This document shows, piece after piece, positions 1 through 64,000 of a stretch of 64,000 bases of DNA. The notes beneath the pieces are model-generated. The model made no database searches. It worked only from the letters and a program-made list of their open reading frames with translations, and was not told the origin of the DNA. How positions within the stretch are numbered: the stretch's first letter is position 1; each line of letters starts with the position of its first letter. Location of the stretch: NCBI GenBank assembly GCA_037379345.1, contig CM074515.1:47745743-47809742 (forward strand). Direction: 5' to 3'. The position numbers were made by a program, and so were the translations under genes. This DNA comes from Perna viridis (Eukaryota).

Positions 1-101
1 GGGTTGTAACAGTGGGAGTTTGAGGGCTGTAACAGTGGGAGTTTGAGGGTTGTTAACAGTGGGAGTTTGAGGGTTGTAACAGTGGGAGTGTGAGGGTTGT
101 A
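1..101. repeat. 23-bp minisatellite (gggttgtaacagtgggagtttga), ~4.5 copies, truncated by window start
   Basis: Direct tandem copies visible with 1-2 substitutions or indels each. Confidence 0.95.
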
Positions 102-1974
102 AATGACACTTTATAAAACTCAATCAGTTGTATGTATTCATTCCTACTGTGAATCTATTTTTACTCGTAATTCATTGCCAATTACATGAAAAACATGTAC
201 CACATTTAAAAGGCAATTGTATCCTGATTGGTTGACTGCCAGTAAAGGGAACAAATGGTATGCCTGTGCTGTATGTCCGTCATTCACATTGAATGCACAA
301 TAACTCCAAATTTTTATGAAAATTTGGTGTATGGTTCATTTTTATAGATGGTAGCACCCTGTTGATTTTAATCATTTTCGATTTTACATTTTTGAATTAT
401 GGGACTTCACCTTTAAAATATGGGGTGATTTTCTGTTTTCAGGCAATAACTCAAAAATGTTGCAGTAATTTCAATGAAACTTTAACATTTATTTCTATTT
501 CTGTTGATGTTAGCTCTCTTTCAATTTTGCATTTTTTGAGTAAGCAAAACATGAAATTACAAGCTATTTTTTTATCTAGCATTGTTCTGAAACTTTACTC
601 TCACCAGCGATAAATGGCATAGAAATTCATACATTGAGAGTCTTACTCTTCAAAACATTACATCAAGAAAAACTTCTTGTTTATGATGCACCTCCATTAA
701 AATGTGTGTTACGGCTCTGGCAATTGTTTAATTATCAGTTTCTAGTGATTCACTGTCTGATCTAACTGAAAGCATGTTTTTTTCCTTCCCTCTTCATTCA
801 TAATGAAATTTTCATCTCTGAAAAAGCCATTGATAACAGCTGTGAATTGTACCATTAATATTTGGTTATCTGCTGCCAGTGTTTTAGAGGATTTTGATAG
901 TATTCAGGTGTTTTAAACTACCTTTGATATCTTTTGATGCTAAAATTAAAATTGATATATAGATGTCATCAAAAAAAGATAAAATTTGAAGCAAGAAAGC
1001 AGAAATGTAAATTGTAAGAGTTTGCGTCATTTTGACTTGGGCCATGTTTACCAAAACTGGTTTAAAATGGGTTTATTCTTGTTTGATTTGGAGATGTAGC
1101 TACAGAATGTTGATCCACTGCAACATGATAATGAAGAGTTCCTTGTAGAAAATCACTACATAAATTTCACTTCAGCAACATTTCTATAAAATGTTCCATA
1201 TACACAATTATTAGAAACAATCATGCACATCTAAATACATGTATTGAGCCAGAAAATTGAAAGCACCATGTCTTATTATGCTGTTATTTTTGCACTGCAA
1301 GGGTAGGGTTGTACTTTTTTGACACATTCATTGTTTCCACTTTCATTGTTATCTAAGATTCTAGTTACCCATGTCTGTGTTACTTCGTCCACTAAAGGTG
1401 TGGTGAAGACATGTAGTTAAGTCCAAAGCACCCTTGGTGAATACTTGAAGTACAATTCCTCAATTGATTTTAACACTAATTAGTACATACTAGTAAATAC
1501 ATGTTTTTAAACCTTATTGACTTTTATGTCAAAGGTCAAGGTGATACACAGCATTTGTTTTTTTGTATGTCTAGTGACCCTGACCTTGTTTTGAGTTGCC
1601 CTTTTTATGATTAATGCCTTTTTTGTTTCAATGTTTACATGGTCCTTTGATATTGTGGATTTCTGGTATTTCATTGAGTTATTCAACAAAGTTGTGTATC
1701 CATCTATTCTCAGTTTTTTTTCTGTTTTTTGCTTTCATTGTCTTTTTTACTTTGTCTTTTTCTGTTGAATATTGTTCAAACCATGGTTTGCTTTGTGGCT
1801 TGCCAAAGAACATAAAATTCACATTTTTCACAATAAATTGAAGAACATTTAAAAACCTGAATTGAAATAGTCACATAAAAGACTGCTATGGTTTAAGAAC
1901 TTTTTGTGATGTTGATCCAATATTAAATATTCTAGTTTACTAAAATATATTTTAACATCTTTTTATGATTACAG

Positions 1975-2052
1975 GTATTGAAAAAGGGAGGTAATCTGAT
2001 GTATTCACCGATAGAGGATGATAGACAACAAATTCTGCCAGTTACTTCATGA
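1975..2052 (+). CDS. Probable terminal coding exon of an unidentified upstream gene (VLKKGGNLMYSPIEDDRQQILPVTS*)
   Basis: T-rich acceptor (ttttatgattacag|), then phase-0 open frame to TGA at 2050-2052; the other two phases stop almost immediately; followed by kb of UTR-like, CpG-poor sequence. Confidence 0.5.
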   Translation, partial: VLKKGGNLMYSPIEDDRQQILPVTS

Positions 2053-2616
2053 TAATCGAAGGATTAAACTTCCATTCATTAACCAAAAGAACATTAGTCA
2101 TATTGATTCAATTTCCATTTTCAACAAAACCAATGCAATTTTTATAGCGTTCCCTAGTGAATGATATTTACCACGGGTTGTATATAGAGTCAGTTTCCTT
2201 GTTATTTTTTGTGACTTATACAATTTGCTCAAATAAGTATAATTTGAATTCTCTGATAGTTTAAATATGTTTATTACTGTGATAGTCTCGGCATTAGATA
2301 TTGTGTTTTTGATACTTGTACAAATACAATGAACTTACTTTTTGTATACAGTAATTAACTGGAGACTTTTAACAATCTATGCACCATATTTTCTGGTTAT
2401 TTAGGAAGAACAATTACTCATGGGACTTATGTACGCGTATACTGTTTTTCATCTGTCCTTTCTGCTACATGTACAGGGCTGCCAAGTTTTCAAGACGCAA
2501 ATAAGTGTGAGATTTGCTAAAAATTTTAAAGACTATAGATTACAGGAAAATGTCGCCAAATGAGCTTCAAAATGAGAGTCTCACGCAAGTCTCATTTAAG
2601 ATACTTGAGACTTGAG

Positions 2617-2977
2617 TGGCCAGTATGTGGTATGTGTACATCCAGTGAGACCTGGCCTGTATGTGGTATGTGTACATCCAGTGAGACGTGGCCTGTATGT
2701 GGTATGTGTACATCCAGTGAGACCTGGCCTGTATGTGGTATGTGTACATCCAGTCAGACCTGGCCTGTATGTGGTATGTGTACATACAGTCAGATGTGGC
2801 CTGTATGTAGTATGTGTACATCCAGTGAGACGTGGCCTGTATGTGGTATGTGTACAGTGAGATGTGGCCGGTTTGTAGTATGTACATACAGTGAGATGTG
2901 GCCTGTATGTGGTATGTGTACATACAGTGAGACGTGGCCTGTATGTGGTATGTGTACATACAAGTCCAGTGATATAT
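2617..2977. repeat. 36-bp minisatellite (tggcctgtatgtggtatgtgtacatccagtgagacg), ~10 copies
   Basis: Near-identical tandem units; accounts for the repetitive ORFs 2560-2979, 2567-3064 and 2612-2860. Confidence 0.95.
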
Positions 2978-3884
2978 GAGATTCAAATAAATTTTTTTTT
3001 TGAAGAATGGTAGGAAGTTCAAAATGCTCTTTTTGTTTGTCATTGTGTTCCAGTTTTGGGACAATTTATTGGACTTTTAAAGAAAGGGTGATAAAGTTAT
3101 TGTGCTTCAGCACAGTTGGCTGTTTCTTAATGTAATCATAATATTTGATTTGTAGTAAATTTTGTGTATTAACCATCAGGCAGAAAACCCCACTAACTGA
3201 AACCCTGCAAACAATAGTACTATAATTACCCAATGGCCTGTCATATTTGTGGCTTGAGGCTTCAAGAAAATAGGGCAAAGGGAAGTTGTTAGTATCTCTT
3301 TTATTGATATCATTAGAAATGTATTAATTTTCTGGTACAGTTTTAGCTAATGATAAAGGATGGTTCTCTCATCATTTGAAAATACATGTACTCAATTTCT
3401 GTAAAATCTGAATGAGGAAATTGTGTCAGTTCAAAATAGAAAATCAGTAAAAATATCAAATCTTGGCAGTTATTGAGTAAATCTGTTAAAATCTTGAGGG
3501 AAGTAACTTTTGATCTAAGTATTTATTTTCGTTTTATCTTAAGTAAAAAATTTGTTCAACATCCACCTATCCAACTAAGATTAGTCAATTCTTGCCAAAT
3601 TTTGCAGGAAATTAAAATAAAATGGGTTTAAAATCTGTATTTTGGTATCTACTTTGTTATCAAGAGTCACTGGCAGTTAACTGAATTATGGGGGAAAACA
3701 TTTCATCATAATTTTAATAATTTCTTTGATCTTTAATTATGTTGACTGTTTTGATCCTATTGTTGATTAAAGGAGTAAAGTGATGTATGTTTGCTAAGTA
3801 TCCTACAACTCTAAAGTCGCATAGTTTATTGAGTTTAGTCTATTGTGAGTTATTTTTGACAGTCTTAAGCAATATATTGTATAA

Positions 3885-5012
3885 ATTACTTCACGTTTAC
3901 CTTTTTGTACTAGTCTGTAAGAAGGTACATGTTTAATAACAAACAGATATGAGTTTTTTTAAGGTAAAAGTGTGTTTGATTCAAGGTACTTGAATGTCAG
4001 TCTCTGTAAGAATCATGCAGTGGGTGAAACATGTTACGAAAAAAACCTATAATTTTGAAAGTTTATTTTGATTATCTGAACTATTAGAATCAAGCAAAAA
4101 AGACTAGATTTTCCATATCATTTTGGTAACTTTAGTTAAAATTTCATTGAAATGCATAAAAAAAATGAACGTTTCAAGGGCAGGTAATTCTGTCAAAAAA
4201 CCTCATTTACTAACATGAAATAATATTGTCAATTCGGAGGGTTTTTGACAGGCATGTTTCCTATTTTTCCCATTTTGCCTGATTTTTACAAAGACTTACA
4301 CTTAATGTTTTACTTTTTTGTATTCATCAGTAAAATAATTATCTTTACCATAACTTTGTTCATCACTATTGTTTACTGGTAAATTTAATTTTCTCTCATA
4401 TCCTACTCTTACCCAATGAAAAGTGTCAGTCTAATTAAAATTAGACCTTGCGTTTTTTTTATTTTTTTTATGTTCGCAAGACGAAACAAATAAAAATCGA
4501 AACAAATAAAAATCGGAAGGGCTAATTTTAATTAGACTGCTTAAGTGTCAGAATAATTTGATTTTTTAAATGCTTGAAAGTCATTCTGAGGTATTTTTGA
4601 CAACTATAAACATTATGCTGTATTTTGATTCTTCATATTTAACCTTTTTGCACTTGTCGGTGAAGAAAGAGAATAATGACAAACAGATATATGTTCCTAA
4701 ATGTAAAACATTGCACTTTTGGGTACTGGTACATTATCTAAATATTACTCTATGAAATTGTAAGTATTAGAATATTTTGATTTTTCAATGCTTAAAAATC
4801 CAGAGCTATTTCTGATAGTCATTACCATTATATTGGATTAGGTCCTTTATGTTTTTTGTACCAGTCTTTAAAAAAAATTATAATAACAAACAGATATAAG
4901 TTTCTAACGACAAAGCTGAATTTAGCACTTTGGAGGATTTTTTTACTGGTATCAAATATTACCAAAATTAAATTTTAAGTATTAGAAACTTTTAATTTTG
5001 TTTATGCTTAAA
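3885..5012. repeat. Old, degenerate ~215-bp tandem repeat (3-4 recognisable units)
   Basis: Recurring blocks 'aataa(t/c)(g)acaaacagatat' (~3935, ~4672, ~4881) and 'aagt..(t/c)agaa...tgctt(g/a)aaa' (~4543, ~4763, ~4977). Confidence 0.6.
4427..4539. mobile_element. 113-bp MITE with 18-bp perfect TIR
   Basis: CAGTCTAATTAAAATTAG at 4427 and CTAATTTTAATTAGACTG ending 4539; partially matching 9-bp flanks gaaaagtgt / cttaagtgt. Confidence 0.85.
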
Positions 5013-6058
5013 GGCACATGTAATTATCATATGAAGACTTGTGCAAAGTTTCATGATAATAAGAACATTTTGTATTCAAAATATGTATTTATAGTCATTT
5101 ATGATTTCAAATGAAGGTTCATGTATGTCTACTTGACTTAATTACCTCAAAGCTGATTTAGGAGTCAAAGTCATTTTGACTTCATGTTTTTTTTTCAATA
5201 AGTAATGATAGATATAGCTCTGTCATTTGTCATTAAGCCAGTCAGATTTACTAGATTCATTTTGTTGTATTTCTATAGAGGAATTGTTATAGTTGTTTTC
5301 CCAGTACATGTAGTTTGCCAGATTGTGATAGTCCAAGTCTTTTTTTAAAATACATCATTTTTGTATCAATCTTTTCATTCCATATTCACCAAGTTGTTTA
5401 GAAAATGGAAAAGCTATTTATGTGCTTTTAATTTTTGTACATGTAGCTTTCACAACAGAGATTCATTACTGGAGGACCCATGGGATATCCTCTAGGAAAA
5501 TTATATAGATCTCCCTCCTGGTGACAACCAATCATGTTTAAGTTAGTATTGTATCTAATTTGCTGTGTTCACAGTACTGTTTTTAAGCTAACATGCATTC
5601 TACCTTGTGCCTCATTGTTCATTCACATAATGGTACTGGTGTTAACATTCATATAAAGATCAGAGTGCTTCCTTACAATATCATAGAGGCAGCATTCATT
5701 TGATTTTATGGCAGAGGTTAGAGTTAAAAGTTCAAGGTAAAAGACTGGGTCAGAATTCATGGTGGGAACAAAATTCAGAATATGCCATTGCTCAATTAGC
5801 ACAAAAAATAGAGAAATATATATGGTCAGAATTTAAAACAAGAAAATCCAAGTTCCGATTCCCTAGACTTGGCACTGTGTTTTACCCTTAAAACAAATAG
5901 CAGCCAGTAAATGGGTTGAGTAACATTTTGTATCAAAGTCGTATTCATTATAATTTGAAACCATCTATCATTTGAGTTTGGACTTATTTTTGAATTAAGA
6001 TGGTAAGGGAAAAGTTTAATTCCTCCTAATGGTGTACTGGTAGTCATTATATACCAGC

Positions 6059-6308
6059 GCAGTTGGTATAGTTTCGCTTTTTACCCTTTGACCTTAAAGT
6101 CGCTCTTCCATGGAAACGCAAGTCACCTGATAGAAATTCTGTTTCTTGATTGGCCAAATACTGATAACTTAATGGCGAAAAAAACTGTGTCTGGAAATTG
6201 AAATTGCGTGCCATGTGTAATTTCCAGAGTGCAATGTAGAAAGTTATAATTAAAATGAAAAAAAATGACTGCGTCGGCCATCTTTTTTAAAGGTAGTAGT
6301 TGTTTTTC
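6059..6308 (+). repeat. Dispersed ~250-bp repeat, copy 1 (inverted copy at 39288-39540)
   Basis: gcagttggtatagtttcgctttttaccctttgaccttaaag... matches the reverse complement of 39500-39540, and the similarity extends across ~250 bp. Confidence 0.85.
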
Positions 6309-7281
6309 CTTGCTTCATGTTATATAACTAGTCTAACCCTACACAGACATGACCTCTTTAGTGAGGATTATTGTTTTCTCTTTTTCTGAATACCAACATA
6401 ATTCCAAATTTATATACATATGTAACAACTTGTTATTTGTTTCTCAAGAATTTCACAGAGATAAGTATTTTGTTGTTTTTTTTTTCTAATAAATATTGAT
6501 ATTTCGTGCTTTGTATTTTGTTACGTTTTTTATACTTATTACATGTATGAGGTTCGATAAATACGATTGTTCTTATTAGTATTAAAATACTATTTTTAAA
6601 CCCCCACACCACCTAGCAGGCTGCAGGTATACTACACAAAAACATGCGTCTCATTGATATGAGAGACCTAGAATATATTGGTGCTTTTACATGCAAAAAA
6701 AATCACTTATTACTTCAGAACCATTTAGTTGCATACAAACACACAAACCACTGAAAAGATTGTAATTTGCAAACGGGTAATGAACACCTTATATTACTCA
6801 ATTTGTTGTTTTTGGGGACATATTACAAGTACCTTAGCTTTTTGTGTGCTGTTGTGTTTTCCGTGCATTTGAATCTGTTATTGTGTAATTAGTATTGTGT
6901 TCACCTTTAGGTCATGTTACATGTATTTAGAAGTCTCTGAACTGTTCTTCTGTCTTTGTACTTCGGTGTTTTTTTTTCGATACATTGTAAGTGGTCAGTC
7001 AATAAAAACCACTAGCATATATATATAACATTGTTGGCAAGAAAGTTTTAACGATGTACATAAAAACAACGCAATTTCATAAAACTCAATGCCAATTTGG
7101 GAGATTCTTACGTATTATCTCCTTGATCAACGTTCCAGAATACATCAAAACATAAGTTATTGGTTGTTAACATAGAAAAATGTGTATTATATTCTCAGAT
7201 GAGTGATGTTTAAGATGATTTTTGTCGGAAATGTTGACTGCCAGCAGTGTGTTAATAGTGGATTTATGCTTATTTTTTTTT

Positions 7282-7378
7282 TTTGGACAGACGTATCAGT
7301 AATCCCCTTGACGAAGAAACCTTATCTCTACTTTGGACAGACGTATCAGTAATCCCCTTGACGAAGAAACCTTATCTC
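7282..7378. repeat. Recent tandem duplication, period 50 bp, 2 copies
   Basis: tttggacagacgtatcagtaatccccttgacgaagaaaccttatctc repeated identically. Confidence 0.95.
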
Positions 7379-7728
7379 CACAAGTTGCTTTTGAAACTTG
7401 AAGTCTTTGTTCAAGAGTATTTTACCTTTTTTACTTGATAAAAAATATTCTTTCGAAGTATTAAAGAGACTTAAACTGGGGTGTATTTCGTGACCAGAAG
7501 CAGTCCTCCTAGTTATGTATTACTAATTTAAATAGAGCTCAAAGCTGCTCGTTAGACATATTATCAGTAACATGTCAAAAGATTAAAACAAGCAAAGAAC
7601 GGGGACAACAAAAAATGTAAACTAACTGAAAGAAAAACGAATGTCCGATATCTTTCCAGTTGCCAATGGTAACTAAAGCAATCATTGAACTGTACTGGAA
7701 GAAAAGTCATTCAATGTTTTATACCCCC

Positions 7729-7748
7729 CACACACACACACACACACA
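7729..7748. repeat. (CA)n microsatellite
   Basis: About 10 CA units. Confidence 0.9.
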
Positions 7749-7960
7749 TGGGAGATTTTTATTGTGATCAAGCCGTCCGTTCGTCCGTCTTAAGTTCTAA
7801 TCCGCAACTCAAACCGTTGAATACAATTTCATGAAACTTTCACAGCTTTTCCACACGATTCCAATGTTATAATCTGTATGGCTTATGGGATTTCCTTATG
7901 CAAAACATGCCATTGTCGGCTAAGGGTTCACAATTGCCCTTGAATTGATGAAACTTACCC

Positions 7961-8151
7961 TACCGGTGTACCTGGTCCATGTTCCCAGTTTTTAGTAGTG
8001 TCACGAATTGCTCATTTACTTTTGTTACTTTGTATGTATTATTTTAGTTATTTCATGTTCTTTGTTGTATGTCTGTTTTCCATGTCTGGTCTTTGTCCCA
8101 AGATTATAATCTTTTGATTTCCGCTAGAATATTGGTTCCCTTGATTACTCT
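7961..8151 (+). mobile_element. Dispersed ~190-bp interspersed repeat family A, copy 1
   Basis: accggt..cctggtccatg.tcccagtttt...ttgctcattt...ttggttcccttgattactct, shared with 13700, 23701 and 59081(-). Confidence 0.85.
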
Positions 8152-8841
8152 TCCACAAATCCTGTATTACATGATGTCATTGTGTGATTTGTAGGGTTTC
8201 AATGTGGTTTCCGGGGAGTGAGTGGGAGAATCACCAATTCAGCTTTAATTACCCATATTTTATTTTTCTAGTTTTAAATGTTCTATATTTACATAGAAAC
8301 TACTTATATTTTTATCTATATTGAATATATTTGTATCGCGTTTTTTTACCCTTATAACTTCATAGATGTAATAATTAATACTATTAAAATGTTAGTTTTA
8401 AAAAAAATCTAGAAATATCTTTCAATTTTTTTTTTGACATCGTATAAATTTTATTTGAAGCTTTCATTGTGAAAAAAGAGACATGTTTTCTTTCTATTTT
8501 GAGACAAATTTCAGCAAATTCATGACTTTTGAGAGATTTTGCCAAATCCTTTTTCCGTTCGTTTTATTGATATTTAATTGCCACCAAAGGATTAAAATGT
8601 TCATTTATAGACAGAATTAGTCTTTTAAAGCAAAGACGAATGTCTCCTTTGGTGAAAATAAATGTTAAGTTCATGCGAAAAGAATAAAATTTTGTCTTAT
8701 GCATTTTGTAACATTGAAAAAAGATTTTTTTTCTTTTGGCTCTTTATTTGTATGTGTATTTTTTTACTACTGTGTATTGAAGAACCCATAAACAGGATTT
8801 CGTTAGTGAACAAATTGAAGAACCATATCGGGCTTTTGCAA

Positions 8842-9048
8842 GGGAACTACCATTTAATTTTTTATGAGGGAAAGGGGTATGGGTCAAATTTGAAAAAAAA
8901 TGAAGAATTTAAAATTTCTAAGAAATTAGAAAGGCAGGACAGCATTTAAGAAACAAAGGTGGGATCTATCATTGTCCCAATATGTTTTGTTTATATTTAA
9001 AAATTAGAAAAAAAGTTTTCGGCGTCCTGAAAATTAAAGGTTGCTCCC
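8842..9048. mobile_element. MITE, PIF/Harbinger-like
   Basis: Imperfect TIR gggaactaccatttaatttt ... aaaattaaaggttgctccc; 3-bp flanks caa / taa resemble a TAA target-site duplication. Confidence 0.65.
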
Positions 9049-11336
9049 TAATACTCTGACACCGACGATGGCGTTAGGGATCCTTTACTATTTTCTGATA
9101 TAATGGGTCTCGCACGGACGGGTCAGTCATAAATATAATGTCTATAAAATAGTTTCCATGGCAACATGACCATGAAAACTGAAATTTACCTAATGTTTGA
9201 TATGGTAAATATTGGTTTCTATTGCGCGGTTCAACAAAGTGTAACTTATTTCTGGGCTTGTACTTTGTAAAAAGATTTATAGATTTATTATTGTAAAGAC
9301 ATTTGGAATTTAAGGTTTCTACATGCAGAGAATGGCCCTTCTAAAATATTTCACATTTCTAAATACTCCCTTTCAAATAATTTGAGAGGATCAATTATAT
9401 GTTGTTTGTTTTATCTTATAAATTATATACTTTATTCTATAGATTAAAGTCCTGACAGAAAGAATCGTTTACAGATTGTATAACACCAATAAAGACAAAA
9501 ATTTATTTCATATCTCAATTCTGACATTTCTGAATTTCCTATGTTCAAAGAGATTAATTATTAATTTTGCAAGTATTATGATTAAATGGTCAATGAACAT
9601 GTCCAATCAACCGAGTTTGAAGATGCTGTATGATACATTGTAGATGGCCGAAGTGTCCATGTCGTCAAAAACTTGTTAGTATAGTGTTTTACGTTGTAAC
9701 AATAAACCTAAGAGCTAATGCCGTTTGTACGTTCTCGTTTAATTACTTTACACCATGCAAAAGGCATACCAAAACAACTGCATCGTCTTCTTCAAGTAAT
9801 TGTTTGTACTAATGAAAAATCCAGGAGTGGTAATTACCGAAAACTTTCTGTTTTATTCGTTAAAACTTCCATCAACGATTGGTGTCAGATTATTTACTCT
9901 GTTTCCTGGACTTAGATTGATGTGTGCATTTAGTTTGAACCCGTGCAAATATCTTGCATGTGCTTACATATGCCATTAAAATGGTCAACGTTCATTAAGT
10001 TTAGGATGTAGTTAATGTAGTTAATGGAGAAGTTTTGTTTGAATTTAAACAGGCAAAATTATGGTAAGTTTTCAATAATATTGAATTACTACTAATAATG
10101 TAGTTGAAATTCATAGGTGGATGCAAAGGGCCCGGATAACGTGCCTTACTACATAAATACTAGCAAAAACCAGCAAAAAAAAACAAAAGAGGTCAACTGG
10201 GCGCTCTTTATATATAGTTCGTTTACTTTTGTTCGTACACTATCCGTCACATTTTATATATAATTTTGATTATGTTATGGTGTCGCCTTTGAGGATGACA
10301 CCACATATGTATTGTAATGATATAAGTTTGAAACAAAGGACACCACATCCTTACAACGCCAGGGCTCATTTGTCTACCAGACCTATGGATACAGGAGCCA
10401 TGACATTGCGAAGATAAACCGTAGTAAAGTCAGAAAAACACAGAATAAAACAAATATAATCTGTATGGTGTATCAGTTTTAACAAGTTGAACACAGAAAA
10501 CTGGCAATCATGCAGGATAAACACCTTAAAGTCTACTGAAATCATTTTCAGAATTGACCAGGTGCATCGATGTATTGTATTTGTATTGGGCTTTTCCATA
10601 AACCCTTTGTTGCTCGTGTTATCTATCGCGCTATTTACTGCACCATGCAGAAAAGTGAGTCCCATTTTTAATTTTCCCCATAGAATCTATCCAAAATAAC
10701 TTTTTTTCACAAAAAAACAATAGTGAAGCAATTTCACAAACGATTTTAAAGATCTTTTCATCTTATAAAAAAGAAATATCTAGAAAATAAACTATTTAAT
10801 TAGGGTTTTAAGTTTTTATTGCCAATATCCCTTATACCAGTGATTAAAATTTAATTTTTGTCGAGGCAAAAGCAACTTATGTTTTGAAAGCAGTACAAAT
10901 TCCGGTCGACATTTTCATTGCACGTTATGCTTCAATAAACTATTGCTTGAAACTCATCCTAGCTCAATCGGTCGTGCGATCGTTAACAATTATACTATCG
11001 ATCAACTCTATTACAAACAACCTACAATTCTTACGGTCGAAATACTATTGATATACAGGTGGTTCCCTCAGCAATTTCGCAAGACTTTGAACAATCTCTT
11101 TTGAAATTAATTCATATCGCCGACACTTGATCAAAGTTCGGGATATTAAACATTTTACTTTATCATGAAAGTATAACAAAAATAACATTTATCGCCTGTA
11201 GGAACTGCACGATATCATCGCCTTACATTTTCAATAGGCCCACGTATTTTGATAAGAAATATATTTACTACTGAAATTGATAGATCTAATAAATCAGCGA
11301 AGTACTTTTTTTGTTAAAGCTTTTGGAAATTCTAAG

Positions 11337-11363
11337 ATGACTACACAACAGAAGGACAGCGAG
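11337..11363 (+). CDS. FHOD3: Candidate first coding exon of the long FHOD isoform (MTTQQKDSE)
   Basis: aagATGact start, phase-0 donor GAG|gtattg; joins in frame to exon 21358; lies in a CpG-rich, promoter-like stretch. No homology support. Confidence 0.45.
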
Positions 11364-13699
11364 GTATTGTCTTTCTCTTCGTTTTTTGTATTAAACTAAG
11401 GCCAGTAAATTTTAACGTACGGATTTTATTCTCCGTTTTCGGTACCAATACCTGCAGTTTTGTCTTTCAAGTTGTCAAAACTGGACCCATATCAGCCCCG
11501 AGATAGCTCTCTGGCCTGTTTATAGCATACATGTATCATACGGGTTTTTTTCATATTTTCATATTATCATACATATAACAACCAAACACCCATATTACGT
11601 GTAATCATTGAGTTTGCCCATGGGTGTGTAGGTCGAGGTTGTTACGGGGTGTTATATGTGGAAATACGTGTACTGTGTAGCAAATGTTTCAACAACTGGG
11701 TATTTATCAGTGTTTATCGCACAACATACATCATTTTGGGTCTTTTATGGATGCATAAGGGAAGATAACATTTATAGTATATATATATATATTATTATCG
11801 ACTAAACTTAGAGAAACTTAAGTGCAACCTCCTAGGTCAATAAAAACTCGTATCAACCTCTGCAAAATACTTTTCATTTACTATGATTAGGTAGACGTAT
11901 ATGTACGAAAGTCGATGTAAATTGATTCTCTAGGGCTTGGTTTAAGCAGGTTTCATGATTATGTAATTTTGTATTCATGGTTCCATCAACAGTGTTGTGT
12001 TCCTGCTACGTGTCTAACAGTTTAGAAACACCGTACCAATCACCTCGTTAATTTCTCACAATATCTTTTAGATAACGAGTGACTCACAAGGCGATTATTT
12101 GATCAAGAAAAAAGTATTACTGAGCATAAACATATGTTCTCTAATTATCATCTTCATTACCCTCACATGTTAATCAACCTTAATATCTGAGGATTATGTA
12201 TGCATCAGTTCCCCATTTCCCCCCCGTACCACTTCGCCGCACCGACGACTAACACCGAAAGTTGGGAATGAACAATTGTAGAAAAAACGCGAGTAATACT
12301 ACTCAGTGAGCGAAATTAACAACCCACGTGACTTTAATATTCAGTTTCAGATATTTGGAACTGTTATCAAATTATTCTATTTTGATGGTTTGAGATTTTT
12401 ATCTTTACCGCCTATGTGATGATACTCCACTGTATTCCCAGACAGTTTTGATTCTGCCGTCAACGAGTTCAGTAATATTTTGGCTCAGGAAATGCATTGG
12501 AAGAAATAGATATTCGAGATGTAGCTTGGATTTTAATATTGTTTTACTTTCTTTAGTGGACCAAATTTTTGTATTATGTATCGGAATCGTTACTCAAAGG
12601 ATCTTTTAAAGAGAACAGTAAGTTATGTATTCTTCTGTTTTTCAGTATCGTTTATGTCCTGTTTGTGTATATTTGTCATCCGAACTCAGCATTAACGCGA
12701 TTTCAAATAAAACAAGGTCGTCATAATTCGAATATTAGAATGCATTTGTTTTAAGAATCAATTTATAAGGAATCGTAAAGTAGAAGAGTAAAATGTTTTG
12801 ATTTTCATGACACAAAATAAGTATCAATATTTTAATACTGCATTACCATCAATGATTGGGTTTTCGTGAAAGTAGGGATATTGTTTTTACTTAAGTTTGT
12901 TTAAAACATGTTATTAAGAAGCAATAAAGATAATTCAGATCTTCAGTTTACTTTATCTATCAGATTAACATTTACATCAAGTTGGCACTTACACCCGCCT
13001 ATTACATAATCTGCAAAGTATTTCGTGTGCTTCATGTAAAATAATGCACGTGCAGCATCAGAATCTTAACACTATACTGTCTATTTGAGTAAGTGAATAT
13101 TTTTTCTTCATCTTGAAGAAATGTAAACAATAGCAAAGTAAATAAAGTGGGATAAATTAAACGAAGAAATTCTTAATCTTCTTCAAGCTGAAATTGGACG
13201 TGAAAGTTTAAACAGCGTATGAAATGACCTAATCACAAACGTCCATCTGGACCTTATCTATGTACATTTTATAGATTATCCCATTAATTCGTGTATCTGT
13301 GACCAACCCCTATCGTGCTGTTGGCAGTATATTGCATGTGCTTGAGTAAAAACACATGTTAGATCCCATTCCGACATGTTCTATCAACTTCTACACGCTC
13401 TGCAATTATCTGTATAATATTTTTATTCCGTTACGTCAGAAGTATATCTTTTCCGAGAAATAAATCATATGGGATTGCAGTTTTTTTTATTTTATAAGAA
13501 AGTGCAATAAGAAAGCTGAAAAAATGATTGAAATCAAGAATTTGCACAAAAGCCAATGCAAGAAATTAAAGCAAGTTGCGCTACCCAAAATGTATTACGG
13601 TAGAATGCAATCGAACAACACTAATAATTTTGTCTTTTTGATTGTGATGGAAAACTAATATAATGCTGTAATGGCGTCAATTTTCTATTACTCTTCTTC

Positions 13700-13878
13700 T
13701 GCTCCAAGTTTTATTGGAGTCCGAGTTGCTCATTTTCTTTCGTTTCCTTGTACGTATTAATTTATTTTGGTTATTTTATTTCTTTGTTGTATGTGTCTGT
13801 TTTCTCTGTCTGGTCTTTACCCTTGGATTGCGTTCTTCTGAATTCCGCTAGAATCTTGGTACCCTTGATTACTCTCTC
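13700..13878 (+). mobile_element. Interspersed repeat family A, copy 2
   Basis: Aligns by eye to 7961-8151 and 23701-23899. Confidence 0.8.
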
Positions 13879-14116
13879 TCTACTTTTTATGCCTTTCCTG
13901 TTGGACTTAAAAGCAGTTGACTTTTTTCTAATATACGTTGTGACTTTATTCTAACTTACGTCGTTTAAATGATGAAAGTCAATGCAACAACGTGGTTCTA
14001 TGTTAAAGTACCTAGTAAATGTCTATCGTGCAGCTAAGGCGAAATGGAAACCCGTCGATTTTTAAGTTCGACTCCTACTTGCCCCAACATGTTATCAATA
14101 AACATCCTGGCTTGTA

Positions 14117-14322
14117 CACAAGCAAATATTTTCACGTGAAATTCATATTAATCGAGATTCACATAAAATTCATGTGAACTTCACATTAAATTAACGTGAT
14201 ATTCCCGTGAAATTCACTTAACATGAATTGCATGTGAACAATTCGAATTTCACATAAACTCTGCCACAAAGTTTATTTGCTCAGTTCGGGAGAAAAAATC
14301 ATGTGAAATAATTTTGCCTGTG
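14117..14322. mobile_element. Non-autonomous DNA transposon with CACAG(G)CAAA-type termini and internal ttcacatgaaa-like repeats, copy 1
   Basis: 5' cacaagcaaa, 3' tttgcctgtg; internal short repeats; 3' ~70 bp shared with 15746-15981. Confidence 0.75.
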
Positions 14323-15745
14323 TGTAAGTAATCTAGTCAGGCAACATGTTGATAGAGTGAGCAAGTCACTTTGTTTTTACTATATACAAAACTGTATACA
14401 TCGCTCGCTATCTAAAACGAAGAGGGGTTGCATGACGGGGTTGCATCTGTCAAATATTTCAAGATACAGCTATTCTGTATAATAAGAATTTGAAAAAAAT
14501 CCATTAATATTCCAACAAGAGCAATCGAAAATTTAAAATTATTTCATTGCCAAATTATAAATAATTCCATGATATATTTACATGTTCCCCTTCTTTAGAG
14601 ACATTTTGGAGAAAAGACAGCATTGTCGACTATGTATAATCGATGACTTTTCGGTTCTTTTGGTGAGAGAATCTTCTAGATGTTTGTAACTAACATTTTT
14701 AAAGCATTTCAAAGAAGACGGTTTGTAAATGTAAAATTTGTATACGGAAAGCAGTGGCGTAGTCAGGGCCATATTAATGTGGAAGCCTTTCGTAGCACAG
14801 AAAGGAGGGAGGGATTTATTTTGGTTGGTTAATGATGCTAGCATGATGAAGCCGTGGCATCTTGAAATAAATTTCTCCAATAAACATAACGCAAACCATT
14901 AAATTCTGGAAAGTTTGTCCAAGCGGAAATTATAGGTTCCAGTCATCGTAAGAAGTATAAATTGTCGAATTCTTAAAGAACAAATAACATGTACATTTAT
15001 ACAGAAATAAACATTAGAAGTTAAGTCTAACGGTACATGTCTGATGATTCCAGAAAATTGATAGTCCGGACCCTATCGATGCCCCCAAGTGTTTCTTCTG
15101 GAATGATCATAGGTTTGAGCTTTCTCTACATCTTTTTTTATTATTATAGTATTTTATCGTTCTATGGTCTGGATATATAATTATCTTCATGTCTGTCAAT
15201 CTTTTTTTCACTTTTCCGGATATAGCTTTAGGACCGATAAACCAAATCTTTTCGAACTTTGACATAATGCCTTGGACAGTAAGATGAGTAGAAAATACTT
15301 AATACACTAGAACAAGTTCCTAGTTTCATTTTTTCTTGATTTGCTTGATTTCCCATCGCTCTTTTGGCTTAAGATGATCAGTTAATCTATTGAACTGTCT
15401 TCAGGCTTTAAAACATTAGTCTTTTTATTTATTTATTTGTGTTATTATTAACCATGGAATACTTGATTACACAATCACGCTCAGGGTAAACAACCGTACA
15501 TCCGTTGCCATAATCCTATCCTAAAATATACTCTAAATAACAAATGAGGGATATTTTTTCCAGGAAATGTTGCCAGATACATTCGAAGTACATCTATATG
15601 AGATTATTGGCCTATGTTTAAACTAAGTACAATAAAAGGGGTTGCTTCAGACTGTAGAAACTGAAGTTTTATTTCAATGTGTACATAATTACTAGTTTGA
15701 TACTCCCTTTCCAGTATCATAGTTACATCTTAGGATATATATAAA

Positions 15746-15981
15746 CAACAGGTAAATACTGTTCTGGTGAAATTTATGCGAGATGAGTTACATGTGAAAT
15801 TCATCTGAACTTCACATGAAATTAGTATGATTTTCACAAGAAATTCATTTGAAATTTACCTCATGTGAAGAGTCTACATAAAATTCACATGAAGGTTGAT
15901 TTATATAAATTTCATGTGAACTCTGTCACAACGTTTATTTGCTCAATTCAGGCGAAAATCATGTAAATAGTTTTGCCTGTG
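15746..15981. mobile_element. Same family as 14117-14322, copy 2
   Basis: Shared aactctg.caca..gtttatttgctca.ttc.gg.gaaaa...atcatgt..aata.ttttgcctgtg end and the same internal repeats. Confidence 0.75.
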
Positions 15982-17724
15982 TGATTGGTTTAAAGCAAAA
16001 AACATGATCTTGCATTTCGCTAAAAATAAAATTAAAAAAAAGTTTTCTATATTTCAAATCAATTATTTTTCCTGTAGTCATCTTGAATATTAACATTACG
16101 GTGGGAATGCGAAATCCACTTATTAAAACTTGAAATATTTATCGGTTGGTAGATTTCACTAATTTTTATATGCATTAAATACATGAAATAGATAATAAAT
16201 AGTATGCATTCATGAGTCCCTTTTTCTTTTACATGTATAAACCGATACTGTATGTATCATACTCTCGGAATCTTATATGTTTTCTTTTTAATTAGACTCA
16301 AGTATATTAACTCAGCTTTGTTCATTGTTGTAGGGGAGTATCATAATGCAATTGATACTTGGTTGATGTTAATACATAATGGTACAGATTTATGTATATA
16401 AAGAACGATAACCTCTTTCCCCAGACCAATCAGATGGCCTCTTTTACACTTCTCTCATATATTTTGCGATCACTGCTTATCAGTTCACATTCACCTTGAA
16501 TCAGTTCTATGATTGAGCCAATTCTTCGTACCTTCGAGACAATAACATATGTTATGCAAACTGTAAGTGCAGTATGTTCCTTCAGACATTTTGTTTCGTT
16601 GTAATTTATATAAAATTTATAAATATCAGACAGAAGGTGGTACATGCATTTAAAGAAAACACAAACTTCACTTTTAATTTCTGATTCAGTAAACAGTTAT
16701 TAGTCTTAATTAGTTGTTTGGTGGTATCAAAACTTAAATAAATTTTATTAAAAAAAAATGTTGTAAAAGTTATCGTTATTGATTTGGTTATTTATATGGG
16801 GAAATATATGTGCAAATTTATCTAAAACACAGATTGGTATACTGAAAGGACTGTGGTTTTGTATAGAACTGTAAAATATGGCAAATATATAGGCTAGAAA
16901 CCACTAATTCCACTTCCCATAGGCTTCTATGCTAATTTCACAATATTCAATGGCTTCTCTGGACTTTACCTTAACTTTAACCTGCAGAGGACTATATATC
17001 AGCATGATTCTACATATGTCAGCTCACAATCCTCAGAGTGGCATGTGGGGTTAGCAGACTTGCATCGCAGTACTGGTCACCGGAAGTGAAGGGTCTATAA
17101 ATAGCATGGGAAATCCCAGTGTTTTCACAAGATAGGGGTATATTTAGAAATCATTATGGAGATTTGGCTTCACATCACAAGAAGCAAAATGCACCTATAA
17201 AATGTACAGAAATGTTTTTCCTTTCAGAAACTGTTTAAATTTTTTAAATAAGATGAGAGCTTTTTTCACAGCACTATGAGGAACAGAGGTAATTTCTGCG
17301 TAGGACTATTTTTGCGTACGTTCCAAATGCTCATTGGTTGAATTGATGGTCTGTAACCTATATACCGAAAAAGCATCGTCGCTGGTTCAGTGGGGATTTC
17401 TGCACAATGTTTCTCCTGTTACATGTTTGTATGGATAAGTCCTACGTGCGTAATTTCCATCAAGCTCCGAACAACGCTGATTCTATTATAGATGAATTAA
17501 ACGTCTGCTGCAGCGTGGAGCTGGATGCACATAATAAGCCTCAACGAAAAATTACTTCTCAGATATGTTACATATGGGTTCAGTTCTACATTAAAGAGTA
17601 CAGTTTAAAACATGTTTTGCAACGGTGTTCGTATCGACTCGGTACACTCATTCTATTGCAATATGATATCGTATCGATATCAATATACCTGCTTTTGATA
17701 TGCTTGTTTACTATATCACATCTA

Positions 17725-18035
17725 CACAGCCAAATGTGCCACATATGATAATCATATGGTGCTCGATTCATATGATAATCATATGGTAATCATATGACAA
17801 TCATATGATACTGAACATATAATAGTCATATGATTATCAAATGATTCTCATATGGTAATTTTGGCTTAAAAACACATGATAATCATATGTTTGTGAAAAA
17901 CATAGGATTACCATATGATAACCATGCGACAGTCATACGTTTACCGAAACATATGATTATCATATGGTGCTCGATTTATATGATAATCATATGATGCAAA
18001 CCATATGATTCTCATTTGTGGCACATTTGCCTTTG
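17725..18035. mobile_element. Non-autonomous DNA transposon (CMC/EnSpm-like architecture) with catatgat(a/t) repeat array and TA flanks
   Basis: TIR cacagccaaatgtgccacatatga ... tcatttgtggcacatttgcctttg; TA on both sides; interior built of catatgataat-type repeats. Confidence 0.8.
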
Positions 18036-18599
18036 TAAAAAATCACTAATCTTATTATCACTTTTTTGCAGCATGAAAAAAGCAATAACGAAGTCAATTT
18101 GCTTTAACACCAGTGAAAGAGACTAACAAACTTCAACACATATATATTAACCAACGCATTTCATTCTTCATTTTCAGGTTCATTAAAGAAAATCAAAAAT
18201 GAGACGAGAACGAACGGTAAAGTTACATCGATGTTGTGTTATCTCACATTTGACAGTTTTCAATCCACTCACAAACTTCAAACACACATTCCAGTTCTTG
18301 CATGCCTCAACTGTTCATATCCGACCTAAAAGCCCACACACAGCAGCAGATGTTCGTTTCTGTATAGAATATCAGCTGCGGTTTCAGAATGACCAGTTTT
18401 GATGTCGTACACACTGATGGCAACTGGAAAGCGTTAAGCGTGGTAAACTTTTTTTCAATGCATTAAATCGTTTAAAGTCTTCCATGGTCAGTTTTAGTAT
18501 AAGTTTCCTTCAGGATCGCTTATCTCCTACTTCTAAGAAGACCTTCACATAATTGGTCCCGTGAGTCCATCGTGTGGATATAACAAAAGCAACTCCGTT

Positions 18600-20445
18600 T
18601 ATTCTTCGATACATCAGCATTTATTGGCAGTTCGTGGAATCGTAAACATTTGCATTACTCAAAGGTTCTATTCTTTGAATAACACATTTTTGGTCTGAAT
18701 TGAAATCAATTTTGTGAATGCGTTGTATGAAGAAGCATTTTTTCCATTTAAATCTATTGCAAAAATGGCATAATGGCAAGGTTTTATTGGTTTTAGGCAA
18801 TCCGTAAATCGCTGTCACGGTTAATAAAATTCTGTTTTTTGTAGAAATTCAAAATAAGAAATACAAAACATTTAAACAATTTTCGGAATATTACAGCATA
18901 TTACAGTTCTCAACAATAATATGAGCGTATTGCTTATCGTTTTGTATCTTTTCATGAACTGTGTGTGCTATTGTCTTAGTATAAGTTGTATTCTATCTTT
19001 CTGTTCATGTGGCTAAAAAAAGCAAAAATAAAACTTTTGGTATGATTATTTATATATTTGAATTGAAACGAACTTGCACGAGAAAAACAAACAAAACACA
19101 AATAATATAGTTACATCAGAGACAGCATGTTTTGTAGAGCTCTTACTTTTGTTGAAACTAATTCCATAGAAAACTATCATTATATTTAATATTTTTTTTT
19201 AATGCAAGCTGGTTTTGTTTACTTTACTTGGTTGATTTATGATTTATGAAATTAGTCTACTTTCAAAAAACGCTTTGGTCATTCTTTGTGTAGAATTGAG
19301 ACATGTGATGGCGTAGTCGCGATGTCAAAGTCTATAACCAAGAATATATGTTGTAGGTTTTGACGCACAGTAAAGATCCCCGTTTTTTCTACTGATATTA
19401 TTTAGCACAAATTTAACTAAAAAAATCATACAAATTTCTAAATTTGAAGGAGAAAAAAACAAACCTACGAACTGACTATATTTTTTTAAGAGTTGGTATC
19501 GGGAACATAACTCTAGTATTAAGTGAAAGCTGAATTGTATTTGTATGCCATTTTAGTTTATTCCTCATAAAACTTGATGAAGATAAAATCCTTTTTTTAA
19601 ATAATCAACTTAACAATTATAGGGCTATCTATTTAACACTTTTACAATGCAAATCTCTTTCAAACTGCCTTTACTGAGAGTACAATAGTTAACTCAGTGG
19701 ATAGAAATGACTGAATGATAATTGCCCGATGATTTACCTATGTCACTTAACTGGACAATTGACACGAAGATTTAAAAAAATCTCCAGCTCAATTGTCCAG
19801 TTACCTAATTCAGCAACCAGCTTGATTCCCTAAAGGTAAATGTCGCATGTAAAATAACATAAGCGTGTCTCTAATTATAAAAGATAAAAAGTTGTATGAA
19901 ACCATCTTAAAGGTTCGTACTAGTGTCTAAAAACCCTCCCGTGTTTACATCTGTTACTATTTGTTATGTAGAATTTTTTTAGATTTATTGCAGACAAGAT
20001 AGAAGTTTATCATTACCAGAAATAACATTTAATGTTGCTTTCCACAAAATATAATTAAAATGAAACTTGTGCTATAAATAAATTGAATAAGCAAAACATC
20101 TTTGTTGCCATGCCAGTTTTATACTAATAGGTTTTTAATTTGTCAAGTAAAGATTTTAAACCTAACAAAGGAGGTATTTTGTGAAACTTTGCCAAAATAA
20201 TCTATTGGTAAAAGACTGGTTCTGTTTGCACACAATACGACTAACATAAAGAGATACACTTCGATTATTTTTTGGAAACACTTCATTTGCTTGAATGTTA
20301 TGAAATCATTCTGATTGGTAAACAAACAATATTTGAACTGCATGGTGAAAGATGTGATTTTACTACAACACCGGCCGGTCGTGACATAACTAACTTAACA
20401 GGAGTTTCTTCAAAAGCAGAGCAAAGTCACCAATCCAGTGCAGAT
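18600..20445 (-). pseudogene. Highly decayed ubiquitin-specific protease (peptidase C19/USP)-like pseudogene remnant
   Basis: Collinear minus-strand fragments: ICTGLVTLLCF*RNSC*VSYVT (Cys-box-like, ~20370-20445), NGDLYC and TPSHVSILH..KRF (~19261-19390), HYAIFAI...SSYNAFTK and VYDSTNCQ*MLMYRRIN (His-box/C-terminal-like, ~18600-18790); many stops and frameshifts. Confidence 0.4.
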
Positions 20446-21357
20446 TGTATTTTTTTTACCTGAATCTGAGTAGTTCATTCCCTTTCAGTTTTGTATTCTC
20501 TTTATATCTTTGAGCTATTTTTTTTTATAATCTTTCTCAGTCTTCTTGACATCGTCGTTGCCATTAGGTATTGGTTGTTAAATAAGTGTTCTTCCTCTTT
20601 TTCTACAGATAAATATTTCCAGAGTATTTTACTATAAAATCATAATTTTTCGTTAACTCTGATTTCATATTATTGGAGAATAAATGAATGGCTTCTGCTC
20701 AATACTAAGGTACAAACAAAATTAGCACCTAACAAAGTTTTTTTTTTCATTTTTGAACAAGTTTGAAAAAATGCCAGCCTTTTTCCAATAAATTCAAATT
20801 AAAGTCTCAAATATTTTTGACTTTCTAAGAGACGTGCTTTGAAACACAGTGTTAACCCTACCTTCATCGAAGTAAATTTTTGACATTCAAATATGCGATA
20901 AAAAGACTATAAAAAAACACACCCTGAAATACTTGCAGGAATTTTTCCTCTGATTTCTAATTAATTATTCGACCAAAAGTAATTACTGGCGGATATCATT
21001 ATAATCTAAAGAGGAGCCCTCTTAATAATAATCATAATAGTTCACCTGTAGTTATATTGAAAGAGGTAATGAGATTACCTCTGATCAAAGAGAACAGATA
21101 GAAGACAGAGAAATCATCAGAATCACCACATGTAAACTTCATATCTTCTTCTATTGTTTACACCACCATTACCCATCAGCATACTCCGTACCACGTGACC
21201 AGCTCTTGCTCGACTGCCAAATTTTCATGGCAAGCAAGACATTTCTCTGTCTTTTCGAATTACACAAATATAACTCATTATTTATTGTTTTGTTCTGTGA
21301 TTTGTTAATAATAATTAATGAAGAAGTGTACCTTAAGCGCGCATTATCTCATTTCAG

Positions 21358-21411
21358 CCTTCGTTCGACAGAGGATACGGAAGTCTAAGCAGTAGTCGCA
21401 GTCACGGATCT
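21358..21411 (+). CDS. FHOD3: 54-nt internal exon of the long FHOD isoform (PSFDRGYGSLSSSRSHGS)
   Basis: Strong acceptor (tctcatttcag|) and donor (|gtaagt); phase 0/0; Gly/Ser/Tyr composition continues into LYDNVGTSYGSKYGG of the 29008 exon; not in the ORF track. Confidence 0.7.
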
Positions 21412-21997
21412 GTAAGTATACCTGTTTATTTGTATTAGAGAGTAGAATTTCCGAAAGCACCCAAAATATAATTTTGCTCTGACAGAATTTGGCAAAGACT
21501 TGCAGTTTTAATTAAGTTTTGGTTATATCAAATAATTAACATGTGTTTTTAATGGCAGGTGATGCTAAATGTATCGTGATAATAGATGCAATCACATCTA
21601 AGATAAATGCTTGATAAATTATGTCATACATTCGGAATAAACAGCTGATTTGGTGCAATGAAGTTTCAATACTTTCATAAACATTTTCGAGAAAAAATCA
21701 ATTGAAACTATAAATAAATGTAGGCCAACACTTGAAAGTATTATTTCTGTGAGAAGTTTAATTTCTGACTGAATGTGTCGACTCTATTGGAGGAGTGTAG
21801 CGAATGGAGTCGTCACATTCTGAGAAGTTGTATAATATTGATTTGTTGTGACATGCATCATTAATTTGATCCTCTATCCTACATAATAACACCTAAATGA
21901 ACTGTCCCGTACTACCATACATCGTCTACTAAGTTACAGCCCTAGATTAAACCTACGAGGAGGAATGACCCGGCCAGCGAAATCTATATTTTTATAT

Positions 21998-22160
21998 AGC
22001 TTAGCTGGCCGAGTGGTCTAGGGCACTGGACTTTGTGCAGGCGGTGTTGTCATAGATGTCACAGCGGTACAAGTTCGATTCCCGCGGAGGAAACGACCAA
22101 AAATTTTCATCGCAAATTTGACAGTTCTAACATCGTTGGGCATTTTTCAGACCTATATAC
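21998..22160 (+). mobile_element. tRNA-derived SINE, copy 1
   Basis: Pol III A box tggccgagtgg (~22006) and B box aagttcgattcc (~22071), then a non-tRNA body and AT-rich tail; second copy inverted nearby. Confidence 0.8.
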
Positions 22161-22254
22161 ATGTTTACATATCTTCCCTGTATCAATTTGATCCGATGGA
22201 GCAGTCTAGCGAATAGAGTCGTCACATTCTGAGACGTTATATATATATATAGAC

Positions 22255-22402
22255 AGGTCTGAAAATTTCCCAATGATGTTAGAACTGTCAAATTTGCGAT
22301 GCAAATTAATGGTAGTTCCCCTGTGGGACTCGAACTCGTACTGCTGTGACATCTATCTATGGCAACACAGCCTGCACAAAGTCCAGCGCCCTAGACCACT
22401 CG
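22255..22402 (-). mobile_element. tRNA-derived SINE, copy 2 (5'-truncated, tail-to-tail with copy 1)
   Basis: Reverse complement reads cgagtggtctagggcgctggactttgtgcagg...gagttcgagtccc...catcgcaaatttgacagttctaacatc...ttttcagacct. Confidence 0.8.
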
Positions 22403-23700
22403 AAAATGTTTATGAAAGTATTGAAACTTCATTGCACCTAATCAGCTGTTTATTCCGAATATATATATATAGGTTAAACTTAATTTTTTTCATTTATTCA
22501 TTTGATATTTTGCAAAAATTATTAAAACTTCAGTTTCAAATGAAAATATTTCACAAACATTTTTAAAGCTGTATGGTATGGAGCATCCCACATCTAACCG
22601 TCCCGTTGACCAGGGACCAATGCCCTGTTTCTGGTGCAGCAGTATCACTTTGCGCAATTTTGAAATTTTTTAAATTTACCCTATATAACTATATGCTTTA
22701 CCAACCTTCACGAATCAATACATTATTTACTAGTATTATTCTGCAAACTTTGATGTTCTCTTAACGATTTCAGCGCACGAGTTAAATCTTCAAGAGTTCA
22801 TGGCACGAGTTGATTACTATTGTATAGATTTTCCTCAGATTTTATCGATATTTTCAACATGAATTTTCAAATTCTGTGATTGGTGGATTGATGTGACGTT
22901 TTGGTGGGAGAAAGCCCGTTAATGAAATTACGGAATTTATTTCAGTGTGAATTATCGAAATTTAATACACTGTAAACATTTGATAAAACACTGCTATTTA
23001 TATAATGAAGTGTTATGTACAATAATAAGTGGTGAAGGGCTCTTCTGTCCCTTACATTAAAAGGGGGTGGTTAAGGCCGTATAATTTAACCCCACCGCAG
23101 ATCGTTGTATTACTTTTTAATTTGATTTTGAAGAAGTGTCATCGTTCTGTTAACTTGTATATTATTACTTTTGTAGTCATGGTCTTTCAGAGCTTTCTTA
23201 AAGGTGTGTTTACACTTGTTGAAGACGTTTTGGTGATCTCTGAAAGTATTTACTATTTTGGATCGGGGTTTTACACTGGTGCTTTTGTTGAGTTTTATCA
23301 TATTCGTTATTCTTTTCTTGTATTTTGACAAAGATTTCCATTGTTTAAATCGTATGTTTCATTAATGTTGAAAAAAATACAAGTAACAGTAATTAATCAG
23401 AATCAATTAAAACGCAAACCGTAAATTAGAAGTTTAGTGAGGAGCAAATGATATCCATGGAGATAGAAAGATTATCAAACGAAAACGCTACACTTCAGAC
23501 GGTAATTGTCTAATGAAATACGACCAATACACAGATTTGCAACGTTTTATATAATACATACATCTAGAATCATAATCAAGAACAGATTATACATGTACAA
23601 CGGTAGGCAGGACAATAGTCTGAGCAAATGTTATACATTTCCACTTTGACTAATGAGTTACATCTTAGAACCTTGTTTTGAGACTTTCTGTCGCTTAACC

Positions 23701-23899
23701 TACCGGTACACCTGGTCCATGCTCCCAGTTTTCAGTGGAGTGCGAGTTGCTCATTTGCTTTTGTTACTTTGTCTGTATGATTGTAGTTACTTTATGTTCT
23801 TTGTTGTGTATACATGTACCTGTTTTTCATGTCCGGCCTTTGTCCCTGGATTACATTCTTTTGATTACCGCTATAATCTTGGTTCCCCTGATAACTCTT
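23701..23899 (+). mobile_element. Interspersed repeat family A, copy 3
   Basis: taccggtacacctggtccatgctcccagttttcagtggagtgcgagttgctcatttg...ggttcccctgataactct. Confidence 0.85.
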
Positions 23900-26800
23900 T
23901 CAGGCAAAAGGTTTTTTTAAAGGGCAAGGAAATATAAAAAAAATCACACAAGTTTAGGCTCAAGCTTCATCTCTTTGCATCCTGTAGTCTTTGAAATGTA
24001 ACAGTTGTCTTGGTTACATAAAATAAAAGTTATGTGCATAATATTTGACAATTTCTGTCTATCTGAAATCTTTTTCTGCTTCATATAAGTATCTACTGAA
24101 TTTTACTTTCTGTTTTTGTATTTCATTATTCTAGCAGATGTTCTAGTTCAAGGAATATAGACATGTTTTACACCAAGTTTGGCTAAACTTTCCTTTTTTT
24201 TCTTTTCCTCTGTTCGTAGAAACGGGTAGCTGTTTTTTGAACATCAGTGGTATTCCGTTATTTCATTCTGACATAAGTACTACATCAAACATCACTTACA
24301 GGCATGTGTCCAAGTGAAGCGAAATACATTAGGCAACAGTCACTCTTAGTGGATGTACTTTGTAATACATTTTTGTAAATCCTGAAGTCCATCTTCACGT
24401 CTCATTACCATTGCTAAACAACGTATAATGAGTCATGACTCTTCAACGACGTTACTGTTATTCTTCCTCATACCACTCTTGAAATCTTATTTCTATTTCG
24501 CGTCTTAAGATTCTATTTCAAAGATTCCTCGGTTGAATTTAAAGTTTCAGGTGGCTTTGCCTTTTCTTCAAAGTTATTGTGCGTGGTCCTCAGTTGCATT
24601 GGTCTTTTCTTTCAATTTCTAAATTTTGGAACTGTTTTAATAATGTCCATTAATTCAAAACTTAAAATTAAACTTAAAGGGTACTTCCAAATGTCCGGTT
24701 TTTTAACCCTTCTTCAAAATTTTCCGCTCTAAGTTAATCGCATCAGGCGTGTACCAGACGAATCCAAAGAAGAATTAGACTGATTCATAACGATTCAAGG
24801 AAACACCTAGGCAATACTGAAATTTTGAGCTGAGCCCGTTTTTGTTATTTAATAATTGCTTGCTGGTACACTGTATTCCTTTTTTGTCTATTTTCGAAAT
24901 AATACTGGTTTTCTTTAGTTCTTTCTGATGCAGAGTCCTAAGAAATTCCATTTTTATGTATGTTTGTTTTCTTGTTGACGTAAGCTTTGCGCTGGCTCTT
25001 TAATACTAGTATATCATTATTCTTTAGACACATATTTGATAAAATCCACTTTTGCTAACTACAATGCCAAAAATAGTTTTATAGAAGCTTTTAGATCTGT
25101 ACTCGGGTATGTTACAAATATAAATATTTCACACTTTCATATCCATAAGTGACAATACTGAACGTTCGTCAATGCTAAAGACATCCTTACGGTCTTTGAA
25201 GGGTTTGTTTACGCCGGTTTTCGTTATTTTTTTTTCTAATGGCACATGGTAAAGACTATTTGTTAGATGTAAATGAAAACTACAATGCATATACATTAAC
25301 CCTAATTACAAAACATCAATGTATCCTAATTTAAATACTATTTTTACAAGAATTGTCTGTAAGTTTTATTTGAATTGAACAAATGTTTGAGGAGTTCGAT
25401 TATAATTCACCTGAAAACAAGATTTCAATGAACATTTTTCATCTGGAAGAATACGTGAAGTTCATACAAATTTGTTAATCCATACCATCTCTGCCATCTA
25501 CCCATTATAAATAACAAAATGTTCGTAAATTAATATCGATGCCTCACCATTTTTAAGCATTTCACCAAGGTTACACTCGATTATACCCTTAATTAAAGCC
25601 AAATGGGGTGGTAATTGATCTTTTACTAACTTACAGAAACATACTGCCGTTAAAATGGAGAAATAATCCCAAAACACATTAGTGCTGTACATTGAATTAA
25701 GAATGTAATATACAATACCTCTCTTAATTTATAAGTAACGGGGTGTGTATCTGGTTGGCACGTGTTTCTCAGTATCATCAATCAAATACCCCTGTATAAA
25801 AATATAATTAAAAAATTCATTTCTACCCTCCTTCTTTTTATTTCTTCAGTTATATTTATTCATAAGACCTTAACCGTTTCACAATATATTTTTACTCAAA
25901 TACACAATAATTATCAAGTCTTCTTTTCCAGTTGTGCTGTTTTCTTTCTGGTTCTTATTCTTTTACATGCAAAGGGAAATAACTTACACAGTAAACAGGA
26001 TGGTTGGCTGTTCTATGCAGCACAGAAAAAAAAAATTAACAAAGAAAACTATCAGAACCTCGATGAGTTTCTGATTCAACTGCAGAAAATGTAAAACAGT
26101 CACCAATTAACAAAGTTTAAATCCTTTAAGGATTGAAGAAAAGAGCTTAGTGTTCTACCCCTAACTAGTCTGGCTCAGTATGAGTTATTTACTTGGCAGT
26201 AATTGGGGAAAAGTCCGTAGGGAAGCATTTATTTTGCTCTGCAGAAAAGGTATATGAATGTACCCGATATCAGTTTAATGGTTGAAAAAGCTTTTTTGAG
26301 CTGTATTCGTAGATTGATGAATTCACTTTATTTATGAAACAATACTGCGTGTTCTGGCGAGGTCACCATGGTGCTGATGATCATCGGTAAGCTGATGGTT
26401 TGTAATATCTGTCAAACAGCAATGACGCTTACGCAAAATGACGGACTGACAGAAAAATGCATATTTCTAAAGCATCTATCTGAGAAACTGTAATTATTAC
26501 TGTAATTAGATGATTCTAAGTCTTGGAACTTTATCAAGGACGTAATTATGTTGTGCAAACAACAACCTGTGAAAAAATTCAGTATTTGCCAGAAAACACC
26601 AACGCGTTATGACGTCATTACCATGTACATTAAAATAGACAACGATATGATGTCATTTTAGTTAAACAGAATCCCTCTAAGAGACAAAAAGCATTGGGCA
26701 AGTATACAGCTGATGGTTAAGCTTTTATGTTATGGCTACAAATCATTCATTGCGGCTTTTTATTAAATATAATGTTACGGCTTCTCATTCCTGTTTGCTA

Positions 26801-29007
26801 TTTCCTTTGTCATTGTATGTTTCAAGAGCAACGACCCTGTAAAAATTATATGTTTTGGTTTTACTTTCAGTCGTGAAAACATTAAGTGTTGACACGCGAG
26901 TTATTTGTTATACCAATTCCTGTATGCCAATCGTGCCTCTGAAAATATTCCGAATAGACTGTCCTCCAGCTTTCTTTCATTTCCTCTCCTCATGTCTTGT
27001 GCAAGGTATTATTTTGCAAGTTCATAGAGCATGAAATGAAGTGTTCTTTAGTCCCTATTTTGACGTTCTTTTGATATTTCTTTTTACATCACATCCAGAC
27101 ATGATATATCCATGAAACTGATCGTTGATCATTTATCGGGTACAAATCAAATGGTAAACAATTGAAAAACTACATAAATCACACATTTATGGATCAAGCT
27201 TCTAGATTTTGATAATAAAATTTTTGTTCGATAGATTTGATCGATTTGTTGTTGGATTGAAAAATCTTTTGAAATAAATGAATTATGTTGATTAAAGTAC
27301 TAGTAAAATTGGCCAAAATTGCATAATTCAAATATTCAATAACATTCCTGGCTTTTAAAAGTGAACTAACCAATCGTACATTTTGCTCACCATAATATCA
27401 CAATAAGCTAATTAATCGATCACTTTTCGATTAATGGCCTGTAAGTTTAATTAAAGATCAGGTTGTTTAGTTGTGAAGTATTTCTGGTAAAAGTAGTGAT
27501 TGGGGAAAAAAGTCATAATACAGTCAATGGTATAAAATAAATATCTGGAAAACTTTCGCTTTCAACTACAAAGATTTGTAACATGATAAAGTGTTCTCAT
27601 TTTAGTAGGTTTTCAAGATCTCTATTCTTGTTGATTATTTCATAAGTAAAACAGCTTCGCTTCTATTATTTTGCGCAAACTTTTTCAATCCAGATAATAC
27701 TTGTTCTAAACTAGTTCTATCAGAAAACACTTACTCGATGCTGATGCGCAGCTGTAAACATATCATAGATAACAGTTGATGCTCCAGTACGTTAGAGGTA
27801 TACAAAAGGGTAACGTCTGGGTGTTTTGAAAACCCATGTCTCCATTTTATCATAAGATGCAACTGAGTGAAATATTATTCTCAAATAACAGCATTTCTTA
27901 TTGATACAATTAAACAATAAATCCCGATATTGCAGATTTTTGGTGCCTTGAGCCTAAATATCGTTTTGTTTACATTTGCACAATGAACAGCATATAAATT
28001 ATATCAAAGAGACTTTCTGATAAATGAGATTATTGAGAAAAAAACGAGTTGATATATCTTTTACTTTAATCGTGTGTTTTTAGCACAAAGCTAGTAATTG
28101 TCTCGCTCTGTATATTCCCCTGATCTATTAATTAGGAGAATGAAGTATAAAGCCAATAGCATAAACCAAAAGATAAAGTTGAATTGTCAAACCGTGCCTT
28201 ACAACTGTTGATAAGCAGCTATATTTTCAATATTAGCAAAAAACAACTAGAAATGTTAATGAATTTATAAGGCCTCTTTTGATTTTTTGACAAATAACAA
28301 AATATGATCCATTCCGTTCAAATCATGGATTTTTTGATAGATAAATTTTTTCAAATTCTTTGAAAGAATTATACGAAATTCCTTACCGCGAAATATGGTC
28401 AAAAGACCAAACAAAAAGACTAGTGTCACAAATTCTGTAACATATTCGGATAATTTTAAAAATGAGATCTTTTTGATGTAGATGGGGTTCATGTTATCCG
28501 ATTCCTCCTTTAGTATAAATATTAAGAATATTAAAACAAATACTGTCCTCCAAAAGAAGCTAATCGCTGTCGTTTTCTCCTATTCCGCATTTAACTATGT
28601 CAAAACAATGTAATTTTTTTTTAGTTTTCACATTTTCGGTATCAAACTAAAACAAAACAAAAATGGAGCAGATTGTGCCCATTGCACGAAACTTTCGGTA
28701 AAATTGTTCACATTCAACCAAATTTCACATTTTTTTTAAAAAAACTTTTGTGGCGTCGAAAACGATGATCGATCGTCTGTCATTCTTCAGGATCTTCTAA
28801 AGAGGCTTCACTTCATAATAAAGAATAAAACTACTTTGCCTTCGATTTGGCACTACAGATGTTCTTTAATTATTTATATCAAAATGCATTGAATCATCTT
28901 CTTCATCAAGCCAAAGTCACATAGCTGAAAGTACATGATTAAGACACTTCAGGATAACAAGAATTATTATTGGAGGGACGTTAATTGTGGTGCTCTTTAT
29001 TTTTCAG

Positions 29008-31822
29008 CTTTACGATAACGTGGGAACAAGTTACGGTTCTAAGTACGGAGGAACAGGACAAAAATCAAGCAACTATTTAAGTCCTTCATACGGATCATCA
29101 TATACTGGAAGTCCACGTGACAAATTCAGTTCATCTGCAAGTCCAAGAGACAAATCGTACGGTTCTCCTAATCCAAATAGATACTCAGGTTATAGTGTAG
29201 GAGGCGTTGGTGTTCGGGACCGAATTCAAAAATTCGCCAGCGGCGATAATCGTGGAAGTAAGGAGATGTATACACCTTTACATAGCGTCAGAGGCAGCTC
29301 ACAATCAAGGGACAATCCAGGTTGGGACAAATATTCTTCGCGAACTGCTAATTCAGACCCTTACGCAAATAGATCAGGATATTTATCAGATTACGGTGGC
29401 AGTAATAGATCTCTAGCATCATATGACAGAGGATCGTCTAAGTCAGGTCGAAGTTACGGTCCTCCAAGCAGAGAAAGTTCACCTATTAGTAGCAGATCAT
29501 CACGTTACGGAGACTATACTAGTGCGTCGCCATACTCAACTTACGAAAACTCGCCACCATTATCTCGACGTTACGAACGTCAACAGTCAGTAGATTACTC
29601 ACCACCGAAGCGGGACGCTGATGACCCTTACAGACGAAGAGAACCAGTTGGTGATAGAAGAAGAGACTCAGTGAGTGATAGAAGAAGAGACTCTGTAAGT
29701 GAAAGGCGAAAAGAGCCTGTCACTGACTATCTTAAACCTCCTCCAACACGGCGGAGGGTCTCATCAAGTGATAGCGATTCTGACGATAGTGCACCTGAGG
29801 CCGAAAAAGACGGTCACAGAGTTCGGTATAAAGTATCTCGTGGAACATCTCCCTTACGAGAGGGAGAGGTTCCAAAAAGAGAACAAAAAAGGAACAAATT
29901 AAAAGACAAAAAAGCTATTGCTAGAACTAAACGAATACGTAACACTACCAGGGAAATAAGGCGAGAAAATATTTACAAAGAATTTAAAGAAATGGCAGAT
30001 GCAGCATGCCAAACAAATGATGTAACACCCAGAAGACGGGGTCGTCGTCAGGTGAACGACGACGATGCGAGAGACAAGGCAGCACTTACAGCAATGGCCA
30101 TGATGGATGACGCTGGCGATGCAAACAATTCTAGAGACTCGTTTTATAAAAACCGTGATAAATTCAATACGCCTGAACAAAAAAAATACTCACATAGAGA
30201 AAATGAAAGTATGCAAGAGCCACCTTCAGAGAAATCATGGCGAAAATCAGTTTACGGTGAAGAACCCGAAGACCAAAGAAGTAGGCAAAACCCACGAACA
30301 AGCACCCCAATGGCTCCTTCGGACAAACGCTCAAGTAGGCACTCACAGGTTTCAGATCGAGAATCGAGGCCTGACTATAATAGATCTTCTTCGAGAGAAA
30401 GCATTTTGGATGACAACCAGGGTAGGCGAAGACGTAGAAGTAGGGAAATATTAGATGAACCTAGTGGACCAGAAGAACCTCCACCATTGCCACCAAGAAG
30501 ATTACGACATGGAAGTCGAGAAATTTTAGACGCACCCGAAGGAGAAGCACCACTTACTCCTGAAACCATTTCATTGAGAGATAGTATAGCAAAAGTTCAG
30601 GAATGGAAACAACAACTTCCTGAACCAGATTCTTATTATGGGGATAGATTGACTCCTAAAGCTCCTAAGTGTAGGCGTGGGGAGCTGGCTCCAAGTGATC
30701 ATTCTGAAGAATATTTTTCTGCACACGACTATCCACCACCACCGCCACCGTCCAGAAATGCAAGAGAGGTATCACCAGAGAGACCTCGTTCTCGTGAACA
30801 ACGATCTTCGGGTGGTTATCATAGAAGCGATTCTGTCAGATCTACTAGAGAAAATTCTCCAGTTTATTCACGTGATACATCTCCTAATAGGTTACGGTCC
30901 CGATCAAGGCGAAGTCGAGAGCATTCTCTTGATAACGTGTTTGACGATGATAAAGACCAACGACCTCCTCCAAATAAAGATTTCCGAAAATCTGCGCTAA
31001 ATCGATCCATTGACAATGGCTATTTCGATAACGGTGATCCAGATCCTCGATATCACCGTCAAGACAGCATACCAACTAAAGGTAATAGAATATCAGGTAG
31101 TTCTTCCGATGCATTTTCTAGAGACGACTCACCAAACCGTGCCAGAAGGATTAGACGGGAAGGTTCACGCGAGGATATGATAGACGAAAGACGTCCAGGC
31201 CATACCAGCGATAGTTCAAATTTCGGTTTTAACAGGGACGGTTCGCCAAACAGAAATCAAGGCAGACGTGTTAGAAGCAGACAAAATTCTCGAGAAGATA
31301 TGTTAGATGACAGGAAGCCATCGAGACCAAGTTCTAGAGAAGGTATGGTTGATGATCGTAGATCATCTAGGTCGAGTAGATCCACTAGTCGTCATAATTC
31401 ACGCGAAGATGTTCTAGAAGAAAGGGGTAAACGGTTTATCGCCAGAGATAGACCTCGTAGTCTTCTTGTAGCAAATGAAAGCAACGAAGGAGGTATGAAA
31501 CGATCGCCTTCAGGGGCGTTTTCGAATGATACACAAGCACTTCCCGATATCGTAAATTCTGGGAAGCAATCTCCTAGAAAAGACAAGAGTGGTTACATAA
31601 ATCAAAAACAAGACATTGATCACGTATTAGATGGAATCCAAGGAGCTCCTGCTGAGTTATCACGTCGTATTGGGAATCATGGTCCCAGGCCTAACTCAGC
31701 AGATGGATACTATATGGATAGTAAGAATATTGATGATGTTTTGAATGGGAGGTCACAAAATCTGATGGATACACCTGTGCCAAAAGCCCCAATCCCTCTA
31801 AAGCCATCTCCTCAAATCCTAG
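29008..31822 (+). CDS. FHOD3: Giant (2,815-nt) exon encoding a low-complexity Arg/Ser/Asp/Pro-rich N-terminal extension of the long FHOD isoform
   Basis: Stop-free for ~940 codons in AT-rich DNA; acceptor tttatttttcag| at 29007 (phase 0); donor cta g|gtaatt at 31822 (phase 1). Assignment to FHOD rests on phase-consistent chaining to 33968-34323 and 37504. Confidence 0.8.
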
Positions 31823-33967
31823 GTAATTACGTCTTGCACTAAAAGTGACGACGTTAACAAAATATGTCTAAATATATACTCAAAGAGAAGTCATATTTTG
31901 CTGATGTCTTAACGTTCGATATTGTGCCACACTTTGGATGTTCCCAGCATGGGTGTAGAATTAGTGTATAGATTGTCCTCTTCATACATGCCTAAAATTC
32001 TAAATTCTTTCCATGTCTTTTTCTCTACCTCCTATATTTAGTCTATATAGTTTATACTCTAGCGTAACCTAGGTGTATCTATTCCGCTTTTGTGGAACCA
32101 AGTTCTCTTTTGTTTGCTTTCCACGTGCATGTCTTGTGGCTTTTGCTTGACTGTTTGAATTTCAAAGACTATGGCTTCGTATTTTTTGTGAATAAAGAAT
32201 GGCTTCAGAGTTAATGTTAATTTTAGCAATAATATATAAATAACCAATCAAAACATTTTAAGATGAATTTTGCTACACGGCATTTTTTCAATAGAATTCT
32301 TTAATTAAGAAGAGTTGAATTAACAATGTTGATAAAGTTGAGACATATTATTTTTCTTTCGATCTACGACGTTGCACTGTTTATGCTTTGGAGTTTTTTG
32401 CTTGTCTGTTTAATTTACAGGGAATTTTCCACTTAATTTCCTTCAACCTTAAAGCGTAGCAGATAAAGAAAATAGATGTCTGGTTGATGGATTCCTTTGG
32501 CATTCCTTCTAGTGTTTTATACTTAGTTTTGTCACGCATTGTTTATAACTGAAGTTGGTATTAAAGATTAAATACCTGACAAAATACTGTCTTACTTCAG
32601 AGAAAATTAATAGATCTTCTTTGGATATTTTTGTGACACGTATATATTTATAACATTTCTAGCGCCTTTAGTTTTGCTTTTTATCTGGCCTGGAAAAAGA
32701 ATCGGAAACGTTTAAATGGTGCCGTTGGAATTCGTTATAGTGGGCATCATAAGCCAATCTCTGTCGCCAACTAATTCACTGTCAGTCTTTGTCTATCCCA
32801 TCCTGTCTTGCACGATAACAACCAAAGCAGGGGTAATCTAGCTTCATATTGTAGTTTGTCTTTAATTTTAATCGTAAGGGAAAACGAAAAGTGGTCATTT
32901 GTGCCACATTAAACTGTATTGTAATTCCCCTTTATGAATAAAAACTGTATCCAATTGTATTACATGTAAATTTTGAATAATGATTAAAGTTGCATATAAA
33001 TCAAGTTATTTCATCGCCCTTTGTAGCTTGATATGCGTATGGAGCTAGTTTACTGTCCCATTTCAGAACTTTGTGATCTCCAATTCTTTCCAGCAACTTT
33101 TCAAGGGGACTGTTAATGTGTACACGTACATGGAACGGTTGTGTGCCAAAGGAGCTGTATTTAAGTGGAAGTTTCTCTGTAACACACTCTTGGGATGTTG
33201 TTTTGTTTGTGTGTCATGCTATTCATTAATAATTATGCTTTTTGGTTTTTTGGTATTCAATGGAATACCGACAAAGGTAAAACTTGAGTTAAAACTAATG
33301 TTAAGATCGTTGAGGAGGTAATGGGTACATTGCCTCTCAAGTCGAGTAACATCATTAACTGACAAAGATTCTATTTTTATTACCTAAAATGACATACAAT
33401 TATTGCATACCTGTAGTCGTAAATTGATTCAAACGCCATAAAGCAACACTAAGTACGAATGATTTCATGATTTTGGTTTTTTTAAGATAAAAGCGACAAT
33501 GTCCTTAATAAAAACGGAGCAAGGATACAACTTGGCTTTAGAATGATATTCATGTATTTTAGTTTGCCACTGACCTGCACCACTGGTCTAATGTAGACCA
33601 ACATATTAATGACATTTATTAGTGGTGAAGATATGGAAATTCTTTCTGCTGTATTCACATAGAACATGACAACATACAGCACAATTAATGATAAATCTTC
33701 TATTTTACGATTATTCTTGTGGTGCAAGCCAAGGTCAAGCTTACATGTATTTGCTTTACTGTTGGAGATATAGGAAAATAATTGAGGCTGTTCTATTTTT
33801 CACGTTTGCTAGATATGGATTAATAAAATGTTTAAATGGGTATTTTCTCTAATTATTTTGGAAACACATGTTACATATGTTTTGTTGAAAAAATTGTCCG
33901 TTCGTTATGTCTGATTCGGAATATGATAATGAAAATCTTGAATGGTATGCAGACGTAAGTCTTTCAG

Positions 33968-34323
33968 GACCAACGCTATTTACTTCTGATAATGAAATTG
34001 TTCATTCTGATACAGAAGAAAAGCTGATTGACATTGACTCACCTGTAACGCCGAAGAAAGCCGCCATCAGCAATGCGCCTCCAAACAGAGGTCATGATGC
34101 CAGGATGCGACGCACTATTTCCGAGACCGGGCAACAGATGTGGGACAGCCTAAAAAAGAACAAAGGTTCGGTCACTATAACTGATATTTTACGACTTTGT
34201 GAAAAGCCGAATTCAAAGGTCATCAGAGTACCTGGGGTGACAGAAGGGTTCAGCGATGTCAACTTTAAAGGCTATCCATCCGCTAACGAGATGCTGGAAA
34301 ATATGGGTGTCGACGTTAAAAAG
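33968..34323 (+). CDS. FHOD3: Long-isoform exon joining the extension to the FHOD GBD (…GPTLFTSDNE…NMGVDVKK); may instead begin at ATG 33907 or at acceptor 34016
   Basis: Phase-1 acceptor ctttcag| matches the phase-1 donor at 31822; strong phase-0 donor AAG|gtaag at 34323 matches the phase-0 acceptor at 37504. Confidence 0.7.
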
Positions 34324-35574
34324 GTAAGCGAATATAAAAACGTGCGAAGAGGCATAACTCTAATTTATATTTTAAAAATAGTTGAGATTTTTTTCAAGGG
34401 GAATGCACTCGGATGTCCCTGTAAATGTACGAGTAAACTTTAACGCGCATTCTGCTAAATTAGGAAATTGATTTTGGAATAGTTTGCTTTTAGTAAGCTC
34501 TTCAATCTTGCCTTGGATTTTTTAAGCGTAAAGTACAAAGCGGTTGTTTACGGATGGTTGAAGTTTTCATTCATAAATTGCAACAGAGATTCCAAAACAC
34601 TTGCGTTCCAAAACCTAGTTATTACAATGTAATATATCAAATATAAAATAAAGAATACTCGATCAAGCTATTTAAAATCAATACAGCTGCTTTTATAAAA
34701 GTTTATAATCAAATTGTAGACCTGCTTACGTCAATGTATTCGAATTTAAATCTGACAGATCCACAATTTGTAAATTTAGGATTAGTGCTCACTCTCCCGC
34801 AATTAAGAGGGGACCCAATCAAAATATCCCCAAAAGTAACCGTATTTGCACTTCATGCAATACTTCACAAAATGAAGATAAAGTGTATTTTTTCTTACAC
34901 TGTCCAGTCTATAAAGTACTCAGACAAGTTCTCATCAACAAGATAAAAACAAAGACAAAAGTTTCTTCTCAATAACAGAAAATAATATATCATTAATATT
35001 AAACAGTAAATGTTTGGTTATTTTAATAGCCTTAATTGGATAAATAAATAAATGTAGCCTTGTCAATTAAATAAAGTATAAGTTTAAGGCACCTCCGCTC
35101 CAGTTTTTCAATACGGTTATTATTAGAACTGTCATATCTTATATGTTTAGATTTGTGTATTGTGTCATAACCATTTACTGTAAATGTGATTGAACGAATA
35201 AATATTTGTATTTTGTATTTGTAAAAAAAATACAGGTCTATGGTTATTTATGTCTCTGGCTTTATCATATATTTTAGAAGGTTTTTTTGTTTGTGTTTTT
35301 TTTTCTTTTAAAATTTGTAATTTTATTTTCTTTATTTTTTTTAACACGGAGAGAGACATTGATAAAAAAACAGCTTTTGAGTTGTAGCCATGTACACTTT
35401 TAGTTTCACCTTCTTATGATCTTTGTTTATTTACTTCAATTGATTTTAGTTTTCATAAGATAGGCCTATTCAACATGGGGCGTATAGGGACATAATTTTA
35501 TGTCCAAAACAATTTTTAAAAATGCTAACACATAAAAACATCCTAACTAAAGCAGTTTAATAGTTAAATAATAT

Positions 35575-35860
35575 GTTTCTATGCGCAGATTGCGTCGTCT
35601 GCTATGTTTTTACTTCCGCCGCAGGTAAAAAATTAATCATCAAAACAAACGTAAAGAAGAAGATCCGATATCAGATACGACGTCTGATAACGGTCACTTA
35701 CATAGTTTCTTGTGAATGAAAGGTTAATCGGAAGGGTAGAACCTTAATTTATTTAGAATAAACTTGGGATTTAATTTTGAAATGCGTTTCAATGGCGCAG
35801 GAATACATCAAAGTTCGGAGGTCAGACATGCGGAATCAGTAAGATCAAACATGGCGACCT
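35575..35860 (+). promoter_or_regulatory. Probable internal promoter/5' UTR of the short FHOD isoform
   Basis: CpG-rich patch directly upstream of ATG 35851, with an ETS-like acttccg (35612) and a YY1-like aaacatggcg overlapping the ATG; CpG becomes scarce just downstream. Confidence 0.55.
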
Positions 35861-36015
35861 TCGAGTGTCGAGTGCAATACTTGGACGATACGGATCCTTT
35901 TTCAAGTACAAATTTTCCAGAACCAACAAGACCACCTTCATATATTTTTCATAGGACTGTACCGTTGTTAAATCAAATAGGAGGAGTTCATAAACTCCTT
36001 GGAGCTCCCCACAAA
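35851..36015 (+). CDS. FHOD3: FHOD1/FHOD3 (Fhos) formin, short-isoform exon 1, GBD N-terminus (MATFECRVQYLDDTDPF…GAPHK)
   Basis: Closely resembles the FHOD3 N-terminus (MATLACRVQFLDDTDPFNSTNFPEPSRPP…APHK); good Kozak context; donor AAA|gtaag. Confidence 0.95.
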
Positions 36016-37503
36016 GTAAGTTGGAGACAAACATATATGTGAACTTGATTTCAGGTAACGAATGTTTACATATGATACCAGACAATCTCTACATCAGCTG
36101 TTCGAAGCGCGAGTGTTCGAATATCGTGGTTTATTTTCTAGGCTTATTGTTGACTTGTGCTTAACAGTAAATGTTTAAAAACCTCGTTATTTAGACCCTA
36201 TTCATCTATTTACTTGATATGCGGGGCTTCATTTTTTTTAAATTATTTTCATGGTTATACATGTATATATATTTTTTTCTGAATATGTACATGTATATAT
36301 GTCATCTATTGACGGCCTTCCTAGAATATAAGAAAATGTTATGGAATATGATAATGGATCCTGTATTTGGTAACTTTCACTATTTTGAGTTTTGACATTT
36401 CCTGACAGAACTTGGCTATCTGTATAATGAGTATGTATTTACTTAAATGAATATAGATGATTTTCTAAAATTCTACCAATTTAAGAAAAAAAATCCATTT
36501 GGGTTCAGAAATTGTTTATTATCGTAAACCAAGTAGACCAAATGTGAAATTTTAAAGATTAACATTCAAGAATGTGGTAAATGTGGTTTAACTATTACAT
36601 TTGACATTAGAATCAGGATCTACATGTACTTATCAGCTATACTATTAGTTCCATACCACATTGTTCATGCATATATGTAGATACTTTGAAACATGAATAA
36701 CTAAAAGTTGTTCTAATGGAAATGATGTTTTTAGATATCACTGTATGCTATTAGGAAGGGATAGTCACAGACCCACAACATGTGTTACAGGAAGTTCAAC
36801 TTATTCCTGCTGTTCTAGATGTACAAAAATGTATAAGCAATGTACATTGTAACATAATAGTGGTGCATACCAACAATTGTCAAAGTCAAATTTTATCTGA
36901 TTTCAAATAGCCCATCCATCATATGCAAAGCCTAAAATCATATTAGTAAATATATTGAAAACAAGAGGAAATTCAAAGTAATCTTCTTTTATTTTTTTAA
37001 ACAATTTTTGTCTGGAATTGCTACAATTACCTTATATGTAACTGTATTGAATTTGGAGTATTCCAGAACTGATATTTATTACTCAATTTGCTATTAAAAA
37101 TTCGTTAAGAATTGAAGAAGCATATAATGGAGTACATTTTGTACATGTACACGCACAATGCATTACCCTTTTCACTCAAATGTACATGTACTTTGAATCA
37201 TTTTGTATGAACATTTTGTATTTTTGATTATTTTTGTTTGTTTTTTTTATTATAATAATGTTTACTACTAATACAAGCCTTAGCTTGTTTCAGAACCCTA
37301 CGAGAGTCATGATCTTAAAAATAAATCCATACCTGGTAAATGCTCATAATTGCAATTTACATGTACATAGCACATTTTCAGTTTGTAAACTTTGATGTTT
37401 TTTTAATGTAATTTCATACAGAGTGCCTTTACCATGCATGCTGGCTGATTTCTAAATAAATCAAAATACATGTACAAATGTACCAACATTTTGTATATTT
37501 TAG

Positions 37504-37628
37504 CTTGAAGATTGTGCTTTACAAATATACCGATATCATAATGGAACTCAGGGTGATTATGGTACATATTTGGATCTTGAATCTAACATTGATGAACAAA
37601 GCGAAGAGCTGGAAGGGTTTCAAGACCA
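37504..37628 (+). CDS. FHOD3: FHOD exon (LEDCALQIYRYHNGTQGDYGTYLDLESNIDEQSEELEGFQD); first exon shared by the isoforms
   Basis: tttag| acceptor, |gtaagt donor, FHOD GBD motifs LxDCxLQ and YLDLE; phase 0/2. Confidence 0.93.
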
Positions 37629-39287
37629 GTAAGTAATGTTTTTGCTCTTACAATATGTAAAAATATTTTGTATGCTCAGCTGATTGAGTCTGTTTGTTGT
37701 AATATCTAATGCTGATTTAAAGCTGGAAACTATTTGTAAGTAAACTCTGGACTAACACAAAGGCTGGCCATGATGTGTATGCCCCAACGTGAATTTGTAC
37801 CTTAATTTATGCAATGTTTATGTTGTTTCTGATTTATAAGATACGGTACATATACAGTTGTACATTTGTTTGTAGGTAGGGATAGCAGTTGTTAGTTTTT
37901 ATGTTTACTATTATTAACCATTACCTTTATGTGAACTCAATAATTAAAAATAGTGAGTATGGCAATGTATATCACAATTGCTCTTCCAGATTTATTCAAA
38001 ATTGTTCAAACGATGTGGTAACTATGATCTGTGTTACAAAAAGAAGTAGATTGATTTGCTACCCCAAATTCAGCCTTTTGATATGACTTTCATATTCATA
38101 TTTCTTTGAATATACATAAATATATACAAATTGTATATGTAGTGAGGCTTCATACCTACTGTACGTGTACATTGTATGCATTTTTCATAAAAAATTACAT
38201 TTGTACAATGTATGAGTACGCTAGATGTAACTATACATGTATCTTTATTCAAAACTATGGAGCGGGTAAAACTCTTCGTTGATTTTATTGTAGCAAGAAA
38301 CAAAGCGAGGAAAGGTAAAGTATTTGGATAGTATAGGAGACATTTTGTTTCTCCATTACTACCAAATGTATGACTGACATTCTTCAAATTGTTTGAATTT
38401 TTATCTTGGCTTTGAACAAGTTCAGTAAACAAATATTGTTTGGGTGGTTGTATTATTATGACAAGTAATGGTTAAGTGTGATTTGTTTGCATGGTGTACT
38501 GATTTACATGTAGTAGTGGCTAGATAGATTGTGTGAAACAGGAACAGATCCAAGACTGTTTTGCAACCAAGGCAATCTCCCTGAAAAAGCCAATTTATAT
38601 TTTATTTTTTTGCAGAAAATGTCGATATTTGAGGCTATTATGTACTACATACCCCTTTTGAAGTACCTTCATTATTGTACATGTAAATGTCATGGATCTG
38701 CTCCTGTATAATTCAATTTTTTAATATGATATTATTTGTAGGTTTAGAAAGTGTGTTTCTTGATTTTGTTACATTTGCTTCATTTAACTAACATGGTAAC
38801 ATTACTAACAAACTGATTCTCAAATCATTATTTTTTCCTGTATTTCTAAGTACATTGTCCATGTGTATGACTCAGAAAGTTGTCACCAGATGACATCAAC
38901 TTTTTAAAGTATTACATAACAATTTTCTTTAAACCCAATTGTTTTAATACAAGTACATGTAGTTTTCAGAAATCTGACTTTAGAATAAATTGTTTTCACC
39001 AGGTATATGTTATTTATATATTTAAACATAGGAGTACATGCTATTGTGAAGGAAAAACCTTCATTTTGCAATGAAATAATCAATTTTTAAAATTACTTGT
39101 ACATTTGTAGACAGCTGTACACTTTAAGACACAAGGAACATAAAATGAATTGTGCATGTCATTCACATAGGTATAATTTTTAGTTTTGAAACTCTCTAGA
39201 CCTCCATTTTCGTAAGAAAACTTAATCACTATACATTGTATTACTTTAGATGAAAATTACTGAAATGAAAAAAAAAATAAGTCAGTT

Positions 39288-39540
39288 GAAACAAGTACTG
39301 TCTTTAAAAAAAGATAGCAGACGCAGTAAAAATTTGTTCTTTTTACTTGTAATTTTCTACATTTTATTTAAGAAAATAAACACATGGCACATAATTTCAA
39401 TTTTCGGTATAGTTTTTTTTAATGCCACTAAGTTATCAGTATATAGCCAATCTGGAAACAAAATTGGAATCAGGTGACTTGCATTCCATAGAAGAGCAGC
39501 TTTAAGGTCAAAGGGTAAAAAGCGAAACTATACCGACTGC
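39288..39540 (-). repeat. Dispersed ~250-bp repeat, copy 2 (inverse of 6059-6308)
   Basis: ctttaaggtcaaagggtaaaaagcgaaactataccgactgc and flanks are the reverse complement of copy 1. Confidence 0.85.
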
Positions 39541-40423
39541 ATCAGAAAAAAAAATTGGTCATTCACTGACATAACTAAAATATCTCCCATTTACACAAGG
39601 TATTTATACATGTATTTAAATCTTGAATCACATGTATGTTTTAATGTACAATGTACATGTAGTTTTGCTAGCAGCTACAATGTTTTGCAGCATTCCTGCG
39701 CAAGTTTGATAAATAATTCAGAAAGCATATTGAAATCCAAGTACATGTACTTATTAATACTGTTCATGTAAGTGTCTATTGAAGCAATCCTGCATAAAAA
39801 TATCAAATAAATAATAATAAATAATCAAGTATGTATATTTTAGTACATCTACAAGTACATATATTAATTTTGAGGACACCATATATTTAAGTAACATTTA
39901 ATCTGAGTGAATCTGCTCGTGGAACCGTGATATTACATGTAACTCCAAAATGAATTGCAGTGTTTTGGCAAAGGCGCATGTTTTTTGTAAGTTCTGTAAA
40001 ATGCGAGTAAGCATGTGGTTTATCACTGAAGTCATGTAAAGTTTATCTCATCTTATCAGGCTGTTTCTATATACAAATTAGTATTTCCTGTAACCTTCCC
40101 AGTCTCATTGTATAACACTGTAGCTTCTTATGTTGATAAAATAGATTGTATCCAATAGATGATCAATTTCATAGTTGGTTAGAATTTTCAAATTTTATCA
40201 TTCTTCACGTACATTTATTTCTATGACTTATTTGATTGGAGATTACTTTTATAAAGTATTGGTTGTTATTTAAGTTTTCTACAGATTTCTCAATCAATAC
40301 TGTACTTCTTAAAATGACATTTATACATGTACATGTCTTGTCCTGTAGTCATGTATTTCTTGTAATTTACTTGTCTACAAAGGTTGCTTACTTAATCCTG
40401 ATTTTTTAAAATAACAAGTAATG

Positions 40424-40625
40424 TACTGTGACAGTCTGTGAGGTACCAATTTTGATGGTTTTTGTTGGTAGGCCAAACAACGAAATTTGGTTCCCAAAGG
40501 AAAGGAGATTTCCATTAATGTGTATACTGAAAACCTCAAAACCACGAATTCAAGAATCCACAAACTTGTGTTTCTTCACTAATCTACGAAAATTGGTAGC
40601 CACAAATTAAAGTACTTTCACAATA
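40424..40625. mobile_element. Degenerate MITE (TA-flanked, tactgtg…ttcacaata ends)
   Basis: Imperfect terminal inverted sequence and internal ccacgaa(a/t)t-type inverted motifs. Confidence 0.55.
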
Positions 40626-40854
40626 TATGTATTGTAAATGCTGGAGACTCTGAGTTATTGAACCTTTTCCCGTGCCCAGGTTAAAGTTAGATCTAAAGGA
40701 TATACATTTGTAAATTAATTAACTGAATGAATTTGTGTACCACTATTGTCTTTCATTTTGCATGAAGGTCAATATATATGTCTCATTATTCAGTTTTTTT
40801 ATTGTGATGTTGGAAAAGATATGTTTATGATGGTATTATTCATTCCATTTGTAG

Positions 40855-40913
40855 AAGAAAGAATGCCTTAATATTGAGAACACAACTGACAGTCAGAGTA
40901 CATGCTGTTATTG
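40855..40913 (+). CDS. FHOD3: FHOD exon (RKNALILRTQLTVRVHAVI)
   Basis: Matches FHOD3 ILRTQLSVRVHACI; tttgtag| and |gtaag; phase 2/1. Confidence 0.93.
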
Positions 40914-41449
40914 GTAAGTAAAAATTAACATATAAAACATGTGTGATAAGAAAAACTAATGAGTGATAGTTTAAGTCACGGTTTTGAGATGGAGCTTTGT
41001 TGATAATATAGTCCAATATCAATATAGAGCTTTAAGAAAACAATCATAGACTTTTGCTTTGCTGACAGATGAGTTCATGTTTTGAATGGACCTCTTTTAT
41101 ATATTTCATACAAACATCTTTTTTTTTCTTTATGAAACAAATAATTATCAGATATACATTGTAATGATGTTAACTGATGAAGCCCAGGGCCTATTTAGAG
41201 GGAGAAATGAGCAAAAACTTTTCCTTGTTTGTGCTCATTTCTCTAATTTGTCTTTGACAGGGAAAAGTTTTTGTAATAGATTACATGCATGTAGACAAAA
41301 ATTTTAATATTGTCAAACAGAATCCTTGTCGTCATTGTCTAGATTAGGCCCTGAGAAGCCAAATCTTTAATAAGACACCTTCTAAAATTCCTACATATTT
41401 TGAACTTATGAAAATCTGCCTTACTGATCAAAGGCATAGCTTTGGTTAA

Positions 41450-41625
41450 CAGTTGTGGATCCAGGGGTGTGGTGCAGGGGTTGACACCCCTCATTTTTAT
41501 TGGAAAATTTGTAGTTTTCATGGGTAAAACTGACAAAAATTGTTAGATAATGTCCTAGCACCCCCTTTCTTCTGAGGAATCCTGGCTGGCATCTCTCCTT
41601 TTCAAAGTGTCTGGATCTGCCCCTG
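41450..41625. mobile_element. MITE with cagg(g)gcggatccag-type termini
   Basis: 5' cagttgtggatccagg, 3' ctggatctgcccctg; GC-rich island in an AT-rich intron. Confidence 0.65.
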
Positions 41626-44600
41626 GCTAACACTTGCAGTCAGTGTTTCTGTGTTGTCTATACTTGTTGGTCAGATGTACCAAAGCTCAAGATTTTGATC
41701 CTCAGTATATAAATTTCTATCTACATGTACATGTAGGCAATAAGGGTTTTCATTCAATACCCTTGGATATATCAATTTTAAACTTCACTTAATTTCATTT
41801 TTAGAAACGTATGTTCATGCTGCTTTCTGTTTTAATAAGAATTAAATTGTTTACTATGAAACAGTTCTTAATGGTTTAAATATTGCTTGATTGAATGATA
41901 AACATCATGGGGGATTTTAATGTTACATAACCCCACTACAAACCAAAAATTTGTCCTCAATACCTGTAGGGGACATTTAACGAGTATTGAACTAATATAA
42001 TGGTGTTTAAACTGTAATCCTTGTAAAAATATTACAGCACTGATACCTACATCACAAAGAAAGGAATGTTCTATTATACCTACTAAATAAACACGAACTG
42101 CATTAAAATGTGTTAAAAATGTTTTGAAGTCAATATTTCTGGATTGAATTGTAGGTATATCATTCATTTTGTCAATAGGGGTGCAGTATTTATGGTGTGG
42201 GTGCCAATGTAATAGTGTTGATTGTATTTGTTCTGTGTCAGTCTAAAAGTTTTATTCAGGTTTAAATTGGGAAGATGATTCAGACAATCAGATAGGCCAG
42301 TGTGTTTAATGTGTTTTAAGATGTAAATTATTTCATCTTAATGACCTGTTGACTTGTTTGATTTGTCTGTATCCTACATGTGATGTATATAATGTATTAG
42401 TTACTCTTTTTTCAAAATTATTCCCTACTGTTGGATTTAGGAGTAAATACTTTCTATAGACTAATTGGGAACAGAAAAAGCTAGGGTATTATTTTGGAAT
42501 TCTGCATGACTTTTGAATAATTTTGCTTTGGAGAACAGTGTATATTCAGAGTTAATTTAGGGTAACAAAATCATGGCTGTTTATTTAAACACACTTACTT
42601 TAACCAATAAACAAGGGCCTTGTAAGAACCTCATTTTACAGGGAAGTAACACACTAAAGTTTTTTTTGTAAATATTCCTCTTTCTATCAATAGTCAGCTT
42701 GGTGTTGTACTACCCTAAATTGTCCTCTTACCATGAAAACAAAATTGTGTAATTTGATAGGAGTGTTCTTTAGAAAATATCTGCTTAAAATGTAGTTCGA
42801 AGTTCCCAATTTTTTTTCTCCTGTCTTAGCATTGCCAAAGTAGTCTATAAGGTCTATCCTTTAGTCTGCCTGTCTGTCACCCATTTATATGGGTTTTAGA
42901 AATTATAAGTTTTTTTGTTTTTTTTATTATTAAAATACTACTGTACAATAGATTTGCAGCAGCCAGCCATCAGCATTGTACTGCATGTACAAGATTTACG
43001 AAAATGTAGCTTTCAAACTCTGACACATAATTCTACAGACCATTTTACCCATCAAAATTAGATTTAGCGAATCAACCATTTAACTAGAATTTCATGGTTA
43101 GTTTAGTACCATAACAAGCCAGATAAATGAAGTTATTGGCTGAGCCAGACTACTTCATTACAGTGATCTGTCAAATACATGCCAAACTTTATTACTAGTA
43201 TGTACATTTTATGTATGAATTATATCATGCATCACTCATATTCAAACATATTTTTGATGTAATAGCTATTAAGTTTTTTTTCCCTCCAAAATTGATTATA
43301 TTTGCCCAGTATATTACACTTTGTATATTTGCGTTGTTATTGTATATTGATAAGCAGGTAGAAATTTGAGGAATGAGGATTTCATATTGGATATGTATAC
43401 ACATGACAGCTGTACACTTACAAAAATCCCTATATATTATTATTTTATATCAATCCATGTATTATGTGTTGGGTTAATGATCTGTTGTTCCTGATCTAAT
43501 GCCTGGACACAACTTACCAGTTTAAACAAATTGAAGCTCTTTGTAGAAAAACTGCACACATGTTTATAAAATTTAATTGCAACTCACACTTCAGTCACAA
43601 AAACATCCTTTTGTACCAAACCATTTCTTGTTTATACTTGCAACAACCACCCCAGCTCCCCCCACCCCCACTCCTCACCATCCTTTCAATAATGTCTGGT
43701 TAAGTATTATGACCATAATTTCACTTTTCAACATTCAGCTTATTAAATACAATGGAGGCACAGTTTTCACTCTAAAATGTTCAATATAAAGTTTAGCCTT
43801 AAGACTAGAACCAATGTCATTCTACAGGTCATTGAAGAAAGCATTTAAAAAAAATCTATTTAACAACATGTAGTAATATCAAAACCTCAACCATGAAATG
43901 TACATATTACAGACGTGTGTTAAAAACTTTCTAAACAAGCCAGTTTGATAACATTAGTTGTGTCACAAAAAGTATTTTAATTTATTTGTCCAGTGCCATT
44001 ATACTATAAAGCATGGTGTTGATAAATGGTTCAATAGAGTCCACCTGGTTAACACTTTCTGTATTAATTAACCAGAAATATACATTTTCCTTGCTTGTCC
44101 ACGTCTATTTCTTAGCCTTTAATCCCTTATAAGATTGATAGTTTATCATGGCCAGCTGATAATTATGTTTAAATTGTCTGGATCAAGAATTTAAAAGACC
44201 TTAGTACTAGTTTAAATGTCATGTCCCTATTTCCACTATGAGGTATCAGTCTTTGACAGTTACCTGCACATTGTCGATGGCTACTCCATTGTGGCATCCA
44301 CTTATATTCAAGTACAGATTATCATTTCTATTCAATTAGATATGACATGTGATATGCTACTATCTATACAAACAATAGGTAATTCCCCTATTCTTGCATT
44401 ACTACCTTGTGGTAGCTTAGATTTAAGATAGCTTCTGATAGACAAAATCAGTCACATATTTTTCACCACATTTTGGACCAGGTCTGAGTAGACTGTGTTA
44501 TGATCACACATTTTGTATAAAACAGATAATTATACAGTGGTGCTAAGCATGTTTATATTCATAAATAATTAATGTTTTTAATTATATGACATTTACTAAT

Positions 44601-45263
44601 TACACACATATAAGACTACATACCAGTAGTACATGTGATCTTGTCTGTCTTGGAATTTTATGCTGATCCTACATGTACATGTAGTATGTGTTTTCAATTG
44701 ACAAAACTATTTTTAAATTGATTAAACCTAATTGTTCTATATGTTTGGGTCAAATAAACAGTTATTTGCAGAGTGAAAAATAGTAGCCTGCCCGCAAGCC
44801 CGAGATTGGTTGTTTTTTGGCAGGGCTGGCTCATTTTAGCAAAAAATATGTAGCCATATAGTAAATATATTGCAAAATTATATTCAGGACTGGCTAGAAT
44901 TTGAGCAAGTTTCCTACCCTTTATTTGTGAGGAGATGGATTAAGAAACTAAACTTCATGTACATGTATAGTTTAACATCTATTTTCTGGGACATGTGTTT
45001 GTTTTGTTTGGGCATCAGCCTGAATTACACAAATAGGAAAACTATTTTTGGGTTGCCTTAGTCCCAAACTTAAGCAGCTATAACAGTTGATCCTAAAGTT
45101 TCTTTGGAGGATGTACATGTATTAAACTAGCTAATATAAATGGAACATCTTTTTTACGATGCACTTCACATAGAAAGATTTCATTTAAAATTAAGCCATT
45201 GGAACCAATATACTGTTTGAACTTTGTATTACTGATTTATCAGTGTTTATTTTTATTTTCCAG

Positions 45264-45331
45264 AGAAGCTATTGAATTCACATGGAAGAGAGTTGAGAAG
45301 AGCCTTGTTTTCACTCAAGCAAATATTTCAG
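45264..45331 (+). CDS. FHOD3: FHOD exon (EKLLNSHGRELRRALFSLKQIFQ)
   Basis: Matches FHOD3 EKLYNSSGRDLRRALFSLKQIFQ; ttttccag| and |gtgag; phase 1/0. Confidence 0.95.
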
Positions 45332-46714
45332 GTGAGAATGTATTTCATGCTAGTTTGGCTGTAGGCAGTGTGAAGTTTACCCCACACACTTCCATATGAC
45401 TAGACCACCTAGGTTTTTTTTTTGTAGGGCGGTAAACTTTCAATGGATGATTAGATTTCTTTAATATTAAGTTCTCTGTATCAATTAAATGCAGAAACCT
45501 TGTATTGCCCTTGGTGATGTATGTGTGTTAATCATGTTAATTTGCAAACATTGATAAGATACATATAATAAAGACTCATTTCTCAAAATGTGTACAGTAT
45601 AATCCATGGAATGACAAAATTCTTTGTCTAGAAACACCATGAAATATAAGGAGAATAGATATGATGAATATGTCAAAGAGACAACAACTCCATTGGGATG
45701 AAAAATATTAGCTAATGTGATTTTCCAATTACCAGTATAAAACTTACGACATTTCCTCAGTGTGGTCAAACCATGATCATCAGTATCAAACAAATCATGT
45801 TTTTTCATTGATGATTAAAATTCTTTGGTTTATATAAATCTAAGATCTCACAAACCATTGTCATATTTATACCAATGACCAAGTCAGTATTAGTGTACAT
45901 GTATACGGTCTATCAATGTATTCAGTGGATCCTTGGCAAACACTAATGTACAAAATGTACATGCTTCATACTTTAAAATCTGAAACTTACCCAATAGAAT
46001 CCTGCATTATAGGCATCATTATTATCAATTAAGTTTGATGACATTAAATTAAATATTTCCCCCTATATTTGTAATATCTTTGACTTAAGACATTTGTTCA
46101 GCATTGCTCTTCACAAGTAAATGGAATCCAGACAACTAGTTGTTGTATTTTAAGACTAAATGTTATAAAGGGATTCTTGAAATGAACATATTAGATAGCT
46201 AAGAATAGACAATTACTTGATAAACCATTCAAGTTCAAATAATGTTCTAGCTGTCTACTGATTAAAGTAGGCAATTATTTTACTTACTCAAAATTATTTT
46301 AAGAATCTGACCACGAACCAATTGAAAACTACACTTTTTGCCCACTACAACAATGGTTGTTGTTACTTTTACCCTGCAATAGTGCATGCTTTGTGGACCA
46401 CATCATTCATATATAGCTGAATGATTCACTAGATTGTGTAGCCACAAGTTTAAAACAATTACATCCAAGCTTTATTCACAAGGTTCATTCATGAAGCATT
46501 TCCCGTCCGCCTCCTAGTTTCAAGAGTCTTTCAATGTTAAATTTTCAAATTTCTTAATTTTCATTAATGCAAATTGCTTGTACAAGAAAAGAGGTGTTAA
46601 ATACATTTTGTAGATGTTAACTATTTCTGATATAAAGTAATGGTTCTATTTATTCCTTATAAGAGATGTGACAACAGGATTAATTTTAGAAATTGGTCTA
46701 TATTTCTTGTTCAG

Positions 46715-46820
46715 GATGATAAAGACTTGGTCCATGAGTTTGTCAACAATGACGGGTTGGACTGTCTTATTAAAGTTGGATCTGAGGCGGACCAAAATTA
46801 TCAGAATTATATTCTTAGAG
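46715..46820 (+). CDS. FHOD3: FHOD exon ([35 protein letters not shown])
   Basis: Hallmark FHOD FH3 motif [12 protein letters not shown]; canonical splice sites; phase 0/1. Confidence 0.96.
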
Positions 46821-48118
46821 GTGAGTTATTGCTATCATTCTAGTTTTTACCTTACCACTCAATATAAAGTACTCCCTTTTCCCAATAAGTACAAGGCACC
46901 TGTACTAACAATAGGTACATGTAAGTACCAATTCAAAGTCTTAACAAATAAATTAAATATAACCTGCAGATGTAGATTGTTTAGTTTAAAGTTCCTTATA
47001 GAATTATAAGAAATCCAAATTATGCTTTCTCATCATGACAATGTTAAGTTCTATGACTGATTGTACCTCCTTCACTGAAGAGTTTAGCAGGTTCGTTCCA
47101 TAAGTGTTTCTCTGTATATAAATAAATTGTAAGTGCCATAGGCAACAACGTTGGTGTCATGTTTCAGTGTACATGTAGGTGTTTCATTTGGAGACCAGTT
47201 AGTTTTTGAATTGTACTGATTAAAAGTTTGAAAGTCCAGAAGAGAGTTTTCATTGACTGTCTTTCAGTTGAGTCATGTTTAAATAAGGTGTTTTGGAGTG
47301 TTCTACAAATAATTTTTTATGTCTTTTTCCGGTTTATCATGACATATTGTACGTATCGATAAAATTGAATTTCTTTAATATCAAAGTAGAATTTGTACTG
47401 TGTTCATGCAGTTACTCAGTTCTATTTCTGGTGTATTCAAGTGTCAATTTGTCTTGGAACTTTTTCAAATCCTACATTTTATTTTTGTGAAAGTTTTACT
47501 CAGGCAATATTGTGGGTAATAAATTGAGAAATAATACTTTAATCTAATATTGATTTAGAAGATATCATTTTTCATTTCCTGTAATTCATTCTGATCATTT
47601 CAGGTTACCCGACAACACAGATATTGATCCGGTTGTAAATTTCACATCTTAAGAACAAAAATTTTTTTTGTTTACCTAACTGTAAACATTTCAATTTGTG
47701 AGAGAAACTTGAAATTGCATATCTTGCATTAAGTGTTAAAGATTACTCTTTGAGAAACTTTGCCAATTTTTTGACAAGTCAGTAAATATTCTCTATACCT
47801 GATAATGAATGCATGTTGCATACATGTATGATATAAACATACAGTTTTATGAATTGGTTCAAGTCGTAAATCTCCTTAAAGACTTCCTTTTCTCTAAGAT
47901 TTGAACAAAATTGATAACTAAATATGATAAATCAGTCTACAAGAAGAAGCTCTTTCATCTATTATTTGTCTGAAGCCTAATTCATTGAAAAGTATTAGTA
48001 AGCTTTGTTTTCATGTTTTTTGTATTAGTTTACCTTTTGTAGTTCTATGACTTATCATCTGTCATGTACAGATAAAGTGTAAATCTGTAGAGTGCAAAAC
48101 TTATTTTACTACAGTGTG

Positions 48119-48218
48119 TGAAACCTCTGCCAGCTAACTCGCCAAAGGCAAGTAAAATGGCATCACACAATGAAACCTCCGCCAGCTAACTAGCCAAAGG
48201 CAAGTAAAGTGGCATCAC
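48119..48218. repeat. Tandem duplication, period 52 bp, 2 copies
   Basis: tgaaacctc.gccagctaact.gccaaaggcaagtaaa.tggcatcac twice. Confidence 0.9.
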
Positions 48219-51200
48219 GTATTAAGTTGTCAAAGTTTCATCAGAATCCATTCAGTGTTTTAAGATGAGTTGTGGATTACAGTTTGGAACCATGGACAGC
48301 ATGAACACTATATTTCCTGCTTTGTGGGGGTGTAAAAGTGGAAGTATGGTAACTTGTAAAATTGGCAAAAGGCTACTGCTAATTATTGAGCCCTCAACTT
48401 TTCAGTATTGTAATGATCCTACACATTACAGTGGCAAGTTGAAATGTAAAATTACTTTACAATTCGGGGAGAAGATTAAAAAATGGTTTCACACACCATT
48501 ACTAAATTTAACCACTTTTAAAAACTGTTAATCAGTTTTTGAAACCTACTCTATGGCTTTATGTAAGATTTGAAGTGGTGGTATGTTTTAAACTAAGACT
48601 CATGGCTTTTTCCAGCATGTTTGGCCTTTACATTGAGCCACTATTTTAACAAACAAGAATAATCAATTTAACTGTTTTTTGTTGATGTATTTTGTAAAGA
48701 TATAAATTTCTCTGTTTACATATCAGCTTAGGTCTGGCCCAGGTTACCTGTCACTGTTCTCAGGACTAATGGCTAATGGTACCGACTGTGTAAATAGTTA
48801 AAATGTGTAAGACTAGGACCTGTTGTTGTTGATTTATATTCTATAGACACAAAAGCCAGGGATCTTTCTATAAACTGTCCCATGGGACTCTATCCATAAA
48901 TAATATCAATTATATAAGTGTAATAACACATAAAGAAAAGCCAATATTGTTAAATTTTGTTAAGGTGATGCAAGTAACAACTGGCAGCAAATACTTTCAA
49001 GTGTTGAAACAAATATTGAACGACCATTAAAGCCCACTTGGATTTATTTGGCATTGTATACAGCTACTTCTAACACCTAACGGATCTATATATCATCAAC
49101 TATAAGTGCTATATCATCAATTTATAAGTACCTATCATATATATTACACTTCAGTAGAAAAACATTGTTTAATCAATACAATCAGAGGATGATAGTATTA
49201 TCTTAGTGTTCTCATACTTTAGCAATGAGTGGTCCCCTGCTTGTTACTTAATTTGAACATTTAAGGACATTTTTAGCCTTCTCTTATCACTTGCTTTGAA
49301 TGCAACATATATTTCCTTATTGTCTTTATACCTTATAATACTAGGGTTGGGGTTCTAAGGAGGGAAACAGTATTACCTCATAATGGTGAAATGCAACAGT
49401 TATTGACCTAATTTAATTAGGTTGTGTTGGACCAGTTCTTTTTTATTTTGATTTAAAAAATATTATCAATATGGCATACATGTTATATACACTAACCACA
49501 ATATTAAAATAAGATACAGAGTTGAAAAAAGCACTCTCCTGCTGAAATTTCATGATGTGCAATTCAAAATCAACAGAGCATACCTGCTTGGACCTTTAGT
49601 TTTAGATATTTTTCTTGTTCAACATATAAGGGCAAATTAACTTAATTCTGGACAAGTTTGGTTTCAGCAAATCTTGCCCCAAGTTCAAACAAATTTTCTT
49701 ATAAGTTATAAAATTAGTTTAGAAAATATCTTGTATGGTGGTTGTGTTGCCCATTCAAAATTCATTATGTTGATTGTCTCACCAGTTCAGTTTTTAATGG
49801 AAGACCCAAGGCAATAGTATGTTATGACTGTCCCCGAATAGAAAGACAATAAGCAATGTAATTTTATGAAGGACTATCCCTTTAGTAACAGCTGTTAATG
49901 TCTCCAACAAAAACATGCTTTGAACAAAAAAATGTAAGTTTTATGGGACCCCATTTCTCCATCCTGTGACCCTGATCTATTGTTCGAGTGGTTTGGTCAC
50001 TTAAAATTGTTTACCAATATATCTGTCACTGCCTTGATTCATTTCCTGGACTCATTTCAGACAAGTATTTGTGGTTTGGTTCATAGTTTATTTAAAGGCT
50101 TAAATGTTTGGTGTTGAATTTTTATACTGATTCAAAACCACTTCAAAGCACCCCTTGTAAATATGTTCAGCTTTTAAAAGGAGGAAAGTAGATTACAAAT
50201 TGGTCAATTATTCTGAGTACATGTACATGTAGTTCTCCCAATGTAGCCACAAGTCCTAATGTTCAAGGCTAATAGAACTAAGGACTTGTGATAACTGACC
50301 GATACAATGAGAAACAAAATCAAAACCAAATACAATGTACCAATCAAATATCAGTCCTTTTCTTCAAAATTTTCAATGACTAGCCCAAATAGTAGAGGAC
50401 TGTATGGGATTCAACTAGCCCCAAAACAAGAAAAGTACAGGTCATTCCATTAGCCTGAATCAATTTTTACCAGCCCAGGGCTTTGGGCTAGTGGCTAAAG
50501 GAAATATAAAAACAACATAAAACAGGGGACTGGGGAATAGGATGGCAAATTTGTGGCCCTAGGTCTTAGTTAGAGGCGATTGAGACCAAATCGAAAAAAA
50601 AACAGTCATCATCAATAGAGTATGTGGTCACCAGCTGTTTAACTTTTAGCTAGGCCACTTTACAACTTATGGCATTAATGTTTAACAGTAAAATAGCACT
50701 GAGATCTAACTAAGTGCCCAACTTATATCAGTTATTATGATTTTTTATTTGATTTAAATGTCATACATTTCAATGTCAATGACTTATGTCAACTTTTTAC
50801 ATCAATTAATAAAATTGCAATGTCATACTAATGTCCAGCATACAGGGTTGAAAAGTATGATAAATACAAAAAAAATTTCTTTACTATGTTGTGGTTTTGT
50901 ATTGTTGTCCCCTAGGGGCTGTAGTATCATGTTGTTTAGACACTATTGAAGTGCTAAAAAGGACACTTGAGTACCATATAGACCACTTGAGGATCTAAGG
51001 ACTATAATTGGTCCTAATGGACTGTTTAGTAGGTGTTTAATAGATATTAATGGTCTAGTAATAAAATGGAGGTGGGTTAGACATGATGTGTATGTTGTTA
51101 AAGGCTATTTATTGTTTGTAGACATCATCCCAAAAAACTTGTAATAATTTATATCTGTGTATGTTGGTGCACACTGGTTTTTATATTAGGTTAGTATGTA

Positions 51201-52955
51201 AAAGATTTGAGGAGGCAGTGTTAGAAACTGAATTTTTTGTCAACATAAACCCATCATAATATTACATAGACAGCATGGTACATTTTAAAGCAACTCTAGC
51301 CAATTTCATTATAGACCTGCTTGATTTTACATAGACTTGGTCCATAGGTCTACTGATAATTTCTTTCACTGAGAAGGAATACATTTGATCAGAAACTTTA
51401 TTACTTTCTATTGTTTTTATTGCAGATTTTTTTCTATCTCAGGCTACTTGCCATGATTCTGATAGTAAAGTCAATTTCCATTGGAAATGTTCTGTCAAAT
51501 GCTGATAAACTTTGAATTAAGCCACCAGAATTACTGTGATCTTTTCTGTCTTGAATTCAGAACTTTCATTGTTATGTGTATTAAGAGCAACTTAATATTA
51601 CTTGTAGATGGCTACAAAAAGTTGAAAGTGTAAGGAAACAAAGTTATGATTCTCTATATGACACATTTTCTACTAAAATTATGACACACACACACAAAAC
51701 AATACCAATATGAAAACTAAAGGATGATATATGCGTACATGTACAAGAAAGATCCCAATCTTACATAATTTTCTTTATATTCTGCCAAGAATAGATGTGT
51801 ATTTTGGTATCAAATGTAATACCCTGATATTTTCTTTTTTGCTACTGAAGTCTACCTTCACCTGTAGATAATGTGACCTAGTGAATACATACATGTTAAT
51901 TACAACAGAGTTATAAGGAATTAACCCATATCTTAGATAATCTTCTAACAAATGTCTAAGCCAAGGAAACTATGATATCAGATTTTATGTACACCTGGTA
52001 TTGACTTAAGTACGGGCTAACTATCTTGTAATTACAAAATAAGTTATTGGAGATAATTGTCCCCAAAAAAGAAATTGTTACACCAAACTTTTTCTATTGT
52101 TCATTGTAGTTTTTGTTGATGTTTAAATTTGACTATCTAGGCCTATGATTTACAAAGGTCAAGGTTGTGTGGAATGGTAGAAATAATTGTACTTTAAGGT
52201 TATATATTGTGTCTAGGTTGTAATAAAAAGTACTATTTGAATCTTGTTTCTGTTTTTGAGGTCAAAGTTTCTGTGTTATCTAGGTGTAAGATCATAATGT
52301 TTTTCATGGATTCAATTAGAATGTATGATTTGCTGAAAATGTCTCCTCATTGCAGTCTTGGCAAATTGTTTAGGAACTTGTCTAACTGAACTTCCATTTT
52401 GACATTTTTCATACACAACCAGTCAAACATCTTAAAATTTGTTCTGGATCAAGAGATTTCCCATAGGTTTGACCATATGTGTAGGTAGGTAGTTCCCTCT
52501 CATTGCAATATGTTTTTTTTTTTATTTATTGTTTCAGTTATTGTAGTTTTCCTACACATTAATTTTTCTGTAAGTCATTTTCAAAATCAAAGCAGTCCAT
52601 TGGTGATTACAGTGCAAGGTGAAAGTTGTAACAAGAGATATCAGGCTGCCCATATATAAAGTTCTCTACATTATGCCGTAATGTTAAAATTGTTTTGGAT
52701 GCTTGAGGCTTCTCATCATGGTTCTGCAACTGGTCAGTGTAATTTTGCATTATTGTACAGCTCCTTGAATATCAAGTACAAAAAGCAACATGGAACTTTC
52801 GAAAAATAATAAAGTACATGTATGTGTACAAAACTAGCAGAATTTAGAAATGTTTCATTACTATTGGAGTCGTCACTGTACCAGTATTTGATGCATTATA
52901 CATGTAACTAAAACGCATCTATATAAATGAATCATTATGTTTGATTTATTTACAG

Positions 52956-53050
52956 CCTTGGGCCAGGTGATGCTGTATGTTGATGGTATGAATGGAGTAA
53001 TTAATCACAATGAAACAATCATGTGGCTGTACTCACTCTTATCATCGAAG
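52956..53050 (+). CDS. FHOD3: FHOD exon ([32 protein letters not shown])
   Basis: Matches FHOD3 [26 protein letters not shown]; phase 1/0. Confidence 0.96.
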
Positions 53051-56000
53051 GTGAGTATTACAGTAATGAGTTCATGGTTTACTCAATATTTATGGTTAAT
53101 GAGTACACTCTTAACAATCTAGTACCTTTGCTATTGTTTAAAAGATCCATAATTAACCACCATGTGGCTTTACTCACTTTTGTAGTTCTAGGTGAGTGCC
53201 ACACTGAGGTTTACTCACTGGTTTACTCGCTGTTTATGGTTGATGAGTACACATATTTAATATAGTATCTTGGGATGTTATGAAAGGAAGGCTCTATGTT
53301 GAAAAAACTGTGCAGCCTGTATTATGAAAATTGTGAGACCTACCATAGACTAAAGGTCTAAGTGACCTGGTGTAAAATATTCTGTGATTGATTGATTAAT
53401 CTTAGACCACCAACAAAACTTGACATGGACTGGATGTACAGTTAATAGTTGGCATATTGGATTGAAACTTAAAACATGACATAAACGACTGTTGAAGTGT
53501 TGCAGATAGTCCAGTGTGACTGTGTTGCTGTATATATATTTAAGTCCCCATAGTTCCTTTAAAGTCAGATGATTTCAGATTTGTCATAAGTTTATGAGGG
53601 TAACACTACTAACAGTATACATTTGTTAATTCAACCAGGCCCTCTGATCACAAAAAAAAAGAATTATTTGTAAAAAAAAAATTATTATGTACAAAATGTA
53701 CATGCAAATGGACAAGAGAAAATCATACATACAACAACTATTTGGAGTATAGTACAGGATTTGAGTTTATCTTAGTCCCTTTGACTTTAGGATATTTTAT
53801 ATTTCTACAATTTCATACATGAACACCTTTTTGCACCATATGACTTGTTTTGTGATTTGATATGTAATAGCTTAGAATAGAATGTAAATGAAATAGTTTA
53901 AATTAAGCAGTTCTTATTCAAAAATAGACTGAAATATGTAACTCAATAATCTTGTCTACGATAACACAATAGCACTGGTATTTGTGATGAAATAATTTGA
54001 CTCTAAATTGTAAAAATATGTGGAAACTTCTATCCACGGTGGGGAGAAAGCATGGAACGAGTGTTTTAATAGGATTAAAATTATGTAATGAAGAAAACTC
54101 TTTAAATGATTTTTATTTCGTAACTAAATCAATATTCTTAAAAGCTTCCATTACGTTATGAAAAGCTTCTGTAAGAAAATAAAAAGTGGAATAACCAAAT
54201 CGTTCACCTTAAAGATTGTTTTTTAACAAAGCTTTAATATTTACAAGACTTCCATAATAGTTAATTGACATGTACTGTATTAACAAAATCAAGAGGGCCC
54301 TATTCATAATGTACTCTTTAATAGAGGATAGTGCTTTTAGTGCACCTAAAATTTCATTCTGTTTACAATAAAAAAAAAATTGTAGGTGTGACTTAGAACA
54401 GTCGATGCTTGGGGGGATTAAGAAAGAATGTAAATATGTTTTGGTGACATGTTATCCTAATTGATATTACATCCTAATCCCCACGGTTAACAGGCACAGG
54501 TATTTGTGACACAACATTGAGCGTAAATAGGCTTGCCAAGTCAGAAAATTGACGACAGTTTGATAGTCAACAAACTTCAAAACAGGATTATTAGAATGAA
54601 AGTTCAGCAATTTGAAATTAGAAATTTATTTTCAAAAATAAATTGATTTTAACAATGATGATATTGGGTGAGGTCATAAGCCTGATATAAGTACTACACT
54701 TCGTGTTATGGTTGTAAGTTTTATTAAATTTAAAATTTAAATTTAAAATCCAGACCCTTGACTTATGTTATAAGATATTTGCGTAATGTCATGAATTAAT
54801 TGTTCAGAAGTGTGTAATCATATTTATTAATAGTTATCATTACGTAGAGTAAAAGAATTTGGATACTCCCAACAACATGGGTCATAAATATAATATTCAT
54901 GATTTACAATATTTTAATAGCTCATAAAAGACCAAAGCTTTGTTTTTAAACAATAAGTAGCAAAAAAGTTTTAGAATTGTTAAGAAAACCACAGCTTTTT
55001 AGTATCAAAATGGTGTGGTGTGTATCTATTTGAATAGAATTTAATTTGATATTCTTTTCATTTTTCCAAAAAGTCTTGTTCATTTTAATATTATATAGAA
55101 TGACTAAAGACATTTTTATTTGTGAGTTGGTATTCTGTCTTAGGGGTCAAACTAGAATATCTATTATAGATCAATTCACTGTGGTTTGAATGTTTTCAAA
55201 TAAAATCATAAGTTTGATTAAAAAATAAAATAAATTTGAAATAAATTTACATTTAATCCTTTTGGTTTGAAAGATTTATTACATGAAGACTAGGACCTTG
55301 TTATAGCAGTGGTAAGAAGCTTAACAATGTTAACAACCCCATTACATGTGTTTGGTGACAAATTGGTATGGTTTCATTTCTATTTTATATGATGTCTGAC
55401 AACTTGTATAACATTTGGATCATAAACAAAATAATTCTCCTTAGTCAAGGACTTCCCTAAATCTTCCTTGAAGAAAATGACAGATTTTAAGTAGTAGACC
55501 TAGGGTAAGGGACACAACTCTTACAAATCATTGACATGGACGATTAAGTTTAATATTTATATAACTAATATCAATACAGTGCCTTCTTCCAGATTTCCAT
55601 TGAGAAAGTATGTACTAATGTAACTACCCCCAAAATGCTTTGCAAGTCTGTCCTGGACAGCTTTTATCACTATGCTGTTAACCTCCACTTTTGTTACATG
55701 TCTATATTAATGTGCAGTACAATCATTAGAGCACTTTCCTTATTGATACATTAAGAGACAGGATTTCATACCATACTTTCTAGTTAAAAAAGATCATGTA
55801 CTCTCATTAAGAGTCTCTTCTGTAATCCAGTGAAAATAAGGGCATTGGTGATTTTAGATTTTGGAAAATAATATCGTATTTTATTGTTAGTATGCCGAAG
55901 GTGTAAATCTCTAGGAAGTATTATCTTTACAAAAGTAATTGATTCTAATGCAGTTGCTTCATTTAGAAACAATATGTATCAACCGTAAATGTCACTATGG

Positions 56001-56250
56001 AGCGTAAGATAAAAAGTTCAGGAGATGGCATAATTAATTTGGCAATGCTTTACTCCATTTCCTAACCTATATGATGGATAAAGATAAAACAATGACGCAC
56101 ATCTGATTATCACTGACTACAATGCTTTATTTCCTGGCACTAGATTCAAAAGAACTCTCATCAAAATGCATATTTGTTATGTGTCAAAAGATTTCATATG
56201 TTGTAGAGTTCAAAATGAAGTCCCAGTTAATATCTGTATTATAATTTATT

Positions 56251-56392
56251 TCCTTCAGTATTGTAACTTTTTGACTTTCAGCTTCATGACATTTCTACTT
56301 TCAGCATCATAACATTATTACTTTCAGTTTCATAACATTTACTTTCAGTTTCATACTATTTACTGTTAGTTTCATAATGTTTCTTCTTTCAG
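56251..56392 (+). repeat. ~20-23-bp tandem repeat (actttcagtttcataacatt-like), ~7 units, forming the 3' splice-site region
   Basis: Successive ttccttcag, gactttcag, tactttcag (x3), tactgttag and ttctttcag units. Confidence 0.85.
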
Positions 56393-56504
56393 TTTCGTTT
56401 GGTGGTGAAGACCTCACTCAAGTTGTTACTGGTATTTGTAGAGTATACTGAGACCAACACAATGCTACTGTTAAGTGCCATAAACTCTGTAGACAAACGT
56501 AGAG
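56393..56504 (+). CDS. FHOD3: FHOD exon ([37 protein letters not shown])
   Basis: Matches FHOD3 [18 protein letters not shown]; phase 0/1; not in the ORF track. Confidence 0.95.
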
Positions 56505-57487
56505 GTAATCTTGTCAAAAATACAGAAAAATTGATTTACTGTAAATGATAATTCATTTATAGTACATGTAACGGAAAACAACAGGCTTATTCAGATCACG
56601 TAAATGTACATGTGGTCATCAGCAAGGATGTGAAATGAATATTAAAGTCATTTGAACAATTATATACATTTAGAATTATATTAATTAGGACATAGTAGTA
56701 TTTATTTAAGTAAACTTTTTAGTAGGCTTGGTGGATATTATAGATTTAGTTCTAGCAGTTGGAACCGGCCCCCCCCCTCTTTTTTTGTTTTGTTTGAAAT
56801 ACTTTGATTGAAGCATTACCATGGAAATTAAGAATATTTATGTACTGTATATGTGTTGTATTTAGTAGGTTTAGTGGCACTGTTCCTTGATTAAAGTTTT
56901 ATTTGTGATATATCAAATGATCCTTAGTTCTCTGTAATTATTTTCTTATTATCTTTCAATTAAGATTCTGTTCACATCAACTTCTTTACTCCAGAAAGGT
57001 ATGTAGGGTTGATCTTTATCTAATGGTAGTCATCCATTTACGTGTCTGGGATTTTTATCTAAGTTGTTCTGGATGTTACAAACATCTTCTTGTAAAAATA
57101 TCTTGATAGATGGTGTGAGCATAGAATTTGAACAGTTACATGATAATTTCATTTTTGATTGAATTGGGAAAATGTACGCAAACCCCCAAGTTCATTGCCC
57201 TCTTAAGTTTTAGGGTTTTATTACATAACATATGTTTTTATGGTCATAATTTTGTCATTAAATAACATGACTTGTAGGTTTGAATTGGTACTTCTGAGGT
57301 CTATTTTAAGATGTGGTTGTTGTACACTGGGGAAAAAAACCTTATTGCAAATTTCCCTCTTTGGCTAAAAATAATGTTTTAATGATAGAATAATCTTGTT
57401 TTCTATAATTCAGAGCAATAAATCTCTTAGGAAGGGATTTTTGTGAAAAAATTAAGAATACTCCTTAGATTAAAACTTTGATGTTAA

Positions 57488-57606
57488 CTGTAGGGTAGTC
57501 AATGAGCATCCATGACTTATACAGCTATGATTTAGGGCTTTGGGTAGAACAAAAACATTTTCTTTGCAGAAATGTGTATTGAGCATGCTCATTGACTACC
57601 CCACAC
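57488..57606. mobile_element. Small MITE with ~22-bp TIR flanked by TTAA
   Basis: ttaa-ctgtagggtagtcaatgagcat … atgctcattgactaccccacac-ttaa. Confidence 0.75.
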
Positions 57607-59080
57607 TTAACAGGAAGTGTCTGTTTTCTCTAGTGGTAGTTACACTTGGTTTGATTCTTATTTATTTAGCATTAAACCATTATAAACTTAATCCAGGAAA
57701 ATCAACCAAGTAGAAGTGTAAGACTTAATTTTCTTAAGAAGTGGTCACTTCAAATGGTGAAGAGACAATAAGTTTATATTGTCAAACTATATTTATACAT
57801 GTATGGTGGAAACTGTATAGGTCTGATTCATGGTTTTGTTCCTCATTTAGACACCTCTTTAATATACATGTACTTGATAAGAAAAGACCTTTCTGAATTC
57901 ATTTCATTTCATTTTATCAGGGTGGGCGCTTCTTTGAAATAGCCAAAAAAAACATGTCTGAAATAATTGCATTTCACTGTGACTTCACAAAGATGACAAA
58001 ATGCCAGACTTAAAGTTATAGTAGTCAAAATTGTTTCAGTAAACTATCCTTGTTGACAGGTTAATTCTGTATTTTACTTGTTCACGTATTATTACTTTGT
58101 TCTGCAAGCCTCCTTTGTGTTGCGAGGGTTTAAACGAGAGGATAATTATGGGTTTTAAGTGTCACGGAAAATATTCACAATTTGTGAAACTAATTTCATT
58201 ATTGTCATCATGTGTTGTGTTATGAATAATAGTTTGGTAGCCTCACAGTGTGAATGCTTGAAGGGGAAAAATCTTATGAGAAAGTCAGCAAGTGGCAAAA
58301 GTTTCTTTTTAAAACTTCTGTGAAAACAGTCATCAAAATACAGGTGTTAATTTTAAGGGAACTTTTATTTACAATATAAAGTGGTCAATAAAAAATGTAG
58401 ATGAAAGTAACGTCCCCTGGCATGTCATGCTTGAATGACGTCAGGATATTTTCTCATACTTAGCTTTTTACACAAGGCTGTAAAATTGTATTATTGACTT
58501 CTAATTCAATGAATTAGTTCTTTTATGAGAAAAATTATGTGTAAATTGTATTTGTTTGACCTACTTGCATTGTCATTGTTTTCTGACTTAAAAATTTTAT
58601 ACTGTAGTTTGGTGTGTATAGTGCACAGTTATGTATTGTGCACAGTGCAATTCTGAAGATCTAAACCTGTGAAAAAAAGTTTTTTAGACTTAGGTTGCAG
58701 TAAAATTTTGTAAGACACAAAAATGGATATTTTGCACTTGATTGGTCAATTTATTTACCTTGATGCAGTATTTCCTATGAACATGTGAAGGAAAGAAACT
58801 TCTATGCATACTAAAACATCATGTAAACATCAGTAGCTACATAAATTGGAATACTTTAATTTCAAAACATAATAAAAGTGACACAGAATGTATGAAATGG
58901 CTCATGAAACGAAATCGAAAGTCGGGAAAGTCAGACATTTCCGGTTTTGGTTGTAACTCAAATTTCAAAATTTTTCATTTAAAAATATACTTTTAAGAAA
59001 GAAAATTGTAAGAAATAATCAAAACAAGTATCAGAATAATCATTTTCAGCTGTAAAAGCATTTGATAAGGAGGGTTTAAC

Positions 59081-59267
59081 AAGAGTAATCGAGGAAACCA
59101 AGGTTATAGTAGTAATCAAAAGAATGCAATCCAGGGACAAAGACCAGACATTGAAAACAGACATACACAACAAAGAACATAAAGTAACTAAAATCATACA
59201 TACAAAGTAACAAAAGCAAATGAGCAACTTGGACTCCACTAAAAACTGGGAGCTTGGACCAGGTGCA
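59081..59267 (-). mobile_element. Interspersed repeat family A, copy 4 (inverted)
   Basis: Reverse complement matches copies 1-3; explains why ORFs 58979 and 59076 resemble ORFs 23653 and 23735. Confidence 0.85.
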
Positions 59268-60619
59268 CAAAAAAGGAATCGGTTACTTTTTGGTTTTTAG
59301 TTGTTTTATATTAATTCCTAACCATGCTATATTGTACAACCTTATTCTTAAGTCATTTGAACATGATTGGAAGAAAATATCACAAAAAATTTAATACTTA
59401 AAGATGTATTTGATGATTGGATAAAATTTCTGTCAGTAACATTTCACTTCCGGTTTGTTTGTTCACACTACGCAATGTCTTTTCATGTACCGAAATCTTT
59501 AATTTCATGGCCAATTCTTATGTATTGATGTATAATCTGCGCTTCCATGTTCTGGAAATGATATCTATGTTAAAATGTGTGCATAATTCACACCAAAATA
59601 TGGTACCAATCATATTAGGGAAAATGCTCATACGACAAGGACTTCAGTAATTAGTTTTAAAAAGCAATGAGATGGCTCAATAAAGCCTTTTAGACAACAG
59701 ATGGACAGACACACTCAGTTGCAAGCTCATATTACCCCAAATTGAAAGTTGTATCAAATTCCTACTCTTGATACAATAACCTCAGTTTATTTTTATAATG
59801 AATTAATGCACAATTGATTGAAAATTAAAATAACTACAATGCGTATGGGTGTATTTAATGTTACCTGAAGTAGCAACACATTACAATCTTGTGTTTCTGG
59901 ATATCAGGAAAAAAATCTGACCAGCTAAAATCACCTATTGTAATCCATATGGTTTTATCAAATTTCAAGATCATTGCGATTTGGATGTTGTCACGAATGA
60001 TCTGTGTCTGTGTGTATTGGCTTAAGTAGATTTAATTTCTGTGAATGGTTTAGGAGTACATTCAATCTTGTGCCAAAATCTGTAGTCAAATGTGCCAATC
60101 TTTAACTCTAAATATGAATACTTTATAAATATGAGTTGTTTGTTTATTTACTCTTTCCTTGTAATTTAAGCAAATTTTGCAGTAGTAATTTTGATTGTAA
60201 TATTTAATAATTGGATGTTTTGTGTAAGTAACTGGTTTACTTAGTATTTGTTGACAGCCCTATGTTTAAATCTCTAATTAACATTGAATTTGTCTTAACC
60301 ATTAATGTTCAGCAATTTGGTATTAGCATATGTAAAAATTTAATTCCTTCAATTTTTTATGCTTTACCCTGTGAATGGGGTGATGGAGATTATAAAATTT
60401 TTTAGGCTTGTCTTTTTGCTTGTCATTCTTTAAGTTAATAGTTGTTTTTATAAAAAAAATTCTAAAAATTAGGTCAAATCAGCATGAAACTAGATATATA
60501 AGTGTGTATGTGTGTGTGATCTATTAGGATGACAATTTTCATAATGGGGATGACCAGAAATTACAGCATGGAACAACACATTTCACATTTTTTCTTAAAA
60601 TTCTTATTCTATTATACAG

Positions 60620-60714
60620 GGTTAAGTCCTTGGACAAACATTATGAGTATTTTAGATGAGAAAGATGGAGGTGACACAGAACTCCTGATATATGCCATGA
60701 CACTGGTCAACAAA
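60620..60714 (+). CDS. FHOD3: FHOD exon ([32 protein letters not shown])
   Basis: Matches FHOD3 [29 protein letters not shown]; phase 1/0. Confidence 0.96.
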
Positions 60715-61107
60715 GTAAGAAAATATCTACATTTTTCTAGAACTTGTGTTTGTGTCAACATTGCCAATTCAGATGCTATTGTGTTCTCTGTATTTTTACA
60801 TGCATTAATGAATAAAAAAAATTATGCACACACTGTTGACATTCAAAGCAATGCATAAGATATTGTTTTGTAATTTACACATAGTACTGGGTAGTAATCT
60901 CCCCATTCTTTATAATGTAGGAATATACAAAGAATATTGATATTAGTCAACATGACAGATTATAGAGGAATGGACAACAATAGTCTTGCATTTAAAATCT
61001 TATGAAAAGAACCCTTCACCAGTATCTGAAATTAAGATTATATTATTCTAATTGGTCCTGTTAGAACTTTGATAAAGATAATAAATGAATTGATGAATTA
61101 ATTTCAG

Positions 61108-61313
61108 GTACTAAATGCCATCCCAGACCAAGATACATTTTATGATGTGACAGATGCTCTTGAAGAGCTAGAAATGGAGCGTGTTACACAACGCCACATC
61201 CACAGAAATGGAGCAGATTTAGATCTTATTGCTCAGTTCCAGCAGTATGAATCTGCATTGAAGCATGAAGATCAAGTTGAAGATGATGAAGAAATCCAAA
61301 CAGAAAATCTCAG
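61108..61313 (+). CDS. FHOD3: FHOD exon (VLNAIPDQDTFYDVTDALEELEMERVTQRH…ESALKHEDQVEDDEEIQTENL)
   Basis: PDQDTFYDV motif and end of FH3; atttcag| and |gtgtga; phase 0/2. Confidence 0.93.
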
Positions 61314-61879
61314 GTGTGAATCTCTTTATATCAACAAAAATTATTGTTCCTTATTCTAGGGTTACCTCCCTTGTCAGTAAAGTAACTTTAAAGTAAAAGC
61401 ATAGAATTAAAGACAATCAATCATGATAATAATGAACATATTGGGTCAAGAATATTGCAATACAATACATTCAACAATATGAGTAAATGTAACAAAACAA
61501 AAAGAAATCAATTCAAACTAGTATTGTTTTAGAAACACAGATGTTACCCAAATGTTCCCAGGAGCTCCCAAAATCAGTTTTTATGGCTCTCTTTTTTTTC
61601 AGATTTTTTTTTTTTTTTTACTTTCGTTTTTCAATGTGAGGCCATTTTTTAATTTCAATATTGCTGACCATAAGCACTTGTAGTGACCTATTTTTAAACC
61701 AAATGTCAAGTCTATTAGATTTTTTTCCCTATTTTTGATGAATGAAGAATTGTAATTGTCAAAACAAAAACAATATGTTCCCCCTTACACTTGGAGAACA
61801 TAACCAGCATATTATACATGTTGTAGATGTGCAATTTGGACTCCATCTGACACAACCATACAATGTCAATACTAAGTTG

Positions 61880-61961
61880 AACACATGCATAGAAGTTATT
61901 TGATAATTCATTTGTGACGATAAACACATGCATAGAAGTTATTTGATAATTTATTTATGAC
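61880..61961. repeat. Tandem duplication, period 43 bp, 2 copies
   Basis: aacacatgcatagaagttatttgataatt.attt.tgac twice. Confidence 0.9.
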
Positions 61962-62140
61962 CTACTTGATGAGCACACAGAGATTATATAAATGCATTAT
62001 TCATGTACATTTGTACATTTTTTTACAAGTTTCACTTTATAGAATAGTATAGTGTTTCTGGTGTCTTTATGATAATATATAGTTTTCCTTTTGATACAAT
62101 GCTTGGGCTGGATTTAATGTATCCAATTGTGTAATTTTAG

Positions 62141-62314
62141 ACGTACTCCAAGGACAAAGAGTGATGCAGATGGTGTTAGGAAGAGTAGACGATATTCTAC
62201 AGGTCAGATGGGCAGAAAAATGCCCAAACAAAAAAGTATGCCATTACTTGCCCTGGCAGAGGAGCAAAAACCAGGAGCAGAGAGATATGCAGAACTCAGG
62301 AATCAATCTATGCA
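62141..62314 (+). CDS. FHOD3: FHOD linker exon (RTPRTKSDADGVRKSRRYS…RNQSM)
   Basis: ttttag| acceptor; phase 2/2 continuity; basic RKSRRxS segment as seen after FH3 in FHOD proteins. Confidence 0.85.
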
Positions 62315-62758
62315 GTAAATTAACATTCTTACCTCATTGTTATACCATGTAGAAAAGCATAGTCCTTTTATATTTAGAAGGTCTAAACTGCAGATAGATT
62401 GGTGGTGTAGTGAAATCATGAAAATAAAAGAAATTTTCCTATAAAACTTAATAAACCAATACAATTTATCCAAATCATGAAATTTAATATATATATAATA
62501 ATTTAGAGTCATGCAAAACTTTGTGAAATTGATAAATGCAGCATATTGACTTAACATGAGTAAATTAAGTTGGCTCATGAGGAATGTATTTCTTTGGCTA
62601 TTGCTTTTAGTGAACAAGCATATAAAACATCTAATAAGAGTGTCTGTCTCTGTATGCTTGCTTAGTAAAACAAATCCAGAAAAACATGAAATACCTGCAC
62701 ACTAATGAATAACTATATGCAAATGATCAGATATTCAGTCTTTTTCATGTACTTTAAG

Positions 62759-62925
62759 GAATAACATGTTGCCACCAGAGGTGATAGAAGATCAAATGCC
62801 AGATCCAACCAGGAAGCGATATGCCAGACAAGACGATGATGATGAGCCACCAGACAAACCACTAGAAATGCCTAAAAACATACAAGTTAATGGTACAGCC
62901 CAAATAAGTCCTAGAACACAGACAA
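62759..62925 (+). CDS. FHOD3: FHOD linker exon (NNMLPPEVIEDQ…SPRTQT)
   Basis: Phase-2 AAG acceptor puts it in frame with ORF 62766; |gtaagt donor, phase 1. Confidence 0.75.
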
Positions 62926-63878
62926 GTAAGTTTCTGTCTTGGAAAAACTCTTAATTGTGAATCACAGGATACGAATTTATCAAATTTGTTACTTTATAAG
63001 AGAACCCTTGATATAAACATGGTCTTTGAGACTGCTGTTATGAATCTGTGTTTGACTGTTTTTGCATTGAACATATAAATTATATATACATTTGTATTTA
63101 CAGATCAAGTACAGTACTGAAAGTTGAGAAAAAGAAATCATTTTACCATTTTCCAAAACCTAAAATGGAATTAGTTTCTTTGTCCTTTTAGACCAACCAA
63201 ACTAAAATGGCGTTTCCCTAAATGGTTCTTAAGTACATTTAATTATTTTATTAAGCAAACTAAGAAGAATTCAGGTTAAAAGGTTTTATCAGTCAGCAAT
63301 GATGGACAAACAAAACATTTTTATGCTTGGCCTTTGTATTGTACTTGTTCTGTCACTAGTTTTGCAAACTTAAGGCAAAAGCTGCTGTTCCTCATGTGAC
63401 ATGGTGTTACGCTTTCATTTGGTCAATGTTCTGCTGTAACTCTAATGCTTATTTTATAATGCTTCAAAGCATGGCATTACAAAAAGAAATAAAGACGCCC
63501 TTTCATATTTTGAGTTTGCAAAACTTATTCCTGGTTATGTTTTTTCATGTATGAAATAATATTTTGCATTGTTTTGAATTGGTCAGTTGAAGTGAATAAT
63601 TGAGCAGATAACATTTGACATCAGCTGAACAATGTCTTTCGCATGTTTATTATTTTCTGGTGCTAAGATACTTCTTTATTACTAAATAGAGTTCTTCAGA
63701 AAAAGTACTCTCTCTCTCTATAAGAGAAAAATCTGGTTTCATTAGGTACATTTTTCAACTATTCTTTTAAAGATATAAAATGTGTGAAGGTAAAGAGAAA
63801 ATGCTGAATTCTAAAATCTTTTGACTTAGATGAGATTTTCACCCCTCAAATACATTTCATGCCTTGTGATGTCTTCAG

Positions 63879-64000
63879 GTAAAAATGCAGAATTATATGA
63901 AATAAGTTCAGTCAGTGATACAAGTAGACAGGATGACATTTCAGTCACTGATAGTGATATCAATAGAGGACAAGATGACCTAGTTTCAGTGACTAGTGAC
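63879..64000 (+). CDS. FHOD3: Probable next FHOD exon, truncated by window end (KNAELYEISSVSDTSRQDDISVTDSD…)
   Basis: gtcttcag| acceptor; phase 1 matches the previous donor; frame open to the window end. Confidence 0.65.

What the first reader, a model, noticed from the sequence alone, without database searches (positions are those of the whole stretch)
11337..37628. Cryptic ~1,084-aa disordered N-terminal isoform of the FHOD formin, assembled from four upstream exons
Seen: the 951-aa 'orphan' ORF is an internal exon with no real start. Exons 11337-11363 (phase 0), 21358-21411 (0/0), 29008-31822 (0/1) and 33968-34323 (1/0) chain without a frame break into the shared exon at 37504, giving 3,252 nt or 1,084 aa. 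Known: long N-terminally extended Fhos isoforms are described in Drosophila muscle. Inference: this mollusc has an analogous tissue-specific, possibly muscle, giant isoform that automated annotation could split off as a separate uncharacterised gene.
Basis: partly seen in the sequence, partly recalled or inferred. Interest (0 to 1): 0.75.

Follow-up and report, generated by a model that had tools for sequence, protein, structure and literature searches.

The report
Long-tailed isoform of a mussel formin
The big "orphan" reading frame is a real giant exon giving this mussel-like mollusc's FHOD actin-assembly gene a roughly 900 to 1,070 residue floppy front end; related molluscs already carry the same form in their annotations.

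Summary
The core of the finding holds. The 951-aa ORF is a giant internal coding exon (29008-31822). Spliced contigs from public runs join it to a second upstream exon, and join that exon (donor 34323) to the shared FHOD GBD exon at 37504.

- The exon-4 acceptor used in RNA is 34016, not 33968, which removes 16 aa.
- The proposed start exon 11337-11363 has no support. The conserved start exons are 12576-12617 (MYRNRYSKDLLKRT) and 18199-18216 (MRRERT). Both match the N-termini of Mytilus edulis RefSeq isoforms.

Three in-frame donors inside the giant exon (31342, 31720, 31822) give extensions of about 913, 1039 and 1073 aa.

The extension replaces the first half of the GBD rather than adding to it. 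It is predicted to be mostly disordered, with conserved short motifs.

It is not cryptic in relatives. RefSeq lists long FHOD3 isoforms in mussels, oysters, limpets, abalone and snails. Some other annotations do split it off, for example in Lottia.

I found no relatives outside molluscs and no fly-type Trp-Trp repeat. Muscle specificity was not tested. This is an ordinary orthologue of annotated isoforms, of modest interest.

The parts
11337..11363 (+). It is not supported as the coding start.
   Evidence: The ATG and GT donor are present. The peptide ranks 260th and 172nd of 386 candidates against the M. edulis N-termini, and 329th of 366 against the oyster, ark-shell and Physella N-termini. 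No RNA test was possible.
12576..12617 (+). Likely first coding exon 1a, MYRNRYSKDLLKRT, phase 0, donor ACA|GTAAGT. A possible acceptor at 12557 would make it an internal exon behind a 5'UTR exon.
   Evidence: It ranks 1st of 386 candidates (score 37, next locus 21) against M. edulis isoform X27 N-terminus MYRSRLNYPRDTLRKT. It ranks 1st of 366 (29 against 22) versus the oyster and Tegillarca N-termini. This is inferred from comparison and was not seen in RNA here.
18199..18216 (+). Likely alternative first coding exon 1b, MRRERT, phase 0, donor ACG|GTAAAG, with an acceptor-like AG at 18177.
   Evidence: It is 6 of 6 identical to the N-terminus of M. edulis isoform X28 (MRRERT|PSFDRGYGS). It ranks 1st of 386 candidates (score 30, next 13). 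Inferred, not seen in RNA here.
21358..21411 (+). Exon 2, PSFDRGYGSLSSSRSHGS, phase 0/0.
   Evidence: AG/GT sites are present. It is 18 of 18 identical to M. edulis X27/X28 and to M. galloprovincialis P0061, and 17 of 18 to Tegillarca P0007. In all of these it sits directly before LYDNVGTS. The peptide occurs once in the six-frame translation of the window. The junction was not tested with RNA.
29008..31822 (+). Giant exon 3 (2,815 nt, 938 codons + 1 nt). It is rich in Ser, Arg, Asp and Pro and predicted to be mostly disordered. It has alternative phase-1 donors at 31342, 31720 and 31822.
   Evidence: ORF and shuffle control. 25 homologues, 21 and 41; every hit that carries a name is a mollusc. 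67 invariant columns across 18 sequences. Joints 31822>34016 (X1, X2, X4) and 31720>34016 (X1, X4, X9). A loose end of an X4 contig equals 31313-31340, which places a third donor at 31342. 14 runs guessed to be RNA hold 85-95% of its sampled words.
34016..34323 (+). Exon 4 as used in RNA (308 nt, phase 1 in, phase 0 out). Its last ~75 aa form a module conserved across molluscs that ends in GVDVKK.
   Evidence: Joints into 34016 and out of 34323. Homologue alignments start at 34015-34018. The module is conserved in 18 distinct sequences. It has no Pfam match.
35851..36015 (+). Canonical first coding exon of the short isoform (MATFECRVQYLDD..., 55 aa). It encodes the first half of the GBD and is skipped in the long isoform.
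   Evidence: Pfam Formin_GBD_N positions 2-52 of 89, E 3.8e-22. Joint 36015>37504 in X1, X2 and X4, with contigs starting at 35658-35872.
37504..37628 (+). Shared exon encoding the second half of the GBD (LEDCALQIYRYHNG...).
   Evidence: Pfam Formin_GBD_N positions 53-88 of 89. It is the acceptor for both 34323 and 36015.
38294..38314 (+). Optional 21-nt microexon (adds KKQSEE-type residues), flanked by AG and GT.
   Evidence: The letters following 37628 in the X9 long-isoform contig map here. X1, X2 and X4 contigs go straight to 40855. The same insert is in M. edulis X27/X28.
40855..62921 (+). Further shared FHOD exons (FH3 region and linker) running to the window's end.
   Evidence: tblastn of M. 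galloprovincialis P0003 and Tegillarca P0007 gives collinear hits at 40853-40918, 45263-45331, 46706-46834, 52946-53074, 56390-56506, 60619-60717, 61105-61314, 62121-62315 and 62751-62921.

Best explanation
This is the 5' half of a mollusc FHOD-family formin gene that makes two classes of protein from different first exons.

The short class starts at 35851. It carries a complete Formin_GBD_N domain, exon 35851-36015 plus exon 37504-37628.

The long class most likely starts at one of two small distal coding exons, 12576-12617 or 18199-18216. It then runs through an 18-aa exon (21358-21411), the giant exon (29008 to one of three in-frame donors at 31342, 31720 or 31822) and exon 34016-34323. From there it splices to 37504 and skips the canonical first exon.

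The result is a formin whose first GBD half is replaced by about 913-1073 aa:
- a long Ser/Arg/Asp/Pro-rich, mostly disordered chain carrying about 15 short motifs conserved across molluscs;
- then a conserved ~75-aa module that abuts the second GBD half.

Shown: the giant exon is coding and conserved; the splices 31720 or 31822>34016 and 34323>37504; and the loss of the canonical GBD first half.

Inferred: the two start exons and the 21411>29008 splice (from comparison only), and use of a separate distal promoter.

Proposed by analogy with fly Fhos: the extension acts as a localisation and regulation module, with docking motifs and many RxxS-type phosphosites. It would send the same actin-assembly machinery to a different cellular site and change GBD-dependent control.

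The confidence given is for the gene structure. I put the functional proposal at about 0.5 and muscle specificity at about 0.35.
For: - ORF and chance control.
- Splice sites and phases.
- RNA-type contigs have zero depth in the introns and GT..AG joints. 31822>34016 appears in 3 of 4 runs, 31720>34016 in 3 of 4, 34323>37504 in 3 of 4 and 36015>37504 in 3 of 4. One 5,054-nt X9 contig spans exon 3, exon 4 and the GBD exon.
- Third donor at 31342.
- Database proteins with the extension followed directly by LEDCALQIY: 23 listed. They include RefSeq isoforms of M. edulis, C. gigas, C. virginica, Patella, Physella, Haliotis, Littorina and Gigantopelta, and a 7,207-nt Logan transcript contig (P0067).
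- Start exons.
- Pfam: long isoforms match GBD_N only at positions 51-88, while the short Patella isoform matches 1-89.
- Disorder: 783 of 937 residues of the Batillaria homologue have pLDDT under 50. Composition is S 15%, R 15%, D 9%, P 9%.
- Conserved motifs: 67 invariant columns in 18 sequences.
- Fly precedent for a localising long N-terminus: PMC5061545, passages read.
Against: - The runs are only guessed to be RNA and are assembled contigs. They show that a junction exists, not its abundance, its strand or the transcript ends.
- No RNA evidence was obtained for anything upstream of 29008. The start exons rest on similarity of 6-16 aa peptides to RefSeq models of another genus.
- The third donor (31342) rests on one X4 contig with 28 loose letters.
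- The function is entirely by analogy. I found no sequence similarity to anything outside molluscs, and tissue information was not available.
- The structure model is low confidence overall (mean pLDDT 40, 16-row alignment). It was made on a truncated homologue, so it cannot say whether the GBD fold survives.
Confidence: 0.8

Rival explanations
1. One reading: the start is at 11337-11363, exon 4 begins at 33968, and the extension is 1,084 aa.
For: All of its splice dinucleotides and phases are valid, and 33968 has a good polypyrimidine tract. Contigs drop rare variants, so minor use cannot be excluded.
Against: No contig in 4 runs uses 33968, and all junctions into this exon land at 34016. The 16 extra residues have no counterpart in three homologues or in any junction listed. 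MTTQQKDSE ranks 260th and 172nd of 386 candidates, while two other mini-exons match M. edulis N-termini.
Confidence: 0.05
2. The upstream exons form a separate, uncharacterised gene that ends shortly after 34323. The link to FHOD would then be read-through or chimeric noise.
For: The frame stays open past 34323 to a stop at 34443. Lottia, Elysia and several ENA/Logan calls hold the extension as a stand-alone protein.
Against: The stand-alone calls end in read-through of the same donor (for example ...IDVSKVS) and look like genomic ORF calls. Depth falls to near zero after 34323 in all 4 runs, and the 34323>37504 joint is present in 3 of 4. The junction position and phase are conserved from bivalves to gastropods.
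Confidence: 0.04
3. The mollusc extension descends from the same ancestral giant exon as the Neopteran insect Fhos extension. On this view it is an ancient protostome feature rather than a mollusc invention.
For: The gene architecture is the same: a short isoform with a small unique N-terminus (63 aa in fly, 55 aa here), against a domain-less 5' coding exon of about 1,000-1,200 aa (PMC5061545 passages). The Atlas listed a 1,266-aa arthropod 'hypothetical protein' cluster, but at a score of 0.75, which is below the usable range.
Against: Exhaustive phmmer gave 21 hits and the profile search gave 41. Every named hit is a mollusc. The fly extension is described as having a conserved Trp-Trp repeat (PMC4601495 passage). 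WW occurs 0 times in the window's exon and in 13 homologues. No insect sequence could be fetched, so no direct comparison was made.
Confidence: 0.12

Closest known systems
RefSeq long isoforms of mollusc FHOD3-like genes. Examples are Mytilus edulis isoforms X27/X28/X30, Crassostrea gigas isoform X13 (XP_034337878.1), C. virginica X16, Patella vulgata LOC126815796 X1-X7 and Physella acuta LOC131935409 X6.
   Same: The exon order and junctions are the same: a small start exon, then PSFDRGYGS..., then the giant exon, then EEKL[IV]DI..., then ...GVDVKK|LEDCALQIY. Identity to M. edulis over the giant exon is 71-72%. The same internal donor is used (NSRE|EEKL), and the same optional KKQSEE insert is present.
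   Different: These are computed models in other genera. This genome's own annotation was not seen. The window's organism differs by about 25-28% in the extension from M. edulis and M. galloprovincialis.
Drosophila Fhos (knittrig) long isoforms, PH-PJ.
   Same: Alternative 5' exons give a short or a very long N-terminus on a common FHOD core. The long part comes mainly from one large coding exon (1,198 aa in fly) with no recognisable domain (PMC5061545, passages).
   Different: No sequence similarity was detected, and there is no Trp-Trp repeat (PMC4601495 passage). The fly's Z-disc targeting and muscle requirement are experimental results; nothing comparable was tested here. Whether the fly splice lies at the same GBD position could not be checked.
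Mammalian FHOD3 muscle isoform (Iskratsch et al. 2010, seen only as a reference-list entry; details are recalled).
   Same: Alternative splicing of a FHOD formin gives a form with different localisation in muscle (recalled).
   Different: As recalled, the mammalian variant is a small internal insert near the FH2 region, not an N-terminal extension replacing half of the GBD.

Membership tests
FHOD-family formin | N-terminal FHOD-type GBD (Pfam Formin_GBD_N) | tested here: met
   35851-36015 matches profile positions 2-52 (E 3.8e-22). 37504-37628 matches 53-88 (E 7e-12).
FHOD-family formin | FH3 (FHOD1/3 type) following the GBD | tested here: met
   Collinear tblastn hits at 40853-62921 to residues of P0003 and P0007. 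These cover the part where Pfam FH3_FHOD1-3 matches P0007 at 1220-1355.
FHOD-family formin | FH1, FH2 and DAD | not tested
   These lie beyond the window's end, according to the scan notes s1-758087 and s1-758124. The orthologous proteins carry PF02181.
Fhos-type long N-terminal isoform (as defined in Drosophila) | Alternative 5' exons with one very large domain-less coding exon, spliced to the common FHOD exons | tested here: met
   The giant exon has no Pfam match. Spliced contigs join it through exon 4 to 37504.
Fhos-type long N-terminal isoform (as defined in Drosophila) | Sequence kinship with the Neopteran extension, including its Trp-Trp repeat | tested here: not met
   WW occurs 0 times in the window's exon 3 and in 13 homologues. 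No named non-mollusc hit. No insect sequence was available for a direct comparison, so distant kinship is not excluded.
Fhos-type long N-terminal isoform (as defined in Drosophila) | Muscle requirement and Z-disc targeting through the extension | not testable with these tools
   Run, sample and organism names were coded, and contig depth cannot rank expression.
Mollusc FHOD long isoform (RefSeq models) | Conserved ~75-aa module ending GVD[VT]xK, spliced in phase 0 to LEDCALQIY | tested here: met
   The window module aligns with 17 other distinct sequences. The joint 34323>37504 is present.
Mollusc FHOD long isoform (RefSeq models) | N-terminal mini-exons M..R..|PS[FY]DRGYGS..|.YD | tested here: inconclusive
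   Matching exons are present at 12576, 18199 and 21358 with correct phases. Their splicing was not seen in RNA.

The most novel reading that the evidence does not exclude
Molluscs and winged insects each attach a roughly 1,000-aa disordered chain to FHOD. In both, a giant 5' exon swaps out the small canonical N-terminal exon. In molluscs this removes the first half of the ubiquitin-like GBD and puts an unrelated, phylum-wide conserved 75-aa module in its place. If the two extensions are unrelated, this is convergent evolution of a localisation tail on the same formin at the same gene position. It would also imply that the long form escapes or rewires GTPase or GBD-dependent control. If they are related, the published view that the extension is specific to Neoptera would be wrong, and the long isoform would date to early protostomes.
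Probability: 0.3. Interest if true: 0.55.

Novelty: new member of a known kind. Interest (0 to 1): 0.35.

Why it matters
For annotating this genome, it settles that the 951-aa "orphan" ORF belongs to the FHOD gene. It also gives corrected exon coordinates, three alternative internal donors and two likely start exons.

More broadly, a 2014 review states that the N-terminal FHOD extension sets fly knittrig apart from other FHODs and is specific to Neoptera (PMC4601495, passage read). My four paper searches found no mention of a mollusc counterpart. Database models nevertheless show one across bivalves and gastropods.

In the mollusc long isoform the canonical GBD first half is replaced. This offers a natural experiment on how FHOD targeting and autoregulation depend on that half-domain, possibly in mollusc muscle.

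The finding remains an orthologue of isoforms that are already annotated, so the surprise for a specialist is moderate.

Tried and rejected
- **Chance ORF or repeat.** Rejected by the shuffle control and by conservation across molluscs.
- **Search for short transcript-derived fragments spanning exons 1, 2 and 3.** I used the first 120 aa of exon 3 as the query. 6 candidates came up and none passed, so there is no information on the 5' junctions.
- **Exon-duplication idea.** I asked whether the exon-4 module is a diverged copy of the canonical GBD first half. Exon 4 has no Pfam match. hhalign of 18 distinct alt modules against 2 distinct canonical halves gave probability 0.16%. One of the 18 rows is the Bulinus P0018 model, which carries an artefactual insertion of canonical sequence. 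13 duplicates out of 31 sequences were dropped. I found no support for the idea.
- **Structure.** AlphaFold2 on the Batillaria partial protein P0024 with a 16-row alignment gave mean pLDDT 40.3.
  - There is a helix at 393-425 (the LSLRDSIEKV..WKQ motif, pLDDT 52-67).
  - There is a moderately confident helical C-terminal part at 830-910 (pLDDT 56-87).
  - The fold search against 48,161 chains matched only the long helix (best Z 3.6, none at Z 5 or more).
  - It is therefore unknown whether the long isoform keeps a ubiquitin-like GBD.
- **ESM Atlas look-alikes.** The best score was 0.79, below the usable range.
- **A loose end of an X2 contig at 35637.** It maps to another chromosome-scale contig of the same genome. 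I set it aside as a repeat or chimeric contig.
- **Upstream ORFs at 2560-3064, 8662-8949 and 10366-10665.** There was only a weak DUF7323 hit with no passing stretch, and I did not pursue them.
- **The window's spliced model.** It was never joined. Each exon was searched on its own.
- **Paper supplements.** I did not ask for them. The supplements of PMC5061545 and PMC4601495 may hold insect alignments that bear on the homology question.

Full report
**What is in the sequence**

The window has one outstanding open frame, 28987-31842 on the + strand (951 aa). It runs 967 codons from stop to stop. The next longest frame in the window is 184 codons. The longest was 177 in 100 shuffles of the window and 242 in 100 shuffles with the exon's own composition.

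I read every proposed boundary. The ATG at 11337, the GT donors after 11363, 21411, 31822, 34323 and 37628, and the AG acceptors before 21358, 29008, 33968 and 37504 are all present in the stated phases. The sum is 3,252 nt, or 1,084 aa.

The exon at 37504-37628 matches Pfam Formin_GBD_N positions 53-88 of 89 (E 7e-12). A canonical first coding exon, MATFECRVQYLDD... at 35851-36015, matches positions 2-52 (E 3.8e-22). Downstream, collinear tblastn hits to two bivalve FHOD proteins run from 40853 to 62921. The locus is therefore the 5' half of a FHOD-family formin gene. Earlier scan notes place the FH2 and tail beyond the window's end (not checked by me).

**RNA evidence**

- 20 public runs hold the giant exon. 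14 of them, with small contig sets, are guessed to be RNA and hold 85-95% of its sampled words.
- I laid the contigs of four of these runs, from four studies, on 31700-37690.
- Depth is zero across 31900-33699 and across most of 34500-35499 and 36300-37099. All joints have GT..AG ends, so these behave as spliced RNA.
- Joints seen:
  - 31822>34016 in X1, X2 and X4;
  - 31720>34016 in X1, X4 and X9;
  - 34323>37504 in X1, X2 and X9;
  - the canonical 36015>37504 in X1, X2 and X4.
- One X9 contig of 5,054 nt carries the end of exon 3, exon 4 and the GBD exon in a row. It extends 2,912 nt upstream of 31700, which is 220 nt more than the rest of exon 3. I could not see those letters.
- These are assembled contigs. 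They show presence, not amounts, strands or ends, and a hole proves nothing. X9 showed only the long-form junction and no piece on the canonical first exon, which hints at sample-specific use but no more.

**Corrections to the model**

1. No contig uses the acceptor at 33968. All three kinds of joint into this exon land at 34016, 48 nt downstream and in the same frame. Homologue alignments also begin at 34015-34018. The 16 residues GPTLFTSDNEIVHSDT are therefore not part of the protein seen here.
2. The giant exon has at least three phase-1 donors.
   - 31822 and 31720 are seen directly as joints (A|GTAAGA at 31720).
   - 31342 is inferred from one X4 contig whose 28 letters before 34014 equal 31313-31340.
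   - The 31342 and 31720 donors are the ones used in M. edulis isoform X27 (NSRE|EEKL) and in the M. galloprovincialis model P0003 (YYMD|KEKL).
   - RefSeq N-termini are MYRSRLNYPRDTLRKT|PSFDRGYGS... and MRRERT|PSFDRGYGS... in M. edulis, and MSYRRYSRDLGSS|PSFDRGYGS... in oysters.
   - I scored every ATG...GT phase-0 mini-ORF upstream of 21358 (386 candidates).
   - 12576-12617 (MYRNRYSKDLLKRT|GTAAGT) is first against the first M. edulis peptide (37, next locus 21).
   - 18199-18216 (MRRERT|GTAAAG, 6 of 6 identical) is first against the second (30, next 13).
4. Exon 2 is well supported by comparison. It is 18 of 18 identical to both Mytilus species, although the giant exon is only 71-75% identical.

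With the 12576 start, the extension is 1,073, 1,039 or 913 aa, depending on the donor.

**What the extension is**

- The giant exon has no Pfam domain. Its composition is 15% Ser, 15% Arg, 9% Asp and 9% Pro, with seven SRE..(I/L/M/V)(I/L/M/V)(D/E)-type motifs and three SPNR motifs.
- An alignment of 18 mollusc sequences has 67 invariant columns grouped in short motifs. Examples are SGYLSDYGG, DSAPEAEK, RGTSP, EKSWRK.VYG, LTPE.LSLRDSI.KV..WKQ.LP, DFRKS.LN, FGFNRE.SPNR, DID..L and MD.PVP.
- AlphaFold2 on the Batillaria homologue gave pLDDT under 50 for 783 of 937 residues, with one moderately confident helix over the LSLRDSI...WKQ motif.
- It therefore behaves as a long disordered chain carrying conserved linear motifs.
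- The last ~75 aa before the splice are conserved in 18 distinct sequences from bivalves and gastropods..QMW..L...KG.V.I.D.L.LCEKP....I.VPG.....NF.GY..A.E.LE..GVDVKK. This is the best-predicted part of the model (pLDDT 56-87).
- The extension replaces part of the GBD rather than simply extending it.
  - Long isoforms match Formin_GBD_N only at positions 51-88, whereas a short Patella isoform matches 1-89.
  - The replacing module shows no kinship with the canonical half (hhalign probability 0.16%).
  - This agrees with the scan's sibling note s1-779276.
- Whether a ubiquitin-like GBD fold still forms is open. The model was of a truncated protein with a shallow alignment, and the fold search matched only a single helix (best Z 3.6).

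**Distribution and what is known**

- Exhaustive phmmer against 1.84 billion representatives found 21 proteins. A profile search found 41.
- In one search, 19 of the 41 carry a name, and all 19 are molluscs. 19 of the 41 also carry FHOD Pfam domains. The unnamed ENA and Logan rows cannot be assigned to a taxon.
- Long isoforms of 2,070-2,339 aa appear in two kinds of record.
  - RefSeq lists them for Mytilus edulis, Crassostrea gigas and C. virginica, Patella vulgata, Physella acuta, Haliotis rufescens, Littorina saxatilis and Gigantopelta aegis.
  - Submitters' annotations list them for Sinanodonta, Mya, Mactra and Solemya.
- A 7,207-nt Logan contig encoding 2,007 aa (P0067) shows the spliced form as a transcript in a Mytilus-like species.
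- The isoform is therefore not cryptic at the database level.
- Other annotations do break it. Lottia and Elysia hold the extension alone, Batillaria holds it only as a partial model, and Bulinus fuses it to part of the canonical exon.
- In print, the fly Fhos long isoforms are described as follows (PMC5061545, passages read).
  - They arise from a separate promoter and contain a 1,198-aa domain-less large exon.
  - They are required and sufficient for flight-muscle sarcomeres.
  - Part of the extension directs the protein to Z-discs.
  - The short isoform has a 63-residue unique N-terminus.
- A review calls the extension specific to Neoptera and notes a conserved Trp-Trp repeat (PMC4601495, passage read).
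- The mollusc exon has three Trp and no WW, as do 13 homologues.
- My four paper searches and a look into a formin phylogeny paper (PMC5047451, passages) found no mention of a mollusc FHOD extension. Supplements were not consulted.

**How it most likely works**

- Shown: two classes of transcript share the exon at 37504 and differ upstream.
- Inferred: the long class starts from one or two distal promoters more than 17 kb upstream. The short class starts near 35.65 kb, where contigs containing the canonical exon begin at 35658-35872 with no upstream joint. Contigs cannot prove a start.
- Inferred: choice among the three internal donors, and of the 21-nt microexon at 38294-38314, tunes the length of the linker.
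- Proposed by analogy only:
  - The disordered chain and its conserved motifs act as docking and phosphoregulatory sites that place the formin at a particular structure.
  - Swapping the GBD first half changes the GBD-dependent control known for FHOD1.
  - I give the localisation/regulation idea about 0.5 and muscle specificity about 0.35.

**Verdict**

Two coordinates are corrected, and three alternative donors and two likelier start exons are added. This is an orthologue of isoforms already annotated in related molluscs and an architectural analogue of fly long Fhos. It matters for annotation and offers a modest comparative lead rather than a surprise.

Noticed in passing
window 38294-38314: A 21-nt microexon flanked by AG and GT. 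It is included in the X9 long-isoform contig and skipped in the X1, X2 and X4 contigs that follow 37628. The same KKQSEE insert is in M. edulis X27/X28 but not X30.
   Followed up: partly
window 31342, 31720, 31822: Three phase-1 donors inside or at the end of the giant exon all splice to 34016. They trim 160, 34 or 0 residues from the disordered chain. Oyster and Littorina RefSeq isoforms use still other internal donors.
   Followed up: partly
window 35762, 35871 and after 35809: In the 5' leader and start of the canonical exon, contigs differ from the window. There is A>G at 35762 (X1, X2), A>G at 35871 (X1) and a 6-nt insertion after 35809 (X1). These are probably allelic variation.
   Followed up: no
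window 35225-35637, 37149-37465, 34842-34893: Short contigs of X2 and X4 lie in the introns and run on into unrelated letters. One such loose end maps to another contig of the same genome (L001, G000:C3), which suggests dispersed repeats transcribed or assembled from elsewhere.
   Followed up: partly
window 12557 and 18178: Both candidate start exons are preceded by a polypyrimidine tract and an AG. They may therefore be internal exons behind untranslated first exons. If exon 12557-12617 were joined to 18178-18216, an in-frame TAA would follow.
   Followed up: no
window 2560-3064: Overlapping ORFs of 139 aa (+) and 165 aa (-). The + one has a weak whole-protein hit to DUF7323 (E 2.5e-7) with no single stretch passing.
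   Followed up: partly
window 34084-34130 (exon 4): The motif ARMRRTISETG is identical in all Mytilus-group sequences seen (P0003, P0062, P0067). As far as I recall, it fits a basophilic-kinase RRxS/T site. It is not conserved in oysters or gastropods.
   Followed up: no
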